Source of the DNA: Candidatus Woesearchaeota archaeon
GTDB taxonomy: Archaea; Nanobdellota; Nanobdellia; Woesearchaeales; UBA11576
Direction: 5' to 3'
Length of the DNA stretch: 64,000 nucleotides
Assembly: GCA_043819495.1 (NCBI GenBank)
Contig: JBDRET010000030.1
Coordinates: 5,463-69,462, forward strand
How positions within the stretch are numbered: the stretch's first letter is position 1; each line of letters opens with the position of its first letter. Shown here piece by piece: positions 1-64,000 of the stretch. Under the pieces are notes generated by a model. The model ran no database searches and had not been told where the DNA came from. It saw only the letters and a list, made by a program, of their open reading frames with translations. The translations under genes were made by a program, and so were the position numbers.

Positions 1-782
1 AACTTCTCTTTGTTCTTCACCTTCTGCAGTATCCCTGTGTGTATCAGCTCCAGGAGCCTGGGGACCACTGCTGCGTTTGTTATCTGCTCGTCCTGGAATG
101 CCTCGAATAGGTCTCTTGTCTTCAGGGTTTTCAGGTAGACTATGGTGGTCCGGTTAGACAGGAGCACAAGGAAACCTGCCACCTGCTCGAACACGTGGCT
201 TAGAGGGAGGACTGACAGGAACGTCTGTTTAGGGAATAGTCTGGCTGTAGCATTCACTGATATTACATTTGATATTATGTTCCTGTGCGTGAGCATCACT
301 CCTTTCGGATTGCCTGTAGTGCCTGACGTGTAAAGTATCTCTGCAAGGTCATTCCCATTCACTGTTGTGGTATCTTCTTCAGCCCCGATGCCTTCCAGGG
401 TGTCTAGGAGTTCCTCCATAAAGAATGATCTGTTTGCCTTTGGCTTGTATCTTGTCTGGAACACTATCTTAGGTCTGACCTGTTTGGCTATATCTTTGAC
501 AAAGTCTATGTTTGACCTCAGGTCGATCGGGACCAGGACCGCGCCTCTTAAGAAAGCGCCGAGCATCACCACAGCATACTCTATCCCGTTAGGGCTCCAC
601 ACTATTATGCAGTCTCCTTTCTTCACGTCCTTGTTCTTGAGGAATGCGGCGAACTTCTGTGAGAGTAGATACAGTTCCCTGTAGGTGTAGCTGAACCTGC
701 GGTATTCTTTCCTGTCTGTTATGGCGGTCTTATCAGAATCTTTCAGGCTCTTTACGAGTTCTTTCAGTGTCTTGAGATCCAT
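1..782 (-). CDS. AMP-dependent acyl-CoA/acyl-AMP synthetase (FadD-like), N-terminal part; 3' end runs off the window
   Basis: Absent from the ORF track because it is open to the window edge. My minus-strand translation from the ATG at 782 reads MDLKTLKELVKSL...GNDLAEILYTSGTTGNPKGVMLTHRN, the canonical AMP-binding signature. Plus-strand ORFs 142..333 and 367..684 are its shadows. Confidence 0.85.
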   Translation of the reverse strand, partial: MDLKTLKELVKSLKDSDKTAITDRKEYRRFSYTYRELYLLSQKFAAFLKNKDVKKGDCIIVWSPNGIEYAVVMLGAFLRGAVLVPIDLRSNIDFVKDIAKQVRPKIVFQTRYKPKANRSFFMEELLDTLEGIGAEEDTTTVNGNDLAEILYTSGTTGNPKGVMLTHRNIISNVISVNATARLFPKQTFLSVLPLSHVFEQVAGFLVLLSNRTTIVYLKTLKTRDLFEAFQDEQITNAAVVPRLLELIHTGILQKVKNKEK

Positions 783-783
783 T

Positions 784-1998
784 TTATTGGGTTTGTGGCT
801 TTTTTTCTTTGACAAAATACAATACTGCGGCGCCTGAAAAGAACAGCACTATCACGATAAGGAGGGCTTGCCTGAACCCGAACGCTACTGCCACAAGGCC
901 GTATAGGAATGGCCCGATGACACCTGAGAATTTCTCTGTCAATCCCTGGTAGCCTAACAGCTCTGCGGTCTTGTGCGGTGGGGCAAGGCTGATAAGGAGA
1001 GGCCTGCTTATGGTCCATATCGCTCCAAGCAGTGCTCCGCCGAGCAGGCCTACGGCGAGGAATGTCGCATAATTTGTATGTATGAACATGGTCAGGATCG
1101 CAATGCCCCACAGCGCGAGGACGATTGTAAGGGTCTTCTTATGTCCGATCTTATCGGTTATCTTTCCGAACAGCAGCGAGCCTATGCCTGCAGTGAAGGC
1201 CATCGCTATGTATAATGGCAGGAACTGGGCAAGAGCCATGCCCAGCTGGTCTTTGGCATACAGGAAAAGGAATATTATGGCTGTATTCGCGCCATCGACA
1301 TAGAGGAATGATGCAAGCAGGAAGAGCCAGACCTGTTTGTATTGCTTGATGCCTTTGATTGTGCTTATGACCTGTAGGGCTGCCTGTTTCAGGTGCTGCT
1401 TCTTTATCTTGGTCTCAGGGTCTTTCCTGACCAGGAAGAAGGTGAACATGGAGAATCCGAAGTAGAGCGCGCCAGTGAGCATGAAGACTATGCTTATTCC
1501 TTTTATGGTCTCGTAGCCGTAGAACTTTCCTATGATGAATGCGAGGACGACGCTGAGTATGGCTCCCATGTAACCGACAGCAGTGCCTAGCCCGGATATC
1601 CATCCCATGTTCTTCTTGTGGGTTATATCTACCAGCAGGGAGTCGTAGACGTCAAGGCTGGCGTGGTAGAAGAACATGGCAAGGAGAGCGAGCACAAGCA
1701 CCACAGTAAGCCCGAAGAATCCTGAGAGGAATGTCGCTGTGCAGCATGCTGTTGTGAATATGAACAGTAACAGTTTCTTCCTTTTTGTTATGTCTGCGAC
1801 AGCCCCGAGGAAAGGGACAAGCAGGCCTGCCATGAGCATGGATATGGATGTGATGAGGCCCACGTGGAATGCGTTCCCTCCTTTGAGCACTACGAATATC
1901 GGGAAATATACTGTCACGAAAAGTGCAGAGAAGATGGTGTCTGCAAAGTCATACATGCTCCAGCCGAATATCTGTCTCTTGTCGGTTCCAGGGGTCAT
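784..1998 (-). CDS. MFS transporter, UMF1/Atg22-like
   Basis: 404 aa with about 12 hydrophobic segments. The N-terminus FGWSMYDFADTIFSALFVTVYFPIF is typical of UMF1-type MFS. The stop lies 1 nt from the next gene's start. Confidence 0.75.
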   Translation of the reverse strand: MTPGTDKRQIFGWSMYDFADTIFSALFVTVYFPIFVVLKGGNAFHVGLITSISMLMAGLLVPFLGAVADITKRKKLLLFIFTTACCTATFLSGFFGLTVVLVLALLAMFFYHASLDVYDSLLVDITHKKNMGWISGLGTAVGYMGAILSVVLAFIIGKFYGYETIKGISIVFMLTGALYFGFSMFTFFLVRKDPETKIKKQHLKQAALQVISTIKGIKQYKQVWLFLLASFLYVDGANTAIIFLFLYAKDQLGMALAQFLPLYIAMAFTAGIGSLLFGKITDKIGHKKTLTIVLALWGIAILTMFIHTNYATFLAVGLLGGALLGAIWTISRPLLISLAPPHKTAELLGYQGLTEKFSGVIGPFLYGLVAVAFGFRQALLIVIVLFFSGAAVLYFVKEKKPQTQ

Positions 1999-2324
1999 CT
2001 TCCTCTGCTCTCCTTCACGAGTACTGTTGCCAGTGCATAGTCCTTATCATGGCTTATGCTGACGTCAAGCGGTTCGATACCCTCTATGCTTGTGATGATC
2101 ATCGGCCTTCCGGTCTTCTGCTTCCTTATCTCTACCTTGAGCCAGTCAGGCTTCCTGTCTATTGCCTTGAAGAATGCTTCTTTTGCCGCAAAGATGCCTG
2201 CGAGATGTTCAGGATTGTATTCGCGGCATTCTGTGGCGTGGAACACGTTCTCGATGAACTGCCTGTTCTCCATGAGCTTCTCGAACCTTGGGATGTATGT
2301 GATGTCGTTCCCGATTCTCATCAA
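1995..2324 (-). CDS. acpS: holo-[acyl-carrier-protein] synthase (4'-phosphopantetheinyl transferase)
   Basis: 109 aa. The blocks RIGNDI, HLAGIFAAKEAFFKA, VEIRKQKTGRPMI and VSISHDKDYALATV align with Bacillus/E. coli AcpS blocks. There is a 4-nt overlap with the MFS gene. Confidence 0.85.
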   Translation of the reverse strand: MMRIGNDITYIPRFEKLMENRQFIENVFHATECREYNPEHLAGIFAAKEAFFKAIDRKPDWLKVEIRKQKTGRPMIITSIEGIEPLDVSISHDKDYALATVLVKESRGR

Positions 2325-2408
2325 GGTATCACCAGATGTTGTTTCATTTTTCTGTTACATTGGTTCAGAATATATTTAACTTTTGGTATGTGTGAAAGAA
2401 ATAAGAGT

Positions 2409-3140
2409 CTACTCTTTGAGCTTGTATATGAATGCGTAATCATCCTCATACACGAGGTCAAAGCCCTTTATCGACCATCCATCTGACATGAGGAATATCA
2501 TCTTATTCATCACTGACGGCTTCGGGTCGCCGAGTTCGTCTATGTAGTTCTCAAGATTCTCGCCAAGTATCGTTGCCATGCCAAATATTTTCTTTCGGTC
2601 TATCTTAGATACAAAAGTCCATTTTGCATTGTATCTCTTCATGATGCTTATCGCGATTGCAGGACTGTCTGCGAGAAGTGCATAAGCGACATTTGTCATA
2701 TCTTCTTCACTTGCGAATTGACCAAGAGCAGCTTCATCCCACTCGTTTCCTCTGACTGTGCTGAGGAGCGAGTATGTGGGCGTGTATACTATCGGCTCTC
2801 TTCTTGCGTACCCTCTGAGTATGTGGCCATTGTCCCACCAGCTGAGTACCTTGTCGCTTGGTTTTGCATTTGCGCGCAGGTAGTCCAGTGCAGGTCTGAG
2901 TTTTGTCGGGAATTCTATCTTGTATAGTTTTTCATCCATGATGTACTGCAGTTCTGCTTGGGTGTAGTTGTTCTCTATATCTTCGATGATCAATGTTGTG
3001 ACTATCCTGGTTGATGGATCGACATCTTCGATGGTCTTATCGACCTCGATACCCCCCATGCAGCCTGTTGATGTCAGGAATAATGCTGCTACTATGGATA
3101 CTAATATAGATACTACAAGAAAGTTCAACCTCTTTTCCAT
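2409..3140 (-). CDS. single-pass membrane/lipobox-like protein homologous to the C-terminal (WWDYG) domain of STT3/AglB oligosaccharyltransferase
   Basis: 243 aa with the N-terminal anchor LVVSILVSIVAALFLTSTGC. ALDYLRANAKPSDKVLSWWDNGHILRGYARRE matches the STT3/AglB/PglB signature region (..WLrxNt..d.kVxSWWDYGyxI.g.a.R). There is no 13-TM N-terminal domain. Confidence 0.6.
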   Translation of the reverse strand: MEKRLNFLVVSILVSIVAALFLTSTGCMGGIEVDKTIEDVDPSTRIVTTLIIEDIENNYTQAELQYIMDEKLYKIEFPTKLRPALDYLRANAKPSDKVLSWWDNGHILRGYARREPIVYTPTYSLLSTVRGNEWDEAALGQFASEEDMTNVAYALLADSPAIAISIMKRYNAKWTFVSKIDRKKIFGMATILGENLENYIDELGDPKPSVMNKMIFLMSDGWSIKGFDLVYEDDYAFIYKLKE

Positions 3141-3162
3141 ACAGTACTCTCAGCTATTTTTG

Positions 3163-3170
3163 TTTATAAA
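3163..3170 (-). promoter_or_regulatory. TATA-box candidate (TTTATAAA) for the 2409..3140 gene
   Basis: A/T octamer about 23-30 nt upstream of the ATG at 3140, which suggests a leaderless or short-leader transcript. Confidence 0.4.
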
Positions 3171-3204
3171 TGTTGTGTTGGGTGTGAGAGAATCTATAGT
3201 AACA

Positions 3205-3360
3205 CGCCCTGCTCTGCTGCCGCATGCTTGAGGTTGAAATGTTGAAATGCTCAAATCATTCATGATTTGGCACGCCAAAACGTATGCGTTTTGAGCGTTT
3301 CCCCGAAGGGGTCCGTATTTATTGATTCATTTTGGTAAATCTGCAGCATGCTACCTTAGC
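3205..3360. other. GC-rich hairpin cluster in an intergenic spacer (candidate small RNA, unclassified)
   Basis: Tandem GTTGAAAT x2 (3233-3249); palindrome CAAATCAT-TC-ATGATTTG (3252-3269); hairpin CAAAACG-TATG-CGTTTTG (3276-3293); CCCC-GAA-GGGG (3301-3311). No ORF. Confidence 0.25.
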
Positions 3361-3409
3361 GTCACCGGTTTTGTCACTTATATTGCTACAAAAAGAAATT
3401 GTGTTAATA

Positions 3410-4207
3410 CTATATCCTGTTCTTATTAATTTGATAATACTTTATTGCGCTGATGAGATCCTTTTCCTTGAACTCTAGCCATAGTATCCCTGAGAAATAG
3501 ATGAGTGCGTGCGTGGAGTCCCATAATAGGAAACCATGCAGTCTCTTCCCTGTACCTGTCTTGATGATGAGGTCTGGAGGCAGGAAGTATGAGGAGTAGA
3601 TGTTGTCCTTCATTATCTCCTGGTCTATGGAATCGACGTCAGTCTTCTCTATCAGCGCTTTCCTGACTATTATCCTGCATGCGTCGACAATCTCCTCTTT
3701 CCCGTCATAATTGATGCATAGGTTGAGGAAGAAGTTATCATAATCTTTGGTCTCATCGATGACTCTTTTCATCGGCTCTACCACTCTGCTGGGAAGGTCA
3801 TACCACTTGCCGAGTATAGATACTTTGATCTTGCTCCTGAATATGTCTTTGTTCTGCAGGAGTTCCTTGAAGAATTCTGCAAGGGCGTCCATGGTCTCTG
3901 TGAAATCTTTTGCCTTGCTGATATTGGAATTTATCAGGTACAGTGTTATTATAGGGATGTCAAAGCAGAGTTGGTATCTTATGATCTCCTCTACTTTCTT
4001 GAATGCTCTCTTGTGGGCCTCTTTTCTTTCTTCTCCTGCATTCTTTGCCCACCTGCCCAGTCCTCCGACTGTCATGGCTATGTGCTTTGGCATATTTGCC
4101 TTCTCAGGATTGACTCCTTTCTTCCTTAATTGGTTCGCTATGAATTCTAGCAAGAATGTGACCTCCTTGTATGCTGATGTTCTGCATATCTGACCCTGCA
4201 CGCCCAA
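3410..4207 (-). CDS. uppS: cis-prenyltransferase (undecaprenyl/dolichyl diphosphate synthase family), divergent
   Basis: 265 aa. KHIAMTVGGLGRWA, NLCINYDGKEEIV and DLIIKTGTGKRLHGFLLW align with the UppS blocks RHVAIIMDGNGRWA, NIAANYGGRWDIV and DLVIRTGGEHRISNFLLW. Several catalytic positions are substituted. Confidence 0.7.
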   Translation of the reverse strand: MGVQGQICRTSAYKEVTFLLEFIANQLRKKGVNPEKANMPKHIAMTVGGLGRWAKNAGEERKEAHKRAFKKVEEIIRYQLCFDIPIITLYLINSNISKAKDFTETMDALAEFFKELLQNKDIFRSKIKVSILGKWYDLPSRVVEPMKRVIDETKDYDNFFLNLCINYDGKEEIVDACRIIVRKALIEKTDVDSIDQEIMKDNIYSSYFLPPDLIIKTGTGKRLHGFLLWDSTHALIYFSGILWLEFKEKDLISAIKYYQINKNRI

Positions 4208-4240
4208 CTCTTTTTCTATTCAATAATAACAACACAAATT

Positions 4241-4250
4241 ATTTATAAAT
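4241..4250. promoter_or_regulatory. shared/bidirectional TATA candidate (ATTTATAAAT)
   Basis: Palindromic A/T box 25 nt upstream of the ATG at 4270 (+) and about 38 nt upstream of the ATG at 4207 (-), in a 62-bp divergent spacer. Confidence 0.4.
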
Positions 4251-4269
4251 TTTGTCTTAGTGGGGTGTC

Positions 4270-5130
4270 ATGATAGCTGAATCTATACTTTTCACTATAG
4301 TCCTTATAGCTCTTCTGATAGGCACGTATACTGACTTTAAGGTCCGGGAAGTGCCTGATTGGCTCAATTACGGGCTCATATTCGTAGGTATAGGTCTGCG
4401 GCTCATATTCAGCATCGCTTACCATGATGCAGGCTACTTGCTTGAGGGAATTTTTGGGCTGGGCGCCTTCTTTGTCATCGCAATTGTCATGTTCTATGGG
4501 GGCCAGTGGGGTGGTGGTGATGCCAAGATGGTGATGGGTCTTGGAGCCTTGATTGGCCTTAAACTGAGTCTTGATGCCTTCCTGATAGGTTTTATGATCA
4601 ATATAGTGATATGTGGGGCCATATTTGGGATATTATTCAGCATTTATCTTGTGGCTTTGGACTTCCGATGTTTTGCAAAAGAGTTCAATAAGCGATTTAA
4701 GGAGAAGAAGCATGAGAAATGGGTTGTCTGGATAACAACTGTCGCCCTTCTTGTCCTGTCCACAGTCCTGCCTGTCCAGCTTAAGGTATCTGTGGTTGTC
4801 CTTGCAGGTATGCTCTTGCTGACTTTCTATATGTTTGTCTATCTTAAGGCAGTAGAGGCCGCATCAATGATAAAATGGGTATCTCCTGATAAGCTGACAG
4901 AAGGGGATTGGATAGTTGAGGATGTCATTGTTGGTGGTAAAAAGATCTGCGGACCAAAGGATCTTGGCATTGATATGTCGCAGATAAAGAAGCTCATCAG
5001 GTTGAGCAAGCAAGGCAAGGTGAAAAAGGTCCTGGTCAAGTACGGGATACCTTTTGTCCCAAGTTTCCTTCTTGCATTCCTTCTCACTTATTTCTTGGGG
5101 AATGTCATATTCAACATATTGGGTCTGTGA
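4270..5130 (+). CDS. type IV prepilin/preflagellin peptidase (A24 family, PibD/FlaK/EppA-like)
   Basis: 286 aa, polytopic. The two catalytic-Asp motifs are FKVREVPDW and QWGGGDAKMV (GxGDxK). Confidence 0.85.
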   Translation: MIAESILFTIVLIALLIGTYTDFKVREVPDWLNYGLIFVGIGLRLIFSIAYHDAGYLLEGIFGLGAFFVIAIVMFYGGQWGGGDAKMVMGLGALIGLKLSLDAFLIGFMINIVICGAIFGILFSIYLVALDFRCFAKEFNKRFKEKKHEKWVVWITTVALLVLSTVLPVQLKVSVVVLAGMLLLTFYMFVYLKAVEAASMIKWVSPDKLTEGDWIVEDVIVGGKKICGPKDLGIDMSQIKKLIRLSKQGKVKKVLVKYGIPFVPSFLLAFLLTYFLGNVIFNILGL

Positions 5131-5186
5131 ATTCTGTGGCAGGACATTCACGTCTTTTCTCAGGTCTTATTATTTAAATGAAAATG

Positions 5187-5194
5187 TTTAAATA
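5187..5194 (+). promoter_or_regulatory. TATA-box candidate (TTTAAATA) for pilin 1
   Basis: About 30 nt upstream of the ATG at 5222. Confidence 0.4.
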
Positions 5195-5221
5195 GGAGTC
5201 TAGGCTGGATTACTGATTAAG

Positions 5222-5722
5222 ATGGTATTCAAATCAAAAAAAGGACTCTCTCCGCTGATTGCAGCGGTACTTCTCATCGTCGTTGTTGTCGGGATCGGTG
5301 CTGTAGTGACTAGCATGGTCCGTGAAAAAGTGACTGATGACAAGAAGACAATAACAAAGACTTCATCTACTGTAGATTGTGCTACTCAAGTGAACATAAA
5401 GATATCCAAGCTTGAATCTGATGACCTGATATGCAAGGGTCCGAATTATATCAACGTCACCATAGAGAATATTGGAACTGACGTAGATGGATTCCAGCTG
5501 AAAGTATTTGGAGCGGATGGGTTCGTACAGAACGATAGCATGATGGATGCAGGTCTTGCGCGTGGTAAGCTGGCATTCAATTATCTGGCATATTTTGATT
5601 CAGCGATCACTGGAGAAGTCACTGAGATCTCGATAATACCTAAGATAAAGGTTGCAGGTTTCAGTGAATTGACATTATGTTCTGACTCTGCAATCAAGTA
5701 TGCAGGGATGTCTGACTGCTGA
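5222..5722 (+). CDS. archaeal type IV pilin (class III signal peptide), paralogue 1
   Basis: MVFKSKKG|LSPLIAAVLLIVVVVGIGAVV is a short basic leader, K-G, then a hydrophobic helix. Four conserved Cys, with the C-terminus ending ...SDC. Confidence 0.85.
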   Translation: MVFKSKKGLSPLIAAVLLIVVVVGIGAVVTSMVREKVTDDKKTITKTSSTVDCATQVNIKISKLESDDLICKGPNYINVTIENIGTDVDGFQLKVFGADGFVQNDSMMDAGLARGKLAFNYLAYFDSAITGEVTEISIIPKIKVAGFSELTLCSDSAIKYAGMSDC

Positions 5723-5770
5723 TTTTTCTTGTTATTTTTTTCTGTTTCATTTCTTTTTTCTTTTTTCGTA
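5723..5770 (+). terminator. oligo-T terminator region after pilin 1
   Basis: Several T5-T7 runs (gatttttcttgttatttttttctg...cttttttcttttttcg) directly after the stop codon. Archaeal termination uses oligo-T. Confidence 0.5.
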
Positions 5771-5951
5771 TTTGTTTAGCTAGTTTTAGCAGTGCCGCCG
5801 CTCTTGCGTCAGTAGAGTTAAGATGTGAAGACCGGGGCTAGCCATATTGACAACTGATTGGCTTTAGCCACTGCAAGACTGATTGCGCATGATTCCCGGT
5901 ACGCACACATAGCAGCGCGGCACTGCCAAAGCGTATGAGCTAAACAAATAC
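5768..5951. ncRNA. candidate structured RNA or hairpin DNA element A (three nested helices, unclassified)
   Basis: Perfect 14-bp outer helix 5768-5781/5938-5951, perfect 10-bp helix 5789-5798/5917-5926, and a 6-7-bp helix 5831-5836/5895-5900. It is a GC-rich island in a 393-bp spacer with no ORF. Confidence 0.4.
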
Positions 5952-6051
5952 CTTTTTTCTGTTTTAGTTTCTTTTTCATTCATGTGACTTGGTTTGACTT
6001 ATGTTCTGTTGTCACGCCAAGTATAATTCTGCGTATCCGTAAAAACAATAC

Positions 6052-6060
6052 TTTTAAATA
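6052..6060 (+). promoter_or_regulatory. TATA-box candidate (TTTTAAATA) for the pilin 2-4 transcript
   Basis: About 60 nt upstream of the ATG at 6119. AGAGGG, an SD-like element, lies 7 nt before the start. Confidence 0.35.
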
Positions 6061-6118
6061 CTAAAAGTTCAATAACCTCCTTAAAACCGGTTTGATTACC
6101 ATATAAAAGAGGGATTTG

Positions 6119-6655
6119 ATGTTATTGAAAGGTAAGAGCGCAATTTCTCCACTTATAGCCGCAGTTCTACTTGTAGTTGTAGTTGTGACTCTTGGTGCTG
6201 CAGTCATGACCATCGCCCGTAATTATCTCACCGAAGGTGAGAAACAGGTGACTATAGGAAAAGAATCCATAAAGTGTGGCAGGGATGTTGGATTGGGGTT
6301 TGTGCTGGTGAATGACAACTATCAGATATGCAATGGCACGAACGCTGATGATTCTGATCTTGCCTCTCTGAATTTCATGATTGAGAATACTGGAACTGTG
6401 CCGATCCTGGATTTGCAGGTACGTGTAGTGGGGTCTAGTGGTATAATCCAGAATGATTCTGTGCTGAATGGTACGCTCGCCACAGGAGGGGTCCAGCTGA
6501 TAAACATGAGTTATGATCCTGAACTATTGGGTAGTTTCAGGCAGGTAAAGGTAGTGCCAAGGATAAATCTTCCAGGGATCACTGAACATGCATTTTGCTC
6601 AGACGCAGGTGTGACCATCTCGTCTGTTCCTAATAATTGTACGACATACCAATAA
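6119..6655 (+). CDS. archaeal type IV pilin, paralogue 2
   Basis: MLLKGKSA|ISPLIAAVLLVVVVVTLGAAV, with the same 4-Cys pattern. The track starts at the TTG at 6116; the ATG at 6119 is preferred. Confidence 0.85.
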   Translation: MLLKGKSAISPLIAAVLLVVVVVTLGAAVMTIARNYLTEGEKQVTIGKESIKCGRDVGLGFVLVNDNYQICNGTNADDSDLASLNFMIENTGTVPILDLQVRVVGSSGIIQNDSVLNGTLATGGVQLINMSYDPELLGSFRQVKVVPRINLPGITEHAFCSDAGVTISSVPNNCTTYQ

Positions 6656-6670
6656 GGAGGTGTATTAGAC

Positions 6671-7207
6671 ATGAAAATATTGATGTCAAAAAAAGGTCTT
6701 TCACCATTGATCGCAGCAGTATTGCTGATTGTGGTCGTGGTAGGAATCGGAGCAGTCGTCACGGGAATCGTGAGGAATTATGTTACCGAGAATAAACAGA
6801 TTATAACAGAGAAAGCTTCTGATATGAAGTGTGGAGTTGAAGTGGGAATAAATATCCCTACTGTACTTGATGAAGTGAGGCTCTGTAAGGCAAGCGATTC
6901 AATCAAGTTTACAATGGAGAACACAGGGTCTACTACAATAGACGATCTTCAGGTGAAGTTCTTCGGTACTGGAGGTTTCGGATCTAATGATACTGTAGGT
7001 ACGATGACAACACTTTTTGGTGCTGATGGGATGAATGCTGGTGAGACTATAGAATTCAATGTGTCTTTCTCTTCTGCAGCCTTAGGACAGGATATAGTAA
7101 ATATCCAACAGATAAAGATAGTGCCTAGAGTCAAGGTTGTCGGAAGATCTGAGAAAGCATATTGTACTGATGCAGGACTCAGCTACAGTGATATGATTGA
7201 CTGTTAA
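6671..7207 (+). CDS. archaeal type IV pilin, paralogue 3
   Basis: MKILMSKKG|LSPLIAAVLLIVVVVGIGAVV, with a strong SD (GGAGGTG) 9 nt upstream. The C-terminus ends ...IDC. Confidence 0.9.
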   Translation: MKILMSKKGLSPLIAAVLLIVVVVGIGAVVTGIVRNYVTENKQIITEKASDMKCGVEVGINIPTVLDEVRLCKASDSIKFTMENTGSTTIDDLQVKFFGTGGFGSNDTVGTMTTLFGADGMNAGETIEFNVSFSSAALGQDIVNIQQIKIVPRVKVVGRSEKAYCTDAGLSYSDMIDC

Positions 7208-7256
7208 TCCATTATTTTTTCTTTTATTTTTAATTGACCGGTAAGAGTGTTTAACT

Positions 7257-7760
7257 ATGTTTAAGTCTAAACGTGCATTGTCACCACTGATTGCATCAGT
7301 CCTCCTTATTGTCGTAGTCGTAGGCATAGGCGCTGTGGTGACCAGCATGTTGAGAGGGATGGTCCAGGAGAATAAGCAGACCATCGAGAGCAAGAGTGAC
7401 CAGATATCCTGTTCCAGCGATGTCATGGTCGAAGTCATAAGGATTGATGGTATCTCTCAGATATGTAAAGGGGCAGGTTATATCGATGTTGTGCTTGAGA
7501 ATGCTGGCGGGGAGATAGATGATTTCCAGCTGGTGGTGGTCGGCACTACAGGGATATACACCAATGATTCTATCATGGGTGGCAAGGTTTTTGCCCGTGG
7601 TCAGGCGATGGAGCTGAATGGGACATTTGATACTTCTGTAGTTGCTTCTGGCAATGTCATACAGGCCAAGTTTGTCCCTAAACTCAAGAAGAAAAGCGGC
7701 GGGGGATTCAATTATTGTTTTGATGTAGCGATCGTAGCGACCACTATGGATGATTGTTAG
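7257..7760 (+). CDS. archaeal type IV pilin, paralogue 4
   Basis: MFKSKRA|LSPLIASVLLIVVVVGIGAVV, with the same 4-Cys pattern. The C-terminus ends ...DDC. Confidence 0.9.
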   Translation: MFKSKRALSPLIASVLLIVVVVGIGAVVTSMLRGMVQENKQTIESKSDQISCSSDVMVEVIRIDGISQICKGAGYIDVVLENAGGEIDDFQLVVVGTTGIYTNDSIMGGKVFARGQAMELNGTFDTSVVASGNVIQAKFVPKLKKKSGGGFNYCFDVAIVATTMDDC

Positions 7761-7763
7761 GTA

Positions 7764-7777
7764 TTTTTTTATCTTTT
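7764..7777 (+). terminator. oligo-T terminator after pilin 4
   Basis: A T7 run followed by a T4 run, 4 nt after the stop. Confidence 0.5.
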
Positions 7778-7837
7778 AGTGTTCTGCAAAATATAAATTT
7801 GAAGCAAGTGATACTGCTATTTTATTTCTCTATTGAA

Positions 7838-7993
7838 GCAGCAGCATGGCCGTAGCCGCCTGTTAGCACGCAATAAAATTACCAGAATAATCAATAAATA
7901 GGTACGCCTGCGGCGAAAAAAACAATTCAACAACTCTGGCGTGCGTGGCGGTACGGAGGCGAGCAGAGCGAGCCGAGTAGGACATGATGCTGC
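7838..7993. other. long-range inverted-repeat / hairpin element B (unclassified)
   Basis: Outer helix 7838-7848/7983-7993 (10 bp plus 1 mismatch). Inner helix 7850-7860/7947-7956 (10 bp, one bulged G). AT-rich ~85-nt interior. It lies between the convergent pilin-4 and HIT-like genes. Confidence 0.3.
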
Positions 7994-8058
7994 GTCAGAA
8001 AATCGCATATTGATGATGCTAAGACTGATTTTGTCATGTGTGCTGACCAGAATAAGAC

Positions 8059-8634
8059 CTACGGCATCCTTCTCAATTGCTTTACAAGGTAATTCTCTTC
8101 TTTCTCTTCTTCTGGTACTTTTTCAGGATCAGCATCTTTCTCAGCTGTAGAAGCATCTGTATTCCCTGGTGTTGCAGGACTTCCACTATTTTCGGCGTTA
8201 CGCACACCTTCTGACTCTTCTTCTCTTGCAAGGTCTTCTTTAAGCTGTATCTCGACAGCGGCCATCTCTTCCTCTCCTAGCTGTCTGGGTGGCCATTCGA
8301 ACATGAGTCCATCATCTCCGCGGCGGGGTATTATGTTGACTGAGAGGTGCGGCTCTTCCTGTCCTGCTTCCATCCCATTGTGGATTATTATGTTGGTGCC
8401 GTCAGATTTTATCGATTCAAACACTGAGACTGAGAGCCTGTTGACGATATTGAAGAGGTGTTCGGAATCATCTGCGCTCAGCGCCTCGAATATGGGCTTG
8501 TGTTCTTTTGGCACTACGACTATGTGGCCTATCGTTGCTGGCTGCTCTGCTAGGAACGCCACGAACTTATCATCTTCATACAGTCTCGCGGATTTCTTCT
8601 TCCCGTTTATGATATCGCAGTATGTGCAGCTCAT
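8059..8634 (-). CDS. HIT (histidine triad)-like protein with degenerate triad and acidic tail
   Basis: 191 aa with the N-terminal CTYCDII zinc-type motif. HIVVVPKEH and GTNIIIHNGMEAGQEEPHLSVNIIPR show a HIT fold, but the triad reads H-L-S-V-N. Confidence 0.75.
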   Translation of the reverse strand: MSCTYCDIINGKKKSARLYEDDKFVAFLAEQPATIGHIVVVPKEHKPIFEALSADDSEHLFNIVNRLSVSVFESIKSDGTNIIIHNGMEAGQEEPHLSVNIIPRRGDDGLMFEWPPRQLGEEEMAAVEIQLKEDLAREEESEGVRNAENSGSPATPGNTDASTAEKDADPEKVPEEEKEENYLVKQLRRMP

Positions 8635-8677
8635 ATTATGTGTGCTTCCTCATATTCATCAGTAGTCAAGTCAGTGC

Positions 8678-9478
8678 TCACTTGAACATATTCGCTATCG
8701 TGTCAAGATCTGCACCTTTGCCCTCTCTATCATCATCTGGTGGAGCTATCTCACTTGCAGTATTGTTTTCACTATCTTTTTGGTCATTATGTCCTGCAGA
8801 GTCAGGACTGGGATCCTGATGTTCTTGTTGCTGTTCCTCTTCTGTGTTTTTCTCTACAGAATCTTCTTGTCCTTCAGGCGGTTCTGGAGATTCTTTTCCA
8901 TCTTCATCATCAACAGTTGTATCGATCTGTTCAGGTTCAGGCTTGACGATCTCCACAGGTTCGACTGGTTCATGTTCGATGCCGAAGTGGTCATCGACTT
9001 TCTTTTTTATTGCTACCCTGAGCTTCTCCTGGTCCTCATCTGTGATCTTGTTCTTGGGCAGGTTAAATGCAGTTATCCCATCATTTTCCTTTCTTGGTAT
9101 CAGATGTATCATGAAGTGTGGCGCTTTCTGTCCTGCTGCCGCCCCATTTGCTATGAACATATTTGTGCCGTCGGCTTTCAGTGCTCTGAGCTGTGACTTT
9201 GATACTTTCCGGGCTATCCTGAACAGGTGGTTTATCTCATCCTCAGGCATGAGAGGCATTATGGAATAGTGCTCTTTAGGGAGTATCAGTACATGGCCAG
9301 GATTAGCAGGGTTGATATCAAGTATCGCCAGGCATCTTTCATCTTCATACATCCTCTTGGATGATACTTTGCCTGATATTATCTGGCAGAATATGCATTG
9401 CTTCTTCTGCATCTCTCTCAACTGTTCAGGATTCATCTCCTTCAGCTGTTCTTCTGTAAGTTCTGCCATATTGTTCAT
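8678..9478 (-). CDS. HIT-like protein with degenerate triad and long acidic low-complexity tail
   Basis: 266 aa with CIFCQII, GHVLILPKEH and NGAAAGQKAPHFMIHLIPR (triad H-F-M-I-H). About 100 aa of E/D/P-rich tail. The start overlaps the stop of the upstream gene (ATGA). Confidence 0.75.
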   Translation of the reverse strand: MNNMAELTEEQLKEMNPEQLREMQKKQCIFCQIISGKVSSKRMYEDERCLAILDINPANPGHVLILPKEHYSIMPLMPEDEINHLFRIARKVSKSQLRALKADGTNMFIANGAAAGQKAPHFMIHLIPRKENDGITAFNLPKNKITDEDQEKLRVAIKKKVDDHFGIEHEPVEPVEIVKPEPEQIDTTVDDEDGKESPEPPEGQEDSVEKNTEEEQQQEHQDPSPDSAGHNDQKDSENNTASEIAPPDDDREGKGADLDTIANMFK

Positions 9479-12400
9479 CTTTTCTTACGTCTTTTTATTA
9501 GTTTCGGAGATGTCTTCAAATGTGCTTTCTGATATGGTGTGTTGCGTTGTTTATGTCTTCTTGCGCTGCTTATGCGCACATCTGACTCGGCTTTCTTCTG
9601 AGGTAAGGGTGTTTTCGGTTGCAGATGATTGAATAGGTCTCGTATGAGTATGACTGCAAGGGTCATGAGTGATATGAGCAACGGGATGTAGAGCACCATC
9701 AGTGGCAGTCCTGTACTTGCTCCCAGTTCTTCTACAGGATATATGAATTTCGTGAAGAATGTGTTGAATATGAGGGATATGGTAGTGATCGCTATCAGTA
9801 CTGTGAGCACGAATAATATTATGTACAACCTTTTCGAGTGCGGCTTGCTGCGCTCTACTTCTCCTTTCTCAGCATATATCTTCTTGAGTATCAGGTATGC
9901 AATGCCTTCCACGAGCACTATCGAGAATGTGCCGGAGAGGAAAACTATTATCTCATCTATAAGGAGCATGTTGTCTGCTATCGCCATGCATATCCCCTGT
10001 GAGAATCCGAACCAGGGGATCATGAATATGACTAGCAGGGTAGCCATAGTTCCGTTAGCTATTGCAAAGACGGTCTTCTCATTCTTTGGTGTGGTGTGCC
10101 CTCTTGTCAATATTATCATCAGCAGGAGTATCAGCACCAGTAATGGGTGCAATGTGCATAGTATGTTTGATTCTGCTGTCTCTGCAATCTCTATTATCCT
10201 CGCTTTTTCGCATGCTGGACAGCTTCCGCCACAATCTACACCTGTCTCATCATAGTTTGTGATGCGATCATTGCAGTGCGAGTATCCGCATCCTCTGCTC
10301 GTCTCAGGCATCCCTCTGAATATCCTGCAGTCCTGAAGATCAGTGCATCCTCTTTCCTGTGTACCTGATGCGCTACATTCACTCCATTCTGTGCATTTCC
10401 ATTCGGTATCGCATGGTATGTAGCAGTTCCTCTTTGTGATCGGTCGGTATTCCCAGGTGCCACAGGAATTCACATCTTCACAGGTCCTGCTCTCCTGTCC
10501 ATTGAAGCATTCTGTCCATTCATCACAGGACCAGTCTTCTTTGCATGTTGGCTTATCTGGTGGGGTGCATCCGCTGCATCCTGGATTTATCGGAGGATGG
10601 ACATCGTATTGTGATATGGTGAGTGACCGGTTCAGGTCTCCCCAGTCAGTCTTTCCTTCACTGTCCAGCACAATGCAGTTCCAGACGTAGCTTCCGATGG
10701 ATACATCGTATGTCCAAGAGGATGAATTTTCTGTCCCTGTGATTGCTGTGGTGCTGTTCAGAGCGAATGCTTCACCTGTGCTGTTTGTAATGTACAATGC
10801 TATGCTTGTCAATGTAGCATTGGTCTTTGCAGAGCAGTTGAACGTGATTGATGAGGCGTCTGCTTCTGTCTCTATGTTCGTATCTGCTGCAGGGGTATTC
10901 AGCGTCACTTTTGGCCCGATAGTTATCGTCAGTTTAGGTCTGAGAGATGGGTCTGCAAGATAGTCTGAGCTCCAGAATCTCTTGACCTTGTTGGTTATTC
11001 CTGCATCTTCCGTGCTTGCTTTGAGATACAATCCCTGATTCTGCTCTATAGAATCATACCATTCGCTTACGAGTCCTGTTATGTTCCACAGGTACCATCC
11101 ATCAGTATCATTCACGATCACATTGTCATATATGTATGAAGAGTATCCTGACCTGTTATTCCATGCTATCCCGTCTTCAGGCCAGTCACCAGTCACTCTC
11201 ACAGCGTCGATGGACAGGTCATTTGGCTCACCTGATGTCTTATAGAGTTCCATCCGCGCATCTGTGATAGAAAGTCCTGGCTGCAGGTCTGATATGTTCC
11301 ACAGGAGCATCGCCCTGCTGTTGTTTCCGCTCTCGCCATTGATCCTCATCTGTGTGTTTGTGCCGTAGGTGGTCGAAGGTGTCCCTTCATAGATGAAAGT
11401 ATCAGTGCCATTGATGTCATCCGGCTGCTCTATGAATACGGGGTCAAGAGGAGTTATGTCAAGTCTGTATATCGTTCCGGGTGTGAGTGTCCTGTCATAC
11501 ACTAGATCCTCATGGCATATCTCCTGGCTATCGCTGTAGTTATAGCACTTCCAGAGTGATGTACCATTTGCCACCTTGTATACTGTGAAGTTCCCGAAGT
11601 CAAGAGCAGTAGGATCTACGAGGGTGTTGTGCGGCCATCCTGTTATGTTGCTTGTCAGGCCGAGCTTGAGGTCATTGCTTATGTTTATCTTATTGTGTGT
11701 GCGTACTGTTATGTTCTTGATGATGGTGGAATCGAAAGGCACTATCTCTACATCGACACGTGTCCCGTTCTCCTTTACCTGTACCTGGTTGTTGAATACG
11801 AATCCATCTGTTGCATCTATCCAGTTGATGGTGTAATTGCTCTCCATGAACCCGACAGTCCCTGAACCGAACTGCACTGTATAATTCTGTCCTGGTGGGA
11901 AGTCTGCAACCTTGATCCATCTGTTGCTTGTGCAGTTTTGGTTTGCAAAGTCCCATTCATAACAGAGGAACGCGTCACCTGTAACTGCTGTGACAGTTAT
12001 GTTGACATATTCGTATCCAGATATCTTAGGTTGTATGGCGTAGGTATTGACGAAATCATACAAGGTTACTGTAAAGTTGTCAAGGTCCATGATTTCTGTT
12101 ATGTTCCGGGTGACTGTATAGTTGTGTATCAGTATCTCATGTATCGTGAGGTCAAGAGGGCGTATCTTTATATCGTAGACTCCTGCAGATATGTTCTTGA
12201 GCTCTCCGGATGATGTCTGGACATCAATCTCGCCAGAACCGAGGTCTATCAGTTCTATGGTAGCGCTTATGAACTGGCCGTGCGCGTTCTGGACAGTCTC
12301 GTTGATTATCAGCGTCTCATTATCTGTACCTGACGGGTAATCTATGTATAGTGTCCAGTTCTCTGATGTCCCGGTATTGCCGAAATTGTCGATGCACAGC

Positions 12401-13059
12401 ACATTCCATAAGAGTGTTCCTCCAGGGAGATTATCTTCATTGAATATTGATACCTCATGCAGGTTTATGTGTGTATCAGTTGCGCGAGCGGTGCCATTGA
12501 TGAGCAAGGTACAATTATCGATTGTTGTTGTGTGATTGACCCTGTATCTGAATACTGCTTTTCCATTCGTGTCATATGACGCGTTCAGTGGCAGGATATT
12601 GATGACATCTGGCGCTGTATCTGTATCTATTGCCGTGAATTGTGTCGTCTCTGTGTCATTCTTGTTGCTATAGCTGTCGTTTGCAAAGTACGTGATGTTA
12701 TACGGTCCTGTGATGTTCGGAAGCGTGAATGACGTATTATACCTGTCCCCGACACTATGTGTCAAATTGAGCACGATAGTGGTTGTATTGGGGAAGGTGA
12801 TATACGCAAGCACTGTGTCTATAGTATAAGGACCTGTCACGTTTGCTCCGATCTCTATTGTATCTGTACTTTCAAGACTAGAATTAAACGGAGGAGAGGT
12901 GTCAAATACCGATATGTCCGCAACTGCGCCTATATTGAAAAAGATAGTGGTCCCTGTGGTTGTAGCACCTGCGAAAGATGCAAGGATTGTTGAGAGGAGA
13001 GTTGTCACTATAAGGATCATAAGTATTCTCCATCCTCCATTATCCTTTTTCATCAGCAT
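9475..13059 (-). CDS. large N-glycosylation-sequon-rich surface protein with DNRLRE-type domain, Cys-rich TSP1-like units and polytopic C-terminal membrane anchor
   Basis: 1194 aa with an N-terminal signal/anchor. DNRLRE-like block RAMLLWNISD...TGDWPEDGIAWNNRSGY...SLRPKLTI (nt ~10919-11350). WSCDEWTECFNGQESRTC, WKCTEWSECSASGTQERGC and ETGVDCGGSCPAC (nt ~10240-10620). About five TM helices and a basic tail (nt ~9480-10210). Confidence 0.85.
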   Translation of the reverse strand: MLMKKDNGGWRILMILIVTTLLSTILASFAGATTTGTTIFFNIGAVADISVFDTSPPFNSSLESTDTIEIGANVTGPYTIDTVLAYITFPNTTTIVLNLTHSVGDRYNTSFTLPNITGPYNITYFANDSYSNKNDTETTQFTAIDTDTAPDVINILPLNASYDTNGKAVFRYRVNHTTTIDNCTLLINGTARATDTHINLHEVSIFNEDNLPGGTLLWNVLCIDNFGNTGTSENWTLYIDYPSGTDNETLIINETVQNAHGQFISATIELIDLGSGEIDVQTSSGELKNISAGVYDIKIRPLDLTIHEILIHNYTVTRNITEIMDLDNFTVTLYDFVNTYAIQPKISGYEYVNITVTAVTGDAFLCYEWDFANQNCTSNRWIKVADFPPGQNYTVQFGSGTVGFMESNYTINWIDATDGFVFNNQVQVKENGTRVDVEIVPFDSTIIKNITVRTHNKINISNDLKLGLTSNITGWPHNTLVDPTALDFGNFTVYKVANGTSLWKCYNYSDSQEICHEDLVYDRTLTPGTIYRLDITPLDPVFIEQPDDINGTDTFIYEGTPSTTYGTNTQMRINGESGNNSRAMLLWNISDLQPGLSITDARMELYKTSGEPNDLSIDAVRVTGDWPEDGIAWNNRSGYSSYIYDNVIVNDTDGWYLWNITGLVSEWYDSIEQNQGLYLKASTEDAGITNKVKRFWSSDYLADPSLRPKLTITIGPKVTLNTPAADTNIETEADASSITFNCSAKTNATLTSIALYITNSTGEAFALNSTTAITGTENSSSWTYDVSIGSYVWNCIVLDSEGKTDWGDLNRSLTISQYDVHPPINPGCSGCTPPDKPTCKEDWSCDEWTECFNGQESRTCEDVNSCGTWEYRPITKRNCYIPCDTEWKCTEWSECSASGTQERGCTDLQDCRIFRGMPETSRGCGYSHCNDRITNYDETGVDCGGSCPACEKARIIEIAETAESNILCTLHPLLVLILLLMIILTRGHTTPKNEKTVFAIANGTMATLLVIFMIPWFGFSQGICMAIADNMLLIDEIIVFLSGTFSIVLVEGIAYLILKKIYAEKGEVERSKPHSKRLYIILFVLTVLIAITTISLIFNTFFTKFIYPVEELGASTGLPLMVLYIPLLISLMTLAVILIRDLFNHLQPKTPLPQKKAESDVRISSARRHKQRNTPYQKAHLKTSPKLIKRRKKR

Positions 13060-13126
13060 GTTTTACTCCTTTTCATTTCGCTTTTTTTTCATCTCGGTAT
13101 CTTCTATCTATTCCTCCTTTTTTGTC

Positions 13127-13153
13127 AAAAAAATAAAAAAAAAGACAAAAAAA
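13127..13153 (-). terminator. oligo-T terminator/attenuator (T7-T9-T7 on the minus strand)
   Basis: The plus strand reads aaaaaaataaaaaaaaagacaaaaaaa, 18-45 nt downstream of the 13171 stop. It is flanked by the 8-bp stem AAAGACAA/TTGTCTTT. Confidence 0.5.
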
Positions 13154-13170
13154 GAGTGCAAAGCTTGTCT

Positions 13171-13722
13171 TTAGCTCTGCACTCCGTTGCTTGTCAGGGT
13201 CCTCTGTGACGTGTCCGCTGCATTACATCCGGCAAAGTCTGCCTTCATGTACCAGTCCTGAGGTGCTGCTGCAGGTCCATAGTTGTTGACTACGGTCACT
13301 GCTGAAGTGCCGATCTCCGTACCAGTGCTTGCTCCAGTGAAATCTGTAGCTCCGGTCAGGTTGATGCAGCTCTGTGTGCCGCTGTTAAGCACCACGCTCA
13401 GGTTCAGGTTGACGGTCCCTGTGTTGTCAAACTGGAATATTGGCACTCCATTCGACTGCACTGTTCCGCCGACTACTTTTGCATCCACGTTTGCGTCGGT
13501 CCCTGTGCTGCTGTTGAACTCTATTGCTGTTGTCGGTGCGCCTGTAGAGTTCGCATTCACAAGGGTCTCGTCTGGCAAAGTCAATGTGTACGCGACTACC
13601 GTACCTACATTGAAATTCACCTGTGTTGTCGTGCTAAGAGCCCATACCAGAGGGACTGCCAGCAATACTAACAACACGGCTATTGTTGTCTTTGTGTTTC
13701 TCATTTCTTTTCCTCCTTTCAT
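13171..13722 (-). CDS. small secreted protein: stand-alone copy of the C-terminal domain of the 2003-aa giant
   Basis: 183 aa with the signal peptide TIAVLLVLLAVPLVWALS. It aligns along its length with the last ~150 aa of the 15250..21261 product (AYTLTLP/AFSVTLP; FDNTGTVNLNLSVVLNS/YLNTGNVNLTLNIKLDS; RTLTSNGVQS/RNLYTNGTQS). Confidence 0.8.
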   Translation of the reverse strand: MKGGKEMRNTKTTIAVLLVLLAVPLVWALSTTTQVNFNVGTVVAYTLTLPDETLVNANSTGAPTTAIEFNSSTGTDANVDAKVVGGTVQSNGVPIFQFDNTGTVNLNLSVVLNSGTQSCINLTGATDFTGASTGTEIGTSAVTVVNNYGPAAAPQDWYMKADFAGCNAADTSQRTLTSNGVQS

Positions 13723-14273
13723 ATCTCACTCATCTTAGTGATCCGGATGATACCTTCTGTGGGTTTCGGATCTGCCATCTTCAGGTCAGAGGCATCAAAT
13801 ACCAGATAGTACGTGCCTCCTTCTCCGATGTTGATGTCTATGCTTGTAGACATTGATGTGTCACAGCATTTTGGCCCACTTTTTGTTGTCACTTTGCTCA
13901 TGGTGTGGTATCCTGTCTCTAACCATTCGCTGTACCTTTTTTCAGAGTAGACTACAAATTTGATTGGGTGATTAGTCTCAAAGTAGATATCATATCTTGT
14001 CCTCTCGGCGAGATCGATCTTTTTTGCAAGAGGGAACTCTGTGAAAGGTATCTTTTCTTCGAGGATTACTTCCCCTGATACTGGTCTGCTGAGTGTTGGT
14101 GTTGTCCACCCTCCATCAGCTGTTCCAGTATCCATATCTGCAGTATCCTCTGTGGTCTGCATGACCTGTGCATCTGCGCTTGCAGAGCGATCAGGTGTCT
14201 GCGGTGTACATCCGCTGAGCAGCACGATTATAGATAGTGCTGCAACCATGCAGGCCGCAATCAGTTTTCTCAT
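13719..14273 (-). CDS. hypothetical lipobox protein
   Basis: 184 aa. MRKLIAACMVAALSIIVLLSGC has a lipobox-like LSGC. There are 4-nt overlaps with both neighbours. Confidence 0.7.
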   Translation of the reverse strand: MRKLIAACMVAALSIIVLLSGCTPQTPDRSASADAQVMQTTEDTADMDTGTADGGWTTPTLSRPVSGEVILEEKIPFTEFPLAKKIDLAERTRYDIYFETNHPIKFVVYSEKRYSEWLETGYHTMSKVTTKSGPKCCDTSMSTSIDINIGEGGTYYLVFDASDLKMADPKPTEGIIRITKMSEI

Positions 14274-15196
14274 TCGTTATCACCTCCTACAACTTCAATG
14301 AAAGCTTGATAGTATGGCCTGTCGATCTTTGTCATCCCTCCGCTCGTGTAGAGGTTGAGGTAATCCTTCAGCCACATCTGTTCATATTCCTCAGGTACTG
14401 TTCCTGTGTCGAGCCCTACGACATAGTTCCCTGGTGGTGTATCTGCATGTGCAGTTATCGTCACAGCGACCTTAAGCGTCCCTCCTGGATTGTATATCGG
14501 GAAATTCGGCTCGAGTATGAATGGGTTAGGTGATGCAGTGATGTCAAAATATCCTGCCGCTTTCTCAGGATCCTGTGTGACTGACCTTGAGCCATCAGGC
14601 ATCTCAAATCCTGATTCTATATCAACAGATGGGGGGAATGCAGGCACAAGATTTATTCCCTGATATGTCTCGACGATGTAGTTGCTCTTGATGAAGAAAT
14701 GCATCTCAAGAGATTCTCCTTGCCTTATCGTTGCGACAGAGTCTGCAGGGTATGTCGCTATCCCGTATGCTCCCCACCTATTCTCAGGGGGATTCTGCAG
14801 CAGAGGCACTCCTATATCTTCGAAGTGCGGGAAGAACTCCGGCTGCATCCAGTATCTCTCTTCAAGGTTCTTGAGGTCAGTTATCCTTCCCAGACGCACG
14901 AGGTTCCTTACGCTGTAGAAGTCAGCAGGGAATTCCGGCAGCCGGACGAACATCTCTTTTGGGAGATAGTCAGGCCTTACCTGCTGCAGGGTATCGTTTC
15001 CGAGTTCCTGCGCGAGTCTCTTCTCGAGGGATTCACTGTATGGTTTTTCCTTTATTTCTGCCTGGGTATTGACTGCTCCAGGTTCAAGCTCTGGATCAGC
15101 AGGTCCGCAACCCATGAGCACTATAGTGATCAGCATCAATGCCGCAATGGTTGCGACAATCATTGTTTTTTTGTATCTCATCTTCTTGTCCTCCAT
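14270..15196 (-). CDS. hypothetical lipobox protein
   Basis: 308 aa with IAALMLITIVLMGCGP. I recognise no family. Confidence 0.7.
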   Translation of the reverse strand: MEDKKMRYKKTMIVATIAALMLITIVLMGCGPADPELEPGAVNTQAEIKEKPYSESLEKRLAQELGNDTLQQVRPDYLPKEMFVRLPEFPADFYSVRNLVRLGRITDLKNLEERYWMQPEFFPHFEDIGVPLLQNPPENRWGAYGIATYPADSVATIRQGESLEMHFFIKSNYIVETYQGINLVPAFPPSVDIESGFEMPDGSRSVTQDPEKAAGYFDITASPNPFILEPNFPIYNPGGTLKVAVTITAHADTPPGNYVVGLDTGTVPEEYEQMWLKDYLNLYTSGGMTKIDRPYYQAFIEVVGGDNE

Positions 15197-15249
15197 ATAT
15201 CATGTTCTTATCGTTGTGTCATTATTGGTATCATGTCTTTTTCTTATCA

Positions 15250-18200
15250 TCAGCTCTGTGTGCCATTGGTGTATAGATTCCTCGTCGTGCTATTGTCAGG
15301 GTATGCATTGATGAAATCCCCAAAGAACCATGTGTCAAGGGTGCCCCCTGGTGCTATGTCAGTCGCGAGCAGAAGTGGTGTCGTGGTTACATTGCTCGCA
15401 GTCGCATTATTGTATAGTATGTTTGCCCTGAGATTGAACACTGGTGGTAAAGCACTGTCCAGCTTTATGTTGAGTGTCAGGTTTACATTGCCTGTGTTGA
15501 GGTAATTGAAGAATGGCGTGCTTGAATTCTGGCAGTCATTGGTGCCTTGGACGCATGCTTCCATACCATAGTAGGTGTTTAAACTTACATTGAAGTCCAT
15601 AGCAGCTGTCGCATTCCCTCCTTCAGATGCATTGACAGGTCCTTTTCCTGGGAGTGTCACACTGAATGCGAGAAGTGTGGGTGTTACGATATTCACTGTG
15701 AAATTCCGTGTCGCACTCGTGGTAGTGTAGCCAGTCTGTCCCCAACACGTCACGTTCCAGTTGTGTGTTGTCTCTGAGAAGTTTGATATCGTTCTTGTTG
15801 TAGGTGTATTGTTCAGTGTCAGTACGTTAGATGCATTCACCACTCCATCCACAGTCAGGTTGCAGAGCATGCTTCCGTACTGGTTGCTTGTAGCTGTCCA
15901 GTTGAATGTGACTGTACTGTTGGGTGTTGAGTACGCATTTGTAGGTCCATTCAGATTTACAGTAGGATATGTTGGCGCAGGAGCATTGACGGTGAAACTT
16001 GTCGTCACTGTGCTGTTCCAGTTTCCGCTGGTGTCATTTGCAAATATCCTGACCTGGTACGCTCCGGGGATGCTTGGCGTGACAAATGATGTGTTGTACT
16101 TGGCTCCAATAGTAGGTGTCAGGGTGAAATTTGCTAGCGTCCCGTTAGGATATTGTATCTGTGCTATTACAGTACTTACCTGGATATTATCAGTCACATT
16201 TGCAGCAATCTCTACTGTTGCACCATACCCGTATTGGCTGCCGCCTATTGGCTTCAGGCCAAAGACCGACGGCGGTGTCGCGTCATACACTGTGAAGTAT
16301 GATGTTTCAGTGTCGTTAACGTGGCCGAATAGATCATATGCATAGTAGGTTATATTGTATCGTCCTAATAGGTTGGGTGCTGTGAAATTATTGCTGTAGT
16401 TGATCCCTCCTGCAGGTTCGAGATAAAGTGTGTAGTTAGTGCCATTAGGATATGCTATATTGGCTTCGACATAATTGATGTATACATTATCTGTTGCGTT
16501 GGCCTTTACCTCTATCTTTCCTCCTGTGCCGACAGTCGAACCAGGAACAGGCAATATTGCTGTAAGGTTTGGTTTCACAGGATCGGTCACTAGGAACTGG
16601 TTCCTTGTTATCTCAGAATCATCGTCAGCATTGTACACTGTTACGGTCCAGTAATATACTCCAAGGGTTTTATTTGTCTGTACCCAGTCATCTGCAGTTC
16701 CTTGTCCTGTGACTGTTATGTCTGGGCTTGTCCTTGTGAAATTGAAACCATCATACCATGTCATGTAGACTGTTGTGTACCCATCAAGGTAGAACGCCCG
16801 TCCATACACTGGTGCATCTACTTCGTATATGTACTGCAGATTGGTCCTTCCTGAATCATTGTATAGTGCTACCCCTCTTGGTGTCTCGTTTATCTTTGCT
16901 GTGAAGAACAGGCTGGTATTGGTAGATGAGTTGACATAGAATGTGGTTATCTCGCTCACTCCCATCTGGGTGTCTTGAGGTACCAGCACCTTGACATAGA
17001 ATGTTGCAGTCCCTCCGTATGGTGGCAGCACTATGTCTGCATTTCCATCACCATCATGATCAGTGAAGGGCGTCCTTAGGAAGTCTACATAAGATGTGTT
17101 CCATCCCTGTGTGCTTGTGCTATTGACCTCTATATACTCTGTCGTATTCCAGTTGTTTGTTATGTTGAACTCAAAATACTGCCTCGTGTCAGAATTGACT
17201 GTCCGGTTGTAGCTGAGTGGGGTGAATATTAGGCGTCCTTTGACCTGTGTCACTGCTTGTGAGACTACGTTATTGGTCGGCGTGACTGATGAGTTTATGC
17301 GTATAGTGGTATTGTCAAGCATCCCTGCTGTCGCTGAGCCGGGTATCGTGACCCTGATGATGATATCTTTTGACTGGCCTGAAAGGAAATATCCTGTGTC
17401 AGCCCTTCCATCACTGTCAGTGTCTGTGAGTTGTGTGCCGTTCGCGTAATATGCTGCAGTTGGCCAGCTGTTGTTTGAGCTGAGCGTCATTTCAAGGGTG
17501 TCTGCTATGTTCTGGTAATTGTAGACTGTGAAGTTGTAGGACATCAGCATGCCTTGTGCTCCTGAAGACTGCCTGAGTGATGGTGTTATCGCGATGTCGC
17601 TGACTATCGTAGTTGCGATGACAAAGCTTGACTGCTCGCTGTTGTTGAGTGATATATTAGCTATATCACGGAGGCCAAGAGCAGCTCCACTAGGCACATC
17701 CACTTTTATTATTAGAGTGGTGTATTGATTTCCTGCCAGTGTGATGTCAGGATATCCGCTACCGCTCGTGTCTGTGAGAGGAGTCTGACTCGAGTAGGGG
17801 TAATAGAATGTGATATTCCATCCTTGTGTCGATGTCTTGAGCAGGTCAAGAGTTGTTGGTGCATTTCCGCAGTTCCTGACATCATATGTGTAATATGTGG
17901 TTGTCCCGTTCTTTGTCGCTTTCTCCTGATCTCCTGGTGTGAATGTGAAGTATGAGCTTTCTGTTATGAGTACATCTCCTACATTGTCTTCGAGCTGTGA
18001 TGGGAGGTTTGTTGCAGAGCCTCTTCCTGCTGCAGCCTTAAAGTTTATTGCTCCAGGTGATGAGAAGCTCATGTCACTCCATTTGACCCTAGTCTCGAGT
18101 TCAGTACCTAGCACAGAGCCTCCAAGCACATTTGACTCTAGAGATCTGGGATTGGCTATTGCGCCAGGCATATCATATCCATCACCTTGCATGAGATCTC

Positions 18201-21200
18201 CTGTGACTCCATTTACAGGGACATAATCATAGAGGTCTGCGTCGTACTGCCGGTTTGTCCCTGACCAGACGAACTTGACTACCTTGTCTGTGGATTTCAT
18301 GTATCCATCAAGATTGTAATCAAGATAGACTATCATAGATACCTGCCTGCTGCCGCTGTATGTCCTGTGATAGTAGAAGTACAGGTATGTAGGATCATAT
18401 GTGTATGTGAATACAGTCATATCCCGGTCACTCGTCTGGATGTCGTCAGGGTCGCCTGTCTGTTCTGTAAGGTCTGTCACGTAATTGTTCGGGTTTGCGA
18501 GTATCGCGTCCCAGTCGCTCATGTCTCCATCTATAGATATGCTCTTGAGGGTTGGCGCGAGGATATCTCCTGAACCTGTGGTTGATGCAGAGCAGGACGG
18601 GAACTGGGTATCCACTACAGATAATAGTGTCGAGCTGTTGCTCTTTCCTCCTCCTGTCTCGCTGAAGTATAATGTGTAGTTCCAGTCTCCTAGGAAGTAT
18701 ACGTTAGGACTCACTATCACTCGTGTGGATGGTCCTGACCATGGCTTGTTTATCTCGACAAGTGTCCCGTTCCTTGTCACGTTGTAGAATCCGCCGTTAC
18801 CTGTGAGGTTCCAGTAGAGCTGTGTTGCATTGCCAAGCTCAGTGATTGTATTTCCTGGTGGTGTTGAGTTGATTGGTGCTGCTGTTGAGTTTATTGTCAC
18901 ATTTTCAGTCATCAGATCTATTGTGGCGCCTGCACCTGCTGCAGTGTCAAGGCTCACTATGTAATCTCCGATCCTTGCAGGAGAATATATTGCTGACCCA
19001 CTGCAGGCCTGCACTGTCCAGTTGACAGGCATGTCAGTGTTCTGCGGATGTGCTGCAGGAACTGTCATCGTGCCTGATGTGCTGTTGTAGGTGCAGGGTG
19101 TTGCTGCAGCGCATGCTTGGGAGATATTTATCACGCGCATCACTGCTCCTGCATAGCATGTCGCGTTTATCTTCTTGCCATTGTTGGTTGCATTCAGCCC
19201 GACTACCCATGGGAGGGTCGGAGCACCACCATTCCCTATCCTGTACGTCGCGAGTATCTTTATGTTGCTTCCTTCTTTGACTGTTGTCATGTTTGCAGTG
19301 AATGCAGTGTCATCCAGGCTCCTCACTGCGTCATGTATGTAGTCGAACTCAAGATATGTGGGACTGGCCTCAGAATCTACAATCTTGAAGTCGAATTTGT
19401 TGGTATCTTGTGTTATGTTCCTGATCCTTATGTAATCCCATCCGCCAGTCTTGTCCAGAATTCCTGATACGCCAAGGATTGGAGCAGTGGTGCCTGCTTT
19501 GTATACTTCGATCCAGGTATTCTTACCTTTTGGATTCCTGTAATAGATATCTATTATGTTGCCATCAGTGAGATTCTGTTCAAAGGTCACCCTTACGTAC
19601 TCATCTTCGTTTATGCTCTCAGACCATATACTATCCAATGATCTTACATCAGCATACATATTGGATATCAGGGCATAGTTAGCATCAAGATGTTCTGCAT
19701 CGCTTATGTTGATCTCAGCAAACCCAGGATCATCAGGTGTGAGTGTAAACGTGTATTCTTCTCCGGGAATAATGTTTGTCTTGAACAGCTCCCATGTCCC
19801 ATCGCAGCTCTGTGCATCGAAGTCCCATTCTTTACATTTGTACAACTGGGTCCCAGTAGCAAGCACTGTTACTGTTGCAGTCGTGAAGTTCACTGAGGTA
19901 GGATCGATAGCATATACTTCTGCATAACCTGAAAGGTCCCCTGTCTCTTCGACATCATCTACCCTGACAAACTCAGTGGTATTGCCAAACACAGTCATAT
20001 CATCGAATTCTATCTTCTTGACCTTGAGTCCGGGTTCTGTGAAGTTTATCTTGACTTTATACTTGCCTTTGGCAAGATTTTCTTTCTTGACTTTATTCCC
20101 TGTACCTTTCTCCTCAAACTCAATAGATGATGCAAGCACCCTTCCTTTTGCATCCTTGACTTTCGTATCTACTGTGGTAGGAGTCTCTGCAATCCCTTGT
20201 GTCAGATCTTCAACAGCATACTTTATCTTGTTGACCTTGAGCAGTGTTCCTGTCTCTACCTCGAAACGTATTGTGTACTCTGTGCTGTTAATGCCTTTTG
20301 GCAGTGTGCAGGTCTGCACGCAGATATCTGAGAATTCTGCCTGAGGTGCTTCCTCAAAGTTGGCATCCAATGTCACAGTCTCGCTCTGCACTGAGTCGAA
20401 GTGCACGTCTCCTTCTTCAAGGCTCTGGTTCAGGTATATGACTTGCGCTGTGACCTCATTCTCTAGTGTGGTGCCGTACTGCTCATAGTATATGTAGAGT
20501 GAAGAGTCCCACGATGTCTCTGTGGGTGCAACGCCGGACAGGGCGCAACAGTCTGCTGCTCCATTGCATACTGTTGTCGCAATTCCTGTTGTTAAAGATG
20601 TTATCACCCATCTGGTGCAGAGTTTATCCTGATCCGCTTCCCAGTTGAATGATGTTTCATGGACAGTGAAGTCGACTGCATCTGCTCTTGTGTATGCAGT
20701 GCCGTCGTCATTCGCATCCCATCTTGTGCCTGATTGGTATGCGAGATCGATGTTGATCTGCTTTTCGCTGGCAGGTTCTTCTGGAATCTTTATTACTGGT
20801 TCTTGCTCTGTCTGATTTTCTTGTGTGATTTCTTCTACGGGGATTGCAGGCAGTCCCTCAGTGTCATTTCCGACACCAACAACCATTCCTGTTATTGTAT
20901 TGCTTGATGCCGTATCGATCCTTGAACTGTCAATTATGAGATATTCTTTTTCTTCTGTCACAAGGTATGCTCTTACCAGTCCATCACCCAAAAGCTCGCC
21001 GTCCAGTTTCATGCTTCTCAGGTTGAACTCTGCAGGGTATTCTTCCATCTCCCACTGCATCTCTGAATCTGATGCGATTATCCAGGACACTGATTGCTCG
21101 TGTGATGTCAGGTTCTCTTCGCCTAATATCTGCAGTCCTATGATTGAAAGTTTACCGGTGAGCGCAAGCGTCGCGAATATGATCATGACTACTATCACTG

Positions 21201-21261
21201 CCAGTACAGATACCAAACGTACCTTCCTGTTCTTTTCAATATCTTCTTTGGTTATCATCAT
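15250..21261 (-). CDS. giant surface protein (2003 aa) with N-terminal anchor, NEW3/CARDB-like and Ig-like repeats
   Basis: N-terminal TM LVSVLAVIVVMIIFATLALTG. Three repeats of the type ..STQGWN.....TD.DG..D..L......I.V.VP (nt ~16950-17900). Tandem Ig-like domains also occur in the 1194-aa protein. Sequon-dense. Confidence 0.9.
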   Translation of the reverse strand: MMITKEDIEKNRKVRLVSVLAVIVVMIIFATLALTGKLSIIGLQILGEENLTSHEQSVSWIIASDSEMQWEMEEYPAEFNLRSMKLDGELLGDGLVRAYLVTEEKEYLIIDSSRIDTASSNTITGMVVGVGNDTEGLPAIPVEEITQENQTEQEPVIKIPEEPASEKQINIDLAYQSGTRWDANDDGTAYTRADAVDFTVHETSFNWEADQDKLCTRWVITSLTTGIATTVCNGAADCCALSGVAPTETSWDSSLYIYYEQYGTTLENEVTAQVIYLNQSLEEGDVHFDSVQSETVTLDANFEEAPQAEFSDICVQTCTLPKGINSTEYTIRFEVETGTLLKVNKIKYAVEDLTQGIAETPTTVDTKVKDAKGRVLASSIEFEEKGTGNKVKKENLAKGKYKVKINFTEPGLKVKKIEFDDMTVFGNTTEFVRVDDVEETGDLSGYAEVYAIDPTSVNFTTATVTVLATGTQLYKCKEWDFDAQSCDGTWELFKTNIIPGEEYTFTLTPDDPGFAEINISDAEHLDANYALISNMYADVRSLDSIWSESINEDEYVRVTFEQNLTDGNIIDIYYRNPKGKNTWIEVYKAGTTAPILGVSGILDKTGGWDYIRIRNITQDTNKFDFKIVDSEASPTYLEFDYIHDAVRSLDDTAFTANMTTVKEGSNIKILATYRIGNGGAPTLPWVVGLNATNNGKKINATCYAGAVMRVINISQACAAATPCTYNSTSGTMTVPAAHPQNTDMPVNWTVQACSGSAIYSPARIGDYIVSLDTAAGAGATIDLMTENVTINSTAAPINSTPPGNTITELGNATQLYWNLTGNGGFYNVTRNGTLVEINKPWSGPSTRVIVSPNVYFLGDWNYTLYFSETGGGKSNSSTLLSVVDTQFPSCSASTTGSGDILAPTLKSISIDGDMSDWDAILANPNNYVTDLTEQTGDPDDIQTSDRDMTVFTYTYDPTYLYFYYHRTYSGSRQVSMIVYLDYNLDGYMKSTDKVVKFVWSGTNRQYDADLYDYVPVNGVTGDLMQGDGYDMPGAIANPRSLESNVLGGSVLGTELETRVKWSDMSFSSPGAINFKAAAGRGSATNLPSQLEDNVGDVLITESSYFTFTPGDQEKATKNGTTTYYTYDVRNCGNAPTTLDLLKTSTQGWNITFYYPYSSQTPLTDTSGSGYPDITLAGNQYTTLIIKVDVPSGAALGLRDIANISLNNSEQSSFVIATTIVSDIAITPSLRQSSGAQGMLMSYNFTVYNYQNIADTLEMTLSSNNSWPTAAYYANGTQLTDTDSDGRADTGYFLSGQSKDIIIRVTIPGSATAGMLDNTTIRINSSVTPTNNVVSQAVTQVKGRLIFTPLSYNRTVNSDTRQYFEFNITNNWNTTEYIEVNSTSTQGWNTSYVDFLRTPFTDHDGDGNADIVLPPYGGTATFYVKVLVPQDTQMGVSEITTFYVNSSTNTSLFFTAKINETPRGVALYNDSGRTNLQYIYEVDAPVYGRAFYLDGYTTVYMTWYDGFNFTRTSPDITVTGQGTADDWVQTNKTLGVYYWTVTVYNADDDSEITRNQFLVTDPVKPNLTAILPVPGSTVGTGGKIEVKANATDNVYINYVEANIAYPNGTNYTLYLEPAGGINYSNNFTAPNLLGRYNITYYAYDLFGHVNDTETSYFTVYDATPPSVFGLKPIGGSQYGYGATVEIAANVTDNIQVSTVIAQIQYPNGTLANFTLTPTIGAKYNTSFVTPSIPGAYQVRIFANDTSGNWNSTVTTSFTVNAPAPTYPTVNLNGPTNAYSTPNSTVTFNWTATSNQYGSMLCNLTVDGVVNASNVLTLNNTPTTRTISNFSETTHNWNVTCWGQTGYTTTSATRNFTVNIVTPTLLAFSVTLPGKGPVNASEGGNATAAMDFNVSLNTYYGMEACVQGTNDCQNSSTPFFNYLNTGNVNLTLNIKLDSALPPVFNLRANILYNNATASNVTTTPLLLATDIAPGGTLDTWFFGDFINAYPDNSTTRNLYTNGTQS

Positions 21262-21518
21262 CTCATCTCGCTTGTCATCTCACCTGTCATCTCTGATACT
21301 GCCTGCTCTGGGCTCTTGAGTGTGTACACTCTCTTTCTGCTGTCGTCGGGGTTGAGCTGTATATTCATCCACCCGTTCTTTTTCAGGAATGATATCACGA
21401 CGCTGGTGTTCTGCTCAAGAAGGAGGTCTGCTTGTGCGTGATCAAACTCATTCTGATTGAATCTAGTCCATAGAATCGCATACTTCTGCATTATCCACTT
21501 TGGTAGTGGTCTGGCCAT
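21258..21518 (-). CDS. small putative winged-helix DNA-binding protein
   Basis: 86 aa. Its stop overlaps the giant gene's start (ATGA). ...VVISFLKKNGWMNIQLNPDDSRKRVYTLKSPEQAV resembles a wHTH recognition helix plus wing. The assignment is tentative. Confidence 0.5.
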   Translation of the reverse strand: MARPLPKWIMQKYAILWTRFNQNEFDHAQADLLLEQNTSVVISFLKKNGWMNIQLNPDDSRKRVYTLKSPEQAVSEMTGEMTSEMR

Positions 21519-21540
21519 TAGCGGGTTGTGAAGTACCTTT

Positions 21541-21550
21541 CATATAAAAG
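21541..21550 (-). promoter_or_regulatory. TATA-box candidate (minus-strand CTTTTATATG) for the wHTH/giant operon
   Basis: 23-32 nt upstream of the ATG at 21518, which suggests a leaderless mRNA. Confidence 0.45.
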
Positions 21551-21555
21551 ATTAT

Positions 21556-21608
21556 CTATTTGCTAATTATTTTATTAATTTGCTAATTAGTTTAGCCATT
21601 TGATAATG
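21556..21608. promoter_or_regulatory. three phased operator-like repeats ATTTGCTAATTA (exactly 20-bp period)
   Basis: Identical 12-mers at 21558-21569 and 21578-21589, with a 9/12 copy at 21598-21608, immediately upstream of the TATA candidate. Confidence 0.45.
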
Positions 21609-21938
21609 TATTTGGGTGTGGGAAGAGTTTTCTGCGCGCGCGGATGCTTGCAAAGCACGTTCAAAGCGCATTTCGCATGACCTTTCAGATCATTTAAATA
21701 CAATTAAGAACTTTTTTTATTATAATTAAGAATATTAATAATTAGTTTTATTAATAAAACAAATTCTTATCAAGAAGTTTATTCAGTTCTCCTTGCAAAT
21801 CCTATCAAGTATTTTTAAAAGAACATAACATTTATATACCTTTAAATATTTAAGAAAAATAATTATTATAATTGTGGTTTGAATTGTGCTGGGTCTGTAT
21901 TCATTGTCCAGCAATAAAAAGGGACGTACGTGTAACAA

Positions 21939-23027
21939 GTGGAATTTACACTAAAAGCGGTGACACGGGAAACTTGCTATTCACAGCACGAGCTAGATTC
22001 TGCTATCAAGTCAGTAAAGGCAAAGAAGAACATCCTGATCCTTGCTCCTGACAAGTTCGGCAAGTCATCATTCCTTCTGAAACTATCTGAGAAGATTGAA
22101 GAGACTAAGCAATATCTCCCTATATTATTATCTGCGCAAGGGTGCATAACTCTCCAGGCATATATCAGGAAGAATCTGACAAAGATGCTCAAGGTCGTAC
22201 CTGAGCTGTTTGGTGCGGATCCTGAAGAGCTTTTTTCATTATCTCTCATCGATATCGATAAGAGGGTATCTGCACTCAATGCAGGTGATGCGGTCAAGCA
22301 GTCACTCAAGCTTCTCCTCATGTTTGAGCATGACTCTAAGATCGAGATTGAAGAGGTCGTGCGTACATTCTTCTCATTCCCTTCGCTGCTTGCAAAAGAT
22401 GCAAAGAAGACTGCGGTCATCATGATAGATGATGCAGAACGGCTGTCAGATATCAAGTCAGATAAGACATCGCTTGCCATGATCTTTGATATGTTTGACA
22501 CTATGGAAGATTCCGTATGGGTATTCACATCTTCACGCGCATTGCCGATCAAAGATATTGAAGAGCTCCGATTGAGCCCTTTATCTATAGATTCTGCCCG
22601 CCAGTTCTTCAAGGAGGGCAAGCTTGAGCTGGACGAAGCGACACTGAGCACCATACATAATATGACTGAAGGTGTCCCGTTCTATCTTAACTTCATGGCA
22701 AGATTGATTTCAGGTTCAGGCTCCGTTGATTCAGATGCAGTCAAGGCGATGCTTGATGATGTCCTTGGAAATGAACTGCACCTGTATTTTTCAGAGCGGA
22801 TAAAGCTGCTCAGCCCAAAAGAGCTCCCTATCCTTTTCTGCATGGCAGAGCATGATGTCAATACCCCTTCACGGATATCAAAGATACTCAACTATTCACA
22901 GACCAACGTACGCCGCTTCCTCTCAATAATGGAAGAGAAAGGTTTTGTCACATTGAAGGACCGCGGAGTGTTCGAGATAAACGATCCTATATTCAGGAGA
23001 TGGCTTGAGACGCAGGCTAAAAGGTAA
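21939..23027 (+). CDS. archaeal ATPase family protein (Arch_ATPase/DUF234-type AAA with C-terminal wHTH)
   Basis: 362 aa with a GTG start directly after an in-frame stop. Walker A-like APDKFGKSS, Walker B-like VIMIDDAE, and the C-terminus TNVRRFLSIMEEKGFVTLKDRGVFEINDPIFRRWL. Confidence 0.75.
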   Translation: MEFTLKAVTRETCYSQHELDSAIKSVKAKKNILILAPDKFGKSSFLLKLSEKIEETKQYLPILLSAQGCITLQAYIRKNLTKMLKVVPELFGADPEELFSLSLIDIDKRVSALNAGDAVKQSLKLLLMFEHDSKIEIEEVVRTFFSFPSLLAKDAKKTAVIMIDDAERLSDIKSDKTSLAMIFDMFDTMEDSVWVFTSSRALPIKDIEELRLSPLSIDSARQFFKEGKLELDEATLSTIHNMTEGVPFYLNFMARLISGSGSVDSDAVKAMLDDVLGNELHLYFSERIKLLSPKELPILFCMAEHDVNTPSRISKILNYSQTNVRRFLSIMEEKGFVTLKDRGVFEINDPIFRRWLETQAKR

Positions 23028-23036
23028 TCAAAAAAG

Positions 23037-26000
23037 ATGGTGAAACTGGAAAAGAGGTTGAATATTGTATTGTTCTGCTTAGCTATGCTGCTTTTCTCAT
23101 CTTCCGTCCACGCTGCAGGTCTTATCTTCGGCGGAGCGACAATACCATTGATTGATGGTGGATATACTATTCCTGAGAAGGCAGTACCGGGGGAAACACT
23201 ACAGCTGTTTATGCATATTGCTGATCCTGGCGGAGTTGATTCGGTGGTGGCGAACTTCACTCATGAGAAAGGTGGAGACATTGTCGCCCTTGAATTATAT
23301 AATGGCACATCCGATGATGGTTACTGGAAAGCAGAGTGGGTTGTGCATGACACTCTGGTGAAGGATTATTCTGTAGAAGTAATTGCAGACAATGGAGTGT
23401 TCCAATCATTTGAGACAGTCTGGTGGAGCGATCCCATATATCCTTTTAGGGCGCGTTATCCATCAGGATATACTTGTTCTTCCGGAACTTGGCGTCTTGG
23501 CATAAAGTTCTCAGTCACTGAGGCGGTGCAGGTAGAAAGTCTGTGCGGTTATTGGTCGAGCGGGGCGCATACAGTGTTCCTTCAGCAGGAAGGTAGCTAT
23601 GGTTCTAATCTTAGGAGTGCAAGCGTGACGAGCAGCGGAAGCTGGAGTTGTACTGCAATAACTCCAATAACTCTTAATCCTGGAATTAATTATTTTGTGG
23701 CCCAGAATGCCGCAGGGGGTTCATACTGTTACACCAACCATCCTGCGGGAAGCAAGTATGGTGTGAATTTTGCTCAAGGAGGGGTATACCAGTCAGGGGC
23801 AGGCACTTACTTCACTTCAGCGCCAACTCCTGATTCTGCTATGGCCTATGGTATGGTAGATATAGGTCTCACCTGCACCACTCCTTCTGCAGGAATGACT
23901 ATCAGCGCTGCAGGGATAACCCGTCTCTGCGGAGGAAATTACAATCTTAATGATGCTACTGGTGTGATCCGGATTGGCAATAATAATGTCAATATAATGT
24001 GTGGTGAGACGATCCTTACTGGTTCGGGCATAGTGAGTGGAAGGGCATTCTACAATCCAGGTTATGATGGGGTCACCATTGAGGGATGCACTACTTATGA
24101 ATATCTGACAGCATTCTATATGGGGCCCACAGTGACTGATGCAGTATTCAGGGACAATACGATATATAGGCCCAGTAATGGTTTCTACTCTACCAATGAC
24201 AATCACGCAAGGATAACTATTGAAAATAATGAGATATACACTGCCAATTACGGCTTCAGGGTGTACGTGGGTGGTGGTGACCTTGTGATACAGGACAATA
24301 GATTTTCCGCTACAGAATGCAATTACATCTACTACGGAGATAACCACAGGGTACTTAATAATAATTTCACGGATCTCAATGGCTCGTGCGGCGTACTATA
24401 CATGATTGGGTACAGTGGTACTAATTATAATACAGGTTCTGTGATAGAAAATAACAGGTTTTCAGGAGCCCCGGGCAATGTATTGTTTTACCTCTATTAT
24501 TACCTGGAGGATCTGGTGATATCTAATAATACGATTGATGTCTCGACCTCTTCTACTCTGTACATGTCGGGAAACTCTTATGCATATCCTAATAGGAATA
24601 TACTGGTAACCTATAACAATTTCATCGATGCAGGATATAGAGGGATAAATTTTGAAAACTATGTCAACTCGTCAACAATATCGTATAATAATATAAGCGG
24701 ACCTTTGTACTATGATGTCCGGATAGGTAGTACATCAGGAGGTAATGTGATATACGGTAACCGTTTCCTCAGCGCAGGCACCAACCTCGCAGAAGCGAGC
24801 AATTATAACAATCATTTCAATAGGACTGTCGGAGGGGTTGCGCAGGGCAATTACTGGGCTGATGTGATCCCGAGCAAGCTCAACATACAGGATGCCAACC
24901 TGGACCTATTCGGGGATTCAGGCAGTCAGTATCCATATAGGTACTCTAAAGGAGGGGATGTCAACAGTTACGTGATAGATTACGGTCCTATACTTGTTGA
25001 TTCAGATGGCGATGGCACGCCTGACAATGTTGATTGTGGGCCTAATGACCCTAACATTCGTGCACCAAGGGCTAACCTTACGATAACCAGCAACACGATA
25101 TTCTGTCCAGGGACGTATAGCCTGAATGATAGTAGTGGCGGGTCTGGGTTGATCAGATTCGGCGCGTCAGGGATAACTCTTACCTGCAATGGTACTGTGA
25201 TTATAGGGAATGGGTCTGGTTTGGGTATAAATGATTATGGCTATGATAACGTCATCATCCAGGGTTGTGATGTGCGGAACTATCAGTACGATCTGTTCTT
25301 TGGGAATGTGGTGACTGGTTCGACCGTCTTTAATAACACGTTAAGGGATGCCGTCTATGGCATTTATTTTGGGGCATTAGGAACTACCGGCAATATTGTA
25401 CGTAATAATACATTTACTGGTAACGATTATGGTGTGTACTTCGCATCCGGAGTCATAGGCAATGAGGTATATCATAATGAGTTCTTGAGCTCTAACACTG
25501 ATCATGCATACGCGGTCAGTTCAGGTAATGCATTCTATGAGGTCATCGGATTCAACCAGGGGAATTATTGGATAGACATCCCTCTCAGTAATCTCAACAT
25601 AACTGATTCTGACAGCAATGGTTGGGGCGACGGAGGTTCTGCTTATCCATACAGCGCAGCTAAGGGTGGTAATGTCGGTCCGAATGTTGCGGATTACGGT
25701 CCCATGATGCGTGATTATGATTCTGATGGCTCTCCGGATAGCGTGGACTGTGTCGATACTGATTCCAGCATATTGGCTCCTGCGGATGATGTAGTGATCA
25801 GCTATGATACTACTCTCTGCCCTGGCACATACTATGTGACTGATGTTGGTGCTGACGGAGTGTTGAAAGTTGTCAATGCAGATGTGCAGATACTCTGCAA
25901 TAACACGATATTGATAGGGGATTATTCAGGTATAGGTATTGCTTCTTCATCCCTTTCAGCAAGCATTGTAGGATGTGATATACGGAATTATTCAAAAGCG

Positions 26001-29000
26001 ATCAGTCAACAACAGGCGTATTGGAACATCACTTTTGACAATGGGATATCAGCTATTGACATAAGTCAGGAGGGGGCATTGTTATTGATTGACTCGTACT
26101 ACGGAGATGATATGAAGCTGAATGAGTTCGGGGAGACTATCTGGATACATGATAGTTACTTCTATACAGATATTGCAGCAGACTCTGCAGAAGATGTTTT
26201 TGTGCTGCAGGAAGGTGGAGAAGGTGATGCTGAGTTAAGGAAATTGGATGGCAGTACTGGTGATGAGATCTGGACTGTAGGACTATATTCATCCGGGACT
26301 GTTGTGGCACATGCCCTTGACGTCAACAGTGTGGGTGATGTATTTGTTGTAGGTATGGTCGGTTGGGATAATTGGACAATCTTCAAGATTGATGGGTCTA
26401 CTGGTGATGAGATATGGCAATCCGTGACTACTCTTAGTAATAGTGAATTGAACGCGGTTGCGGTCACTCTTGATGATGATGTTTTTGTAGGCGGGTTCCG
26501 CGTCGAAAACGATTGCTGGATTGCAAAATATGATGGAGACACAGGGGATGAGCTGTGGAACACGAGTGATATCGGTTGCGGAGGAGGATATGATCAGGTC
26601 ACTGATGTGGCAGTGGATACATCAAATGATCTGATTGCTGTGATTGTTGATTATAGTTCATATGGTTCATATTCTAACTGGCAGATCTGGAAAGGAGATT
26701 CTGATGGGAATGAGCAGTGGGTCGATCAGATCCCTTTTGACAATAGTATTGGTGATAATTATATCTGGGCTGTCGCGACAGACTCAGCAGATAACGTGAT
26801 TGTCGCAGGAGATAATAATGGCAATTGGACAGTAATTAAACTCAATCCTGCAGGGACTCCTCTGTGGAACAGGACTGGCGAGGGATATGGATCTGATGTG
26901 GCGGTCGATGCTGACGATAATATATTTGTGGTAGGAGAAGATTATGATTATTATGGTTTCGTTCTAGGATTCACTCCTGACGGAGACCTGCTCGGCGGCG
27001 GAAGCATTGATATCACCAGCTCTTCAATCAGCTCAGATATCGGGATGGAGCTTATAGGTGTTTCATCAGGCACGATATTCAACATGACGTTTAATGGAAA
27101 TTCAGTCTATGGATTGTACTTCAATGATACTGATGATTTCACTGTGATGAACTCTACATTTGCAAACTATGATTATGGCGTGTATCTTGATAGTGCTTCT
27201 ACGGGCAATACATTCTATCATAATAATTTCACAAATTCAGCGATAGCTCATGCATATGCTGAAGCGGCAGGCAACTATTTTAATTTCACGATAGGAGGAG
27301 TTCCAGTAGGTAATTTCTGGGATGATGTCGCCCCAAGTATGTTGGAGATATATGATACAAACATTGATGGTTTCGGAGATCTGGGGCCGGACTATCCCTA
27401 CAGCGCGGCAAATGGTGGGCAGGTAAGCAGCAATGTCGCGGATTATGGTCCTATGCTTACAGACTCTGACAGCGATACTGTTCCTGATTATCTTGACTGC
27501 GCGCCTTATGACTCGAGCATATTCCCTCCTTACGATGGACTTAAATTAACAAGCCCGGGAACGTACACTCTGTGTAATGGTACGTATTACTTGAGTGATG
27601 CAGGGAATGATGGTATCATTAGGGTAGTGTCTGATGCTGTGACCATAAAAGGTAATAACACGTTTATAGTCGGCACCAATTCAGGATACGCAATCAGGTC
27701 ATACGAAAAATATGCTGGCCTCACCATACAGGGATGCACGTTATCCAACTTCTCATATGGTATCTATCTGTATAATACATCTGCAGGAGCGTATTCAGTA
27801 TTCTGGGATGGCCTGACTATAAAGGATAACAACATATCTAACATGACTAGTGCTGGTATCTATGTGTCATATGGCATGAAAGATGCGCTGGTGTACAATA
27901 ATATTGTGGAGGAGACAGGGACATTTGGCATTAGACTAGTGAACATGGCAAATTACTTCTCTGATAATAATAATGTGACGGATAACGACGTGCGTACGGG
28001 ATCTGACTCAGGGATATATACTGATTGGGCAGGTGTATTGATAAAGGATAATGATGTGACTGGTGGAGGTTATGGCATTCAATGCAGGCATTGCATAAGG
28101 AGCAACATAAGCTACAATCGCGTAATCAATTCAGCACAGAAGGGCATCTTGATGTACTATGGGAATACGAGCGATCTGGATGTGACTCAGAGCGTAATCT
28201 CGTACAATAATGTATCTCATGGTGCGCATGGAGGTATAGGTATAAGGAACATACGTAACCTGACTGTTGCTTATAACTGGATATTGCACACAGATGGTAC
28301 GGGACAGCATGATGCAGGTATCTGGGACTATTCCGAATCAACTGATAGGAACAGGTACATAACCATACGGAATAATTACATCTTCAATTGTTCTAATCAT
28401 GCAATCCTTCATACCAACTTTGGGCATGGGTATATCACTGTCGCAAATAATACGATCGATGGGGGCTGGTCAGGATCCGCTCCACGTACTGCCAATGGGA
28501 TAATGTTCCAGGCGTCAGGCCTGAATTACAGCACATTTGAATGGAATAACATAACAAACATGAATGGTGTGGGGATATATCTTAACTATGATGCGAGTGG
28601 TAACATATTCAGGTACAATTATATCTATGTGAACAGGAGCTCTGCCACCTCAGTATATGTTTATAGTGATATAGACATAAAGAATAACACATTCTATAAT
28701 AATACGTTTAAGGGGGGTAGTGGTGGGGTGCAGTTCGGGACCAATTCCAACAATAATCTGGTATACTGGAATAATTTCTTGAACAATACCTGGCATGCGA
28801 GTTCTCCTGCCCTGACCAACCAGTTCAACACGACGGTTGGAGGAGTGCCGCAGGGAAATTTCTGGGATGACATAAACTCCAGCAGCCTGAAGATATTTGA
28901 CAGCAATCTTGACGGTTTCGGTGATTCTGGTGCAGAGTATCCGTACAACAGCACGAACAGAGGTGACGTGCAGAATAAAGTCAATGACTGGGGCCCGATC

Positions 29001-32000
29001 ATGATAGACTCTGATGTCGATGGAGATCCTGACTGGAGGGATTGTGCACCGTTTGATTCGAGCATTCTATCTCCTTATGATGATTTGAATATAACTCAAG
29101 ATACGACATTGTGTTCTGGAACATATTATGTCAACGACACTTCAGGAGATGGGCTGATAGTTTTTGCGAATGACGATTTGTCTTTGACTTGTAATGGTAC
29201 AGTCATGGTCGGATACGGAAACACTGCGATAAAGATTGCAGATCATGACGGGATAACTGTTTCAGATTGTACCATGGATTATTATGGGTCTTCTCTGGGC
29301 AAGGCAGCATTATATGTCCTGAACAGCAATGATGCAGTCATAGAGAATGTATCTTTCTCACATTCGAGAGGGTATAGTATGGCCTTTAATCACGTTTCTA
29401 ACTATGATAATAACATCAGTGTTGATGGTATGACCGTAATCAATGGGACGACTGCTGCACTTGCAGTATTTGAAGTAAGCAATTCATCATTCAAGAACAT
29501 GTATCTTAATGTTGACCGTGGAAGTGGTAGTGATGCGATTTATGATGACGTCACATATAATGTGAGCTTCGAGAACATCACTATTGATGGTAATATCGCG
29601 ACAGGATTATTTATCTTCTCCGAATCAAATCTGAGTACATATGATGACATAGATGTTGACATGAGTCAGGCAAGCCCTAGTAATGCTGGAACGTACATAG
29701 AAGGAAAAAACACAACAATAAGAAATTCAGTATTCAGGAACACTGCAGGTGGTTGGGGAATCTATTTTTCTGGCGGTGGCAGTTATGGTTTGATAGAGAA
29801 CGTAAATCTATTAAATAATGAATGGGGTATGCAGATAGATTCTGGAGATTATCATACAATTCGGAACAGTACATTTTTCAATAACACCCAGGGTGTACTG
29901 ATAGATTCTGGCGAGATAGGAAACATATTCTACTACAATAATTTCAGCAATTCAACAACATATCATGCTAGAGCAGATGGTTCAGGCAACCACTTCAACA
30001 CGACCAACGGCAGTGCCTGCGGTAATGAGTGTGCAAGAGGGAACTACTGGGATGATATCCTCAGTCTTGATATTATAGATTTTAATCGTGATGGTTATGG
30101 GGAGGCAGGTGCACACTATCCTTATAACTCTACAAATGGGGGGAAAGTCACAGGATCCGTCAATGATTTTGGACCTTTGACCACTAAAACTTGTTATGAT
30201 ACAGATGGTGATGGCGCGTATAATTCCAGCAGTGCTGCAGGGTGTCCTGGTTATAGGGATTGTGATGATACTGATGAGTACCTTGTTCCTCCGTATGATG
30301 GTCTGAATTTCACAAGCTCAGGAAGTTATACGTTGTGCAGCGGCACATATTATCTGAATGATACGGGGAATGATGGTCTGATGAAGATCGATTCTGATGA
30401 TGTCGAGATAACCTGTAATGGTACTGTGATCAGGAATGACATCGGTGCTACCGAGATAGGGACAGCATTCAACAATGCTGGCGGGGATGACGCCATTGTC
30501 AGAGGGTGTACTGTTGTGGATTATGATTTCGGGTATTATGCAGAAGCATCATCTAATCATTCGACCATCTTCAACAACTCTTTCCTGAGCTGTCAGAATG
30601 CAGGGGTTGAATCAATTTATTCTGGAAATGATGGCTGGAATGTATCTGATAACAGGTTCATGTCAGAGGATGAGAGTCCGGTAAATCAGTATGGTGTGGT
30701 GGTTAACTATGGTGATGGATGGGCAATCCAAAGGAATGTGTTTGATAATATGTATAATTCGATATCATTCAGGTACGGGGATGATGTGTTGATTGAGAAT
30801 AATCTGTTGAATGAGAGCAGACTAGGCGCGATCGTCATTACCGGAACCACTGGTGATTTTGTGTATGGTGCGATTATTGCAAACAATACCTTCAATAAGT
30901 CTATTCTGAGCGGAGGGACTGCCGAACTGTATATTGGTTCGTATTCTGAGGCAGGTCTTATAGCTGATAATACATTCTATGTTCTAGGAGGGTTTAGTAC
31001 TGCAGTGATACGTCTCGACGGGACAAGTGGAGGTGAAGTGACTGATTGGGTAATAGAGAACAATGATCTGCTTGACATAAGGAATTATGGGATATATCTG
31101 CAGGATTATACTATCGGGACTATCGTACGTGGTAATAACATTACTGGTGCTGACATGTATGGTGTGTATCTTGGAGCTACAGTGATTGATGATAATTTAT
31201 TCTATAACAATTCATTCTATAATTCAGGGACTGATCATGCTTATGACGCAAGCGGCGCCAACCATTTCAATACTACAATAGGAGGAGTCGCAGTCGGCAA
31301 CTTCTGGGATGATATAAACAATAATATAGAGATATTTGACAATAATCTTGATGGGTACGGTGATTCAGGTCCTGAGTATCCTTATAATTCCACGAACGGC
31401 GGCAATGTATACAAGGTTAATGATTACGGTCCTATACTCATAGATTCAGACATTGACGGCGATCCTGACTGGAGGGATTGCAATGATGCAGATGCAGGCG
31501 TCCTTGCCCCTAGAGACGGATTGAACATAACTTCAGACAAGATGCTCTGCAGCGGTACGTATTACATCAATGATTCTGGAGTACAGGGTGTGATCATATT
31601 CGGCTCAGCAGGCAGGGAGCTTACCTGCGATGCTACTGTGATGATAGGTAATGGAAGCGGTTATGCTGTCGCGGACAGTTATTCGACGACATCAGTCGAT
31701 GGATGTGACTTCCGCAATTACGGTTCTGCGGTCTTAATATCTGGTTCTGCTTCAGGTGTGGTCATAGCAAACAATACATTGAGAGACTCAGCAAGAGGTG
31801 TTGAACTGTCAGGAAGCCCCACAGGCAATATTATTCAGAACAACACAATCACAGCGGATTCATATGGTGTATATCTTGGTTCAGGTGTGTCTGGCAATTA
31901 TGTATACTATAATACATTCTCAAGCATGTCGCTGGCAAATGCATACGCAGCATCATCAGGCAATCATTTCAACACAACCAACGGCAGTGATTGCGGTCCT

Positions 32001-35000
32001 CAATGTGCAAGAGGTAACTTCTGGGATGACGTACTTAATCTACAGATATCTGACCTTGATGAGGATGGATATGGAGATGCAGGCACTGAATATCCATATA
32101 ATGCCACGAATGGTGCCAATGTCTCAGGATTTGTGACTGATTGGGGTCCTGCGACGACAAAAGCAGGAGGATATTGGGATAGCATAATATACCCTGAAGG
32201 TGTCTTTGAGCCTTACAATGCAGGATTGGTCAGCAAGAATCATCAGTTCACTCTGAATTTCACATTTGTGGATCTATCGGCTGCTGCAGGCAATACTCTT
32301 GAATGCGCAATCAACATGATGAATGGTTCTGTAAAGACAATCAATAAGATTACTTCAGGAGGAGTCAATTTCGACGATTCATTGACTTACACATTGACTG
32401 CTGCTGACGCAAATGCGATACAGAAAAAGACAGTTGGTGCAAATAAGCCTATCATCCCCTGGGAAGTCATAAACTGCAGCTTGAAATCAAGCGGCAATGT
32501 GTTGTACTGGAACGATTCATCTTACGGCAGCCCTCTTGAGAAGAAGATATACGTACACAATAACACCTGGACAGGGTTTGTAGCAGGCGGCGATGTATCT
32601 GCAGCATATCTCTGCTGGCTCTTCAGCAAGAACATATGGTTCAACAACACCAAGGCATGTGACTTTGATGGTGATTATCAGTATGCAATCTATCTATCTA
32701 CTGGAAATGCCATTGAAGGTAACTGTCATGATGGAATAAACAATGACAATTTCGGACCTACGGATTGTGACACAGGGATATGCAGAGGCATATTCTATTC
32801 ATGCGGTAACCCATCGAAAGGAAAGTCTTATGATGATTTACACCCGAATATTCCTGCAGTACTACCTTATCTGAATCCGTTCAATCCGGAAGTGCCGCCT
32901 TTCATGCCGTTCATATGGCTTGCAGCGGCGATCATGTTTGCGCTCCTTGCAGTGTTCGTCTCTAGATTCGCAGAACTCTCAGACTTGCGGTACGTATCGA
33001 CAGTCGTTCCGATCATACTGTTCATATGTTTCATCATAAATGCAGTCACTATCTTGACAGTCTCAGTTGCAGTATCTGCACCAAGCATTGAGGCAGCATA
33101 TAATGGAGCTCCGCCAGGAAGCTGCGTTGGGAACATATGTAGCGGGACAGTGAGCACGATAGGCGGAAACCCGATAACATATTATTATACTTTGCATAAT
33201 CGTCCAGGAAGCAAGTTCAAGATAAGATGGAATGATGATAATGTAAATGATCCACTATTGCGGTCTCTGATATACACTGCCAAGAACTTATCAAATACTA
33301 TCTCGAGCAACGGAACATACGATGACAGCGGAGGCAGGCCAGGGATATCAAGAGGGTCTGTCATGCCGCCGTTCTTTGATACTCCTGAGCATCCTAATGG
33401 GCTCTTCAGGAATTACATTGTCCAGGATTCTGATGGTCATGCAGGTGTCGTTGACGGAGTGATGTGGGCGATATTTAATTCTAGTGTGGACACTACAGAT
33501 TCTGTCTACTTCCAGCTTGCTGTCTCACATTATGGTGCGGCTGATGATATCAACCCGCAGACAGAACTCTATTTCGATTTAAGTGCACCGACCAATGATG
33601 ATGAGAGCTATGTGAATAGCACTATTGGCCTTGCGAACCCATGCGCAGACAGGGTTGACAATGATCTTGATTTCAACATGGACTGTCTTGATGACCAGTG
33701 TAATGGTGAGATAGGTAATGTGGGCTTAGGTGCGATATGCCAATATTCTGGTGAGACTGTCTGCAATGATCGGTTCGATAATGATTTTGACAGGGACTCT
33801 GGTGTTTTATATGATACGGATGTCAATACAGGAATGGACTGTAGGGATTCAGGATGTGATGGTCTGCAAGGACACCCATCTGACGGGTCATTGGTCTGTA
33901 GGTATCTGGATGAGCACGCAGGATATCCATATAGCTGTCGTGATGGTTTCAATAATGATGCTGATTACGGCAATAATTCAGGGACTGCCAGCCTGGTCAA
34001 TGGTGTTGCAGCATATGATACTGCGAGCTACACTTATTTCGACTGCTATGATACCCAGTGTTGGGGTCAGGGAGGGACCAGCACGGACCTGATCAACAAC
34101 CCTTGTCCTGCATTCGAGAATAATGATGGTGCCTGGTGTCTTGATGGGTTAGATAATGATCTTGATGATGGGAATAATACGAGAGATCTCAGCAATTCTA
34201 CAGGAGTTGACTGTAGAGATTATGATTGTGGTTTCATGCCTTACGCAGGAGGTCCTTACCAGAATGATACGATGAACTTCACTTGTGCTATAAATGAGTA
34301 CAGCGGAACAGAGGAAGGGACTGCAAGTTATGATCCGAACGCATCTCTCTGCTTTGATAATCTTGATAATGATCTTGATAATCCTGATGGGTTCTACAAT
34401 AACCCTGGAGAGCTTATCGATTGCGGGGATCCTGATTGTACAGGGATAACCGATCCTGATGATGCTTCCAGGACCTGTTATGTGCAGGAGTTCAACATAA
34501 CACTCGGTATCCAGGCATGCAATGATGCTTTTGATAATGATGGTGATGATTGGATGGGCTGGCCTGGTGGGACGGACTGTAGAGATTCCAACTGCCATCA
34601 GCAGTTCGGTAATTGCGGCCCTTGCGCATCAGTTGAGAATATCACTTATGACTCTTGCGCAGATGGTATGGATAATGATATTGATACTCCTACAGGAGCA
34701 GATGTGGCTGATTGTAAAGATTATTCTGATTGTGTGGGTGAGATAGGCAATCTGACTGGTGGGCAAGTATGCTCTGCAGCAAGTGGTGAAACTGGAGCAT
34801 TATGTGGTGATGGTTTTGATAATGATGCTGACAATCTTGTAGATTGTAAGGATACGAACTGCTATGGTAGCATAGGACCTGATGGTCAGGTCTGTGCAGC
34901 ATCTGAGGCGGGAAGATGCAATGACAATCTTGATAATGATGCTGATGGACAGATAGATTGCTTCGATACGGACTGTTATGGTGATTCAGCATGTGCGTTA

Positions 35001-38000
35001 TCTATAATTAAAGCACCAGTTTACAATCAAGTTCCTGATTATGATAGTCTGCCTCCTGCAGGTTCATCTATAGGTGCCACATCGACAATAAAAGGATTCC
35101 ATCTCGAACACTTCTATATTGGAAATAATCATACAATGTCATTCATCGGGACTGATTCATATCAGACAGTATCGATCTTCATAGGGTCTGACACAGACTA
35201 TTATGCGTATGACTTCGATCAATGCACTATAATAGGTCCGAATACCACAACGTTCGGCAATCTATCATCTGGTGATTATGGAGTCATAGCTAAGAACACC
35301 ACTTATGATATAGGAAGATTCAATGTCACTATGACTTGCAATCCTGGAGCGATACCTCTTGCAGCTGACACATTCAATGTTCTGGTCTCGGCGAGGAAAT
35401 CGAGCGGCGCAGAAGATAAAGGTAATGAGGATTGGACAACACAGCTTCATGAGAATACAGAACCTGATGTAAGTTACATTGCTATAGAGCCTCTGAACGC
35501 AACGGGTTACGTGAATGTTGAACGAGGAAGACCTATAGGTTTCGTCGCTAACGCATCAGACCCTGGAGCAGGAGTTTATACTTCAGGAATATACAGATGT
35601 ATGTTCAATATAGGTGGTGCGGGCTACATATCTGACGATTGGGATAATAATTACCGGTGCAGGTATTCATATTCTACAACAAGTGACACGACCTCAAGCA
35701 TAACCGTCTCAGCATACGCGATAGATGGCTCTGATAATGATGACTCTTCAAGTCCATACACGTCACCATCTTTCAACATAAATGTCCAGCCGATACTTGA
35801 CAGAGAAATGGTCATAAACAAGACCAAGCCGTTCTTCAATTCAGGAGAGCAGGTAAGGATGAATGTCAGTTTCGTGACTGCTGACAATGGCAATTTCCCT
35901 GCGGCGACATGCTCAGTCACAGTACTCAACTCTGCAGGAGGAGTTGCAGCGGCAAGCACTATTGCAGCGACAAAACCTACTTCAAATACTGTAGAATGTG
36001 ATGGTGCAATCACTGTACCTACAGGAGATGATATGTACAGGGTATACGTGACAGTCACCGACGAAGATGGAGATTCTGTTTCATCAAATCAGAAAGTCTT
36101 ATACGTCTGCGACAGCTTATCAAGCTCTGGCTCTGGCTGGACCTGCGCAAAAGCAGACTTTGATCAGGATGGTGCTACAGAAGGCATATTCTCTGACCTT
36201 TACGTGATACCTGTCGCGTGTGATAACTGCCTCAATCTCTACAACCCTGAACAGGTCGACAGGGATGGTGATGGTTGGGGAGATATCTGCGAGCAGAGTC
36301 CTGAGGGAAGCATGATCATATATGGTCCTAATGGCACTACGTTTACAGGGACAAGGAATGTATTCATCAACCTGACATTCAGGGATACATTATATCTTGA
36401 CAATTGCAGATATGCTAATGATGATCCTGCTAACCTGAACGATTCTATGTGGGAGAACTGCACAATGGTCCATGCATGGATCCTGAGCGAAGGCGAAGGG
36501 AACAAGACAGTCTATGCTGAGATACGCAACCTGTTCGGCGGGACTATTGTGGTCAATGATTCCATAGTGTATCGTTTCATCCAGGACTATGTCCCTCCGA
36601 GCGCACCAGTGGTATATGATGGAGATACTGGCTATGATATCGACTGGTGGAATGATAACACCACCCTGAGTGCTTACTGGTGGAACGCGACAAGTGCGAT
36701 ATCTGCGCTTTATTACAAGTACAGGATATTTGAGGATGGTCTGTGCTATCTGGGAGATTGCGATTGGACTTATGTAGATAGAGATGTATCCGTAACTGTG
36801 GAAGGTCTCTCGCTCAGCGAAGGTGCAAACTATTCATTCGAGGTGATGTCTTACACAAGCTCAGGATTCAATGCATCCACGACATCCAATGGTACAATAA
36901 TAGATGTGACTGACCCATCAGAGGTCATCATCAACAGCACGACGCATCCAAATCAGAATTTCACTTATGGTAATGACACTGTATTCTTCAACTTCACTGC
37001 GACAGATCCTATGAGTAATGGTGTAGCATCAGGTATTGCAGGTTATTCATTCCTCTTGGACAGATATCCAGGGACTGCTCCTGATGATGTCATTGAACCA
37101 AGACCATGGGTGAATCTGAAAGCTGCAGTGAATGATGGCACAGCACAGCTATTGAGAGCAGATAATGAGACATCTTCCCCTAATACTTATGCAGTATTCA
37201 GTCAGATAAAGGAGAATTTTACAGAGAATGAATCGCTTCTGGTCAAGGTAGCTCTTGCAGAGATAGGGTCTGATTATGATGACCTGATGGGCATCAAGGT
37301 ATATCTCGTGAAGACAGGTAATGGTGCTGCCATAAGCACCTTTGACAGTGAGATTGGTGCAATAAGCAACATAATCAATGTGAGCAGGGACGTAACATAT
37401 TCAGATTTCATGCGCTCTGCAGTCAGATACGAATTTGAGCTTACAGTCAACGAGACGGTCTCTGACAGCTCGAGTGACGTATACATAGTGGTCGCAGGTG
37501 TCGCTTCTGACGATGACAACAGGAATAATCTCTCTATCGCAGCATCAGTATCACAGATAGATGATTCGACAAGGAATTTCATCTGTGTATCTGGAGGTTC
37601 CTGCAGTGAGAACACTACAGGTATCGATTACGCAATAGAGGTCAGCAGGCAGGATGCGGTGGATATCTGGGAGATGAGATATTTCAACATAGGTGAAGGG
37701 ACGTTCTATTTCCATGCTAAGGCAAAGGATGTCGCAGGAAATTGGGGTGACCCGGCACATTATAAGATAATCATAGATACCGAGGGAGTATATGTATCGA
37801 TAGTATCGCCATTCACAGGTCAGATATTCACTGTCGATGAGATAGAGGTCAAGGTTGAAGTGAGCGATCAGGCATATGTGAATGTGACTGCAATCTATCC
37901 TGACGGCAGCAATGATACTGTTGCTACTGTGTTAGTGAATGATACAAATACGTTCAATGTTACGCTGGAACCAGGCATGAATGAGATATACGCGACAGCA

Positions 38001-38498
38001 AGGCAGTATGGATCAGACATACTCACGCGATCATCAAGCGTCTTTGTCAGGAGAGGGACAGAGATGCCCGTAGGTAATGGCACATTGAGGATAAGATATG
38101 CAGGACTGGACTGTTCACAATATGCCCATATGTGTACTCTTGGTGAAGCAGGGCATATCATAGGCATAGCGTCAGAGAATGATACTCTTTTGATGGGAAG
38201 TGATGAGATGACTACAAGCACAGGGCATTACGCCCTCAAGATATTTGCTGCAGACCCTAGGATGGATTTTGGATCGATCGAGGATGATCTTGCTGATGAT
38301 GACTTCCTTGACAGGGAGAATCCTCTGTTCAGTTATAAGCAGGGCATACCATATTACATAGTGCGGACTGAGATGCGTCCTCCTTATGTCTATCTTAGCG
38401 GCGACCGTAAGGTCGGGGAGGGATATTACATTCTTGTATTCAGGAATGTAGGTTATACTGCTGATGGCAGGGCTAACATAAGCGTGAGTATAAGTTAA
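23037..38498 (+). CDS. giant (5153 aa) secreted/membrane-tethered protein: 7 NosD-type right-handed beta-helix modules, beta-propeller-like insert, internal TM hairpin, Cys/Asp-rich repeats, conserved ~730-aa C-terminal module
   Basis: Single uninterrupted ORF with the signal peptide IVLFCLAMLLFSSSVHAAG. PbH1-type repeats (N.I..N.....GI.L). Seven GN[YF]W.D..D.N.DG.GD.G..YPY caps. See the findings for sub-features. Confidence 0.9.
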   Translation: MVKLEKRLNIVLFCLAMLLFSSSVHAAGLIFGGATIPLIDGGYTIPEKAVPGETLQLFMHIADPGGVDSVVANFTHEKGGDIVALELYNGTSDDGYWKAEWVVHDTLVKDYSVEVIADNGVFQSFETVWWSDPIYPFRARYPSGYTCSSGTWRLGIKFSVTEAVQVESLCGYWSSGAHTVFLQQEGSYGSNLRSASVTSSGSWSCTAITPITLNPGINYFVAQNAAGGSYCYTNHPAGSKYGVNFAQGGVYQSGAGTYFTSAPTPDSAMAYGMVDIGLTCTTPSAGMTISAAGITRLCGGNYNLNDATGVIRIGNNNVNIMCGETILTGSGIVSGRAFYNPGYDGVTIEGCTTYEYLTAFYMGPTVTDAVFRDNTIYRPSNGFYSTNDNHARITIENNEIYTANYGFRVYVGGGDLVIQDNRFSATECNYIYYGDNHRVLNNNFTDLNGSCGVLYMIGYSGTNYNTGSVIENNRFSGAPGNVLFYLYYYLEDLVISNNTIDVSTSSTLYMSGNSYAYPNRNILVTYNNFIDAGYRGINFENYVNSSTISYNNISGPLYYDVRIGSTSGGNVIYGNRFLSAGTNLAEASNYNNHFNRTVGGVAQGNYWADVIPSKLNIQDANLDLFGDSGSQYPYRYSKGGDVNSYVIDYGPILVDSDGDGTPDNVDCGPNDPNIRAPRANLTITSNTIFCPGTYSLNDSSGGSGLIRFGASGITLTCNGTVIIGNGSGLGINDYGYDNVIIQGCDVRNYQYDLFFGNVVTGSTVFNNTLRDAVYGIYFGALGTTGNIVRNNTFTGNDYGVYFASGVIGNEVYHNEFLSSNTDHAYAVSSGNAFYEVIGFNQGNYWIDIPLSNLNITDSDSNGWGDGGSAYPYSAAKGGNVGPNVADYGPMMRDYDSDGSPDSVDCVDTDSSILAPADDVVISYDTTLCPGTYYVTDVGADGVLKVVNADVQILCNNTILIGDYSGIGIASSSLSASIVGCDIRNYSKAISQQQAYWNITFDNGISAIDISQEGALLLIDSYYGDDMKLNEFGETIWIHDSYFYTDIAADSAEDVFVLQEGGEGDAELRKLDGSTGDEIWTVGLYSSGTVVAHALDVNSVGDVFVVGMVGWDNWTIFKIDGSTGDEIWQSVTTLSNSELNAVAVTLDDDVFVGGFRVENDCWIAKYDGDTGDELWNTSDIGCGGGYDQVTDVAVDTSNDLIAVIVDYSSYGSYSNWQIWKGDSDGNEQWVDQIPFDNSIGDNYIWAVATDSADNVIVAGDNNGNWTVIKLNPAGTPLWNRTGEGYGSDVAVDADDNIFVVGEDYDYYGFVLGFTPDGDLLGGGSIDITSSSISSDIGMELIGVSSGTIFNMTFNGNSVYGLYFNDTDDFTVMNSTFANYDYGVYLDSASTGNTFYHNNFTNSAIAHAYAEAAGNYFNFTIGGVPVGNFWDDVAPSMLEIYDTNIDGFGDLGPDYPYSAANGGQVSSNVADYGPMLTDSDSDTVPDYLDCAPYDSSIFPPYDGLKLTSPGTYTLCNGTYYLSDAGNDGIIRVVSDAVTIKGNNTFIVGTNSGYAIRSYEKYAGLTIQGCTLSNFSYGIYLYNTSAGAYSVFWDGLTIKDNNISNMTSAGIYVSYGMKDALVYNNIVEETGTFGIRLVNMANYFSDNNNVTDNDVRTGSDSGIYTDWAGVLIKDNDVTGGGYGIQCRHCIRSNISYNRVINSAQKGILMYYGNTSDLDVTQSVISYNNVSHGAHGGIGIRNIRNLTVAYNWILHTDGTGQHDAGIWDYSESTDRNRYITIRNNYIFNCSNHAILHTNFGHGYITVANNTIDGGWSGSAPRTANGIMFQASGLNYSTFEWNNITNMNGVGIYLNYDASGNIFRYNYIYVNRSSATSVYVYSDIDIKNNTFYNNTFKGGSGGVQFGTNSNNNLVYWNNFLNNTWHASSPALTNQFNTTVGGVPQGNFWDDINSSSLKIFDSNLDGFGDSGAEYPYNSTNRGDVQNKVNDWGPIMIDSDVDGDPDWRDCAPFDSSILSPYDDLNITQDTTLCSGTYYVNDTSGDGLIVFANDDLSLTCNGTVMVGYGNTAIKIADHDGITVSDCTMDYYGSSLGKAALYVLNSNDAVIENVSFSHSRGYSMAFNHVSNYDNNISVDGMTVINGTTAALAVFEVSNSSFKNMYLNVDRGSGSDAIYDDVTYNVSFENITIDGNIATGLFIFSESNLSTYDDIDVDMSQASPSNAGTYIEGKNTTIRNSVFRNTAGGWGIYFSGGGSYGLIENVNLLNNEWGMQIDSGDYHTIRNSTFFNNTQGVLIDSGEIGNIFYYNNFSNSTTYHARADGSGNHFNTTNGSACGNECARGNYWDDILSLDIIDFNRDGYGEAGAHYPYNSTNGGKVTGSVNDFGPLTTKTCYDTDGDGAYNSSSAAGCPGYRDCDDTDEYLVPPYDGLNFTSSGSYTLCSGTYYLNDTGNDGLMKIDSDDVEITCNGTVIRNDIGATEIGTAFNNAGGDDAIVRGCTVVDYDFGYYAEASSNHSTIFNNSFLSCQNAGVESIYSGNDGWNVSDNRFMSEDESPVNQYGVVVNYGDGWAIQRNVFDNMYNSISFRYGDDVLIENNLLNESRLGAIVITGTTGDFVYGAIIANNTFNKSILSGGTAELYIGSYSEAGLIADNTFYVLGGFSTAVIRLDGTSGGEVTDWVIENNDLLDIRNYGIYLQDYTIGTIVRGNNITGADMYGVYLGATVIDDNLFYNNSFYNSGTDHAYDASGANHFNTTIGGVAVGNFWDDINNNIEIFDNNLDGYGDSGPEYPYNSTNGGNVYKVNDYGPILIDSDIDGDPDWRDCNDADAGVLAPRDGLNITSDKMLCSGTYYINDSGVQGVIIFGSAGRELTCDATVMIGNGSGYAVADSYSTTSVDGCDFRNYGSAVLISGSASGVVIANNTLRDSARGVELSGSPTGNIIQNNTITADSYGVYLGSGVSGNYVYYNTFSSMSLANAYAASSGNHFNTTNGSDCGPQCARGNFWDDVLNLQISDLDEDGYGDAGTEYPYNATNGANVSGFVTDWGPATTKAGGYWDSIIYPEGVFEPYNAGLVSKNHQFTLNFTFVDLSAAAGNTLECAINMMNGSVKTINKITSGGVNFDDSLTYTLTAADANAIQKKTVGANKPIIPWEVINCSLKSSGNVLYWNDSSYGSPLEKKIYVHNNTWTGFVAGGDVSAAYLCWLFSKNIWFNNTKACDFDGDYQYAIYLSTGNAIEGNCHDGINNDNFGPTDCDTGICRGIFYSCGNPSKGKSYDDLHPNIPAVLPYLNPFNPEVPPFMPFIWLAAAIMFALLAVFVSRFAELSDLRYVSTVVPIILFICFIINAVTILTVSVAVSAPSIEAAYNGAPPGSCVGNICSGTVSTIGGNPITYYYTLHNRPGSKFKIRWNDDNVNDPLLRSLIYTAKNLSNTISSNGTYDDSGGRPGISRGSVMPPFFDTPEHPNGLFRNYIVQDSDGHAGVVDGVMWAIFNSSVDTTDSVYFQLAVSHYGAADDINPQTELYFDLSAPTNDDESYVNSTIGLANPCADRVDNDLDFNMDCLDDQCNGEIGNVGLGAICQYSGETVCNDRFDNDFDRDSGVLYDTDVNTGMDCRDSGCDGLQGHPSDGSLVCRYLDEHAGYPYSCRDGFNNDADYGNNSGTASLVNGVAAYDTASYTYFDCYDTQCWGQGGTSTDLINNPCPAFENNDGAWCLDGLDNDLDDGNNTRDLSNSTGVDCRDYDCGFMPYAGGPYQNDTMNFTCAINEYSGTEEGTASYDPNASLCFDNLDNDLDNPDGFYNNPGELIDCGDPDCTGITDPDDASRTCYVQEFNITLGIQACNDAFDNDGDDWMGWPGGTDCRDSNCHQQFGNCGPCASVENITYDSCADGMDNDIDTPTGADVADCKDYSDCVGEIGNLTGGQVCSAASGETGALCGDGFDNDADNLVDCKDTNCYGSIGPDGQVCAASEAGRCNDNLDNDADGQIDCFDTDCYGDSACALSIIKAPVYNQVPDYDSLPPAGSSIGATSTIKGFHLEHFYIGNNHTMSFIGTDSYQTVSIFIGSDTDYYAYDFDQCTIIGPNTTTFGNLSSGDYGVIAKNTTYDIGRFNVTMTCNPGAIPLAADTFNVLVSARKSSGAEDKGNEDWTTQLHENTEPDVSYIAIEPLNATGYVNVERGRPIGFVANASDPGAGVYTSGIYRCMFNIGGAGYISDDWDNNYRCRYSYSTTSDTTSSITVSAYAIDGSDNDDSSSPYTSPSFNINVQPILDREMVINKTKPFFNSGEQVRMNVSFVTADNGNFPAATCSVTVLNSAGGVAAASTIAATKPTSNTVECDGAITVPTGDDMYRVYVTVTDEDGDSVSSNQKVLYVCDSLSSSGSGWTCAKADFDQDGATEGIFSDLYVIPVACDNCLNLYNPEQVDRDGDGWGDICEQSPEGSMIIYGPNGTTFTGTRNVFINLTFRDTLYLDNCRYANDDPANLNDSMWENCTMVHAWILSEGEGNKTVYAEIRNLFGGTIVVNDSIVYRFIQDYVPPSAPVVYDGDTGYDIDWWNDNTTLSAYWWNATSAISALYYKYRIFEDGLCYLGDCDWTYVDRDVSVTVEGLSLSEGANYSFEVMSYTSSGFNASTTSNGTIIDVTDPSEVIINSTTHPNQNFTYGNDTVFFNFTATDPMSNGVASGIAGYSFLLDRYPGTAPDDVIEPRPWVNLKAAVNDGTAQLLRADNETSSPNTYAVFSQIKENFTENESLLVKVALAEIGSDYDDLMGIKVYLVKTGNGAAISTFDSEIGAISNIINVSRDVTYSDFMRSAVRYEFELTVNETVSDSSSDVYIVVAGVASDDDNRNNLSIAASVSQIDDSTRNFICVSGGSCSENTTGIDYAIEVSRQDAVDIWEMRYFNIGEGTFYFHAKAKDVAGNWGDPAHYKIIIDTEGVYVSIVSPFTGQIFTVDEIEVKVEVSDQAYVNVTAIYPDGSNDTVATVLVNDTNTFNVTLEPGMNEIYATARQYGSDILTRSSSVFVRRGTEMPVGNGTLRIRYAGLDCSQYAHMCTLGEAGHIIGIASENDTLLMGSDEMTTSTGHYALKIFAADPRMDFGSIEDDLADDDFLDRENPLFSYKQGIPYYIVRTEMRPPYVYLSGDRKVGEGYYILVFRNVGYTADGRANISVSIS
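32910..33080 (+). other. two predicted TM helices in the middle of the 5153-aa ORF
   Basis: FIWLAAAIMFALLAVFVSRF (nt 32910-32969) and YVSTVVPIILFICFIINAVTILTVSVAVSA (nt 32991-33080), separated by a 7-aa charged loop. Confidence 0.6.
33642..34994 (+). repeat. nine Cys/Asp-rich repeats C-x-D-x-[FL]-D-N-D-x-D...D-C-x-D-x-x-C (protein-level)
   Basis: Examples are CNDNLDNDADGQIDCFDTDCYG, CGDGFDNDADNLVDCKDTNCYG and CADRVDNDLDFNMDCLDDQCNG. They resemble MopE-type putative metal/Ca-binding motifs. Confidence 0.7.
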
Positions 38499-38534
38499 AG
38501 AAGGTGTTATGAAGTGGAAAAAGAAACGAGCGGC

Positions 38535-40826
38535 ATGATTTTGATGAAGGTGAGCGAAGTATTCGTGCTCTTATCTGTGATTATCCTGCTTGCAGGAGCA
38601 GTATCTGCAGATATCCCTTCAGGGTCTATTGAGATAAGAGGTCTCAATGGCACTGTGCTTACAGGGTCGCGTAATGTGTTCCTTAACATATCATATAGCT
38701 CATCTGATGGTATTGATATATGTCGCTTCGCAAATGATGACTATTTAGATCTTGCATCTATGTCATGGGAGGAATGTACTACTGTAAAGGCTTGGCTATT
38801 GAGTGGAGATGAAGGCAACAAGACGGTCTACTTCGAGGTACGCGACATCAATGGGCACGCAGCGATATTCAATGATTCCATAATGTTCAGGTTCATCCAG
38901 GATTTCACACCTCCTACTGCTCCGATAGTCTATGATGGAAGTTCAGGGGAAGATATCGATTGGTGGAACAGCAATACTTCGCTCGGAGCGTTCTGGTTTG
39001 GATCGACAGAAGACATATCGACGATATTCTATAGGTACAGGATACTTGAAGGCGCAGCTTGTTATGCTGGGGACTGTAATTTTACGAGCACAGGGACAAG
39101 CACATCAGTGGATGTTGATTTGCTCTCGCTGATAGAAGGAGGAAATTATTCTTTTGAGGTCATCGCGTATAATCATGATGGGCTGAATTCATCGTCAGGT
39201 CTTTCTGATGATGTTACGATTGATATGACGAGGCCAGGCCTGCCAGAGGTGGATAGTTCTACACATCCTGATCAGATCACTCCTTACGATAGTGCGATAG
39301 CTATATTCAATTGGACTTCATCGGATCCATTGGGCAATGGTGTTGCATCCGGAGTGTATTCATATTCGTACCTTCTTGACAAGCACCTTGGTACTGCTCC
39401 TGATAATGTCGCAGAAGGGAGATATTGGGATACTCTTGCATACATGCGTCGTGGCAGCTATAACCAGACTCTCAAGGTGAATGGTACCGGGATGGCGTAT
39501 GCAGTATTCAGCCAGGTCAATTCTAATTTCAGCGTGAATGATTCTTTACATGTGAGTGTAGCATTGGCAGAGCAGATATCTGACTATTCGGATCTCATGG
39601 GCGTCAAGGTCTATCTGACCAAGGTCGCTCAGGATTTGGATATAGGTTCATTTGATATGGAATCAGGAGCAGTTACAGAGGTATATAATGAGAGCTGGGA
39701 TGTCAGATACGCAGACTCTTTGACATCTGCAAAAGCGTATCAGTTCAGTCTCACATTGAATGATACTGTCGATGATAATACTGAAGATGTCTATGTGGTC
39801 GTATCAGGCATACTATCTGATGATGATAATCGTAATCCATTGGCGATAGCAGGGACGGCTACAGGAGAGCTTATCGACAATTCGACAAAGAACTTCATCT
39901 GTCCTGAGACTGGTATCTGCATACAGAACACCAGCACTCTTGATTATGCTATTGAGGTCAAGCGCCAGGATTCTGGTTCCGATTGGTCTGTCAGGTATGA
40001 TTATCTTGGCGATGACACTTATTATTTCCATGTCAAGGCACAGGATCTTGCAGGGAATTGGGGCGACACAGCGCATTATAGGATACTTGTTGCTGCAGGA
40101 GGCGTAGGGTCTCTTATCTATTCTCCTGTGAATGGAGAGGTCATAACTGGTGAAGGTCCTGACGTGAACACTACGGTGAGAGTGGTGGTGAGCGGCAACA
40201 CGACTGCTTATGTTGTGGTCATACACCCGCTGGGTGATAATTACACATCTCCTTCACATGTCATGAACCTGAGCCATGATTTTGAGGATGTCCAGCTTAA
40301 GCTAGGTCTCAATGAGATATATGCCGTGACGAACACCACATCAGGTGCTGTCGCACATTCGTCCAGCGTATTTGTGATAGCATCTTCTGAGCCTGAGGCG
40401 GCCACGAACAAGACTCTCCGGGTACGCTACAACGGATGTGCTGCGACCCCTCTGCCTTATGTCTGCTACCTGACTGAAGGGGATGCATATGTTGGTATCG
40501 CGACAGAGACAGAAGGTGCGCTCAGCGGGTCGGATGTCCAGCAGGACACATCTGTCCGGACGATCAAGATATTCATGTCACGGCAGTTTGACCTTGCGGA
40601 TGTATCTGCACGGCTTGCTACAGATGATTTCCTTGACAGGGTGAACCCTGCTTTCGGTTACAAATATGGTGCAGATGTCTACAGCATAAGCAATGAGCTG
40701 AGGTACAAAGATATTTTCCTTGGAGGAAATTTTATTGTCTCGCCAGGGACTTACCAGCTATACATCATGAAGAGCGGGACCACAAGTTCAGGCATGTCTA
40801 ACATAACGATTGCGATATCGGATTGA
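38535..40826 (+). CDS. secreted paralogue of the giant protein's C-terminal module (copy 2)
   Basis: Signal peptide MKVSEVFVLLSVIILLAGAVSA. It is colinear with nt 36297-38495 (RNVF[IL]N, C[RK][FY]ANDD, GEGNKTVY, FIQD[FY].PP.AP[IV]VYDG, YYFHVKA.D.AGNWGD.AHY). The track starts at the GTG at 38514; the ATG at 38535 or 38544 is more plausible. Confidence 0.85.
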   Translation: MILMKVSEVFVLLSVIILLAGAVSADIPSGSIEIRGLNGTVLTGSRNVFLNISYSSSDGIDICRFANDDYLDLASMSWEECTTVKAWLLSGDEGNKTVYFEVRDINGHAAIFNDSIMFRFIQDFTPPTAPIVYDGSSGEDIDWWNSNTSLGAFWFGSTEDISTIFYRYRILEGAACYAGDCNFTSTGTSTSVDVDLLSLIEGGNYSFEVIAYNHDGLNSSSGLSDDVTIDMTRPGLPEVDSSTHPDQITPYDSAIAIFNWTSSDPLGNGVASGVYSYSYLLDKHLGTAPDNVAEGRYWDTLAYMRRGSYNQTLKVNGTGMAYAVFSQVNSNFSVNDSLHVSVALAEQISDYSDLMGVKVYLTKVAQDLDIGSFDMESGAVTEVYNESWDVRYADSLTSAKAYQFSLTLNDTVDDNTEDVYVVVSGILSDDDNRNPLAIAGTATGELIDNSTKNFICPETGICIQNTSTLDYAIEVKRQDSGSDWSVRYDYLGDDTYYFHVKAQDLAGNWGDTAHYRILVAAGGVGSLIYSPVNGEVITGEGPDVNTTVRVVVSGNTTAYVVVIHPLGDNYTSPSHVMNLSHDFEDVQLKLGLNEIYAVTNTTSGAVAHSSSVFVIASSEPEAATNKTLRVRYNGCAATPLPYVCYLTEGDAYVGIATETEGALSGSDVQQDTSVRTIKIFMSRQFDLADVSARLATDDFLDRVNPAFGYKYGADVYSISNELRYKDIFLGGNFIVSPGTYQLYIMKSGTTSSGMSNITIAISD

Positions 40827-40868
40827 GTATGAAATATGGATTGACTATTATAATATAAGATAAAAACG

Positions 40869-41561
40869 GTGAATATGATGGAAACAAAAAATATGGAACG
40901 AAAAGAGGAGAGCCAGAGTATGCCTGGCCTGCGAAAGTTCATTTCGCCCAAAGCGGCGCACAGATTCGCTAATCTGACGTCATTCCTGGCACGTTTCATC
41001 ATAATATTCATGTTCCTCATAGCGACAGCTCTCGCCCAGGTGCAGTCCCACAGGTTGTCAGAGATAAGGATAATAGATCAGGATCTTAATCTGAATGTCT
41101 ATAGCCTGAACGCAACAATGATCAACGCAACTGATGATATATGCATCACTGGAGGTGTCTGTCTGAGCAATGCATTTGGGACGTTCTATGATAAGACTAC
41201 CTCGCCAATAACTGCAAATTTCGGACTTTACGCTCCAAGTGGAGAGACTGGTTACGATGCAGGGACTGCGATATGTAATAGTAATTTTACTGGGACCCAT
41301 ATGTGTAGCTTCACTGAGATCGTTTATACCATATCTACAAGAAATTTTGCAGCGATATCTGGCTGGAATGGAGAGGCATGGATAGCCTCAGGTCCTGCGA
41401 AGTATTCGCCCGCAGCATTACCTGTGGCGGACTGTAATGGATTCACTCATGGTACTGCAGGAAGTCACCTGGGTAACTGGTGGACATTCAGCACAACGAC
41501 AGGAGGAGTAGGCAGGACAGGCCACTGTGGGAATACGTTTCCCATAGCCTGCTGTAAGTGA
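40869..41561 (+). CDS. membrane-anchored protein carrying the Cys-rich C-terminal domain of the 653-aa fibre-like protein
   Basis: 230 aa with the TM FLARFIIIFMFLIATALA. Its last ~150 aa align with the end of the 41571..43532 product (DDICITGGVCL/NDICIDGGNCL; C.[AS].FTG.H.C...EIVYTI; GNWW.F..TTGGVG.TG.C......IACC). Confidence 0.8.
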   Translation: MNMMETKNMERKEESQSMPGLRKFISPKAAHRFANLTSFLARFIIIFMFLIATALAQVQSHRLSEIRIIDQDLNLNVYSLNATMINATDDICITGGVCLSNAFGTFYDKTTSPITANFGLYAPSGETGYDAGTAICNSNFTGTHMCSFTEIVYTISTRNFAAISGWNGEAWIASGPAKYSPAALPVADCNGFTHGTAGSHLGNWWTFSTTTGGVGRTGHCGNTFPIACCK

Positions 41562-41570
41562 GGTGCGAAA

Positions 41571-43532
41571 ATGAAGATGAATAAAACAATAACAATCCTG
41601 GCATTCATGCTTGTACTTTTAAGCACCTTGGCGATGGCAGAGTGGGTCAAGGACCATAACAGCTGCACTGACAATTATCAGTCACAGAACTGTGCTGCAA
41701 GTCAGAAAGCTTGCGCGTGGGTCTCAAGCACATTGTACTGTGCCTTACCTGCAACAGTCAATGCGGCAATACCGGGAAGCCCGAGTACAATAAACTATAA
41801 TGCGCCCTCACAAGCTCTTGGTGGTGGTTATGTGTTTAATTGTCTTAGGACAAACACTGTGGCGTGTAATGTTTGGGAATGTCAGAGTGATCTTTCATGT
41901 TCTAATGTGGGTCGAAAGACTACCTGTGCTGGTGGTGCTACGACCTTCTCTTGTGATGTGTGTCGTGATGGTTATCATTATTGTGATGGTAGTTATGTTG
42001 ATGGTAATGGTTGTGAGATAGTGGAAGGGTCTACACCATTCCCTTCAGAGCCTAATTCCCATTATGGTGTGGATGACTGCGTCAATCCTATATGCAATAC
42101 CAACTATCTTGATTGTGATGGTGATCTGGGAACTACAGGCACTGGTTGCGAAGTCCTTGATGGCTCTGTATGTTATGTTGGGCCAGTACCTGGGACTGTG
42201 ACTGGTTGCAGCGGAGGGGCTGCTAATTGTGTCGTGGATCCTGTGCATCATATGACTGGTACAGAAGCGGCATATAGCAGCGGAAATGCAAACTTGTGGT
42301 CCACACAATATGGCAGCGGATGGCTTGCTAATTTCACTAGAGCGTATGCAGCACCTACGAGCAACTCTAATATAACATTCGGCATCAACAACAATGGCTG
42401 TATAGTATTCAATGATTCATCTTCACAATGCACTGCAGGTGTTGCTGCAGGTACTGCTGGCTGGGTAGATGATGGTTCTGTCGTCAGGTTGGATAATTCA
42501 GCTGATAAGGTGGGGATTGGCACATCTAATCCTGTAGCGGCGCTTCACGTCAATATTACTGCAGGTGGTGCTGCAGCATTCGGTGGAGGGTCTACAACAG
42601 CATCAGAGAATTATGCGTTTGCCTCAGGATATAACAGTAGGGCAACCGCTGAAGGATCAGTTGCTATGGGCATGTTCCCTTATGCGAATGGATATGGTTC
42701 TGTAGCTATAAGCAGGGCAACATCTGGTGGGGCTTACTCTGTTGCGATCGGTGAATATGCTGTCGCTAGTAACAATAGGGCGTACTCTTTTGGTATAGGG
42801 ACGACTGCGAGCGGGGTTTATTCTTTTGCCATTGGTAACTCGACTACAGCAAGTGCAACAAGTTCAATGGCGATCGGTAATGGTGTCACTGCAAGTGGAA
42901 TTAAATCAATAGCATTCGGTCACGGGATAGAAGTCAGCGGCTCCGAATCTATAGGTGTAGGGTTGGATTCTATACACAGGACAGTCTCTAGGAATAATGT
43001 CATGTCCATAATGGGTGGCAATGTAGGCATCGGTACGACTTCTCCAAACGCAACACTCCACGTCGCAGGAGACATAAACGTCACTGCAGGCAATGATATA
43101 TGTATTGATGGAGGAAATTGTCTTGGAACACTCAGTGCAGGAGCAACATTTGTGGGTAAAACTTCAGGGTATTACGATGCAGATTTTACATCCGCAACGC
43201 CTGCAGGTTTTGAAGGTTACAAGGCTGCGAATTATCTGTGCAATGCTAGCTTTACAGGGGCTCACATCTGCACGACGCATGAGATAGTGTATACGATAGC
43301 TAACAGAGATCTGACTGTCATATCGGATTGGAGCATGAAAGCATGGATTGCAGTAGGTCCTTCAAAATATTCAGGTATCGGTGTGAAGTTCGTGAATGAC
43401 TGCCATGGTTTCACTGATGATGGTTCTGCAGGAAACGCATTCGGCAACTGGTGGTATTTCAACCAGACGACCGGAGGGGTCGGTGAGACAGGTACTTGTG
43501 ACAGCGCGCTGCAGATAGCGTGTTGCATGTGA
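41571..43532 (+). CDS. secreted fibre-like protein with Cys-rich N-domain, VGIGT..P...LHV motifs, YadA-head-like repeats and Cys-rich C-terminal domain
   Basis: 653 aa with the signal peptide MKMNKTITILAFMLVLLSTLAMA. Repeats of the form S.A.G..[ST].A (SVAMG, SVAIS, SVAIGEYAVAS, SFGIGTTASG, SFAIGNSTTAS, SMAIGNGVTAS, SIAFG) span nt ~42603-42965. Confidence 0.8.
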   Translation: MKMNKTITILAFMLVLLSTLAMAEWVKDHNSCTDNYQSQNCAASQKACAWVSSTLYCALPATVNAAIPGSPSTINYNAPSQALGGGYVFNCLRTNTVACNVWECQSDLSCSNVGRKTTCAGGATTFSCDVCRDGYHYCDGSYVDGNGCEIVEGSTPFPSEPNSHYGVDDCVNPICNTNYLDCDGDLGTTGTGCEVLDGSVCYVGPVPGTVTGCSGGAANCVVDPVHHMTGTEAAYSSGNANLWSTQYGSGWLANFTRAYAAPTSNSNITFGINNNGCIVFNDSSSQCTAGVAAGTAGWVDDGSVVRLDNSADKVGIGTSNPVAALHVNITAGGAAAFGGGSTTASENYAFASGYNSRATAEGSVAMGMFPYANGYGSVAISRATSGGAYSVAIGEYAVASNNRAYSFGIGTTASGVYSFAIGNSTTASATSSMAIGNGVTASGIKSIAFGHGIEVSGSESIGVGLDSIHRTVSRNNVMSIMGGNVGIGTTSPNATLHVAGDINVTAGNDICIDGGNCLGTLSAGATFVGKTSGYYDADFTSATPAGFEGYKAANYLCNASFTGAHICTTHEIVYTIANRDLTVISDWSMKAWIAVGPSKYSGIGVKFVNDCHGFTDDGSAGNAFGNWWYFNQTTGGVGETGTCDSALQIACCM

Positions 43533-43542
43533 GGTGGCGAAG

Positions 43543-46500
43543 ATGAAGATGAATAAGACAATAATAATTATGACTTTTATTGCAGTACTGCTCAGTGTTT
43601 TCGTCGCTGCTGATGTAAGCTGGACAAATCATCCGTCCAATTGTGAGGCCAGTTATGCTGCATTATCCTGTGCAGTCATAGGTGAAGAGGTCTGTGGTTA
43701 TAATAGTGGAACTGGCGCTATCCTCTGTAATGATACTGATGTGATGCCGAATCCTCCAGGCAATGTCTACAATTCGATAGCTGATAATTATGGTACTACA
43801 GGAGGATTTGTAATCAACTGTGCTGCATCTCCTGATGGTGGTACGTATAATTGTGATAATGGTGGCGCTTACTGGTGCGAGAAGGATGATACCTGTTGGA
43901 ACTCAAATAACCGTAAGACTAATTGTTTTGCAGGGAAGTGGCAAGATGATGCCGGTGCGTACGCCTGTGGTGTATGCAGAGATAATTATTACAACTGTAC
44001 GGGCGGTGCTTCTTGTACTAACTATACTGGTCAGAGTTGTACTGCACCAGGTGGTCTTCCGGGAACTTTAAGCTGTTCTGCTGGTGGCGGAAGCCCTAAT
44101 TGTAATAATGGTGGCGGTAGTCCGTATACTTGTACTTGTATAGGTTCCCCTTCGCACCATATCACAGGAACAGAATCATTATTCAGTACTGTTAATGCTA
44201 ACCTATGGTCTACTCAGGTAGGTACTGGCTGGATAGCCAATTTCACGAGCACAAACTCTGACAACACATTAGGTATAGACAATGATGCCTGTGTCAGGTT
44301 CGATGATGGTACGACCCAGTGCACTGCAGCATCAGGTGGCGGCTGGAACACAAGTGATGGTAAGGTATATCTGAGCAACACAAGCGCTAAGGTAGGGATA
44401 GGCACGACGAGTCCTGGTGCTGATCTGGATGTTACAGGGACTGTGTCATCTATTTTGGTGAACTCGACTGGTTCGGGTGCTTCAGATTTTGGTACGATAA
44501 GTTTCAGCCATAATGGTGGAAACTTGTGGAGTGTTGGCACGGGAGGTACGGGTACTTCTGCTAATGGTCATTTATTTTTCTATAATAGCCAAGGAGGTGG
44601 AAGCATACCTATGGTTATTAAGAATGGTACAGGCAACATCGGCATCGGTACGTCAAGTCCAAACACGAAGCTCTATGTGTATGATGACATTGACAGTAAT
44701 CTCATACTGACTATAGATAATCCAAATTCTGGAAGTAGTGCCGTATCGACCTTAGCTTTGGTCCAGAATGGTGCAAACGCTCGCATATGGAATATAAATG
44801 GAGGGATTGGTTTTTCAGCAGATGCAGATGACACTGGCAGTTTCATGTTCGAGACCCAGACAGGGAGCAGTTATCATAATCGACTGACCATTGAAAATGG
44901 CGGCAATGTCGGCATCGGTTCTTCAAATCCTGGTTCCATATTGGATGTTGAAGATTATGATGCTGGTTATGGTAATAACATCACACAGTTGACTGTAGGT
45001 GTGCCTGATGGTGTCGGAAGTAATTGGACTTCTCAGATCATGATGGAAGCGACATTCGAGAACTTCACAGTAGATACTGGCAGCAGGAATACTGGATTGA
45101 TCCAGGCAGGGTATGATGGTGGTCCATGGGATACTGCATATCTTAGCCTTGGTGTATCTGGAAATGATTGTCTTACTGATGGAGGTACTACACCTTGCGA
45201 ACGGATGCGCATAGTATCAGGTGGCAACATTGGCATCGGCACGTCAATTCCCGACCAGGACCTTACGATAGAGGATCCGGGTGATGATGTTGCAATTCAT
45301 TTGAAGAAGGTTATACAGATATCGAGTGTGAATTATGGAATTACTGGAGCTAATGATGCTTCAGTAGGTACGCGCAGTTGGGATGGTGTTTCAGGGTCAG
45401 GTGCAGGCTCTATATTTTTTGCAGAACCGGTCCAGACGACTTATTACTTCAAGTCAACTAACTATGGGTTCTCTATACCTTCTGATGCAGTCATAGATGG
45501 CATAGAATTCAGATTATCGAGATTAGGACAGCCTTATTGGGCAGGTGATAGTTATTGTTATGGTGCAGATAATAGTATTAAGATAGTCAAGGGAGGGATA
45601 ATAGGATCTACAGAGAAGAGTACGGGAACTGTATGGAGTTCTCTTGGTGGGGGTAGTGCGACAACCACATATGGTGGCCCTTCTGATCTTCTGGGTGAGA
45701 CCTGGACTCCAGCAGACATAAATTCTGCTAACTTCGGTTTAGTTTACTCAGCGAACATGGGTGGTTCGAATGAAGTATGTGAGTTTTCAGTGACTGTTGA
45801 TTCGATGACAGTCTATTACACAGGTACTGGATGGACTGCAGGTATGGATCATAGTGACTCTAATTCCTTCAAGATATCTTTGTCTGGAGATGTAAGCGAA
45901 AATCCTGCTTTGGTGATAGACACGTCCAAAGATGTGTTCCTGAATCATGATCTTGATGTTGGTAACAATCTTGATGTGGAAAATAATGTGCATATATCTG
46001 GTGACTTGGATGTTGCAGGAGGAGATATAACTACAGCAATACTGCGTTTTGGTACTGGAACCAGTAGTGGCCAGTATGAGTTTGAGGATGGTGGGGTGTG
46101 TGTTGGTAGTGGCGGTTGTACTGCTCCGACTACTGATGGTGATCTTCTTGTAGAAGGAGATGTGACTATAAGTGGTGGTGACTTGTTTGCAACCAGTTTA
46201 AGGTTCGGCAGTGCATCTAGCAGCGGCCTGTATGAGTTTGAGGATGGTGGTGTGTGCATAGGTGATGGAGGATGTACTGCTCCGACCACTGATGGTAACC
46301 TTCTTGTTGCAGGAGATGTGCTGACAACTGATATACTTAAGACAGGAGGTACTAATTTTTTCACAGGAGGGTGCACTGATAAGCAGTATATCACAGGAAT
46401 AAGTTCTGCAGGAGCCATAAGCTGTTCAGATGACAGTGCATCGTCTTCAGTCAATTGCGGAACCACTAATGCAGTAATAAAGCGGACAGGCACTGATACG

Positions 46501-47595
46501 TATGGTTGTTCAGGAGTGATTGACGCATCGGATGCAACAGCAATCACTATAAGTTCTGCTGAATATGTTGGGATAGGTACTACAACACCTGGCGAACCCC
46601 TTGATATAGAATACACTTGCTCAAGCTGTAATGTTGGTGTGGCATCATTAGGTAACTCTGGGACATATGCTGATGGGGATTATTCTCTGGCGGTAGGCTA
46701 TGATTCATATACGTCTATAGCAGGAGATTATGGATTCGCATTAGGATATGGTTCACGTTCTACTTATTGGGGTGCAATAGCGATGGGTGAATACGCAATC
46801 TCGCAAGGCTCTGTTTCCGTAGCCATAGGTGAAAGAGTATTTGCAGGAGGGATGCAGGCAGTTGCAATAGGTAATTATGCTAAAGCATCAGGTCGTGCTT
46901 CGACAGCATTAGGCAACCACGCTAAAGCTGACGTTGATTACAGCGGTGCATGGGGAGGGGACGCATGCGACGCTACTGCAACAAACTGTGACGTTGATTA
47001 CTCGGGTGTCTTCGGAATTTTCGGTGCTCTGTGCGTCTCTACTGCGGCAGGGATTTGCCCTGATGTACCAGATGGAAATATCCGGTATGATACAGGCATA
47101 GCAGCATTCGATCTTGCAGAAGGTTTCCCGACTGATAAGCAGTTGGATAAGGGAGATGTTGTTGTCATTGTAGATAATGTGACTATAGGTCATACAAATA
47201 TTCCTTATGACACAAGAGCTGCAGGAGTGATAAGCACATCACCCAATATAGCATTCAATTTCGACGAAGCAGATGGTGACTTCAGTTCCTTGGGCGGCAT
47301 TGAGAATTACACGATGCCACTAGACCGAGCACCTCTATCCCTTGCAGGCAGAGTCCCTGTCAAAGTTACTGACGAGAACGGTCCGATAATGTTAGGTGAC
47401 TCTTTGACGACATCATCAAAGCCAGGATATGCTATGAAGTGGTCACTTGTTGATCTTGACGCTGCATCAGACATAAATGAACTTAAGCAGATGATGAAGG
47501 AGAATGACCGCAGGAGGAATGCAATCATCGGCAAGGCTCTTGAAGAGCACAGTTCAGGAGATGGGCTGATAATGATGCTTACAGCATCACGTTAA
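43543..47595 (+). CDS. large secreted fibre-like protein (about 1350 aa), paralogous N-domain, multiple VGIGT..P motifs, YadA-head-like repeats, distinct C-terminal domain
   Basis: Same MKMNKT start and the same upstream TGAGGTG SD as the previous gene, so the ATG at 43543 is preferred over the track's GTG at 43534. N[IV]GIG[TS]S.P...L.V occurs five times. Repeats LAVGYDSYTS, FALGYGSRST, AIAMGEYAISQGSVSVAIGERVFA, AVAIGNYAKASG and STALGNHAKA span nt ~46678-46932. Confidence 0.85.
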   Translation: MKMNKTIIIMTFIAVLLSVFVAADVSWTNHPSNCEASYAALSCAVIGEEVCGYNSGTGAILCNDTDVMPNPPGNVYNSIADNYGTTGGFVINCAASPDGGTYNCDNGGAYWCEKDDTCWNSNNRKTNCFAGKWQDDAGAYACGVCRDNYYNCTGGASCTNYTGQSCTAPGGLPGTLSCSAGGGSPNCNNGGGSPYTCTCIGSPSHHITGTESLFSTVNANLWSTQVGTGWIANFTSTNSDNTLGIDNDACVRFDDGTTQCTAASGGGWNTSDGKVYLSNTSAKVGIGTTSPGADLDVTGTVSSILVNSTGSGASDFGTISFSHNGGNLWSVGTGGTGTSANGHLFFYNSQGGGSIPMVIKNGTGNIGIGTSSPNTKLYVYDDIDSNLILTIDNPNSGSSAVSTLALVQNGANARIWNINGGIGFSADADDTGSFMFETQTGSSYHNRLTIENGGNVGIGSSNPGSILDVEDYDAGYGNNITQLTVGVPDGVGSNWTSQIMMEATFENFTVDTGSRNTGLIQAGYDGGPWDTAYLSLGVSGNDCLTDGGTTPCERMRIVSGGNIGIGTSIPDQDLTIEDPGDDVAIHLKKVIQISSVNYGITGANDASVGTRSWDGVSGSGAGSIFFAEPVQTTYYFKSTNYGFSIPSDAVIDGIEFRLSRLGQPYWAGDSYCYGADNSIKIVKGGIIGSTEKSTGTVWSSLGGGSATTTYGGPSDLLGETWTPADINSANFGLVYSANMGGSNEVCEFSVTVDSMTVYYTGTGWTAGMDHSDSNSFKISLSGDVSENPALVIDTSKDVFLNHDLDVGNNLDVENNVHISGDLDVAGGDITTAILRFGTGTSSGQYEFEDGGVCVGSGGCTAPTTDGDLLVEGDVTISGGDLFATSLRFGSASSSGLYEFEDGGVCIGDGGCTAPTTDGNLLVAGDVLTTDILKTGGTNFFTGGCTDKQYITGISSAGAISCSDDSASSSVNCGTTNAVIKRTGTDTYGCSGVIDASDATAITISSAEYVGIGTTTPGEPLDIEYTCSSCNVGVASLGNSGTYADGDYSLAVGYDSYTSIAGDYGFALGYGSRSTYWGAIAMGEYAISQGSVSVAIGERVFAGGMQAVAIGNYAKASGRASTALGNHAKADVDYSGAWGGDACDATATNCDVDYSGVFGIFGALCVSTAAGICPDVPDGNIRYDTGIAAFDLAEGFPTDKQLDKGDVVVIVDNVTIGHTNIPYDTRAAGVISTSPNIAFNFDEADGDFSSLGGIENYTMPLDRAPLSLAGRVPVKVTDENGPIMLGDSLTTSSKPGYAMKWSLVDLDAASDINELKQMMKENDRRRNAIIGKALEEHSSGDGLIMMLTASR

Positions 47596-47656
47596 GTAGG
47601 ACTGACAAATTAGGATAAAAAAGAGGTGAACATTCATAACACATAGACGGAGCATC

Positions 47657-50350
47657 TTGATATCTGTACTTGTGTTCATCCTAGCGTCAGCAGCTCTCGC
47701 AAGCCCGCAGACAACAAGCAACTTCAACTGCTCTATCTATGAGCGCATAGGAATACCTGCAGATTTCACCCCTCTTGTCAACTTCTTTTATGGGAATGAT
47801 TCCCACGCAGAATATGGAAATGAATCTAATTATGATTGGACTGTTGCATGCAAGTCTAACATCACAGAGATAGGTTACGGTTGTACTGAAACAGCAGTGA
47901 GTGTCCTCCAACTCTACAACTACACTGATGCGCACGTATCTGTGGATGATTACTATAACAGGAATGTCTGTTTCAATATGACTAACGACTCGGTCGTCTG
48001 GCATTATAATATCTCAGATACAGGCATGACTCCCGCTGGTTACGAATGCGCATTCTCAATATTCCAGATGGAAGATGCCCACGTGTATGATTGTGATAAC
48101 ATAAACTCAAGCTATAATGTCAACCTGCGTATAACTGAAAAGCCGCTGGGTACCATGACTATTGTCGGGCCTAACGGTACGATACTCACAGCTACGCAGA
48201 ATGTATTCCTGAATCTGACTCAGGATGCGAAATATGGCCTGGACAAGTGCCGTTGGGCGAATGATGACGCGGCGGACCTGGTTCTGGCGCCATGGGAGAA
48301 CTGCACAAATTACAAGCCATGGATACTCAGTGATGGAGAAGGTAACAAGACAGTGTATTATCAGATCATCGACGTGCTCGGAGTTCTATCAAATCCTATA
48401 AACGCATCGATAGACTTCTCTTATACCCAGGACTACACCGCTCCGACATCACCGATAGTATATGATGGTCTTGAAGGTGATGACATCGACTGGTGGAACA
48501 GTAACACCACCCTGCACGCACATTGGTTCAATGCGACAGATGATATCTCTGTGATATACTACAGATACCGCGTGCTTGAGAACGGTTCGTGCTACGGCGA
48601 TTGCAATTGGACAGAAGCAGGACTCAACACTTCAGTGACAGTCACAGGACTTTCTCTTAACGAGAGCTGGTGGTACTCTTTTGAGGTCCAGCCATCCAAT
48701 GCTTTCGGTATAGATGGAGCCCCTTCACAATCTAATGGGACTATGATAGATATTACAGCACCAGCAATACCTTCAGTAAACAGCACAAGCCATCCTCAAG
48801 AGAATCTATCTTACCCTGTACGGGATGCAGAGCTCAACTGGACAGCAGAAGACATCATGATGAATGGCAACATGAGCGGTATTGCAGGATACTCGTTCAT
48901 GCTTGACACAAGTCCAGGTACTGCACCAGATGATATATTGGATGAGAGGTATCTTGAAACCATACTATCAGGAAGTCAAGGCACATCCAGCCAATTGTTG
49001 CGGGCAGACAATGAGACCTCATCACCTCATACTTATGCAGTTTTCAAACAGATACATACCAACCTTACAGAGAATGATTCTCTGACGATCACAGCATATC
49101 TTGCTGAACTCACATCAGATTATGATGATCCTATGGGTGTCAAGGTATATCTGATAAAGACCGCTCCAGGAGCAGGTATCTTGACATTCTCACAGGAAGA
49201 TAAAGCGATATCTGACATATCAAACACAAGCCAGGATATCATATACGCAGATACTATGGATCTTGCAAGAGCATACACTTTCAGTGTGACAGTCAATGAG
49301 ACTGTCGATATCAATTCCAATGATATATATGTCGTCGTGAGCGGTGACACCTCTGATGATGATAACAGGAACAACCTCTCGATTGCAGGTACTGCTGCTT
49401 CTGCAGGTGCTACTTCAGTATACTTGTGTGATGACACCAACTCATGTTCTAATGTCACAAGCACTGCAGATTATACAATTAAAGTAGAGCGCTCAGATGC
49501 AGGTGACGGATGGTCTACCATGTACAAAGGCCTCTCTGATGGTGTGTACTATTTCCATGTCAAGGCAAAGGACATCGCAGGCAACTGGGGAGAGCCGACG
49601 CATTACAGGATTGCTGTCGCTGCAGGTGGTGTTAGCGTATCGATAGTGCATCCTGAGAATGGAGAACATCTCAAGATGGGACAAGGATCGTTGAACACGA
49701 GTGTGGAAGTCGTGGTCTCAGGGAATGCTACAGTCCGTGTGACTGTCATCCATCCGGATAATAGTGTCTACACGACTGACGATCAGGTCTTCAGCACAAG
49801 ATATGAATTCAGTGATGTTCTCCTAGAGCTGGGCAGGAATGAGATCTACGCTACAGCGAACACATCGTCAGGTGTAGTGACTGTCTCTTCAAGCGTCTAC
49901 GTCACGGTATCGCGCGGAATCATACCTGAGAAGAACGCGACATTGATGATCGCTTATGGTGCATGTGCCCCTTCATCCAACCCATACCTGTGCACTGCAG
50001 CAGAAGGTGATTCATTGGTCGGCTTTGCAGCAGAATACCCTGATGATGTAGGTACAGGATACCTTTCAGCAAACACCTCAGGAAGGACAATCAAGATATT
50101 CATGTCCAAGGTGTTCAATGTTGATGCTGTTGCTGATAAGTTTGATGATGATGAGTTCCTTGATGAGGAGAACCCCTCTTTCGGTTATCCTGAGGAATCA
50201 ACAAGGTTTGTCATGCAGAACCAGTTGAGGTATGATGACATATTCATATCTGGTGATAAGATATTTGCTCCAGGCAAGTATGAGCTTTACATAATACATA
50301 ATGGTGTGACTCCTGATGGGAGGGTTAACCTTTCAATAGAGATACGATGA
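47657..50350 (+). CDS. secreted paralogue of the giant protein's C-terminal module (copy 3) with extra ~160-aa N-domain
   Basis: Colinear with copies 1 and 2 from nt ~48150. The start codon is uncertain: the track uses the TTG at 47657, but the reading frame is open from 47630 and a GAGGTG SD sits at 47623-47628. Confidence 0.8.
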   Translation: MISVLVFILASAALASPQTTSNFNCSIYERIGIPADFTPLVNFFYGNDSHAEYGNESNYDWTVACKSNITEIGYGCTETAVSVLQLYNYTDAHVSVDDYYNRNVCFNMTNDSVVWHYNISDTGMTPAGYECAFSIFQMEDAHVYDCDNINSSYNVNLRITEKPLGTMTIVGPNGTILTATQNVFLNLTQDAKYGLDKCRWANDDAADLVLAPWENCTNYKPWILSDGEGNKTVYYQIIDVLGVLSNPINASIDFSYTQDYTAPTSPIVYDGLEGDDIDWWNSNTTLHAHWFNATDDISVIYYRYRVLENGSCYGDCNWTEAGLNTSVTVTGLSLNESWWYSFEVQPSNAFGIDGAPSQSNGTMIDITAPAIPSVNSTSHPQENLSYPVRDAELNWTAEDIMMNGNMSGIAGYSFMLDTSPGTAPDDILDERYLETILSGSQGTSSQLLRADNETSSPHTYAVFKQIHTNLTENDSLTITAYLAELTSDYDDPMGVKVYLIKTAPGAGILTFSQEDKAISDISNTSQDIIYADTMDLARAYTFSVTVNETVDINSNDIYVVVSGDTSDDDNRNNLSIAGTAASAGATSVYLCDDTNSCSNVTSTADYTIKVERSDAGDGWSTMYKGLSDGVYYFHVKAKDIAGNWGEPTHYRIAVAAGGVSVSIVHPENGEHLKMGQGSLNTSVEVVVSGNATVRVTVIHPDNSVYTTDDQVFSTRYEFSDVLLELGRNEIYATANTSSGVVTVSSSVYVTVSRGIIPEKNATLMIAYGACAPSSNPYLCTAAEGDSLVGFAAEYPDDVGTGYLSANTSGRTIKIFMSKVFNVDAVADKFDDDEFLDEENPSFGYPEESTRFVMQNQLRYDDIFISGDKIFAPGKYELYIIHNGVTPDGRVNLSIEIR

Positions 50351-50360
50351 GGTCAAGTGC

Positions 50361-50918
50361 ATGATAAGAACAAAGGGCATCTTCAATATGCTGCTCAATA
50401 ACCGGAAGGCGCAGTTCTATATATTTACAGCAGTCCTGCTTATAGCATACTCGACCCTTCTGCTGCAGTCTTTTGATGTGACCCCTCAGCCATCCAAGAA
50501 TTTCAAGAGGGTATATGATAATTTCATATTTGAGAGTGGTGCTGCAGTCAATAATGCCTTGTTTGAACAGGTAGATGTGGTTGATGAGTATGACCGTTTC
50601 CTTGACAGTTTTGTCTCCTACTCAAAGATGAAGAAGCTGAATATAGAGATATTTTCCATATTGGAGCTTGATGACAGGGTGTATCTGTCAAATAAGATGA
50701 GAAACGCAGTGACCATCCTTAATATTGGTCAGACAATCGGTCCTGGGACTGATGCCTATTTCCTGCGCTCAAACCTCTCAGAACTGGTCTTAGAGGTCAG
50801 AGATGACGTTTTTCATGAGAACATTTATAAATTAGATATCTCTAATGAAGGGACTGACACAAAAGCGGTGCTTAGGGTCAGTCAAGGCACTAAACGCGAG
50901 ATATTTGTGAAAGAATAG
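50361..50918 (+). CDS. pilin-like protein (class III-type signal)
   Basis: ...MLLNNRKA|QFYIFTAVLLIAYSTLLL. The real start may be the ATG at 50388. Confidence 0.6.
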   Translation: MIRTKGIFNMLLNNRKAQFYIFTAVLLIAYSTLLLQSFDVTPQPSKNFKRVYDNFIFESGAAVNNALFEQVDVVDEYDRFLDSFVSYSKMKKLNIEIFSILELDDRVYLSNKMRNAVTILNIGQTIGPGTDAYFLRSNLSELVLEVRDDVFHENIYKLDISNEGTDTKAVLRVSQGTKREIFVKE

Positions 50919-50997
50919 CAGTGAAATGATGATTGTTTTATTCAGTGGTTTTAAGCAGTAATCATTGATGATTTGCAGTATATGATCAAAAAAAAAG

Positions 50998-51492
50998 GTG
51001 AACAAGATATCCGAAAAGAGTTTTACAAGATTGCTGGTGCGTGATCGAAGAGCAGTATCTGCCTGGATATCTTGGGTACTTCTGGTTTCATTTGCACTAG
51101 TCCTAAGTGCATTCATGTACAATTTTATGGTCTCTTATACAGAGGACTCGACAGAGGATATGAAACAAGTCGTGTATAACACGGATGAGTGTCGTATGGT
51201 GTCTATAAACCTTGATTCGGCCTGTATGGCATCACAAGTTTTAAATATCACGCTGCAAAATAGGAACTATATAAGGATAACAGGAATGGACTTCAGGTTT
51301 TATAACGGCCGGATTCCATTACATACGAATCAGACCAATATAACCATGAATCCTAACAGGATAAAATATATTGAGTTGGATACTGGTCTGACTACAGTGA
51401 CAAGGGTAGAGATCATACCTCATGTCTATAAGGACAATGTAGATGTGATATGTGGTGACAAGAAGATAGAATCAGAGGTGAGCATCTGCTGA
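50998..51492 (+). CDS. pilin-like protein (class III-type signal)
   Basis: ...LLVRDRRA|VSAWISWVLLVSFALVLSAF. GTG/TTG start with uncertain position. Confidence 0.6.
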   Translation: MNKISEKSFTRLLVRDRRAVSAWISWVLLVSFALVLSAFMYNFMVSYTEDSTEDMKQVVYNTDECRMVSINLDSACMASQVLNITLQNRNYIRITGMDFRFYNGRIPLHTNQTNITMNPNRIKYIELDTGLTTVTRVEIIPHVYKDNVDVICGDKKIESEVSIC

Positions 51493-51600
51493 AGCTGGAT
51501 GCCTGCTATATCGGATCCATATTCAGCATATTCATGATCATTTTTGTAATAAATAATCATTTTCATGATTTAAAAATTATTTAAAAAAGGAGGTAATAAA

Positions 51601-51888
51601 ATGGCCGCAAAAGGTTTGACTAAAGAGGTCATTGACTTAGAGGTGGAGAAATCCCGCCTCAACAGGGAAAAGTCGATGCTTGTCATGAACAAGAGCCTTA
51701 TTCTCTACTTCGCTTTCATGTTCGTGGCGGTTCTTGGTTTCATCAATGGATATATCAGCAGGAATCTGCTGAATGTGCTGATAGTCATGGGTTTATGCGT
51801 TCTCATAATAGGTACCGTGCCGTATGTAAGGACGATGCAATCTGAAGAGAAACGGCTGAATGATCTGCTTCAGCAGTTGAGGAAGTGA
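51601..51888 (+). CDS. small two-TM membrane protein
   Basis: 95 aa with a strong SD (AGGAGGT) 6 nt upstream. Two hydrophobic helices are flanked by charged coiled segments. Confidence 0.6.
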   Translation: MAAKGLTKEVIDLEVEKSRLNREKSMLVMNKSLILYFAFMFVAVLGFINGYISRNLLNVLIVMGLCVLIIGTVPYVRTMQSEEKRLNDLLQQLRK

Positions 51889-51895
51889 GGTGGCA

Positions 51896-52471
51896 ATGAT
51901 GATCACAAAAAACAAACAAGGGAACAGAATGAGACTTTTCAACTCAAGGAAAGCAGTATCTCCTCTCATCGCTACAGTCCTTCTCATAGCTTTTGCGGTC
52001 GCTTTGGGTGCTGTTGTGATGAATTGGGGCAGGGGATATGTTGAAGACACGGCAAATATCGCCCGTGAGCGTTCAGACACTGAAGTGAGATGCGCATCAG
52101 AAGTTGATGTCAATATAGTTGAGATCGACAGTGTACCTCAGATATGCTATAATTCGACAGGTGGTCCTGGCAGTAATTACACCATAGAGTTCATTGTAGA
52201 GAATAAGAAGTCAAGGACTGTCGAGAAACTTCAGGCAAGGCTTATAGGTGATAAGACTCGAGTCCCTTTGACTATCGATATGGGAGACAACTCTAACATG
52301 TCTACAAACGAGGCCAGATTCCTGAACTTCAGTTATCTTGAGTCAGTATATGGCAATCCACAGCAGGTTCAGCTCACGCCGTACATAAAAGTGGGTGCTG
52401 TTGAGGTCGGCTGTCCTTCAAGTTCAGAGATAGTGACCACGGTAAAGCCTTGCTCAGAAGTGTGGGTATAA
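51896..52471 (+). CDS. archaeal type IV pilin, paralogue 5 (same 4-Cys family as 5222-7760)
   Basis: ...RLFNSRKA|VSPLIATVLLIAFAVALGAVV, with the Cys pattern VRC...QIC...GC...PC. SD GAGGTG precedes the ATG at 51896 or 51899. Confidence 0.8.
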   Translation: MMITKNKQGNRMRLFNSRKAVSPLIATVLLIAFAVALGAVVMNWGRGYVEDTANIARERSDTEVRCASEVDVNIVEIDSVPQICYNSTGGPGSNYTIEFIVENKKSRTVEKLQARLIGDKTRVPLTIDMGDNSNMSTNEARFLNFSYLESVYGNPQQVQLTPYIKVGAVEVGCPSSSEIVTTVKPCSEVWV

Positions 52472-52522
52472 ACTAATCTTTTTGTTTCAATATTTTTATT
52501 TTTCATATTTTGGTAGGTCAAT

Positions 52523-52942
52523 ATGGTGGATAGGAGATCAAAAAAGATAAGTGTACTTATTTTCATGTTCGCGATATTCATACTTCTAGTCGTAGTGACT
52601 GCTTCCTGGCTGTATCGCATATATACAGAACAGACAGCGTTCTCTGAGAAGAAGACGATGGCGACAGTGACCTGCAGCCAGTATTATTTTTATATAAATA
52701 ATGAAAGTGTCCTTTATGAGGATGGGAAGATATATTTCGAGATAGAGAACATCATGGGGAAAGATATAGATAAGATTGTGGTACGTACCTCGACAGAAGA
52801 AGCTGTCGTTGATATGGACGGGCTTGGTCAGGGGATAATCCAGCCGGTTACGTTACCTATTGAGGTGATAGAATGGGCCCTGGTCTACCCTGAAGGGTGT
52901 GATGGTGCGAACTTCAAGAACCTTAGCTTTGAGACAGGCTGA
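52523..52942 (+). CDS. small N-terminally anchored protein (possible minor pilin)
   Basis: 139 aa. MVDRRSKKISVLIFMFAIFILLVVV has a basic leader and a hydrophobic helix but no G/A at position -1. Confidence 0.5.
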   Translation: MVDRRSKKISVLIFMFAIFILLVVVTASWLYRIYTEQTAFSEKKTMATVTCSQYYFYINNESVLYEDGKIYFEIENIMGKDIDKIVVRTSTEEAVVDMDGLGQGIIQPVTLPIEVIEWALVYPEGCDGANFKNLSFETG

Positions 52943-52996
52943 TTTGATACTGTCTGACTTTGTGACGGGCTGATTGACTGATGATGGATATTTGCT
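52938..52996. repeat. stop-rich TGATTGA-type spacer repeat (locus 1 of 3)
   Basis: GCTGATTTGATAC...GCTGATTGACTGATGATGGATATTT directly after the stop codon. Confidence 0.5.
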
Positions 52997-53042
52997 GTTG
53001 CCGCATAGTTTGGCGGGACAGAATCAAAAAAGAGGAGATTGA

Positions 53043-53750
53043 ATGGGTATTAAGGCTCAAATATGGGTTTCAGCAATACTGTACATACTTATCATAAGTG
53101 TAGTTATGGTATTGGTACTGAATGCAGGAGTTCCGATAATCAAGGATCTGCAGGACAAGACAGTCTTCACGAGATCCAAGAATACATTTCTGACCCTTAA
53201 TCAGCACATCAATGAGATAAGTGAGGAAGGTGTGGGGTCGCAGAGAGTTATACCTGTAGAGATAGAGAAAGGTTATCTTGAGCTGAAGGATGGTTCTCTT
53301 AAGTGGGATATGCGCACCAATGCAAAGATACTTGAGTCAGGCCAGCAGATAGAGTTAGGCAATCTGTACATATCTTCCAATGCTGATGTATCCTCCCGCA
53401 ATTATGCTGAGAACTATACTCTTGAGAACAATTACCTTAGGGCGACATTCCATAAATGTGAAGACCGCAGTACCTGCGTATTCAATCAGACAGGTATGCT
53501 CTGGCAGTTGGTATTCAAGAATCCTGAATCAGGTGTTGAGACTGCAGCGCTGAATCCTTTTGAGTTCTATTTCGATTCTTCAGGAGGAGCGTGGGAAGCT
53601 TCAGGATATTCCGTGCTTGAGGATGAAGGGTCAAGTCTTGGAGCAGCACGCGTGCTCTTTTACATCAATAATACTGATGCTAGCTACTACAGCGTGATGG
53701 AGTTCACATTGGAGAGCAATAGGGATTTCATGCAGGTGAAGATAAGGTAA
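53043..53750 (+). CDS. pilin-like protein (class III-type signal)
   Basis: MGIKA|QIWVSAILYILIISVVMVLVL, 235 aa. Confidence 0.6.
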   Translation: MGIKAQIWVSAILYILIISVVMVLVLNAGVPIIKDLQDKTVFTRSKNTFLTLNQHINEISEEGVGSQRVIPVEIEKGYLELKDGSLKWDMRTNAKILESGQQIELGNLYISSNADVSSRNYAENYTLENNYLRATFHKCEDRSTCVFNQTGMLWQLVFKNPESGVETAALNPFEFYFDSSGGAWEASGYSVLEDEGSSLGAARVLFYINNTDASYYSVMEFTLESNRDFMQVKIR

Positions 53751-53830
53751 TAGAGAGAATATTCATATATGATAAATTTATGATCACGTAAAATAAAGAT
53801 TTTAAAATAAATGTATAAAAGAGGGATATT

Positions 53831-55972
53831 GTGGCATTTTCATTTTTTGGCAAGAAGAAAACTGAAGAGCAACCAGCTGTGCAGGCTGCGGGTGCTGGTA
53901 AGCAGGTACCTCCTAACGCTGTTCCTAGTGCTCCTGGTTTTGCTTCTGCTGCACCTGGTGCTGTCTCTAAACCTGAGGGATTAGTCATAGAGAAACAGCC
54001 TGCAGCAAAGCCTAACATAATTTTTAGTGCAGGTAATGCTGGTTCTTTGAAGGCTAACCTGGGCAAGATAGCGCATAAGGCAGCACATGATGTTGATATG
54101 GATACTTCATCTGCAATGCTTGATGAGTCTGATCGACCAGGTGAAAAAAAGAGTTTCATTGAGCTGAGTGCAAAGGAATCTAAGACACTCAAAAAAAATG
54201 CTGAGGATGAAGCTGCTGCTAAAAAGGCAAGTGAGAAGGCTGGCGAGAAACCTGCTGTTGAGAAAAAAGGAGTAGCACCTCTGAAGGTCGAAACCAAGGG
54301 AGAAGAGGAATCAAGGGTGTCACATGAAGCAGCAGCTACGGTCGCAGATGATGCTGCATTGGCAGCACCTGGCGGAGAGAATGCGGAAGAAGCTGGTGAC
54401 GAAGAAGGGACTGGAAAGATAGAGACTAAAGAAGGTTTTTACATAGATACTCATCCTAAAATAATAAAGCTTCCGCCTTACGATCAGCGAAGGACATTAA
54501 ATGTGCGCTATCCGCTCATACCACCGTATGCTTACGCCCATATCTATTGGGATGATGAACAGAATGAGCTGATATATTCTATTGAAGAACCTGTTCTTGA
54601 TGAGACTGAGAGAGAACTTTTGGAGCTCGTAAATCTAGGTCTTGAAGAGATGATCAACATAAGTTTTGTGCGTGCCGCAAAATCTCATATTCTGTTGCAA
54701 TACCTTGAGAAGAACGTGCAAAGCATTCTTGTGGAGTTAGGCACTAAAGTTAATCGTAAGACATACCATAAGATAATGTATTATGTATACAGGAATTCTG
54801 TAGGGCTCAATGAGATAGAACCATTGCTGAATGATTATTATGTAGAAGATATAGAATGCAATGGTTGTAACTTTCCTCTCTACATAGTGCATCGTGTCTA
54901 TCAGAACATAAAGAGTACAGTAGAGTTTAAAGACCTTGCATACATGACTGATTTTGTTGAGAAATTAGCCCAGAAGACTGGTAGGTATATCTCTTATGCA
55001 AAGCCGCTTTTGGATGGGACTCTTCCGGACGGATCAAGGGTTAATGCTACATACACTGAGGACGTAACAACTAGAGGACCTACTTTCACGATAAGGAAAT
55101 TTACAAAGGAGCCTTGGACTCCAGTTCATCTTATTAAATCTAAGACGGTGACTGCAGAAGCTTTTGCTTATCTTTGGTTAGTCATAGAGCATAAATTTAA
55201 CATGATGGTTGTGGGAGAGACTGCATCTGGAAAGACCACTTTCCTGAATTGCATTGTTGATTTTATTCCTCCTGAAGCAAGGATATGTTCGATCGAAGAT
55301 ACTCGTGAGCTTAACCTGGCGCACATAAACTGGTTGCCTGCAGTGACAAGAGCAGGTTTTGGCGCAACAGATGCTGCAGGTATACAGTTCGGAGAAATTA
55401 CTCTGTTTGATCTTCTGAGAGAGAGCTTCAGGCAGAATCCTGATTATGTCATTGTGGGAGAGATAAGGGGTAAGGAAGCATATGTATTGTTCCAAGGTAT
55501 GGCATCAGGCCATCCATCATTCTCTACATTCCACGCAGCTTCAGTCGATACTGTAGTGAAGAGGTTGGAGACTCCTCCGATTAACTTGTCACCTTCACTT
55601 GTGGAGGCGCTTGATGTCGTTTGCATATGTATTCACGTCAAGGATCAGGAGCGTAACGTAAGAAGGTTAAAGGAAGTAGATGAGATAATTGGGATTGAGC
55701 AAGCTCTTGGTAAGGCAAATTATAATGCAGTATTTGAGTTTGACCCTGCAAGTGATAAGATAATATTCAATGGTAAGCCCACTATCTTTGAGAGGATAAT
55801 AAAGAAGACAGGTATGACTTATGCACAGCTAAAAGCAGAGATGGACACGCGTACAGCGCTCTTGAATAAGATGGTTGAGCAGAACATATCTAACTTTGAA
55901 AAGTTCAATGAAGTAGTTAATAATTATTACAAGGATCCTAATATGGTAAGGAAGCAGTTTGGTATAAAGTGA
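53831..55972 (+). CDS. type II/IV secretion-system ATPase (FlaI/PilB/GspE family) with ~200-aa low-complexity N-extension
   Basis: 713 aa. Walker A VVGETASGKTTFLN, Asp box ICSIEDTRELNL, Walker B PDYVIVGEIRGKEA, His box GHPSFSTFHA. GTG start with an AGAGGG SD. Confidence 0.9.
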   Translation: MAFSFFGKKKTEEQPAVQAAGAGKQVPPNAVPSAPGFASAAPGAVSKPEGLVIEKQPAAKPNIIFSAGNAGSLKANLGKIAHKAAHDVDMDTSSAMLDESDRPGEKKSFIELSAKESKTLKKNAEDEAAAKKASEKAGEKPAVEKKGVAPLKVETKGEEESRVSHEAAATVADDAALAAPGGENAEEAGDEEGTGKIETKEGFYIDTHPKIIKLPPYDQRRTLNVRYPLIPPYAYAHIYWDDEQNELIYSIEEPVLDETERELLELVNLGLEEMINISFVRAAKSHILLQYLEKNVQSILVELGTKVNRKTYHKIMYYVYRNSVGLNEIEPLLNDYYVEDIECNGCNFPLYIVHRVYQNIKSTVEFKDLAYMTDFVEKLAQKTGRYISYAKPLLDGTLPDGSRVNATYTEDVTTRGPTFTIRKFTKEPWTPVHLIKSKTVTAEAFAYLWLVIEHKFNMMVVGETASGKTTFLNCIVDFIPPEARICSIEDTRELNLAHINWLPAVTRAGFGATDAAGIQFGEITLFDLLRESFRQNPDYVIVGEIRGKEAYVLFQGMASGHPSFSTFHAASVDTVVKRLETPPINLSPSLVEALDVVCICIHVKDQERNVRRLKEVDEIIGIEQALGKANYNAVFEFDPASDKIIFNGKPTIFERIIKKTGMTYAQLKAEMDTRTALLNKMVEQNISNFEKFNEVVNNYYKDPNMVRKQFGIK

Positions 55973-56037
55973 AAGTAGTTTGGTATGTTTGATATGAAAT
56001 GAATTTTGATACACAATATCCTGTTTAGGTGTGGTTT

Positions 56038-56268
56038 ATGAAAAACGATAACACTACAGATTACATAATTGAGATTGATGAGAGCATGCGTGAGATTGCT
56101 GCTCTTGATGAGTTATACACAGAGCTTGTAGGATCTAGTCCGGAGAGCGATAGGGAGATGAAGATCAAGCAGGACGAGGCGAAGTTTGCAAGGGACAGGA
56201 TACTGAGATTGTCGATGCATATCAAGAACCGCCTGGCCAAGATAGAATCACATGAGAAGCTTAAGTGA
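56038..56268 (+). CDS. small coiled-coil protein
   Basis: 76 aa with SD GGTG 6 nt upstream of the ATG at 56038. Charged heptad-like sequence of unknown family. Confidence 0.5.
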   Translation: MKNDNTTDYIIEIDESMREIAALDELYTELVGSSPESDREMKIKQDEAKFARDRILRLSMHIKNRLAKIESHEKLK

Positions 56269-56326
56269 TTGAGTGATATTAAGTGAGTGATATTGATTGA
56301 GTGATAAATATTGATTGATGGATATT
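56263..56326. repeat. stop-rich degenerate tandem repeat (locus 2 of 3)
   Basis: AAGTGATTGAGTGATATT / AAGTGAGTGATATT / GATTGAGTGATAAATATT / GATTGATGGATATT. Confidence 0.6.
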
Positions 56327-56367
56327 GTTCGTGTCAGGGTGTCAGGTTTTTGATTTCAGTTTGATTC

Positions 56368-58725
56368 GTGAGTGGGGGGCAACACGCGGCTGTGATGATG
56401 GTTTACAGTCTTGTGGTGTTATTGGTTGCCTCATATGGACAAGATAAGATGAAGAATATACAAGTGCTTGTCAATAAGGTGCTGGAACTTGTGTCCGAGG
56501 TAGAGACATATATATTCTATAAAGAAAACTTCCTGAAGTCTTTTGAGAGAGCATTTGATGATTATCAGAGAGGAAAGCTCACTTATTTCCAGTATGAGAA
56601 AGCGCAGAAGAAGATCCTGAAAGGCAAGACCAAGGAAGAATGGACTAATTATTACGATGCGTATGTTCTCTCTTTACTGAAGCGGATTGAAACATACAAT
56701 TCTCAGATATTCTATGATGCATATACTGATACCAGTTATACGCGGATAACGACCGTTGCACCTGCACCAGTCGTTGAGAAGAGAACTGAACCAGAGCGTA
56801 TCAAGAAGGCTCATGCAGTGGAGGCAAGACCTGCTCCGGAAGAGAAGCCAAAGCCAAGAGTGCAAAAGAAGAAGGTTGAACTGGAAGAACCTGTTGCACC
56901 TGTTGCAGTAGAAGAGACTGAACAGATACCTCTTGAGGCAGAAGAATTTGCTCCGGAGATGCCTGAAGTGAAACTGGTAGAGGTCAGATTATCTATCATC
57001 GATAAGGTTGTCCTGTTCTTCAAGCACATTTTCGTCAAGAAAGAAGTCGATAAGATGATCGACAGGATAAAGGCAGATTCTACAGCGGTCAAGAAAGGCG
57101 AGGTCACTGAGGCAGTCAGAGAAAGTGTTTCAGGAGCTGCTGAAGAGGAGTTCAAGGCAGTGCCTATCGAGCTTCCTGAAGCAAGACCGATACCGGCACC
57201 TATTGATGAGCCTGAAAAAAGACCATTCCATGAGCGCATAGGTGATTATGAAGATGATATGGAGCGCGCAGAGATAAAGATGGTGATCAAGGCTCCTGAA
57301 AAGGTAACGATTGAAGAGAAGTTTGATTTGGTGTCTTGGTTTAAGAAAATTTTTGCATTCAAGAAAGTTGCGGATGAGACTGAAGGAATACAGATTGGTG
57401 CAAGAGCAGGTGAGACTGTAATTCCTGAAACAGAGCGGCAGAAGAAAGGCGAGTTTGATATTCTAGAAAATATCAAAGAACCAAGTATGTTAGACAAGCT
57501 TACGCGGATGTGGAAGAAACCAAAAGAAGAATCTGCTCTATTGGTTCCTGAAGAGGAGTTCCATGCTATCAAGGCTATCAAGACAGATGAAGCCAGTGTC
57601 AGCATGGGTGGTGGCCTGATAGAGTCTATAAGGAATATGTTTGACAGGAACAGGAAGGTACACCTGACTGAAGATAAATCACACATCCCATTCTCTACCA
57701 TGCATCTGGAGACATTGAGACGTAAATCAAAGCCCGAGATAACAGCTCAGATAGAAAAGATTACGGCAACCTCTCTGCAAAAGGAGGCAAAGAGGATACG
57801 CCATATAATGGGTAAGAGGAAGGCATTGAAGATTTATCAGCCTTCATACTTTGGTGCTGTTGCGAATATAGCGATCAAGAGGATGAGTCTTTTCCTACTT
57901 GACCAGTTCCCTGAGTTCTTCAAGGACCTCTACCATGCATTGAGGCTGGCCAATATCAAGATACTTTCCAATACTTATGTCAATATGATGGTGCTCGGAA
58001 CTATCGCAAGCTGGTTCGGCGGCCTCATATTTTTCGGCATGTTCTTTTTTGCATCAGCATTACCGATCGAACAGATATTCTTCAGGACAGTCATGATGTC
58101 AGTACTATCAGGGCTTGCGGGCTTTGCAGGATTCTATGCTTATCCTTATTCAAAACTAAAACAAAGAAGAAGGTCAATCAATACCAATCTTCCTTTCGCG
58201 ATAAATCATATGGCTGCAGTATCATCTTCAGGTGTGGCTCCTGCAAAGATGTTTAAGATGATTTCAGAATCTAAAGAGTATGGGGAATTCTCTGCAGAGA
58301 TTGAGAAGATAGTGAATTATGTGGACATATTCGGTTATGACTTATTGACTGCATTGAAATCAGTCGCTGCTACAAGCCCGTCTTTTGCTTTTAAGGATTT
58401 TCTTGAAGGCATGGTATCTACTACCCAGACAGGAGGGGATCTTAAATCCTACTTTAGTCAGAAGGCAGAAGAGGCAATGCTTAATTACAAGATGGAGCGT
58501 CAGGAGTATACTGAGACGATCGCCACTTACTCTGATATTTACACAGGGATACTTATCGCTGCTCCGTTATTTTTCGTTGCAGCATTGTCATTAGTGAGCC
58601 TGCTTGGAGGTAAAGTGGGTGGTATGAGTGTCAATACAATAATTGTTATAGGGACGTATATGGTGATCCCATTCATGAATGTGGCATTCCTGACGTTCCT
58701 TGAGCTGACACAGCCAGAGGTATGA
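56368..58725 (+). CDS. pilus platform protein, T2SS-F (FlaJ/TadC/PilC) domain 1, with ~450-aa charged N-terminal extension
   Basis: 785 aa. The C-terminal third has TM pairs flanking LPFAINHMAAVSSSGVAPAKMFKMI...DFLEGMVSTTQTGGDLKSYF. Start uncertain (GTG at 56368 or ATG at 56395). Confidence 0.8.
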   Translation: MSGGQHAAVMMVYSLVVLLVASYGQDKMKNIQVLVNKVLELVSEVETYIFYKENFLKSFERAFDDYQRGKLTYFQYEKAQKKILKGKTKEEWTNYYDAYVLSLLKRIETYNSQIFYDAYTDTSYTRITTVAPAPVVEKRTEPERIKKAHAVEARPAPEEKPKPRVQKKKVELEEPVAPVAVEETEQIPLEAEEFAPEMPEVKLVEVRLSIIDKVVLFFKHIFVKKEVDKMIDRIKADSTAVKKGEVTEAVRESVSGAAEEEFKAVPIELPEARPIPAPIDEPEKRPFHERIGDYEDDMERAEIKMVIKAPEKVTIEEKFDLVSWFKKIFAFKKVADETEGIQIGARAGETVIPETERQKKGEFDILENIKEPSMLDKLTRMWKKPKEESALLVPEEEFHAIKAIKTDEASVSMGGGLIESIRNMFDRNRKVHLTEDKSHIPFSTMHLETLRRKSKPEITAQIEKITATSLQKEAKRIRHIMGKRKALKIYQPSYFGAVANIAIKRMSLFLLDQFPEFFKDLYHALRLANIKILSNTYVNMMVLGTIASWFGGLIFFGMFFFASALPIEQIFFRTVMMSVLSGLAGFAGFYAYPYSKLKQRRRSINTNLPFAINHMAAVSSSGVAPAKMFKMISESKEYGEFSAEIEKIVNYVDIFGYDLLTALKSVAATSPSFAFKDFLEGMVSTTQTGGDLKSYFSQKAEEAMLNYKMERQEYTETIATYSDIYTGILIAAPLFFVAALSLVSLLGGKVGGMSVNTIIVIGTYMVIPFMNVAFLTFLELTQPEV

Positions 58726-58737
58726 GGTTATGATACT

Positions 58738-59661
58738 ATGCATCTAGTGGTTGAAAAGAGACACATCATCTCGATGGTGTTCGGTATAGTCTTCCTAGGT
58801 GTAGATTTCTTCTTTTTCATGAATACTACTTGGTTCATACCGCTGATAGTCATCGCTCTGAGCATAGGCTGGAGCCAGTTCTGGATAGATTACTTTGTCA
58901 ATACCAAGAGGCAGAAAGAGATAGAGTCGATGTTCCCTGAGTTCGTCAGGAATCTTGTAGGCGCGATAAAGTCAGGCATGCCGGTGAGCAAGGCGATCAT
59001 ATACGTAGCACATACTGATTACGGGGCACTGACACCTTACGTGATAAAGCTTGCAAACCAGGTCGAATGGGCAATACCAGTGCACAAGGCATTGTTGAAC
59101 TTCGCAAATGAGACGGATAATGGTGTGATCAAGAGGAGCATCGCGACAGTGATCGAGGCAGAGATCTCCGGAGGTAACATGGAGGACGTGCTTGAGACTG
59201 TGACATCTTCAGTGATCGAGATCAAGAAGATAAAGCTTGCCCGAAAGACCAGCATCCATTCACAGCTCGTGCAGAGCTATATCATATTCATAGTTTTCTT
59301 AGGTGTCATGGTAGTCATCCAGAACCTTCTCATTCCGTACATAGCAGACATAGAGACAAAGAACGTGGATGGTATGAGCGAGGGTGCAGGGATGTCACTG
59401 AGCTCAGCATCATTAGGGGGCGTATTGAGTCCTATCCAGATAGATTACTCTTCTCTTGGCGCATTCTTAGGCACTTTTGGAGCATGGTTGGTATCAATAA
59501 GAGGGGTGTTCCTCATGCTCTCGCAGATCCAGGCATTGTTCGCAGGGCTGGTCCTAGGAAAGCTCTCTGAAGGTGACATAAAGACGGGAGTCAAGCATTC
59601 CCTGATATTGATGACAATAGCATTCTTCGTGATATCATTGGCTCAGGGCGCAATGGGTTAA
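58738..59661 (+). CDS. pilus platform protein, T2SS-F domain 2 (separate gene)
   Basis: 307 aa with FPEFVRNLVGAIKSGMPVSKAI...VIEAEISGGNMEDVLETV and flanking TM helices. Confidence 0.8.
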   Translation: MHLVVEKRHIISMVFGIVFLGVDFFFFMNTTWFIPLIVIALSIGWSQFWIDYFVNTKRQKEIESMFPEFVRNLVGAIKSGMPVSKAIIYVAHTDYGALTPYVIKLANQVEWAIPVHKALLNFANETDNGVIKRSIATVIEAEISGGNMEDVLETVTSSVIEIKKIKLARKTSIHSQLVQSYIIFIVFLGVMVVIQNLLIPYIADIETKNVDGMSEGAGMSLSSASLGGVLSPIQIDYSSLGAFLGTFGAWLVSIRGVFLMLSQIQALFAGLVLGKLSEGDIKTGVKHSLILMTIAFFVISLAQGAMG

Positions 59662-59684
59662 GCATTTACAGTACTATTAGCTCT

Positions 59685-59788
59685 AGTACCAACGCCGCCT
59701 AGCGAGCTGACGAGATTGACTTCTAAAAAAGATGCAGTAGGGCAGACAGTAGCAGGAACTGAAGCATAGCGAGCGCTGCGTTGGTACT
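59685..59788. other. hairpin element C (11-bp perfect stem enclosing 82 nt, unclassified)
   Basis: AGTACCAACGC (59685-59695) pairs with GCGTTGGTACT (59778-59788). The interior is GC-rich and contains TAGCGAGC twice. Confidence 0.3.
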
Positions 59789-59811
59789 TTATTGTGGAGT
59801 GTTTGCAATAC

Positions 59812-59821
59812 TTTTTTATAT
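59812..59821 (+). promoter_or_regulatory. TATA-box candidate (TTTTTTATAT)
   Basis: About 27 nt upstream of the ATG at 59844, which suggests a leaderless transcript. Confidence 0.4.
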
Positions 59822-59843
59822 CCCTGCTCTTTAATAGACTCAC

Positions 59844-60638
59844 ATGAAAATAACCCTTAATTCCAAGAAGTCTGTAGAGCAGAATGCGCAGGAATACTTT
59901 GAGAAGGCAAAGCAGGCGCGCAAGAAGCTTGAGGGTGCGAAGAAAGCATTGTTGATATTTGGGAAGACGCTGGAAGAGGAACAGCTGGATAAGGAAGATA
60001 AGATGGATAAGCTCAAGGCAGAGCATAAGAGGCAGGCAGAGAAAGTCATAAGGAAGCAGGAGTGGTATGAGAAGTTCAGATGGTTCATATCTTCTGAGGG
60101 ATTCCTTGTCATCGGAGGCAGGGATGCGACTACAAATGAGATAATAATCAAGAAGCACACTGAAAAGAATGATATTGTTTTTCATACAGACATGGCAGGT
60201 TCTCCTTTCTTTGTCATAAAGACCGAAGGGAAGACTCCTGGAGAAGATACTCTGCAGGAAGTCGCGGATGCTACGCTCTGTTTCTCTCGTGCATGGAAGA
60301 TGGGACTAGGTACGACCCCGACATTCTGGGTCATGCCTGATCAGGTCACAAAGGAAGCTAACCAGGGGGAGTATGTACCTAAGGGTGCATTCATGATAAG
60401 AGGTAAGACTAATTACATCACACCTACAGCGGCTTGTGCAATCGGTGCTATTGAGGATGGAAGGATCATGTGCGCACCGTCGAGTGCTGTGAAGAAGCAT
60501 TGCAGGCAGTACCTGAATATAATCCAAGGTTCTAAGAAATCATCTGACATAGCAAAGATGGTCAGGAAGAAGTTTGGCGGAGAGCTTGACGAGATAATCA
60601 AGTCGCTCCCTAGCGGTGGAATCGATGTCAAGGAATGA
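59844..60638 (+). CDS. short NFACT-family protein (coiled coil plus NFACT-R/DUF814 RNA-binding domain; Rqc2/FbpA-related)
   Basis: 264 aa. WYEKFRWFISSEGFLVIGGRDATTNEIIIKKHTEKNDIVFHTDMAGSPFFVIK is the DUF814 core. No NFACT-N domain is present. Confidence 0.75.
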   Translation: MKITLNSKKSVEQNAQEYFEKAKQARKKLEGAKKALLIFGKTLEEEQLDKEDKMDKLKAEHKRQAEKVIRKQEWYEKFRWFISSEGFLVIGGRDATTNEIIIKKHTEKNDIVFHTDMAGSPFFVIKTEGKTPGEDTLQEVADATLCFSRAWKMGLGTTPTFWVMPDQVTKEANQGEYVPKGAFMIRGKTNYITPTAACAIGAIEDGRIMCAPSSAVKKHCRQYLNIIQGSKKSSDIAKMVRKKFGGELDEIIKSLPSGGIDVKE

Positions 60639-61089
60639 TCATAATGATTGTCTCAGGCATCTGGGAATTATTGTCCGTCAATGCCGGAAGGAGGATCATG
60701 ATTTTGTATACCGTCTTGCCCTTCAGATAAAGCCATATGTAGAGAAGCTCACCAGATGGGACAGGAAGTATTTTGATGATGATTTCAAGAGGACATATAA
60801 GTCAGGAGCGATCCTGCTGAGAGGCAAGAGGAGGATAGGGATGTTCCAGCTTAAGCATAATTTCACGAATATTTATATCGCAAGGATATATCTTTCACCA
60901 GCATATCACGGTCAAGGCATAGGGAAGGCATTGATGCAGTATTTTGAGACTGTTGCAGCTGAAAGGCATAAGAGAAAGATCCATCTGCACGTCTGGAAGG
61001 GCAATCCTGCAATCAGGTTCTACCGTAAGTTGGGATACAGGACGATAGAGGATAAGAACAATAAGATACTTATGGAGAAGCGCATCTGA
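60616..61089 (+). CDS. GNAT family N-acetyltransferase
   Basis: 157 aa with the acetyl-CoA motif YHGQGIGKALMQYFE. It overlaps the preceding gene by 23 nt, so the start may be further downstream. Confidence 0.75.
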   Translation: MESMSRNDHNDCLRHLGIIVRQCRKEDHDFVYRLALQIKPYVEKLTRWDRKYFDDDFKRTYKSGAILLRGKRRIGMFQLKHNFTNIYIARIYLSPAYHGQGIGKALMQYFETVAAERHKRKIHLHVWKGNPAIRFYRKLGYRTIEDKNNKILMEKRI

Positions 61090-61125
61090 GTCAACTGCTG
61101 TTGATGAAACTGTTGTGGTGATAAA

Positions 61126-61293
61126 ATGTTAAAGACCATCCAATACACTCTCGGAATTTCACTGATATTATTAGGCATAGCTGGCCTTTTCCTGCCTATT
61201 TTGCAAGGCATCCTACTCATAGGTTTGGGCATCCTAGTCCTAAGAGGCCATAAGGTCAAGGATGTCTGGCATAATATTAGGCGTAAGAAATAA
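61126..61293 (+). CDS. small hydrophobic protein (55 aa, below the track cutoff)
   Basis: My translation is MLKTIQYTLGISLILLGIAGLFLPILQGILLIGLGILVLRGHKVKDVWHNIRRKK, with two TM-like segments and a basic tail, followed by a T6 run. Confidence 0.45.
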   Translation: MLKTIQYTLGISLILLGIAGLFLPILQGILLIGLGILVLRGHKVKDVWHNIRRKK

Positions 61294-61300
61294 ATTCTGA

Positions 61301-61310
61301 TTTTTTATTT
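61301..61310 (+). terminator. oligo-T terminator
   Basis: TTTTTTATTT, 8 nt after the stop at 61293. Confidence 0.4.
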
Positions 61311-61482
61311 ACTTATTTAGTGATTTCTCGAACAAATTAGCATTTTTGGGTATTTATGCCTAGATTTTTCTATTTTTTAAAGAATCAAAACATTTATATA
61401 CTAAGTATGTATAATTATAACTATAAAACAAGGTATTAAAATAACTATTAAAATATGCCTTGAATTATACATATCATGTTTA

Positions 61483-61761
61483 GGCAACCTTGCCGTGGTT
61501 AGATAATGTCGATGACTTCGGAGTCGGCATTATCTTTGGATGCAGATTTGTGCCATGATCTGTATCATTGACCTAGTTTAGTAGAGGGAAAAAGAGGGTA
61601 GACATGTCAGAAGCTTTCCATCAAGGAAAGTTTCTGATCATGTTCCAAAACCCGTAAAGGGTTTTAGACAGAAGAAGCAGCGCTTATGTTCCTGACAACA
61701 GCAGAGACATTTGCCGAACACCTCCGTGCGGTGATGCCGTTCACATTCACGCGCTGCTTCT
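61483..61761 (+). ncRNA. candidate structured RNA or long structured leader (five consecutive stable hairpins, unclassified)
   Basis: Hairpins at 61501-61535 (12-13 bp, C-UUCG-G cap), 61539-61565 (9 bp), 61606-61638 (13-14 bp), 61647-61665 (7 bp) and 61673-61683/61751-61761 (11 bp perfect). TATA-like boxes at 61393-61400 and 61422-61428. T5 at 61789-61793. The strand is assumed from these signals. Confidence 0.35.
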
Positions 61762-61811
61762 CTTGTCTTTCATATTGACAGAGATCCGTTTTTAAGAGAC
61801 AAAGGATATGA

Positions 61812-61961
61812 ATGGTAAAGCTACAGTTTGACAACAACAAGCAGTACAAGATAACCCTGCCAAAAGCATTGATTGATGCAAAGGGTTGGAGCAAGGGTTC
61901 AGAGATCAAGATAGAGCTCGATGGACAGGGCAATATAGTTCTGAAGAGGAATATGCAATGA
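61812..61961 (+). CDS. AbrB/SpoVT/MazE-type DNA-binding protein (49 aa, below the track cutoff)
   Basis: My translation is MVKLQFDNNKQYKITLPKALIDAKGWSKGSEIKIELDGQGNIVLKRNMQ, which is the swapped-hairpin signature (..I.[LI]PK.....G...G..[VI].[IV]....G.I.L). Confidence 0.6.
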   Translation: MVKLQFDNNKQYKITLPKALIDAKGWSKGSEIKIELDGQGNIVLKRNMQ

Positions 61962-62098
61962 ATCAGGCACTAGCTTACGCAATATCGAGCATAACATCAT
62001 GTTCACGGACAATCTGTCCTGGTTACAGTAGGAAGAAATCTTTTTTGACGCAGGAAGATGCACTCCGCAGTTCGGGTCTGCAGGAGAGGGTGTGAGCG

Positions 62099-63787
62099 AT
62101 GGAGATATTTTTTGAGATCGGGTTGTTGGTCATATTTGCAGGTATAGGTACTTACCTTGCTAGTCTGATCAAGCAGCCGCTCATACCTGCATACATATTA
62201 TCCGGCGTCTTGGTAGGGAATGCTTTCGGTCTTGTGACGAACGGGGAGCTCATATCAAACCTGAGCGAGATAGGGATAGCATTCCTTCTTTTCATGGTCG
62301 GTCTTGAGATGGAATTCAAGAAGCTCAAGGACATAGGTACAGTATCTTCTGTCGCAGGGACATTGCAGATAGCTGCAGTCTTTGGCCTTGGCTATCTCGT
62401 GACAAGACTGATCGGCTTCTCAAAGATGGAGGCGATATACCTGAGTGTCGTGATTGCGCTCAGCAGCACGATGCTGGTAATAAAGATATTGTCTGATAAT
62501 ATGGAGACCAATACGATCCATGGGCGGCTTGCTATAGGCATACTGATCGTGCAGGATATATTCGCGATTGTAGCGTTGTCTTATCTTGCTTCAGTATCTG
62601 ACGTTGCGCTGGGCTTTGTATTCTTTGCAAAGCTTGCGGCAGTCCTTATTGCAGGAGCGGTGCTCAGCAAGTTTGTATTCCCGCATGTATTCTCCTTTGC
62701 TGCAAAGTCAAGGGAAGTGCTGTTAGGTGTGTCTTTGAGTGTTTGCTTCATGTTCGCTTTGGTGTTCCATTCATTAGGCCTGTCGATAACGATAGGTGCA
62801 TTTGTAGCAGGAGTATTGCTCGCGAATCTCCCTTACAATCTTGAGATAGTGAGCAAAGTGAAGACATTGAGGGACTTCTTTGCCATACTGTTCTTTACGT
62901 CATTAGGGATGCAGCTGAATCTTGGGAGCGTGTCATCGATGCTGTTGCCGCTGACAGCTCTTCTGTTGCTGGTCGTGGTCGCAAAGCCGATACTCATCTA
63001 CTTCACGCTGGTCGTATTAGGTCATAAATCAAGGACTGCATTCATAACTGCGACATCACTTGCACAGATATCTGAGTTCTCTCTGATAATCGTGCTGCAG
63101 GGTGTCGCAGCAGGTGCGATATCACAGAATATGCTGACATTGACCATACTGCTTGCAGTGGTGACTATGGCATACACATCATACTTCATGAAGTTTGAGG
63201 TGAAGTTCTATCATAATTTCATCGCTCTCATGAGGAAGTTAGGGATACACGTCATGCACCATAATAAGGTGCTTCCTCTGAAGGAAGCGTATGATGTTGT
63301 GCTGTGCGGATATGATCGTATAGGGTATAGTGTGCTCAATGCATTGCATGCGCAGAGGAAGAGTGTCGTTGTAGTGGATTTCAATCCTGATATCATCAAG
63401 AGGCTCACGGCTTTGGGCGTGCCTTGCATATATGGTGATGCTGCAGATCCTGAGGTGCTGGATCATCTTGATGTCAAGCAGGCCAAGATGGTGATATCTA
63501 CTGCAGATTCTTATGAGGATAACCTCTTGCTGCTAAGGAGAGTCAAGGGAGAGAATAAGTATGTCCATGCTATAGTTACAGCGCATAAGATAGATCAGGC
63601 TCTTGAACTGTATCAGCAGGGTGCGGATTATGTCATACTTCCGCATTTCCTTGGTGGTGATATGGTGTCTCAGATGTTGGAGGGGTTCGGGTCTGGTGGT
63701 GTGCAGACGATGATGTACAAACATAAGCATGTGCAGGACCTGCTGGCGAGAAAGGATTTCGGCCAGGATCATCCTACACATTATTGA
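62099..63787 (+). CDS. Kef-type cation:proton antiporter (CPA2) with C-terminal TrkA-N/RCK domain
   Basis: 562 aa with about 12 TM helices, then VVLCGYDRIGYSVLNAL...VVVVDFNPD (Rossmann/RCK). Confidence 0.85.
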   Translation: MEIFFEIGLLVIFAGIGTYLASLIKQPLIPAYILSGVLVGNAFGLVTNGELISNLSEIGIAFLLFMVGLEMEFKKLKDIGTVSSVAGTLQIAAVFGLGYLVTRLIGFSKMEAIYLSVVIALSSTMLVIKILSDNMETNTIHGRLAIGILIVQDIFAIVALSYLASVSDVALGFVFFAKLAAVLIAGAVLSKFVFPHVFSFAAKSREVLLGVSLSVCFMFALVFHSLGLSITIGAFVAGVLLANLPYNLEIVSKVKTLRDFFAILFFTSLGMQLNLGSVSSMLLPLTALLLLVVVAKPILIYFTLVVLGHKSRTAFITATSLAQISEFSLIIVLQGVAAGAISQNMLTLTILLAVVTMAYTSYFMKFEVKFYHNFIALMRKLGIHVMHHNKVLPLKEAYDVVLCGYDRIGYSVLNALHAQRKSVVVVDFNPDIIKRLTALGVPCIYGDAADPEVLDHLDVKQAKMVISTADSYEDNLLLLRRVKGENKYVHAIVTAHKIDQALELYQQGADYVILPHFLGGDMVSQMLEGFGSGGVQTMMYKHKHVQDLLARKDFGQDHPTHY

Positions 63788-63793
63788 GGGAAT

Positions 63794-63876
63794 ATGAGTG
63801 ATTGATGGAGTGAGTATTGTTTATTATTGATGGATAATGATGGATGATGAGTGATTGATGAGTGATTGATGATATC
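63794..63876. repeat. stop-rich TGATTGA-type spacer repeat (locus 3 of 3)
   Basis: GAGTGATTGATG occurs three times (63796-63807, 63849-63860, 63860-63871) together with GATGGATAATGATGGATGATGA. Confidence 0.6.
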
Positions 63877-63915
63877 ATATAGAGAATGATTATGTGGAAA
63901 AGGGATGATGAAAAT

Positions 63916-64000
63916 ATGGCATTAGACAATATAGAGATAAAGAAAATGAAGGCCAAGGCACATGCACTGGAGCCTGTGGTCCGCATAGGAAAGAATGGGC
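63916..64000 (+). CDS. YhbY/CRS1-type (CRM domain) RNA-binding protein, N-terminal part
   Basis: MALDNIEIKKMKAKAHALEPVVRIGKNG matches the YhbY N-terminus (L....[KR]..L+..AH.L.PVV.IGKNG). It runs off the window; an alternative ATG lies at 63892. Confidence 0.6.
   Translation, partial: MALDNIEIKKMKAKAHALEPVVRIGKNG

What the first reader, a model, noticed from the sequence alone, without database searches (positions are those of the whole stretch)
4270..59661. Candidate integrated attachment apparatus: type IV pilus genes bracketing about 45 kb of giant adhesin and fibre genes
The left flank has an A24 prepilin peptidase and four pilins. The right flank has five or six pilin-like genes, a FlaI-type ATPase and a split FlaJ/TadC-type platform. 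Between them lie only secreted or membrane-anchored proteins (5153, 2003, 1353, 1194, 897, 770 and 653 aa, plus smaller ones) and their putative regulators. No archaellum-specific accessory genes are present. The arrangement suggests one co-inherited surface organelle, a pilus plus giant adhesins and fibres. Such an organelle would suit an episymbiotic archaeon attaching to a host cell. The functional coupling between pilus and giants is my inference.
Basis: inference. Interest (0 to 1): 0.7.

Follow-up and report, generated by a model that had tools for sequence, protein, structure and literature searches.

The report
Archaeal pilus operon carrying giant adhesins
In an uncultured DPANN archaeon (Woesearchaeota), the genes that build a type IV pilus lie in one inherited neighbourhood with genes for huge secreted sticky proteins; this is probably its kit for holding on to a host or surface, but physical coupling of pilus and giants is still unproven.

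Summary
Window 4270-59661 holds an A24 prepilin peptidase, four pilins, a 37.7-kb same-strand gene train and a pilus assembly core. The train runs regulator, 5153-aa beta-helix giant, 770 aa, 230 aa, two YadA-head fibre proteins, 897 aa, five pilin-like genes plus a 2-TM gene, ATPase, a 79-aa ORF and a split FlaJ-like platform. The window comes from a Candidatus Woesearchaeota MAG.

The same layout recurs on at least four other contigs, including one with peptidase at 53% identity and a different left flank.

The main new point is a ~740-aa C-terminal module of FN3/Ig-like sandwiches shared by the 5153-, 770- and 897-aa proteins. A module protein lies directly upstream of the pilin-like block in 16/16 loci with ATPase at least 61% identical, even where flanks differ. 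It is absent in 0/21 more distant loci, so the pilus core is older and autonomous.

Corrections: two cytoplasmic HIT genes sit inside the locus, one "pilin" is a 2-TM protein, and the minus-strand block (1194, 2003 aa) is dispensable.

Physical pilus-adhesin coupling remains inference. I rate this a new variant of a known kind, because archaeal T4P loci with predicted adhesins are already described.

The parts
4270..5130 (+). A24 prepilin (class III signal) peptidase
   Evidence: PF01478 E 1e-12 plus Arc_PepC_II. GGGD at aa 81-84. Orthologues at 47-83% identity hold the same position.
5222..5722 (+). Pilin pilA1, the likely major pilin
   Evidence: Class III leader KKG|LSPLIAAVLL and a weak Pilin_N hit. 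TATA-like boxes lie upstream, and the gene is followed by a 393-bp gap with six T5-7 runs.
6116..6655 (+). Pilin pilA2
   Evidence: Paralogue of pilA1, 3 and 4 at 31-39% identity. Orthologues at 70-73% identity keep the same order.
6671..7207 (+). Pilin pilA3
   Evidence: Class III leader. Orthologues at 59-69% identity.
7257..7760 (+). Pilin pilA4
   Evidence: Class III leader KRA|LSPLIASVLL. Orthologues at 49-54% identity.
8059..8634 (-). HIT-family protein 1 (cytoplasmic); a conserved occupant of the locus with unknown role here
   Evidence: PF01230 E 3e-16. No hydrophobic segment. Present next to the peptidase in L015, L016, L017, L019 and L020.
8678..9478 (-). HIT-family protein 2
   Evidence: PF01230 E 6e-22. 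Paralogue of HIT1 at 39% identity.
9475..13059 (-). 1194-aa membrane protein: signal peptide, CBM96/DNRLRE/disaggregatase-repeat domain, C-terminal polytopic domain (aa ~966-1139) and a basic tail
   Evidence: CBM96 E 2e-16. DNRLRE E 6e-28. Hydrophobic segments. Part of the variable minus-strand block.
13171..13722 (-). 183-aa secreted or anchored protein, homologous to the C-terminus of the 2003-aa protein
   Evidence: Orthologue at 66% identity in L015.
13719..14273 (-). 184-aa protein with an N-terminal hydrophobic segment
   Evidence: No family match.
14270..15196 (-). 308-aa protein with an N-terminal hydrophobic segment
   Evidence: Orthologue at 65% identity in L015.
15250..21261 (-). 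2003-aa N-terminally anchored surface protein
   Evidence: N-terminal TM segment aa 16-34. Only weak Ig hits. The N-terminal 500 aa are 39-40% identical to proteins of 947 and 1413 aa at the same position in L015 and L014. Absent in L016 and L017.
21258..21518 (-). 86-aa small cytoplasmic protein, possibly winged-helix, heading the minus-strand block
   Evidence: Orthologues at 55-59% identity in L014 and L015 hold the same divergent position. Weak MsvR-like hit.
21939..23027 (+). 362-aa putative regulator (archaeal ATPase_2 plus winged HTH) heading the plus-strand train
   Evidence: Weak HTH_5, MarR and ATPase_2 hits. Orthologues of 355-401 aa head the giant gene in L014-L017, L019 and L020, with ATPase_2 and HTH_24 hits on record.
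23037..38498 (+). 5153-aa giant. In order: signal peptide, about 8 plus 3 NosD/beta-helix units (aa ~200-3070), hydrophobic hairpin (aa 3290-3344), a second repeat region, and the C-terminal module (aa 4415-5153)
   Evidence: NosD E 7e-59 and Beta_helix E 2e-54. Repeats. Hairpin. Module. 52% identical over aa 2921-5152 to a 6626-aa protein in the same slot.
38514..40826 (+). 770-aa secreted protein consisting of the module alone
   Evidence: 45-48% identical to the other two modules. AF2 pLDDT 80.5, all-beta, about 7 sandwiches. Foldseek returns FN3/Ig strings. Exact match to NCBI ABIA62_03380.
40869..41561 (+). 230-aa N-terminally anchored protein sharing a Cys-rich C-terminal domain with the 653-aa protein
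41571..43532 (+). 653-aa secreted fibre-like protein with YadA-head repeats
   Evidence: YadA_head E 1e-10, 41.9 bits against a cut-off of 25. 30 Cys.
43534..47595 (+). 1353-aa fibre-like protein with YadA-head repeats; its N-terminus is homologous to the 653-aa protein
   Evidence: YadA_head E 3e-7. Homology. Slot-mates in relatives carry Peptidase_S74.
47657..50350 (+). 897-aa secreted protein: a 160-aa N-domain plus the module. It is the module protein that always abuts the pilin-like block
   Evidence: Only a 10-bp gap to the next gene.
50361..50918 (+). Pilin-like protein mp185
   Evidence: Leader RKA|QFYIFTAVLL. Orthologues.
50998..51492 (+). Pilin-like protein mp164
   Evidence: Leader RRA|VSAWISWVLL.
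51601..51888 (+). 95-aa two-TM membrane protein (not a pilin), 80-90% identical in close relatives
51890..52471 (+). Canonical pilin pil193, about 30% identical to pilA1-4
   Evidence: Leader RKA|VSPLIATVLL. TIGR02537 27 bits against a cut-off of 20. Followed by three T5 runs.
52523..52942 (+). Pilin-like protein mp139
   Evidence: N-terminal TM segment. The orthologue has the canonical KG|ISVLIF leader.
53043..53750 (+). Pilin-like protein mp235, the minor pilin found next to the ATPase in the whole wider family
   Evidence: Leader IKA|QIWVSAILY. 75 homologues all carry K-G/A|Q-V/I-W-I/V. The single-sequence model is poor, showing only a long N-terminal helix followed by beta strands.
53831..55972 (+). 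Pilus assembly ATPase (archaeal GspE2/FlaI-like) with a ~200-aa low-complexity N-extension
56029..56268 (+). 79-aa conserved small ORF, coiled-coil-like, cytoplasmic
   Evidence: tblastn hits at 48-80% identity at the same position in 9 relatives.
56368..58725 (+). Platform half A: a ~530-aa charged N-terminal region plus one T2SSF domain (the N-half of FlaJ)
58738..59661 (+). Platform half B: one T2SSF domain (the C-half of FlaJ)

Best explanation
This is the cell-surface attachment locus of a Woesearchaeota (DPANN) archaeon.

What it contains:
- A non-archaellar type IV pilus system: A24 peptidase, four major-type pilins, five pilin-like minor subunits, an ATPase and a FlaJ-like platform split into two genes.
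- An assembly operon that is fused on the same strand, with gaps of a few bases, to genes for Sec-secreted adhesins.

The adhesins:
- They are built on a common plan. A variable N-terminal 'passenger' is followed by a conserved ~740-aa C-terminal stalk of about seven FN3/Ig-like sandwiches, here called the module.
- The passenger can be nothing (770 aa), a 160-aa domain (897 aa), or up to ~4400 aa of NosD-type beta-helix arrays (5153 aa).
- YadA-head fibre proteins lie among them.
- A conserved ATPase_2/wHTH regulator heads the train.

Shown here:
- The gene identities.
- The operon-like spacing.
- Inheritance of the whole layout in relatives.
- The invariant position of a module protein directly upstream of the pilin-like genes within one clade.

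Inferred:
- The genes are co-transcribed.
- Pilus and adhesins act together in attachment to a host cell or surface.
- The giants arose by repeat amplification of ordinary ~1-kaa beta-helix+module proteins.

Not shown: any physical contact between pilus and adhesins.
For: Identities.

Origin: the 770-aa protein is identical to ABIA62_03380 of a Candidatus Woesearchaeota MAG on a 199,952-bp contig.

Operon-like spacing: gaps from regulator to mp185 are 9, 15, 42, 9, 1, 61 and 10 bp, with no T5 run. T-runs occur only after pilin genes.

Synteny across both arms:
- CAZLYC010000003.1: UPPS | peptidase + 3 pilins | HIT, HIT, 346, 175, 295, 947, 88 | regulator -> 6626 -> 765 -> 319 -> 1019 -> 909 -> 6 small -> ATPase -> platform.
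- CAYOQS010000002.1: the same without the minus-strand block.
- Ga0394877_0000001: peptidase 53% and ATPase core 70% identical, with a ribosomal-protein left flank. The order is peptidase | HIT, HIT | regulator -> 3957 aa -> 4846 aa (both ending in the module) -> 6 small -> ATPase -> 76 aa -> split platform.

ATPase-ascertained test:
- A module protein lies immediately upstream of the pilin-like block in 16/16 loci with ATPase at least 61% identical and at least 6 kb of upstream sequence.
- This includes compact operons (L026-L031) whose outer flanks are unrelated to the window.
- It is 0/21 at 57% identity or below.

Module position: in 24 full-length 50%-identity representatives of 858-6626 aa, the module always ends at the protein's C-terminus.
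Against: - At the depth where both arms are seen together, some housekeeping neighbours (UPPS, NFACT) are syntenic too. Part of the linkage may therefore be mere descent.
- Two HIT genes with no obvious surface role are as conserved in the locus as the adhesins.
- The same pilus core exists without module proteins in more distant relatives. It has no large neighbour at all in 6 of 13 such loci.
- One relative has the peptidase alone.
- There are no expression or imaging data.
- Signal peptides were judged by eye and by hydrophobicity only.
Confidence: 0.7

Rival explanations
1. Tip-display version. The module proteins are the archaeal counterpart of PilC/PilY1. They are primed onto the minor-pilin initiation complex through their conserved extreme C-terminus, by beta-strand addition, and are carried out on the pilus tip. 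Three alternative cargoes (5153, 770, 897 aa) compete for the tip.
For: - A module protein is always the gene next to the pilin-like block.
- The module is always C-terminal, and the protein ends 0-2 residues after the last strand.
- The last ~75 aa are among the parts that stay alignable in the most distant homologues. Yet they have pLDDT 44-51 in the monomer model.
- The 770- and 897-aa proteins have a signal peptide but no anchor.
- In bacteria, the last ~10 residues of PilC/PilY1 complete a sheet of PilK and hold the adhesin on the tip (PMC13533445).
Against: - The fold is a string of FN3/Ig sandwiches, not a PilY1 beta-propeller.
- The 5153-aa and 6626-aa giants carry a strongly hydrophobic internal hairpin, which suggests membrane anchorage.
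- No complex prediction could be run.
- The minor-pilin model is unusable, with pLDDT 39.
Confidence: 0.2
2. Surface-protein island without functional coupling. The module, beta-helix and YadA-like proteins are envelope or S-layer-like proteins, or host-glycan binding or degrading proteins. They happen to be inherited next to the pilus genes, and the two work independently.
For: - Housekeeping flanks (UPPS, NFACT) and HIT genes are also syntenic.
- Gene content between the arms is highly variable, as in cell-surface islands. The slot holds 1055 to 6626 aa, and the minus-strand block is present or absent.
- Foldseek hits include the SbsB S-layer protein among generic Ig strings.
- Makarova et al. 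2016 could not decide between adhesin and S-layer protein for such neighbours.
Against: - The module-to-pilin-block adjacency survives complete turnover of the outer flanks (L026-L031).
- Gaps of 1-61 bp without terminator-like T-runs do not look like independent, highly expressed S-layer genes.
- The module family is confined to the clade that has this operon form.
Confidence: 0.2
3. It is an archaellum (motility) locus or a laterally acquired mobile island.
For: - The best NCBIfam hit of the ATPase is the FlaI model, and the platform halves hit ArlJ/FlaJ models.
Against: - The ATPase scores 409 bits against a cut-off of 550. The platform halves score 107 and 45 bits against cut-offs of 400-550.
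- There is no ArlF, G, H, C/D/E or X.
- There is no integrase, transposase or tRNA, and GC is even at 0.40-0.49.
- The position in the chromosome is conserved across relatives.
Confidence: 0.02

Closest known systems
Archaeal adhesive type IV pilus loci with associated predicted adhesins or S-layer-like proteins (census of Makarova et al. 2016, PMC4858521; for example the Methanococcus Epd-type locus with large DUF2341 proteins proposed as PilY-like tip adhesins)
   Same: Both have class III pilins, an A24 peptidase, a FlaI-like ATPase, a FlaJ/TadC-like platform, several minor pilins, and large signal-peptide proteins encoded in the locus. In both cases a role as adhesin is predicted only from context.
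   Different: - Here the large proteins belong to a separate family with a ~740-aa FN3-stalk C-terminal module and no DUF2341.
- The passengers are interchangeable and reach 4-6 kaa.
- They sit in front of the minor pilins inside the operon.
- The platform is split.
- The host lineage is DPANN. That census found ATPases in 'nanoarchaea' but could not identify cognate pilins.
Bacterial type IVa pilus minor-pilin/PilY1 (PilC) operon
   Same: A large Sec-secreted non-pilin protein is encoded with the minor pilins. It has a conserved C-terminal part, a variable N-terminal part, and a functionally critical extreme C-terminus.
   Different: The C-terminal fold is FN3/Ig sandwiches, not a beta-propeller. 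There is no sequence similarity. Three paralogues occur per genome. There is no evidence of tip location.
Bacterial Tad/Flp pilus (TadB plus TadC)
   Same: The platform is encoded as two genes, each with one T2SSF domain. The ATPase is related to CpaF (E 8e-39). The peptidase is of the short A24 type.
   Different: The ATPase is much nearer to archaeal GspE2 and FlaI. The pilins are archaeal, of 165-235 aa, not Flp-type. There is no secretin, TadZ or RcpA.
Trimeric autotransporter adhesins (YadA family)
   Same: The 653- and 1353-aa proteins contain YadA-head repeats above Pfam's threshold.
   Different: No YadA anchor or beta-barrel translocator was found, and there is no outer membrane to hold one. 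Relatives end instead in Peptidase_S74-type tail-fibre chaperone domains.
Giant surface proteins of other DPANN archaea (for example the SPEARE proteins of Nanohaloarchaeota; recalled from memory, not tested here)
   Same: These are multi-thousand-residue secreted proteins in an ultra-small episymbiont, proposed to mediate host contact.
   Different: No protease or nuclease domains were found here. The defining feature here is the operonic link to a pilus and the shared C-terminal module.

Membership tests
Archaeal type IV pilus (type IV filament) system | Pilins with a class III signal peptide: a short basic leader, G/A at position -1, then a hydrophobic helix | tested here: met
   Nine proteins have the motif. 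pil193 passes TIGR02537 at 27 bits against a cut-off of 20.
Archaeal type IV pilus (type IV filament) system | A24 aspartic prepilin peptidase | tested here: met
   PF01478 at 48.9 bits against a cut-off of 26.5. GGGD motif present.
Archaeal type IV pilus (type IV filament) system | Secretion-superfamily ATPase with Walker A and B motifs | tested here: met
   T2SSE at 105.7 bits. GETASGKT and VIVGE motifs. PDB 2OAP at E 5e-109.
Archaeal type IV pilus (type IV filament) system | Polytopic platform with two T2SSF domains | tested here: met
   Two T2SSF domains are present but on two polypeptides, the N-half and C-half of FlaJ. The split is conserved in all relatives.
Archaellum | Accessory proteins ArlF/ArlG, ArlH and ArlC/D/E or ArlX, plus an equivalog-level ArlI | tested here: not met
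   No hits except an 18.5-bit ArlG match of a pilin against a cut-off of 110. The ATPase scores 409 bits against a cut-off of 550.
PilC/PilY1 tip adhesins | C-terminal beta-propeller domain | tested here: not met
   The AF2 model (pLDDT 80.5) is a string of beta-sandwiches. Foldseek top hits are FN3 or complement MG-domain strings.
PilC/PilY1 tip adhesins | Encoded with the minor pilins; Sec signal and not a pilin; conserved C-terminus and variable N-terminus | tested here: met
   This is analogy of context, not homology.
PilC/PilY1 tip adhesins | The C-terminal strand completes the sheet of a PilK-like minor pilin | not testable with these tools
   No multimer prediction was available. The single-chain model of mp235 is unusable.
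Trimeric autotransporter adhesin | C-terminal YadA_anchor beta-barrel | tested here: not met
   Only YadA_head is found in the 653- and 1353-aa proteins.
Archaeal S-layer protein | Forms the 2-D lattice; usually an abundant, separately transcribed gene with a membrane or pseudomurein anchor | not testable with these tools
   The 770- and 897-aa proteins have no C-terminal TM segment, and the genes are embedded in an operon without T-run terminators. Both points weigh against this, but neither is decisive.

The most novel reading that the evidence does not exclude
Woesearchaeota use a cassette system in which one pilus machine can be armed with interchangeable megadalton-scale adhesins. Every cargo carries the same ~740-aa FN3 stalk. 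Its conserved terminal strand docks by beta-strand addition onto the pilin-like initiation complex encoded immediately downstream. That would make it an archaeal, non-homologous equivalent of PilC/PilY1. The internal hydrophobic hairpin of the largest cargoes might even insert into the host membrane rather than into the archaeon's own membrane.
Probability: 0.2. Interest if true: 0.8.

Novelty: new variant of a known kind. Interest (0 to 1): 0.55.

Why it matters
How DPANN archaea hold on to their hosts is largely unknown. Pili-like appendages have been seen bridging ultra-small cells and hosts by cryo-TEM (PMC7906910), but without named components. This locus supplies a concrete and conserved parts list:
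- a pilus core;
- a clade-specific family of secreted adhesins with a common stalk and swappable heads;
- fibre proteins;
- a dedicated regulator.

It also yields a sharp, testable prediction: the module C-terminus contacts a minor pilin. In addition, it shows how giant genes in this lineage arise, by repeat amplification in a fixed operon slot that holds 1055 to 6626 aa.

Tried and rejected
- Exact-protein look-ups of the ATPase and of PlatB, translated from my ORF calls, found nothing. The origin came from the 770-aa protein instead.
- Foldseek of the module gave only generic FN3/Ig strings with TM-scores of 0.1-0.2. It supports no specific homology.
- A profile search of the mp235 family against PDB sequences gave only weak matches to designed propeller blades and was ignored.
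- The single-sequence AF2 model of mp235 was too poor to use, with pLDDT 39.
- An Rfam scan of the whole window returned nothing.
- The GC-rich palindromic element between pilA1 and pilA2 is single-copy and absent from relatives, so it is not part of the system.
- I considered an archaellum and rejected it: no accessory genes, and the ATPase is below the FlaI cut-off.
- I considered a mobile or viral island and rejected it: no integrase or tRNA, even GC, and a conserved chromosomal position.
- The hydrophobic stretch at aa 1157-1175 of the 1353-aa protein is weak (score 1.75). I do not call it a membrane anchor.
- Literature searches found no description of this locus or module.

Full report
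**What is in the window**

ORF listing and translation with Pfam and NCBIfam scans give the following map.

Left of the finding lie housekeeping genes: MFS transporter, ACPS, a 243-aa protein and UPP synthase.

The finding itself contains:
- 4270-5130(+): an A24 prepilin peptidase. PF01478 scores 48.9 bits against a cut-off of 26.5, an Arc_PepC_II tail is present, and GGGD lies at aa 81-84.
- 5222-7760(+): four paralogous pilins of 166-179 aa with class III leaders.
- 8059-9478(-): two HIT-family genes.
- 9475-21518(-): a block of six genes of 1194, 183, 184, 308, 2003 and 86 aa.
- 21939-59661(+): an unbroken same-strand train. It runs a 362-aa ATPase_2/wHTH regulator, then 5153, 770, 230, 653, 1353 and 897 aa, then six small genes, a 713-aa ATPase, a 79-aa ORF, and two platform genes of 785 and 307 aa.

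To the right lie NFACT, GNAT and a Na+/H+ exchanger. No tRNA was found, there are no Rfam hits, and GC is even at 0.40-0.49.

**Check of the observation**

I make four corrections.
1. The two HIT genes are cytoplasmic-type proteins with no hydrophobic segment. 'Only secreted or anchored proteins and regulators' is therefore not true.
2. Of the six small genes, four have canonical class III motifs: RKA|QFYIF, RRA|VSAWI, RKA|VSPLI and IKA|QIWVS. One (mp139) has the motif in orthologues (KG|ISVLIF). The 95-aa gene is a two-TM protein.
3. A 79-aa ORF at 56029-56268 is conserved in nine relatives.
4. The ATPase is FlaI-like but not FlaI. Its nearest solved relative is A. fulgidus GspE2 (2OAP, E 5e-109, against FlaI at 2e-80). 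It scores 409 bits on the FlaI equivalog model, whose cut-off is 550.

The platform is truly split. The 785-aa protein aligns to FlaJ profile positions 4-242 of 555, and the 307-aa protein to 275-443. No archaellum accessory protein is detectable.

**Origin**

The 770-aa protein is identical to ABIA62_03380 of a Candidatus Woesearchaeota MAG on a 199,952-bp contig. The peptidase and PlatB also have identical NCBI entries on that contig. The nearest relatives are Woesearchaeota or Nanoarchaeota MAGs.

**Internal anatomy of the large proteins**

All-against-all BLAST shows that the C-terminal ~740 aa of the 5153-aa protein (aa 4415-5153), almost the whole 770-aa protein (aa 28-769) and aa 161-896 of the 897-aa protein are paralogous at 45-48% identity. 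I call this the module.

An AlphaFold2 model of the 770-aa protein, built with 30 homologues, has pLDDT 80.5. It is all-beta, with about seven sandwich domains. Foldseek against the PDB returns only strings of FN3/Ig or MG domains at TM-scores of 0.1-0.2. There is no propeller.

The giant has, in order:
- a signal peptide;
- about 8 plus 3 NosD/beta-helix units between aa ~200 and 3070;
- a strongly hydrophobic hairpin at aa 3290-3344;
- a second repeat region;
- the module.

The 653- and 1353-aa proteins share a Cys-rich N-terminal region and YadA-head repeats above Pfam's threshold. The 230-aa protein shares the C-terminal domain of the 653-aa protein. The 1194-aa protein combines a CBM96/DNRLRE/disaggregatase-repeat domain with a polytopic C-terminal domain. 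The 183-aa protein repeats the C-terminus of the 2003-aa protein.

*(a) Ascertained through the ATPase in one-genome-per-species contigs.* In all eight loci with upstream sequence (L002-L009), the order is module protein, mp185, mp164, tm95, pil193, mp139, mp235, ATPase, 79-aa ORF, PlatA, PlatB, as in the window.

*(b) Walking upstream through module homologues.*
- CAZLYC010000003.1: 6626-aa beta-helix giant -> 765 -> 319 -> 1019 (YadA) -> 909 -> six small -> ATPase.
- CAYOQS010000002.1: 1785 -> 1208 (both beta-helix plus module) -> 998 (YadA/S74) -> 869 -> six small -> ATPase.
- JABMQF010000062.1: 1413 aa(-), 83 aa(-) | 355-aa regulator -> 1055 -> 763 -> 1222 -> ... -> 862 -> small genes. This includes the divergent 86-aa/2003-aa pair of the window.

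*(c) Through peptidase homologues.*
- The same CAZLYC contig carries UPPS | peptidase + 3 pilins | DUF2061, HIT, HIT, 346, 175, 295, 947 (CBM96), 88 | regulator. This abuts the 6626-aa gene. By my arithmetic on the record coordinates, peptidase to PlatB spans about 48.7 kb.
- CAYOQS carries UPPS | peptidase + 4 pilins | HIT, HIT | regulator -> ... with no minus-strand block (about 35 kb).
- Ga0452204_004328 is like CAYOQS.

*(d) Deeper relatives.*
- Ga0394877_0000001 is an 868-kb contig with peptidase at 53% and ATPase core at 70% identity. It has a different left flank of ribosomal proteins and elongation factors. Its order is still peptidase | HIT, HIT | 385-aa regulator -> 3957 aa -> 4846 aa -> six small -> ATPase -> 76 aa -> PlatA -> PlatB, spanning about 40 kb. 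Both giants end in the module.
- HAWL17-1 scaffold_17 (peptidase 47% identical) shows UPPS | peptidase | HIT, HIT | regulator -> 2925-aa NosD protein.
- One relative, L018 (peptidase 59% identical), has the peptidase next to unrelated genes.

**A wider, unbiased test**

A metagenome scan with an ATPase alignment returned 80 loci at 40-84% identity. I called ORFs and annotated them with BLAST against the window proteins and with an HMM of the module.

- Among loci with at least 6 kb of upstream sequence, a module protein lies directly upstream of the pilin-like block in 16 of 16 with ATPase at least 61% identical. L010 and L030 are probably the same organism.
- It lies there in 0 of 21 loci with ATPase at 57% identity or below.
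- In L026-L031 the operon is compact: one module protein of 1068-1234 aa, five small genes, ATPase and split platform. The genes outside it are unrelated to the window's flanks, so this adjacency is not simply inherited background. A profile comparison confirms the distant homology (hhalign probability 98.5%, E 2e-15).
- The distant group keeps the core only: mp235-type pilin, pil193-type pilins, ATPase and split platform. Seven of the 13 loci with both flanks visible have some other signal-peptide protein of at least 700 aa on the same strand (Ig, PKD, cadherin or LamG domains). Six have none.

The pilus core is therefore older and self-sufficient. Recruitment of the module adhesins is clade-specific but invariant within the clade.

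**The module family**

An exhaustive profile search of 1.84 billion representatives finds 24 full-length proteins of 858-6626 aa in which the whole module matches as one stretch. In every case the stretch ends at the last or next-to-last residue. The many other hits match single sandwich repeats only.

The last ~75 residues (IF..FLD..NPSFGY...LRY...G..G.Y........G...) remain alignable in the most distant members. Yet they have pLDDT 44-51 in the monomer model.

A 2026 study shows that bacterial PilC/PilY1 adhesins are held on the pilus tip because their last ~10 residues add a strand to the sheet of a PilK-type minor pilin (PMC13533445). The parallel with this module has four parts: a conserved C-terminal end, a variable N-terminal end, a gene next to the minor pilins, and a Sec signal without an anchor. 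It is a lead, not a result. The fold is not that of PilY1, and I could not run a complex prediction.

**Transcription signals**

From the regulator to mp185 the intergenic gaps are 9, 15, 42, 9, 1, 61 and 10 bp, with no run of five or more T. Archaeal terminators are oligo-T tracts; that statement rests on established knowledge. T-runs occur after pilA1 (six runs in a 393-bp gap), pilA3, mp164 and pil193. This pattern fits abundant pilin transcripts with read-through. Co-transcription of adhesins and pilus genes is therefore plausible, but it remains inferred.

**Interpretation**

The best-supported reading is a single, vertically inherited surface-attachment locus: a non-archaellar type IV pilus whose assembly operon has taken in a family of secreted adhesins with a common FN3 stalk and swappable heads, plus YadA-head fibres and a dedicated regulator.

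- The 'giants' are amplified versions of ordinary ~1-kaa beta-helix+module proteins. The same slot holds 1055, 1208, 1785, 3957, 4846, 5153 or 6626 aa.
- The three module paralogues (giant-type, 770-type and 897-type) are each kept as orthologous lineages in relatives, which suggests non-redundant roles.
- The minus-strand block is an optional add-on.
- Whether adhesins ride on the pilus, bind the envelope, or sit in the membrane through the giants' hairpin is open.

**Comparison with what is known**

Makarova et al. 2016 catalogued archaeal T4P loci and already predicted 'adhesins or S-layer-like proteins' as extra components. They proposed PilY-like tip adhesins for DUF2341 proteins of methanococci. 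For 'nanoarchaea' they found ATPases but no cognate pilins.

The present locus is thus a new variant of a known kind. The new elements are the module family, its strict operon position, the giant passengers, the split platform (as in TadB/TadC), and the DPANN setting. Searches of the held literature found no description of it. Cryo-TEM has shown pili-like bridges between ultra-small cells and hosts (PMC7906910).

**Verdict**

- Co-inheritance is supported.
- Functional coupling is likely but unproven.
- A single physical organelle is not shown.

Noticed in passing
window 8059-8634(-) and 8678-9478(-); L015, L016, L017, L019, L020, L031: Two paralogous HIT-family genes with acidic tails stay wedged between the prepilin peptidase and the adhesin-operon regulator in every relative seen, down to 47% peptidase identity and despite different outer flanks. 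A HIT2-like gene also lies 4 kb from a compact pilus operon (L031). No explanation.
   Followed up: partly
window ~32904-33068 (aa 3290-3344 of the 5153-aa protein); L013 aa 1499-1551 of the visible part: A strongly hydrophobic helical hairpin sits in the middle of the giant and is conserved in the 6626-aa orthologue. It is absent from the 1-1.8-kaa beta-helix+module relatives. It would leave both halves outside the cell, or it could be a membrane-insertion device.
   Followed up: partly
window 56029-56268(+): An unannotated 79-aa coiled-coil-like ORF between ATPase and platform is conserved at 48-80% identity in nine relatives. ORFs of similar size occur at this spot even in distant operons.
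   Followed up: partly
L085:405-3533, L093:9731-13099, L097:1631-8290 (also L080, L086, L090, L092, L096, L100): The pilus ATPase genes of more distant relatives are interrupted by one to several inteins with LAGLIDADG and HTH domains, giving ORFs of up to 2219 aa.
   Followed up: yes
window 5768-5950(+): A GC-rich element of about 190 nt with long terminal inverted repeats lies in the 393-bp gap after pilA1. It folds well (-74 kcal/mol, z -4.35), has no Rfam match, is single-copy in the window, and is absent from relatives.
   Followed up: partly
window 53831-54430 and 56368-57950: The ATPase has a ~200-aa and platform half A a ~530-aa charged, low-complexity N-terminal extension. Their lengths vary widely between relatives (ATPase 513-713 aa, PlatA 557-910 aa).
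   Followed up: no
L002, L003, L005, L009 (record titles): Four relatives are deposited as 'uncultured Methanosarcinales archaeon', although their genes are 65-84% identical to Woesearchaeota ones and share the whole locus. The bins are probably mislabelled.
   Followed up: no
window 9475-13059(-): The 1194-aa protein joins a CBM96/DNRLRE/disaggregatase-repeat ectodomain to a C-terminal polytopic membrane domain (about 6-7 hydrophobic segments) and a very basic tail. This is an unusual architecture with no family match for the membrane part.
   Followed up: no
L011 4596-5057; L017 10248-10727; L002 463-1170: The 160-aa N-terminal domain of the 897-aa protein is found in relatives at the N-terminus of beta-helix+module proteins at 39-58% identity. 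This shows domain shuffling among the adhesins of the locus.
   Followed up: no

Follow-up and report, generated by a model that had tools for sequence, protein, structure and literature searches.

Why would a large surface protein be encoded beside one or more separate copies of its own C-terminal end? The question arises three times in the window, a 64,000-nucleotide stretch of DNA from a small, symbiont-type archaeon of the Woesearchaeota type (DPANN); its genome is called G000, and the DNA-identity figures of 54%–56% given below refer to it. DPANN archaea live attached to other cells, and to our knowledge very little has been learned of how this attachment works. Three C-terminal modules, mod1, mod2 and mod3, are mutually unrelated, and BLASTP finds each on a large surface protein and in a neighboring gene. 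First, P0001 (183 aa) matches residues 1856–2003 of P0002 (2003 aa; 31% identity over 150 aa, E = 5e-16), with a mod1 alignment that is colinear up to both C-termini. Second, P0004 (770 aa), P0005 (897 aa) and residues ~4420–5153 of P0003 (5153 aa) share mod2 (45%–48% identity over ~740 aa, E = 0.0). Third, P0006 (230 aa) shares mod3 with the C-terminus of P0007 (653 aa; 45% identity over 179 aa, E = 9e-36, rising to 50% over the last ~147 aa). All three cases had been recognized in a preliminary description of the window, and all are far beyond chance. Searches of the whole 1.68-Mb assembly by tblastn, with each module as query, found no additional copies. The shared end-modules look like constant assembly or binding parts common to partner proteins, not swappable cassettes. 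Overall, we think it probable, with real room for doubt, that these are three distinct shared-module architectures within one hypervariable surface-protein island, with no C-terminal module being a recently exchanged cassette: mod1 would be the subunit domain of a donor-strand-type filament, mod2 the constant part of three paralogues, and the mod3 fibers would resemble those of phage tails. The island, next to a type IV pilus motor, would thereby unite an unannotated donor-strand-like family with giant partners, a docking-type module that occurs in triplicate and bears interchangeable heads, and tail-fiber-like proteins with alternative tips.

Could the free copies instead be cassettes donated to the large gene by recombination, altering its C-terminal specificity, as in Rhs or CDI toxins or phage host-range cassettes? 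The preliminary description had suggested as much, and the mod2 genes, all on the + strand, give the idea some footing: tandem homologous modules in one orientation could recombine, and polymorphic toxins (Rhs, CDI) likewise have a large secreted protein followed by more copies of its C-terminal region. In the giant P0003 (23037..38498), a signal peptide is accompanied by NosD/beta-helix repeat units, a hydrophobic hairpin in mid-protein, Cys-rich repeats and a C-terminal mod2 (last ~735 residues; DNA 36297–38495). The free protein P0004 (38514..40826; “mid” lineage) has a signal peptide with mod2 directly after it, and P0005 (47657..50350; “distal” lineage) has a signal peptide, a 160-aa Cys-rich head and then mod2 (DNA 48143–50347). 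However, the three copies are only 54%–56% identical in DNA overall, so there has been no recent exchange, as the preliminary description had itself supposed; its estimate of ~70%–75% nucleotide identity in the best stretch agrees with the best 90-nt windows (73%–76%). A tree of 24 mod2 copies contains three position-specific clades (SH-aLRT 99/100/100), and each contiguous locus in the genus keeps exactly one copy per lineage. Sister genera have a single mod2-terminated giant directly upstream of pilin-like genes. Judged from these sequences, mod2 was triplicated at the base of the genus, and the three copies are position-specific orthologous clades; a free 750-aa mod2 protein in G005 belongs to the giant's clade. 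No within-genome clustering of the G000 copies was seen, and the last third of mod2 rejects such clustering (p = 4e-48). Each of the copies is a complete gene that includes a start codon and encodes a signal peptide, and the observation that free copies keep their own signal peptides in relatives holds for all those with complete 5′ ends. The modules are not followed by small immunity-like genes, and near-identical repeats are absent. What varies is the N-terminal head, which ranges from 0 to ~5900 aa among relatives, the longest consisting of beta-helix repeats, and which has been reshuffled between species (G010, G011 and G003). A conserved C-terminus with a variable N-terminus is the reverse of the arrangement in polymorphic toxins.

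Some recombination is nevertheless visible over the longer term. In G011, the first third of mod2 looks homogenized across its three copies (UFboot 99), and this is not formally significant (AU test p = 0.08–0.11), making gene conversion there suggestive; paralogous copies in G002 and G010 have short patches of 79%–90% nucleotide identity. The mod1 and mod2 trees consist of independent orthologous lineages, the outcome named beforehand as fatal to exchange, but they coexist with head reshuffling and the suggestive case in G011. We regard cassette exchange as a very remote explanation, one that is largely refuted for G000; conserved C-termini, variable N-termini, complete genes and orthologous lineages count against it for mod1 and mod2, and only the mosaic fiber genes described below, one of them a chimera in G000, retain a version of it. 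Finding a large protein beside a free copy of its end therefore need not imply cassette switching, since the shared end here is the constant part.

What, then, do the constant parts do? The clearest case is mod1, which is encoded on the − strand. P0001 (13171..13722) has a signal peptide, a mature N-terminus of STTTQVNFNV, in which hydrophobic residues alternate, and a beta-sandwich domain ending in NGVQS; its start in databases is M7, giving 177 aa. Next to it are genes for two predicted lipoproteins, one of 184 aa (13719..14273; containing LLSGC; homologous to an L035 protein) and one of 308 aa (14270..15196; LMGC), the most conserved partner, with 56%–63% identity in distant genomes. Neither lipoprotein matches Pfam or NCBIfam. 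The surface protein P0002 (15250..21261) has an N-terminal hydrophobic anchor or signal and Ig-like domains, with mod1 as its last ~150 residues (DNA 15253–15708). In the HMMER search, this protein was entered as P0081, with the domain at 1848–2002 of 2002. The operon closes with a 1194-aa protein (9475..13059) that has a DNRLRE/CBM96 domain, Cys-rich repeats (836–955), which are kept in relatives, and a polytopic C-terminal membrane region. The free and fused pair is also present in G002, where the orthologues are 69% (free) and 60% (fused) identical to those of G000; in the same comparison, free and fused mod1 are 31%–34% identical between types. Distant genomes repeat the order [X-mod1][308-like]([184-like])[free mod1][Cys-rich membrane protein], X being 1456 aa in L035 and 325 aa in L037. 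A neighboring 182-aa and 344-aa mod1 pair is found in G024, and G008 has a pair too.

Beyond this operon, HMMER searching shows that mod1 (150 aa) defines an unannotated family of 323 clusters. Among 198 parsed proteins, pooled from the best 150 HMMER hits and free homologues, 141 are short and 57 long. The fused proteins are 254–3529 aa in length and the free ones ~180 aa and secreted. The family obeys a simple and testable rule: the domain stands alone or lies exactly at the C-terminus, as it does in 56 of 57 long proteins (offset −3 to +4 residues). On the domain tree, free and fused labels change 12 times versus 47.6 when shuffled, and there is a pure free clade of 98 members. Some “free” sequences sit within fused clades; these may be gene fragments. 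The segment TTTxVxFNV is kept across 122 free copies (T27 in 89%, F31 in 90%) and is unaligned in most fused copies, of which 18% have F31. Among the 57 fused proteins, the match begins at profile position 20–39, and positions 23–33 are occupied in 23%–56% and unconserved; from position 38 onward, free and fused copies are equally conserved. The giants of G000 and G002 keep a weakly similar stretch where free mod1 has its N-terminal strand.

These patterns bear on two other explanations. One is plain paralogy without partnership, in which partial tandem duplications widened an adhesin repertoire, the proteins work singly, and the module is a stalk or spacer. Variability is a known trait of surface-protein islands in DPANN archaea, and mod2 is built of generic Ig-like/fn3 domains, both of which would suit this explanation. 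However, the nearly invariant C-terminal placement of mod1, the fact that distant genomes inherit free and fused copies together in one operon, the higher conservation of free copies (44%–74% identity) and their specific strand point to joint function, and the retention of one mod2 copy per lineage at every contiguous locus in the genus also argues against independent action. We therefore consider plain paralogy unlikely. The other explanation is that free copies regulate the large proteins as caps, terminators or soluble competitors for a shared receptor or docking site. In Sulfolobus threads, a cap role has been proposed for a subunit paralogue (PMC9715654), and the free mod2 proteins have no membrane anchor. 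Against this, free mod1 is both commoner and more conserved than fused mod1, and it keeps a donor-strand-like segment that fits a shaft subunit, not a cap; a regulatory role thus seems highly improbable. That the free copies are structural partners, which the preliminary description had offered as its second option, is the better reading for mod1 and a plausible one for mod2.

What kind of partnership would this be? An AF2 model of P0001 (pLDDT 87) leaves residues 23–38 unstructured (pLDDT 61–76 there). The top eight Foldseek matches are all donor-strand subunits: CS17, TLP-1b, CfaB, Csu, TLP-1a, the Pyrobaculum bundling pilus, Caf1 and CsuA/B, each of which forms donor-strand assemblies (PMC11494351, PMC9715654). 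These matches are weak (E = 0.016–0.19, probability up to 0.96, TM-scores 0.3–0.45), none reaching E ≤ 0.001, and P0001 has no match among Pfam, NCBIfam or PDB sequences, including the TasA, archaeal bundling pilus and thread families. We propose that mod1 serves as the subunit domain in a filament of the donor-strand type. In this scheme, the free ~180-aa protein would be the shaft subunit with its conserved N-terminal donor strand, and P0002, which carries mod1 without the donor strand and would therefore be built into one fiber end, would be a giant tip or anchor adhesin, standing to the shaft as FimH does to FimA. A shaft subunit with a giant tip or anchor adhesin is the best reading of the mod1 pair. 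The homology of the two copies, the strict C-terminal position, the conserved operon, the joint inheritance of both genes and a strand found specifically in free copies are direct observations; polymerization by strand exchange and the polarity of the fiber are inferred from them.

How does the proposed filament compare with known ones? In chaperone-usher pili (FimH, CfaE or CsuE with FimA, CfaB or CsuA/B), the C-terminal pilin-like domain of a large adhesin is homologous to a small shaft subunit from the same operon, the N-terminal donor strand is in the shaft subunit only, as the strand conserved in free mod1 copies is, and their pilins are the best, if weak, fold matches of mod1. Unlike these pili, the mod1 system has no PapD-like chaperone, usher or outer membrane, its host is archaeal, its adhesin part reaches ~3400 aa, there is no detectable sequence similarity, and its polymer is a predicted one. 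Membership of the chaperone-usher family was considered and rejected: the 308-, 184- and 1194-aa operon proteins have no match to PapD-like chaperone or usher families in Pfam or NCBIfam, and the mod1 system is therefore an analogue only. A second comparison is with Sulfolobus threads (Saci_0406 and its paralogue Saci_0405), Pyrobaculum and haloarchaeal bundling pili, Pyrodictium cannulae and bacterial TasA/TapA. These share with mod1 small beta-sandwich subunits that are Sec-secreted and probably N-glycosylated and whose N-terminal strand AF2 models as disordered; one of the best fold matches is the Pyrobaculum pilus (7ueg), and in Sulfolobus threads a paralogous accessory subunit is co-transcribed (PMC9715654). 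In sequence, by contrast, mod1 matches none of these in Pfam, NCBIfam or PDB. It also differs from them in that its accessory partner is large and multi-domain, with the subunit domain at the extreme C-terminus, and in that its operon also encodes a pair of conserved lipoproteins and a polytopic membrane protein rich in Cys.

We suggest, with somewhat less than even confidence, that the mod1 operon specifies a chaperone-free donor-strand pilus, hitherto undescribed, of DPANN archaea; proteins of up to ~3500 aa would be attached to it via a C-terminal pilin-like domain, an archaeal counterpart of FimH/FimA. If so, the two lipoproteins and the Cys-rich membrane protein would be new assembly or anchoring machinery, and the pilus could be an organelle by which episymbionts hold their hosts. 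It would also be a fourth kind of archaeal donor-strand filament, and the first with a large two-part adhesin.

The mod2 proteins may work with a different pilus. Downstream of their genes and codirectional with them (50361..59661, + strand) are genes for five small pilin-like proteins with class-III-type N-termini, a T2SSE ATPase and two T2SSF platform proteins, an arrangement whose synteny is kept at the family level. The module itself is a string of Ig-like/fn3 domains, 740 aa long, that makes up the constant C-terminus of three secreted paralogues; its Pfam matches are to Ig-like families only (Big_13 in 18 of 21 members, Y_Y_Y in 15 and fn3 in 5). Since the mod2 genes are closely followed by pilin-like genes and those for a type IV pilus motor, mod2 is most likely a common docking or assembly part, as inferred from gene position. 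A possible parallel is PilY1, the tip adhesin of bacterial type IVa pili; Myxococcus xanthus has three PilY1 paralogues with minor-pilin clusters. Like PilY1, the mod2 proteins are large and Sec-secreted, with a conserved C-terminal domain, variable N-terminal adhesive parts and several paralogues, and their genes neighbor those for small pilins and for a type IV pilus motor. Unlike PilY1, mod2 is Ig-like/fn3 and not a beta-propeller, has no PF05567 match and is linked to pilins by gene position. The giant also differs in its mid-protein membrane hairpin, which misfits a simple pilus-tip model.

The third case differs again. The genes, all on the + strand, encode P0006 (40869..41561), with a signal/anchor, the N-terminal segment QVQSHRLSEIRIID and a Cys-rich mod3 tip (DNA ~41124–41558); P0007 (41571..43532), with a Cys-rich N-domain, YadA_head repeats and mod3 (DNA ~43086–43529); and a 1353-aa fiber (43534..47595) with the same Cys-rich N-domain, GIGT-type and YadA_head repeats, and a differing C-terminal domain. 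P0006 had been described as a stand-alone copy of a C-terminal domain; the mod3 homology stands, but the protein has an N-terminal segment of its own (..ALAQVQSHRLSEIRIID..) that is conserved in the relatives' gene at the same position, and it is the shortest version of the fiber. Five genomes have ALAQVQSHxLSEIRxID in common, with differing C-termini. By analogy, the genes would act like those of phage tail fibers or tailspikes, which also have a conserved N-terminus and C-terminal tips that alternate between genomes, GIGT-type and YadA_head repeats, and chimeric genes arisen by duplication. A further likeness is a Peptidase_S74 intramolecular chaperone domain in the G010 gene in this slot (E = 6e-16), which is absent from all three G000 fibers. 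Unlike phage fibers, these are chromosomal, part of a conserved cellular operon, and equipped with signal peptides, with no phage genes nearby. They also differ from fibers with host-range tips in that a lectin-like fold is weakly supported: mod3 has no Pfam match, its model has a pLDDT of 59, and the top 50 Foldseek matches are all C-type-lectin-like (CTLD; E ≥ 0.011, TM-scores 0.15–0.3), so the tip is possibly lectin-like.

The mosaic character of these genes, with their alternative tips, is the part of the exchange proposal that stands. Junction J1 (41557..41596, + strand) contains the mod3 end, a stop codon, a Shine-Dalgarno-like GGTG and the MKMNKTI of the next fiber gene, and J2 (43528..43568, + strand) is a second such mod3-end/stop/SD/MKMNKTI junction. 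The two are nearly identical over ~40 nt, with flanks of ~65%–70% identity. The 653-aa gene is a chimera made by one tandem segmental duplication, which spanned the end of mod3, the junction between genes and the first part of the following fiber gene. In G002, only the two parental fiber gene types are present.

Three large surface proteins are each encoded near one or two shorter proteins that carry the same C-terminal module, as the preliminary description had claimed, and all three homologies are real. First, the free 183-aa protein P0001 matches the end of the 2003-aa giant P0002 (module 1; 31% identity over 150 aa, E 5e-16), with both C-termini colinear. Second, the 770-aa protein P0004 ("mid"), the 897-aa protein P0005 ("distal") and the C-terminal ~735 residues of the 5153-aa giant P0003 share 45–48% identity over ~740 aa (module 2). 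Third, the 230-aa protein P0006 and the end of the 653-aa fibre P0007 are 45–50% identical (module 3). The three modules are mutually unrelated, and the whole assembly holds no copies beyond those named. Neither Pfam nor NCBIfam has a family for module 1, module 3 or the lipoproteins of the module 1 operon, and sequence searches of PDB chains with P0001, P0004 and P0006 gave nothing meaningful. Module sharing is recurrent, yet it does not bear the mark of C-terminal cassette switching, the process proposed initially. In the first two cases, the proteins are partners or paralogues that have their conserved part at the common end and vary at their N-termini. The third case combines modularity of a tail-fibre-like kind with a single old duplication.

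The modules are encoded in two divergently oriented operons of a 1.68-Mb assembly in 79 contigs (window, C30:5463-69462); genomes of the same order span 0.6–2.3 Mb. The minus-strand operon encodes, in order, proteins of 2003, 308, 184, 183 and 1194 aa. The plus-strand operon opens with a wHTH/ATPase_2 regulator. Genes for the giant (5153 aa) and for proteins of 770, 230, 653, 1353 and 897 aa follow, and the last genes encode five small pilin-like proteins, a T2SSE ATPase and two T2SSF proteins. The window codes for class-III pilins of archaeal type and for a prepilin peptidase. Homologues of the window's proteins are named in their source records as Candidatus Woesearchaeota or Nanoarchaeota, and the organism is accordingly a DPANN-type archaeon. 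The relatives' loci that a related-locus search found in the contig collection come from a single MAG with the record label "uncultured Methanosarcinales", and the public record of the relative G011 (L033/L034, CAZNGE010000022.1) reads "uncultured Methanosarcinales archaeon". This clashes with the homologue labels and, for the MAG, also with how small the order's genomes are; the G011 record is probably mislabelled.

What might the module 1 proteins do? This family is the most interesting element of the three cases, as it may form a new donor-strand pilus of DPANN archaea that has giant adhesins as partners. First, the AF2 model of the free protein is confident (pLDDT 87), with the mature N-terminal ~15 residues unstructured, and its eight best PDB fold matches, all with weak E-values and none at E <= 0.001, are without exception donor-strand filament subunits (CS17, TLP-1a/b, CfaB, Csu, the Pyrobaculum bundling pilus and Caf1). 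The next matches are FimA and the pilin domain of FimH. TLP-1 forms a donor-strand fibril, and its N-terminal strand is likewise disordered in AF2 (PMC11494351). Second, an N-terminal segment, TTTxVxFNV, is conserved among free copies (T27 89%, F31 90%) and missing from most fused copies (F31 18%, occupancy 0.23–0.56); from position 38 on, the two classes are equally conserved. Shaft pilins and the pilin domains of tip adhesins differ in the same way in chaperone-usher pili, and the free/fused pair recalls archaeal threads, in which a subunit is paired with a paralogue (PMC9715654). The free protein may be a shaft-pilin-like subunit with a donor strand, and the fused copy may be the pilin-type domain of a giant adhesin. 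Pfam and NCBIfam detect no chaperone or usher homologue among the module 1 operon proteins, so the filament, if real, would belong to the chaperone-free archaeal filaments.

The free protein is a member of a well-conserved secreted family of ~175–190 aa (50 matches at 44–74% identity), and it aligns over its full mature length with the final 150 residues of the giant. Among 1.84 billion representative proteins, a profile search recovered 323 clusters. Architectures were parsed for 198 proteins, comprising the best 150 profile-search matches and the free homologues from an earlier homologue search; 141 are short, and in 56 of the 57 long proteins (254–3529 aa) the module ends −3 to +4 residues from the C-terminus. 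Free and fused labels are strongly clustered on the domain tree (12 label changes versus 47.6 when shuffled), which includes one pure free clade of 98. In the relative G002, the free copy has 175 aa and 69% identity to P0001, and the fused copy ends a 947-aa protein, with 60% identity to the end of the 2003-aa giant; free-versus-fused identities are only 31–34%. The operon is kept in two distant genomes, with large partners of 1456 aa and 325 aa that each end in the module. Adjoining 182-aa and 344-aa module 1 proteins occur in G024, and the pair is also found in G008. In a sample of 151 genomes spanning the order, the module occurs in only 3. Module 1 is an accessory system whose two proteins are inherited together.

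The module 1 operon behaves as an insertion/deletion unit. The relative G010 (C2, L017-L019) lacks the entire minus-strand operon (window 8059-21518), and HIT-family genes abut the regulator there. In G006, a 1413-aa protein homologous to the N-terminal part of the giant remains, and no module 1 copy was found in that genome. The conserved 184- and 308-aa operon proteins (window 13719-15196, minus strand) have lipobox-like sites, LSGC and LMGC respectively, after their signal peptides; hence, predicted archaeal lipoproteins accompany the pair. The 1194-aa protein (window 9475-13059, minus strand) combines a DNRLRE/CBM96 domain and Cys-rich repeats, the latter kept in relatives, with a long, polytopic membrane region at its C-terminus, and could be an anchor or assembly factor of the system.

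Sister genera (G012, G016) have a single giant ending in module 2, directly upstream of pilin-like genes. In the window's genus, the locus contains three module 2 genes, the last two of them separated by variable fibre genes. On a tree of 24 copies, module 2 forms three position-specific clades (SH-aLRT 99, 100 and 100), meaning that the copies are orthologous lineages older than the radiation of the genus; this independent descent argues against cassette exchange. The suggestion that any exchange is not recent holds, with 54–56% DNA identity among the window's three copies, and sliding-window and segment trees detect no concerted evolution among them. The three G011 copies group as one clade over the first third of the module (UFboot 99/SH-aLRT 99), with position clades not formally rejected there by the AU test (p 0.08–0.11); for the last third, clustering within genomes is rejected (p 4e-48). 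Constraint accounts better than gene conversion for a short 90%-identical patch in G002, which lies in the universally conserved motif YYFHVKAKDxAGNWG.

In G005 (C47; L010 1495-3747 and 3840-4931), the gene right after the wHTH/ATPase_2 regulator encodes a bare 750-aa signal peptide plus module in the giant's clade. Thus, the giant's ~4400-aa N-terminal part is dispensable or lineage-specific. The first gene of G006 is a 1063-aa version, that of G010 joins a "distal-type" 160-aa head and beta-helix repeats to a giant-type module, the second gene of G010 has beta-helix repeats before a mid-type module, and the third of G011 encodes 1844 aa. Hence, module 2 is the constant end, and the heads move. 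In the giant, diverged repeat units of ~1.2–2.5 kb (window 24883-32162), NosD/beta-helix with a DxDxDG calcium-type motif, make up the N-terminal arm; such units also precede module 2 in different genes of relatives. Two strongly hydrophobic segments at residues ~3290–3350 (window 32910-33080), between the beta-helix arm and a Cys-rich/Ig arm, suggest a membrane hairpin with both arms extracellular. Module 2 itself is made of Ig-like/fn3 domains, and a search with its profile gave nothing meaningful. As its position beside the pilin-like and pilus-motor genes is conserved, it may have a docking role similar to that of the C-terminal domain of PilY1; membership of the PilY1 family was excluded.

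The gene after the "mid" module 2 gene has the same start (..ALAQVQSHxLSEIRxID..) in five of five genomes, then fibre repeats, and an end that differs in each. This fibre ends with module 3 in the window's genome (230 aa) and in G002 (319 aa), and with other C-terminal ends in G006 and G011. The G010 fibre (L019:3740-6745, 1001 aa) has at its end an intramolecular chaperone domain of the endosialidase type, Peptidase_S74 (E 6e-16). Such a domain is typical of phage tail fibres, and here it is found on an archaeal chromosomal gene. The 653- and 1353-aa proteins have a Cys-rich N-domain and YadA_head repeats in common, and G002 has only the two parental fibre types. In the window, the module 3 end, stop codon, ribosome-binding site and codons for MKMNKTI are present in two copies, almost identical across ~40 nt, with flanks ~65–70% identical. 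A single tandem duplication of module 3, the junction and the start of the next fibre accounts for the chimeric 653-aa gene.

Module 3 is rare (9 clusters in a search restricted to proteins of similar length). Its model is poor (pLDDT 59), and its top 50 fold matches, all C-type-lectin-like, are only a hint of a lectin; a ligand-binding tip can reasonably be proposed. A diversity-generating retroelement acting on lectin-like tips was rejected, with no near-identical template/variable repeats and no reverse-transcriptase match among the Pfam-scanned window proteins. Phage Peptidase_G2-type autocleavage domains, considered for the ends of the window's 1353-aa fibre and the G002 1053-aa and G006 1225-aa fibres, were discarded as an assignment, since Pfam gave no match. 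The 1353-aa fibre gene contains a tandem 117-nt repeat (window 46048-46320; 81% identical, spacing 156 nt) encoding ..FEDGGVC.GxGGCTAPTTDG.LLV.GDV..

Follow-up and report, generated by a model that had tools for sequence, protein, structure and literature searches.

A 15.5-kb open reading frame (ORF) at positions 23037..38498 (+ strand) of the DNA analyzed here (64,000 nucleotides; hereafter, the window) raises the questions of whether a single gene of a DPANN-type archaeon encodes a protein of 5,153 aa, how such a giant is held at the cell, and what it does there. The frame starts with ATG and stays unbroken over 5,153 codons, its sole stop codon being the terminal one, as described in a first-pass annotation of the locus. 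Because about 5% of random codons are stop codons, a frame of this length could not have arisen by chance. The encoded protein has a mass of 556 kDa, a pI of 4.05, 147 N-x-S/T sequons, and 113 Cys residues. It is also repetitive, and its source is probably a metagenome assembly. These two circumstances speak for an artifact, either an assembly chimera of repeated modules, which the first-pass annotation had named among the findings that would refute its reading, or a sequencing error that fused two genes. The DNA repeats within the ORF have diverged too far for an assembler to mistake one for another (60 to 84% identity, at most 207 nt), and GC content and skew are even along its length. Two independent assemblies encode colinear giants with matching junctions and flanking genes. 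One of them (P0016, locus L002; 6,626 aa) is colinear with aa 2921-5152 of the window giant at 52% identity, including the transmembrane (TM) hairpin described below. The other, from a different sample (P0017, locus L081; 3,990 aa), has the central cassette, the hairpin, and the C-terminal module (C-module) as in the window giant. In all, the hairpin junction is in frame in three assemblies besides that of the window, two of which also keep the C-module junction and the flanking genes. Given the short, diverged repeats and the colinear giants in two independent assemblies, the concern about a chimera is largely answered; an artifact is close to refuted, and we leave it only a very slight chance. 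The ORF represents a single, real gene from an archaeon of the DPANN type.

The earlier description of a single-ORF archaeal surface giant with a composite architecture was also borne out, by a signal peptide, by extracellular-type domains, and by archaeal genes in the window (those for prepilin peptidase [Arc_PepC_II], Pilin_N proteins, and RqcH). Its domain order proved essentially right when examined with Pfam, NCBIfam, hydropathy, and repeat inspection. The signal peptide, the sequons, the Cys residues, the acidic pI, and the extracellular type of all identified domains place the giant at the cell surface. A small genome for the source organism is plausible by extrapolation from relatives, since DPANN carriers of the cassette include one 647,887-bp record titled "chromosome".

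All features located below lie on the + strand. The N-terminal arm begins with a Sec-type signal peptide (aa 1-26, 23037..23114), MVKLEKRLNIVLFCLAMLLFSSSVHA followed by AG, with a V-H-A site before the A and a hydropathy peak at aa 10-28. The N-domain that follows (aa 27-285, 23115..23891; previously estimated at ~270 aa) contains a DUF4082-like part at aa ~150-260, for which the match to Pfam PF13313 was near threshold (E=6.8e-6, 26.5 bits; cut-off, 28.4). Seven NosD-type right-handed beta-helix modules come next (23892..32171), with boundaries at aa 286-667, 668-905, 906-1488, 1489-2003, 2004-2409, 2410-2815, and 2816-3045. The count of seven, already given in the first-pass annotation, is supported by Pfam matches well above the cut-offs, to NosD (PF05048; E=2e-63, 214 bits against 23.6; nine stretches of the giant) and to Beta_helix (PF13229; E=3e-60, 203 bits against 25.9; 10 stretches), and by a module-terminal motif, GN[YF]W...YPY...D[YWF]GP, found seven times (aa 604, 842, 1425, 1940, 2335, 2754, and 2993). 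The modules are pairwise 25 to 48% identical and are joined by D-x-D-x-DG...DC linkers.

Although all seven modules strongly match the models of NosD/CASH-domain proteins (PF05048 and PF13229), the likeness is one of fold class and not of function. NosD itself is an accessory protein of ~400 aa in nitrous oxide reductase maturation. NosD proper (TIGR04247) was rejected as an identity for the giant, with a score of 25.2 bits against a curated cut-off of 300 and no nos genes within the window. NosD-type beta-helices are functionally diverse, a point that we counted against our preferred explanation of the giant.

Module 3 carries an insert (aa ~1030-1335, 26124..27041) with five clear tandem ~48-aa "DG.TGDEIW" repeats and space for about six blades. 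The tandem repeats stood where a beta-propeller-like insert had been proposed; for the propeller fold itself, the signals were weak but consistent. The insert scored below the cut-off against Beta-prop_EMC1_N (E=6e-4, 19.9 bits; cut-off, 34). Homologous inserts are present in P0016, P0015, and P0023, and those of P0023 reached 29.7 bits against WD40 (cut-off, 27) and 25.7 bits against DUF5122 (cut-off, 27). The insert may thus be a beta-propeller.

Residues 3047-4420 form a conserved cassette that is found in many DPANN archaea and, as two genes, in CPR bacteria. Its wide conservation, and the membership of its Cys/Asp units in a curated repeat family (NCBIfam NF033662), had escaped the first-pass annotation. 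The first part (aa 3047-3256, 32175..32804) consists of a domain that we call D240 and one Cys/Asp unit. This part is kept in 37 copies at 29 loci (alignment A4). D240 is of unrecognized fold and measures ~185 aa (~210 aa with the unit); the first-pass annotation had put the domain before the first Cys/Asp unit at ~240 aa. No Pfam family was matched by this part. Against solved structures, only the Cys/Asp unit of this part gave a match, to teneurin-4 (7plp; E=8e-4). The second part opens with another domain of ~185 aa, D180 (aa 3351-3535, 33087..33641; alignment A1). Neither D240 nor D180 showed a recognizable fold or family. In CPR bacteria, D180 opens a separate gene, directly behind a signal peptide.

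D180 is followed by nine Cys/Asp repeats, acidic double-disulfide units (aa 3536-3990, 33642..35006) that start at aa 3536, 3576, 3634, 3701, 3772, 3828, 3874, 3923, and 3961. This arrangement, including the single unit after D240, agrees with what had been read by eye. The repeats, with the core C-x-D-x-x-D-N-D-x-D...DC-x-D-x-x-C, matched NF033662 above its curated cut-off (60.5 bits against 41, E=9e-17). The core of the unit also aligns to teneurin-4 in 7plp (CGDSKDNDGDGLVDCMDPDC), with which it shares C-x-D-x-x-D-N-D-x-D-x-x-x-DC-x-D-x-x-C (E=8e-4). Three Ca2+ ions are bound in the teneurin C-rich domain, with TSP3-like and LA-module-like coordination (PDB 7PLP; PMC9058538). In teneurin, the domain occurs once and contains six Cys residues, whereas the giant has 10 units with four Cys residues each and variable loops. 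By analogy, we infer that the Cys/Asp units bind calcium.

The cassette ends with an Ig-like (BIg) region (aa 3991-4394, 35007..36218) and a single thrombospondin type-3-like repeat (aa 4395-4420, 36219..36296; CDNCLNLYNPEQVDRDGDGWGDICE). The Ig-like domains noticed earlier were corroborated by matches of profile A7 to SiiE BIg50-52 (2yn3; E=1.7e-4) and to a bacterial Ig domain (9kvu; E=0.0025). For the TSP3-like unit of 26 aa, the pattern CxxCxxxxNPxQxDxDxDGxGDxC is visible, and P0002 and P0003 keep the unit; the scores were below the cut-offs of both Pfam TSP_3 (PF02412; 17.2 bits, E=0.004; cut-off, 25 bits) and NCBIfam throspo3_MtsC (E=9e-5).

We defined the cassette family as D240 plus unit, then D180, the Cys/Asp array, BIg, and a DxDxDG end, colinear over the whole ~1,280 aa, and the giant is colinear with it throughout (alignment A1). 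Among genomes that each represent a single species, 265 relatives were confirmed by tblastn, the best loci covering query residues 1-1373 at 25 to 54% identity. Close relatives are nearly all from DPANN archaea (Woesearchaeota, single-cell genomes of Nanoarchaeota, Pacearchaeota, and Aenigmatarchaeota), and none of those retrieved carried a Nanohaloarchaeota label. In most DPANN homologs, the two halves of the cassette are joined directly, without a TM helix. In CPR bacteria, they are encoded by two adjacent genes, split exactly at the position of the hairpin in the giant, and the second gene begins with a signal peptide.

In the giant, the halves flank a 94-aa insertion (32805..33086; alignment A1 and hydropathy) with the pre-TM motif YLNPFNPEVPPFMPFIW. 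It contains the two TM helices expected after the first Cys/Asp unit, TM1 (aa ~3290-3310, nt 32904-32966) and TM2 (aa ~3320-3347, nt 32994-33077), with hydropathy scores of 2.5 and 2.7; the loop SRFAELSDLRY lies between them, and TM2 is followed by AVSA and then PS. That this pair is a lineage-specific insertion at the point of the bacterial gene split was not noticed earlier. The insertion is missing from P0001, P0004, and most other loci (alignment A1) and is homologous in five proteins: the window giant, P0016, P0017, and the proteins of L003 and L019. All five keep the motifs Y..HP..NPxNPxxPxFxPxxW, LRY, and P..LF.CFI. None of the four intact hairpin proteins (window, P0016, P0017, and L003; L019 is cut at its end) has a C-terminal TM helix, whereas many hairpin-less cassette proteins have one, followed by a Lys/Arg tail. 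Since the insertion is conserved and its intact carriers lack a C-terminal TM helix, the hairpin is probably the membrane anchor of the giant, with both arms outside the cell, a topology based on Kyte-Doolittle hydropathy and conservation. The signal peptide would begin the export of the N-terminal arm (3,260 residues), TM1 would stop transfer, and TM2 would restart it, so that a short loop with Arg would remain in the cytoplasm. The giant would then be held in the membrane by its middle, and the hairpin would stand in for the C-terminal anchor of its hairpin-less relatives. The inter-helix loop is net positive in four of the five hairpin proteins and net neutral in the window giant (two Arg, one Glu, and one Asp); we counted this weak positive-inside signal against the proposed topology, as we did the need for an arm of 3,260 residues to get through an S-layer, should the cell have one.

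Cleavage into two chains is a live alternative, because a small-residue A-x-A-like site, AVSA before PS, follows TM2 and because the second CPR gene starts there. Under this alternative, the hairpin would be a fossil gene boundary that is still functional, and one gene would yield two proteins. TM1, with its V-P-x-x-x-P motif and the Arg after it, would anchor the beta-helix arm at its C terminus or serve as its sorting signal, and TM2 would be an internal signal peptide cleaved after AVSA. Of the two mature products, the N-protein would be held in the membrane (or attached by a lipid), and the C-protein would be released but kept at the cell by the terminal module. The exact position of the CPR gene split, with its signal peptide, favors such processing, and the start of P0003 (MGAVVLAWLAWCRGASA followed by TIAPASPDCAGNICSG) aligns with AVSA followed by PSIEAAYNGAPPGSCVGNICSG in the window. 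Three of the five hairpin proteins have small residues after TM2, and the sequences before TM1 (VPPFMP, VPKFVP, and VPGFMP) agree with the V-P-x-x-x-P motif found in substrates of archaeosortase B (ArtB), which is described as VPXXXP-CTERM specific (PMC9723798). However, TM2 has ~26 hydrophobic residues, which exceeds a typical signal-peptide core and suits a true membrane span, and with the threshold relaxed to E<=10, no TM1 segment of the five proteins was matched by an NCBIfam sorting-signal model. There is no archaeosortase gene within the 64-kb window, and the VPxxxP motif is absent from the C-terminal anchors of other cassette proteins. Moreover, because most DPANN homologs fuse the halves without a TM helix, the halves need not be separate. 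We consider processing into two proteins unlikely, although slightly less so than the other alternatives raised here. As for archaeosortase B substrates as a class (PMC9723798), the giant shares with them V-P-x-x-x-P right before a TM helix and an Arg after it. Their tripartite signal lies at the extreme C terminus, whereas that of the giant is internal (aa ~3284-3311 of 5,153, with 1,840 residues after it); with no NCBIfam sorting-domain match at E<=10, the giant was not assigned to that class.

The C-module (aa 4421-5153, 36297..38495; 733 aa) comprises roughly six to seven beta-sandwich (Ig/FN3/MG-like) domains. Domain-wise structure prediction, which the first-pass annotation had proposed, was carried out for this module: an AF2 model from a 19-sequence alignment was all beta (pLDDT, 80.3), its Foldseek matches were solely strings of FN3/MG/Ig domains, and a weak FN3 sequence match was also obtained. 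A conserved segment near its end, FLDRxNPxFxY, was modeled with low confidence. Membership in the family was judged by a full-length match (~740 positions) ending at the last residue, as found for aa 4415-5153 of the giant. In all 22 representative proteins read (858 to 6,626 aa), the module lies at the extreme C terminus, 1 to 4 residues from the end, and none of the 22 has a C-terminal TM helix. The module had been said to exist also as two free genes, which holds for one of them. The gene at 38514..40826 (true start probably the ATG at 38535) encodes a signal peptide and the module alone, 45% identical to aa 4415-5153 of the giant, and its orthologs follow the giant in L002 (57%) and L081 (56%). 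The gene at 47657..50350, whose product is identical to P0007, encodes an additional Cys-containing N-terminal domain of ~160 aa ahead of the module, which is 46% identical to that of the giant over aa 170-905.

We propose that the terminal module associates with its free paralog or with the cell envelope. An alternative, which strikes us as rather doubtful, is that the module is a subunit of an S-layer or envelope lattice, with the free 770-aa protein as the main lattice protein; the C terminus would plug the giant and other carriers into the lattice, and the hairpin would be secondary. In its favor, the module is always C terminal on otherwise unrelated passengers that end without a TM helix, and in three genomes a free version with only a signal peptide adjoins the giant. 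The model shows roughly six to seven beta-sandwich domains in a row, and S-layer proteins proposed for archaea, including DPANN members, have also been described as chains of Ig-like folds (bioRxiv 10.1101/2023.10.27.564410). The low confidence of the conserved FLDRxNPxFxY segment is as expected of a partner-dependent element. Yet no solved archaeal S-layer protein was among the top 50 Foldseek matches, three paralogous copies in a single window would not be expected of a main lattice protein, and the subdomains are generic repeats that occur in thousands of proteins.

The genomic context provided further clues. The gene just upstream of the giant (21939..23027), ending 9 nt before its ATG, encodes a 362-aa product with an archaeal ATPase_2-like domain and a winged-helix HTH (weak Pfam matches to ATPase_2, HTH_5, and MarR). 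A counterpart of 360 aa, 56% identical to this product, is encoded directly before the P0017 giant in L081. Conservation of the neighborhood extends to this regulator-like gene in L081 and, on the downstream side, to the free-module gene in L081 and L002. Other neighbors encode YadA_head-repeat proteins, archaeal pilins, an ATPase, platform proteins, a prepilin peptidase, and a CBM96/disaggregatase-repeat protein that is conserved in L081; the nearest ATPase family gene noted, for a T2SSE pilus ATPase, lies 15 kb downstream of the giant. This one-directional block of secreted adhesin-like proteins and type IV pilus machinery suggests a role in attachment. Type IV pilus genes adjoin the cassette at 3 of ~40 DPANN loci examined, and at four CPR loci the cassette genes lie immediately upstream of pilMBCD. 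The pilus linkage is thus tight in CPR bacteria and rare in DPANN archaea, which we counted against our preferred explanation.

On balance, we favor, with some reserve, the explanation that the giant is an acidic, Ca2+-stiffened surface adhesin of a DPANN-type archaeon, probably heavily N-glycosylated. The beta-helix and propeller arm would bind, and possibly cut, glycans on the surface of a host or substrate; the other arm, with its Cys/Asp units and BIg domains, would be a Ca2+-rigidified stalk; and the giant, encoded near adhesin-like proteins and pilus machinery, would have a role in attachment. If instead the beta-helix arm were mainly enzymatic, its modules acting as polysaccharide lyases or hydrolases on the host wall or on environmental glycans, the giant would be a tethered degradative machine and not an adhesin. 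The sevenfold repetition of the pectin-lyase fold (NosD/Beta_helix) and the nearby, conserved CBM96/disaggregatase-repeat gene would fit such a role, and degradation of host-wall glycans has been proposed for the pectin-lyase-like surface proteins of Nanobdella (bioRxiv 10.1101/2023.10.27.564410). Nevertheless, Pfam and NCBIfam gave only generic NosD/Beta_helix matches in this arm and no glycoside hydrolase, polysaccharide lyase, or peptidase; catalytic residues were not assignable, and many beta-helix surface proteins merely bind ligands. We regard a mainly enzymatic arm as improbable, more so than the lattice.

Giant surface proteins are a known feature of DPANN archaea (PMC10266531), which the first-pass annotation had not taken into account, and the size of the giant is therefore unremarkable in itself. 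A part in host contact has been proposed for giant and pectin-lyase-like surface proteins of DPANN archaea (PMC10266531; bioRxiv 10.1101/2023.10.27.564410). The "SPEARE" giants of Nanohaloarchaeota (SVXNc_0300, 9,409 aa; BNXNv_0298, 8,880 aa), which are proposed to bind the host cell, are described as having a VirB4/TraG-like ATPase domain and, next to them, a VirB4-family secretion ATPase, and they have been put forward as components of a type IV secretion system (PMC10266531). They share with our giant the DPANN origin, a single many-kilobase gene, an N-terminal Sec signal peptide, membrane anchoring, and an acidic ectodomain (pI ~4) of very large size that contains Ig-like or fibronectin-like repeats. 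Unlike them, the giant has NosD beta-helices, the Cys/Asp cassette, and, probably, a central hairpin as its anchor, and Pfam and NCBIfam detected no ATPase domain in it; by description, it is set apart from the SPEARE type. For the pectin-lyase-like/Ig-fold surface proteins of Nanobdella aerobiophila (908 to 1,320 aa, one beta-helix), a role where symbiont and host meet has been proposed (bioRxiv 10.1101/2023.10.27.564410). Shared features are the DPANN origin, extracellular location, parallel beta-helix and Ig-like folds, and dozens of N-glycosylation sequons; compared by description, the giant differs in its seven beta-helix modules and in its cassette, hairpin, and terminal module.

The giant Ca2+-dependent BIg adhesins of bacteria, such as Salmonella SiiE, whose BIg domains the Ig-like region matches by profile (2yn3; E=1.7e-4), follow the same logic as the window giant, in which a very long acidic rod, stiffened by Ca2+, carries a binding region outward. 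Adhesins of the SiiE type leave the cell by type I secretion and stay in the Gram-negative outer membrane, whereas the window giant would be exported by Sec in an archaeon and, as we propose, retained by its membrane hairpin. The giant is probably a new variant among the known giant DPANN surface proteins, its unusual feature being the conserved mid-protein helix pair as an anchor.

A large part of microbial diversity belongs to the DPANN archaea and CPR bacteria, most of which seem to be attached to other cells. To our knowledge, the molecules of this contact are almost unknown, and we know of no description of a built-in internal anchor or processing site in giant prokaryotic adhesins. A broader scenario, which we put forward as speculative, is that the cassette is the core of a host-attachment apparatus common to DPANN and CPR, the two radiations of ultra-small episymbionts; it would have passed from one domain to the other and would act in concert with type IV pili. 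In the archaeal sublineage of the giant, its halves would be joined via a conserved internal unit of sorting signal and signal peptide, so that one 15.5-kb gene would yield a two-armed protein anchored by the hairpin or two chains processed at the membrane. The locus offers a concrete, conserved, and testable candidate for a contact molecule, whose cassette occurs in hundreds of genomes of both radiations, and annotators gain names for several hitherto unlabeled domains. The hairpin poses a question of biogenesis, namely, how ectodomains of 3,260 and 1,800 residues are exported on either side of one helical hairpin. The C-module is a candidate envelope-docking device and could explain how many different large passengers are displayed on DPANN cells.

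The ORF at 23037..38498 (+) of the window reads without interruption, as the first-pass annotation had claimed, from an ATG through 5,153 codons to a single terminal stop. Its product (556 kDa, pI 4.05) has a high content of G, D, N, S, and T, with 113 Cys residues and 147 N-x-S/T sequons. The ORF begins 9 nt past the end of a gene encoding a 362-aa ATPase/wHTH-like protein, its stop lies 15 nt before the following ORF, and it is the first gene of a one-directional block that extends to approximately nt 61,000. The annotation had regarded the repeats in this ORF as an assembly risk, a concern that did not hold. Direct DNA repeats within the ORF are no longer than 207 nt and only 60 to 84% identical, so that an assembler would neither collapse nor mis-join them. 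No significant tandem arrays were found in the DNA of the ORF, and GC content and skew are uniform across it. The same architecture also recurs in independent assemblies. On an NCBI MAG contig of 149.8 kb (L002), an orthologue of 6,626 aa (P0016) is colinear with aa 2921-5152 of the window giant (52% identity) and is followed by a free copy of the C-terminal module (765 aa). A contig from a separate sequencing run (L081) encodes a protein of 3,990 aa (P0017) with the same central cassette, transmembrane (TM) hairpin, and C-terminal module. P0017 is preceded by a 360-aa gene with 56% identity to the 362-aa gene upstream of the window giant and is followed by a free-module gene of 838 aa. On these grounds, we rejected an assembly chimera as the origin of the giant.

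The previously proposed domain order proved essentially correct on the basis of Pfam and NCBIfam comparisons and a reading of motifs and hydropathy. A signal peptide (aa 1-26; hydropathy) and an N-domain (aa 27-285) with a near-threshold match to DUF4082 are followed by seven NosD/Beta_helix modules (Pfam; E=2e-63 and 3e-60). These modules are 25 to 48% identical to one another, each closes with the motif GN[YF]W...YPY...D[YWF]GP, and they are joined by D-x-D-x-DG...DC linkers. A NosD role in N2O reductase maturation was rejected for the giant by NCBIfam comparison. The insert in module 3 (~300 aa) contains five clear repeats of ~48 aa, with space for about six blades. It scores weakly as a propeller against Pfam in the giant, and of the relatives with homologous inserts, P0023 matches WD40 and DUF5122 propeller models. 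Next come a ~210-aa segment comprising a domain without a recognized fold (D240) and one Cys/Asp unit, two strongly hydrophobic helices (TM1 and TM2; Kyte-Doolittle values of 2.5 and 2.7), a ~185-aa domain (D180) that likewise has no recognized fold, nine Cys/Asp units, an Ig-like region with profile matches to SiiE BIg domains, and one TSP3-like repeat (Pfam and NCBIfam). The protein ends with the C-terminal module of 733 aa.

The region from D240 to the TSP3-like repeat (aa 3047-4420), referred to here as the cassette, aligns end to end with proteins of other genomes. A scan of one genome per species identified 265 relatives, one of them encoded on a 647,887-bp record that bears the title "chromosome." The full cassette occurs in Woesearchaeota, Nanoarchaeota single-cell genomes, Pacearchaeota, Aenigmatarchaeota, and Undinarchaeota, as well as in many MAGs labeled "uncultured Methanosarcinales," labels that we judged untrustworthy. 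It is also present in CPR/Patescibacteria MAGs; the one CPR contig checked (L005) is truly bacterial, encoding LepA, RecJ, acetate kinase, and a bacterial-type prepilin peptidase. The Cys/Asp array without the rest of the cassette is widespread in Myxococcota and other bacteria. Whole cassettes (~1,300 aa) are also found in tandem. Two copies align within P0001, the protein of L011, and the same number occurs in other DPANN proteins (L004, L006, and L019). Up to four are found at L038, and such copies lie within one or two giant ORFs.

No Pfam model matched the Cys/Asp units, which match the NCBIfam "acidic double-disulfide repeat" (NF033662) at 60.5 bits, above the curated cutoff of 41. The sole solved structure resembling them is the C-rich domain of teneurin-4 (7PLP; E=0.026 with a single sequence and 8e-4 with a profile); single-sequence PDB searches returned no other match, and a PDB search with a D240 profile revealed no fold. 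The teneurin-4 domain holds three Ca2+ ions by acidic residues, in a geometry resembling TSP3 and LDL-receptor-A repeats, and stabilizes the ectodomain (PMC9058538). The Cys/Asp units, the inter-module linkers, and the TSP3-like repeat of the giant share a D-x-D-x-DG logic. From this sequence pattern and the likeness to teneurin, calcium-dependent stiffening of the giant can reasonably be inferred.

TM1 and TM2 form a hairpin within a 94-aa insertion (aa 3257-3350) that is wholly absent from both cassette copies of P0001 and from P0004. At the same site, P0002 carries an unrelated, non-hydrophobic insertion, and P0003 begins there with a signal peptide. Across loci, the two halves of the cassette are joined in three ways. 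Most DPANN copies are direct fusions, many of which end in a TM helix with a Lys/Arg-rich tail behind it. In six bacterial-labeled loci, the halves are encoded by two adjacent genes, the second with its own signal peptide; four of these six loci share pil synteny. The hairpin variant is rare, being found in five proteins (the window giant, P0016, P0017, and those of L019 and of L003, a Nanoarchaeota single-cell genome), and a scan of JGI metagenomes with the hairpin motif revealed no further members. The five hairpins are homologous: they have in common a motif before TM1 (Y..HP...NPxNPxxPxFxPxxW), a short loop that ends with LRY (in two of the proteins, with RKY or VR), and a TM2 motif (P..LF.CFI). 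In a neighbor-joining tree of D240, four hairpin copies formed two neighboring pairs and no single resolved clade, a result that neither supports nor refutes a single origin of the hairpin.

All four hairpin proteins with an intact C terminus (that of L019 is cut at its end) lack a C-terminal TM helix. Because the hairpin is conserved and its intact carriers have no such helix, we take it to be the membrane anchor of the giant, with a topology predicted from hydropathy and conservation. The signal peptide would export the N-terminal arm, TM1 would halt transfer, and TM2 would restart it, with both arms ending outside the cell. Alternatively, TM2 could be cleaved as an internal signal peptide between AVSA and PS, and TM1 could be an archaeosortase B-type sorting signal. 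TM1 is preceded by VPPFMP (32886..32903; aa 3284-3289), which fits the V-P-x-x-x-P pattern of such signals (PMC9723798) and lies internally in the giant; the pattern occurs ahead of TM1 in three of the five hairpin proteins. However, no NCBIfam sorting-signal HMM matches this segment, the 64-kb window contains no archaeosortase gene, and other anchors in the cassette family do not have the motif. The sorting-signal idea was not supported when tested with NCBIfam.

The C-terminal module is 45 to 46% identical to the ORF at 38514..40826 and to the C-terminal 740 aa of the ORF at 47657..50350. The first-pass annotation had described these as two free genes, which is true of the former, where the module stands free behind a signal peptide, but not of the latter, which has an extra N-terminal domain. 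When the three window copies of the module were compared exhaustively by HMMER with 1.84 billion cluster representatives, 4,749 proteins were retrieved, most of which match single sub-domains only; of the top 31 representatives, at least 24 contain essentially the whole module (~740 positions). In all 22 proteins read (858 to 6,626 aa), the module ends at the last few residues, and none of these carriers has a C-terminal TM helix. Their N-terminal passengers are diverse, including beta-helices, propellers, Cys-rich regions, and Laminin_G_3, a ConA-like lectin/glucanase domain.

AF2 models of the module reached a pLDDT of 37 with a 3-sequence alignment and 80.3 with a 19-sequence alignment, the latter giving a model made entirely of beta structure, with roughly six to seven sandwich domains in a chain. 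Foldseek matched only strings of FN3/Ig/macroglobulin domains with low TM-scores (e.g., complement C3, alpha-2-macroglobulin, cytokine receptors, and titin) and no specific functional homologue, and a profile search gave weak FN3 matches; the module therefore looks structural. One conserved segment, FLDRxNPxFxY (module residues 674-717; giant aa ~5088-5131; window 38298..38429), has invariant F, L, D, P, F, Y, and R residues and very low AF2 confidence, and it may be a partner-binding or oligomerization element. We speculate that the module serves in docking or co-assembly, possibly as part of an S-layer-like lattice, because its position is strictly terminal, its carriers have no TM anchor at the C terminus, and free copies are encoded alongside.

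The giant is flanked by pilus-like gene sets on both sides. On its 5' side is a set of archaeal type IV pilus-like genes (4270..7760), made up of one for an archaeal prepilin peptidase and three to four of the Pilin_N family, followed by two further large surface proteins of the CBM96/disaggregatase type (9475..13059 [-] and 15250..21261 [-]). On its 3' side, the free copy of the module is followed by three secreted archaeal proteins (40869..41561, 41571..43532, and 43534..47595), the second module paralogue, and a set (50361..59661) of four small pilin-like genes, a T2SSE ATPase (713 aa, with a long N-terminal extension), and two T2SSF platform proteins (one of 785 aa). Beyond the window, split cassette genes lie immediately upstream of pilM-pilB-pilC-pilD in four CPR loci (L005 [9368..22788], L009, L012, and L013), and a pilus-type ATPase is encoded within 10 kb of the cassette in two other DPANN loci (L017 and L035). 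The association of cassette and pilus genes thus spans both domains.

Several neighbors have features of their own. The 1,194-aa surface protein has a signal peptide, repeats of the CBM96/disaggregatase type, and a C-terminal group of about six TM helices. Both minus-strand surface proteins align to separate regions of one 2,606-aa L081 protein (55% and 44% identity), whose divergent gene immediately precedes the regulator-like gene and the giant. The 653-aa and 1,353-aa secreted proteins contain YadA_head repeats, which form the head in trimeric autotransporter adhesins of bacteria. A C-terminal domain of ~160 aa, ending in ...GNWW.F..TTGGVG.TG.C.....IACC[KM], is common to the 230-aa and 653-aa proteins and also occurs in two L002 genes (54 to 63% identity). 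A 264-aa ORF (59844..60638) covers no more than the last 40% of archaeal RqcH, aligning to model positions 381-644 of 645; the N-terminal part was not noticed among the window ORFs examined, and the gene may be truncated or split. Searches of the 64-kb window for tRNAs and Rfam families gave no hits.

In the D240 tree, a rough neighbor-joining reconstruction of copies from L002 to L038, the six split copies from bacteria group together in a single clade surrounded by archaeal copies. This nesting suggests that the cassette moved between domains in a single transfer.

Surface proteins of giant size are already well known from DPANN archaea. Those of nanohaloarchaea reach 9,409 aa and have been proposed to bind hosts and to be part of a secretion apparatus with a VirB4-like ATPase (PMC10266531). 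The window giant is alike in general kind but lacks the defining ATPase. Nanobdella has surface proteins with pectin-lyase-like and Ig folds and dozens of sequons (bioRxiv 10.1101/2023.10.27.564410), compared with which the window giant is far larger and more composite. It is set apart by the conserved hairpin in mid-protein, by a cassette that CPR bacteria also possess, and by the family-wide terminal module.
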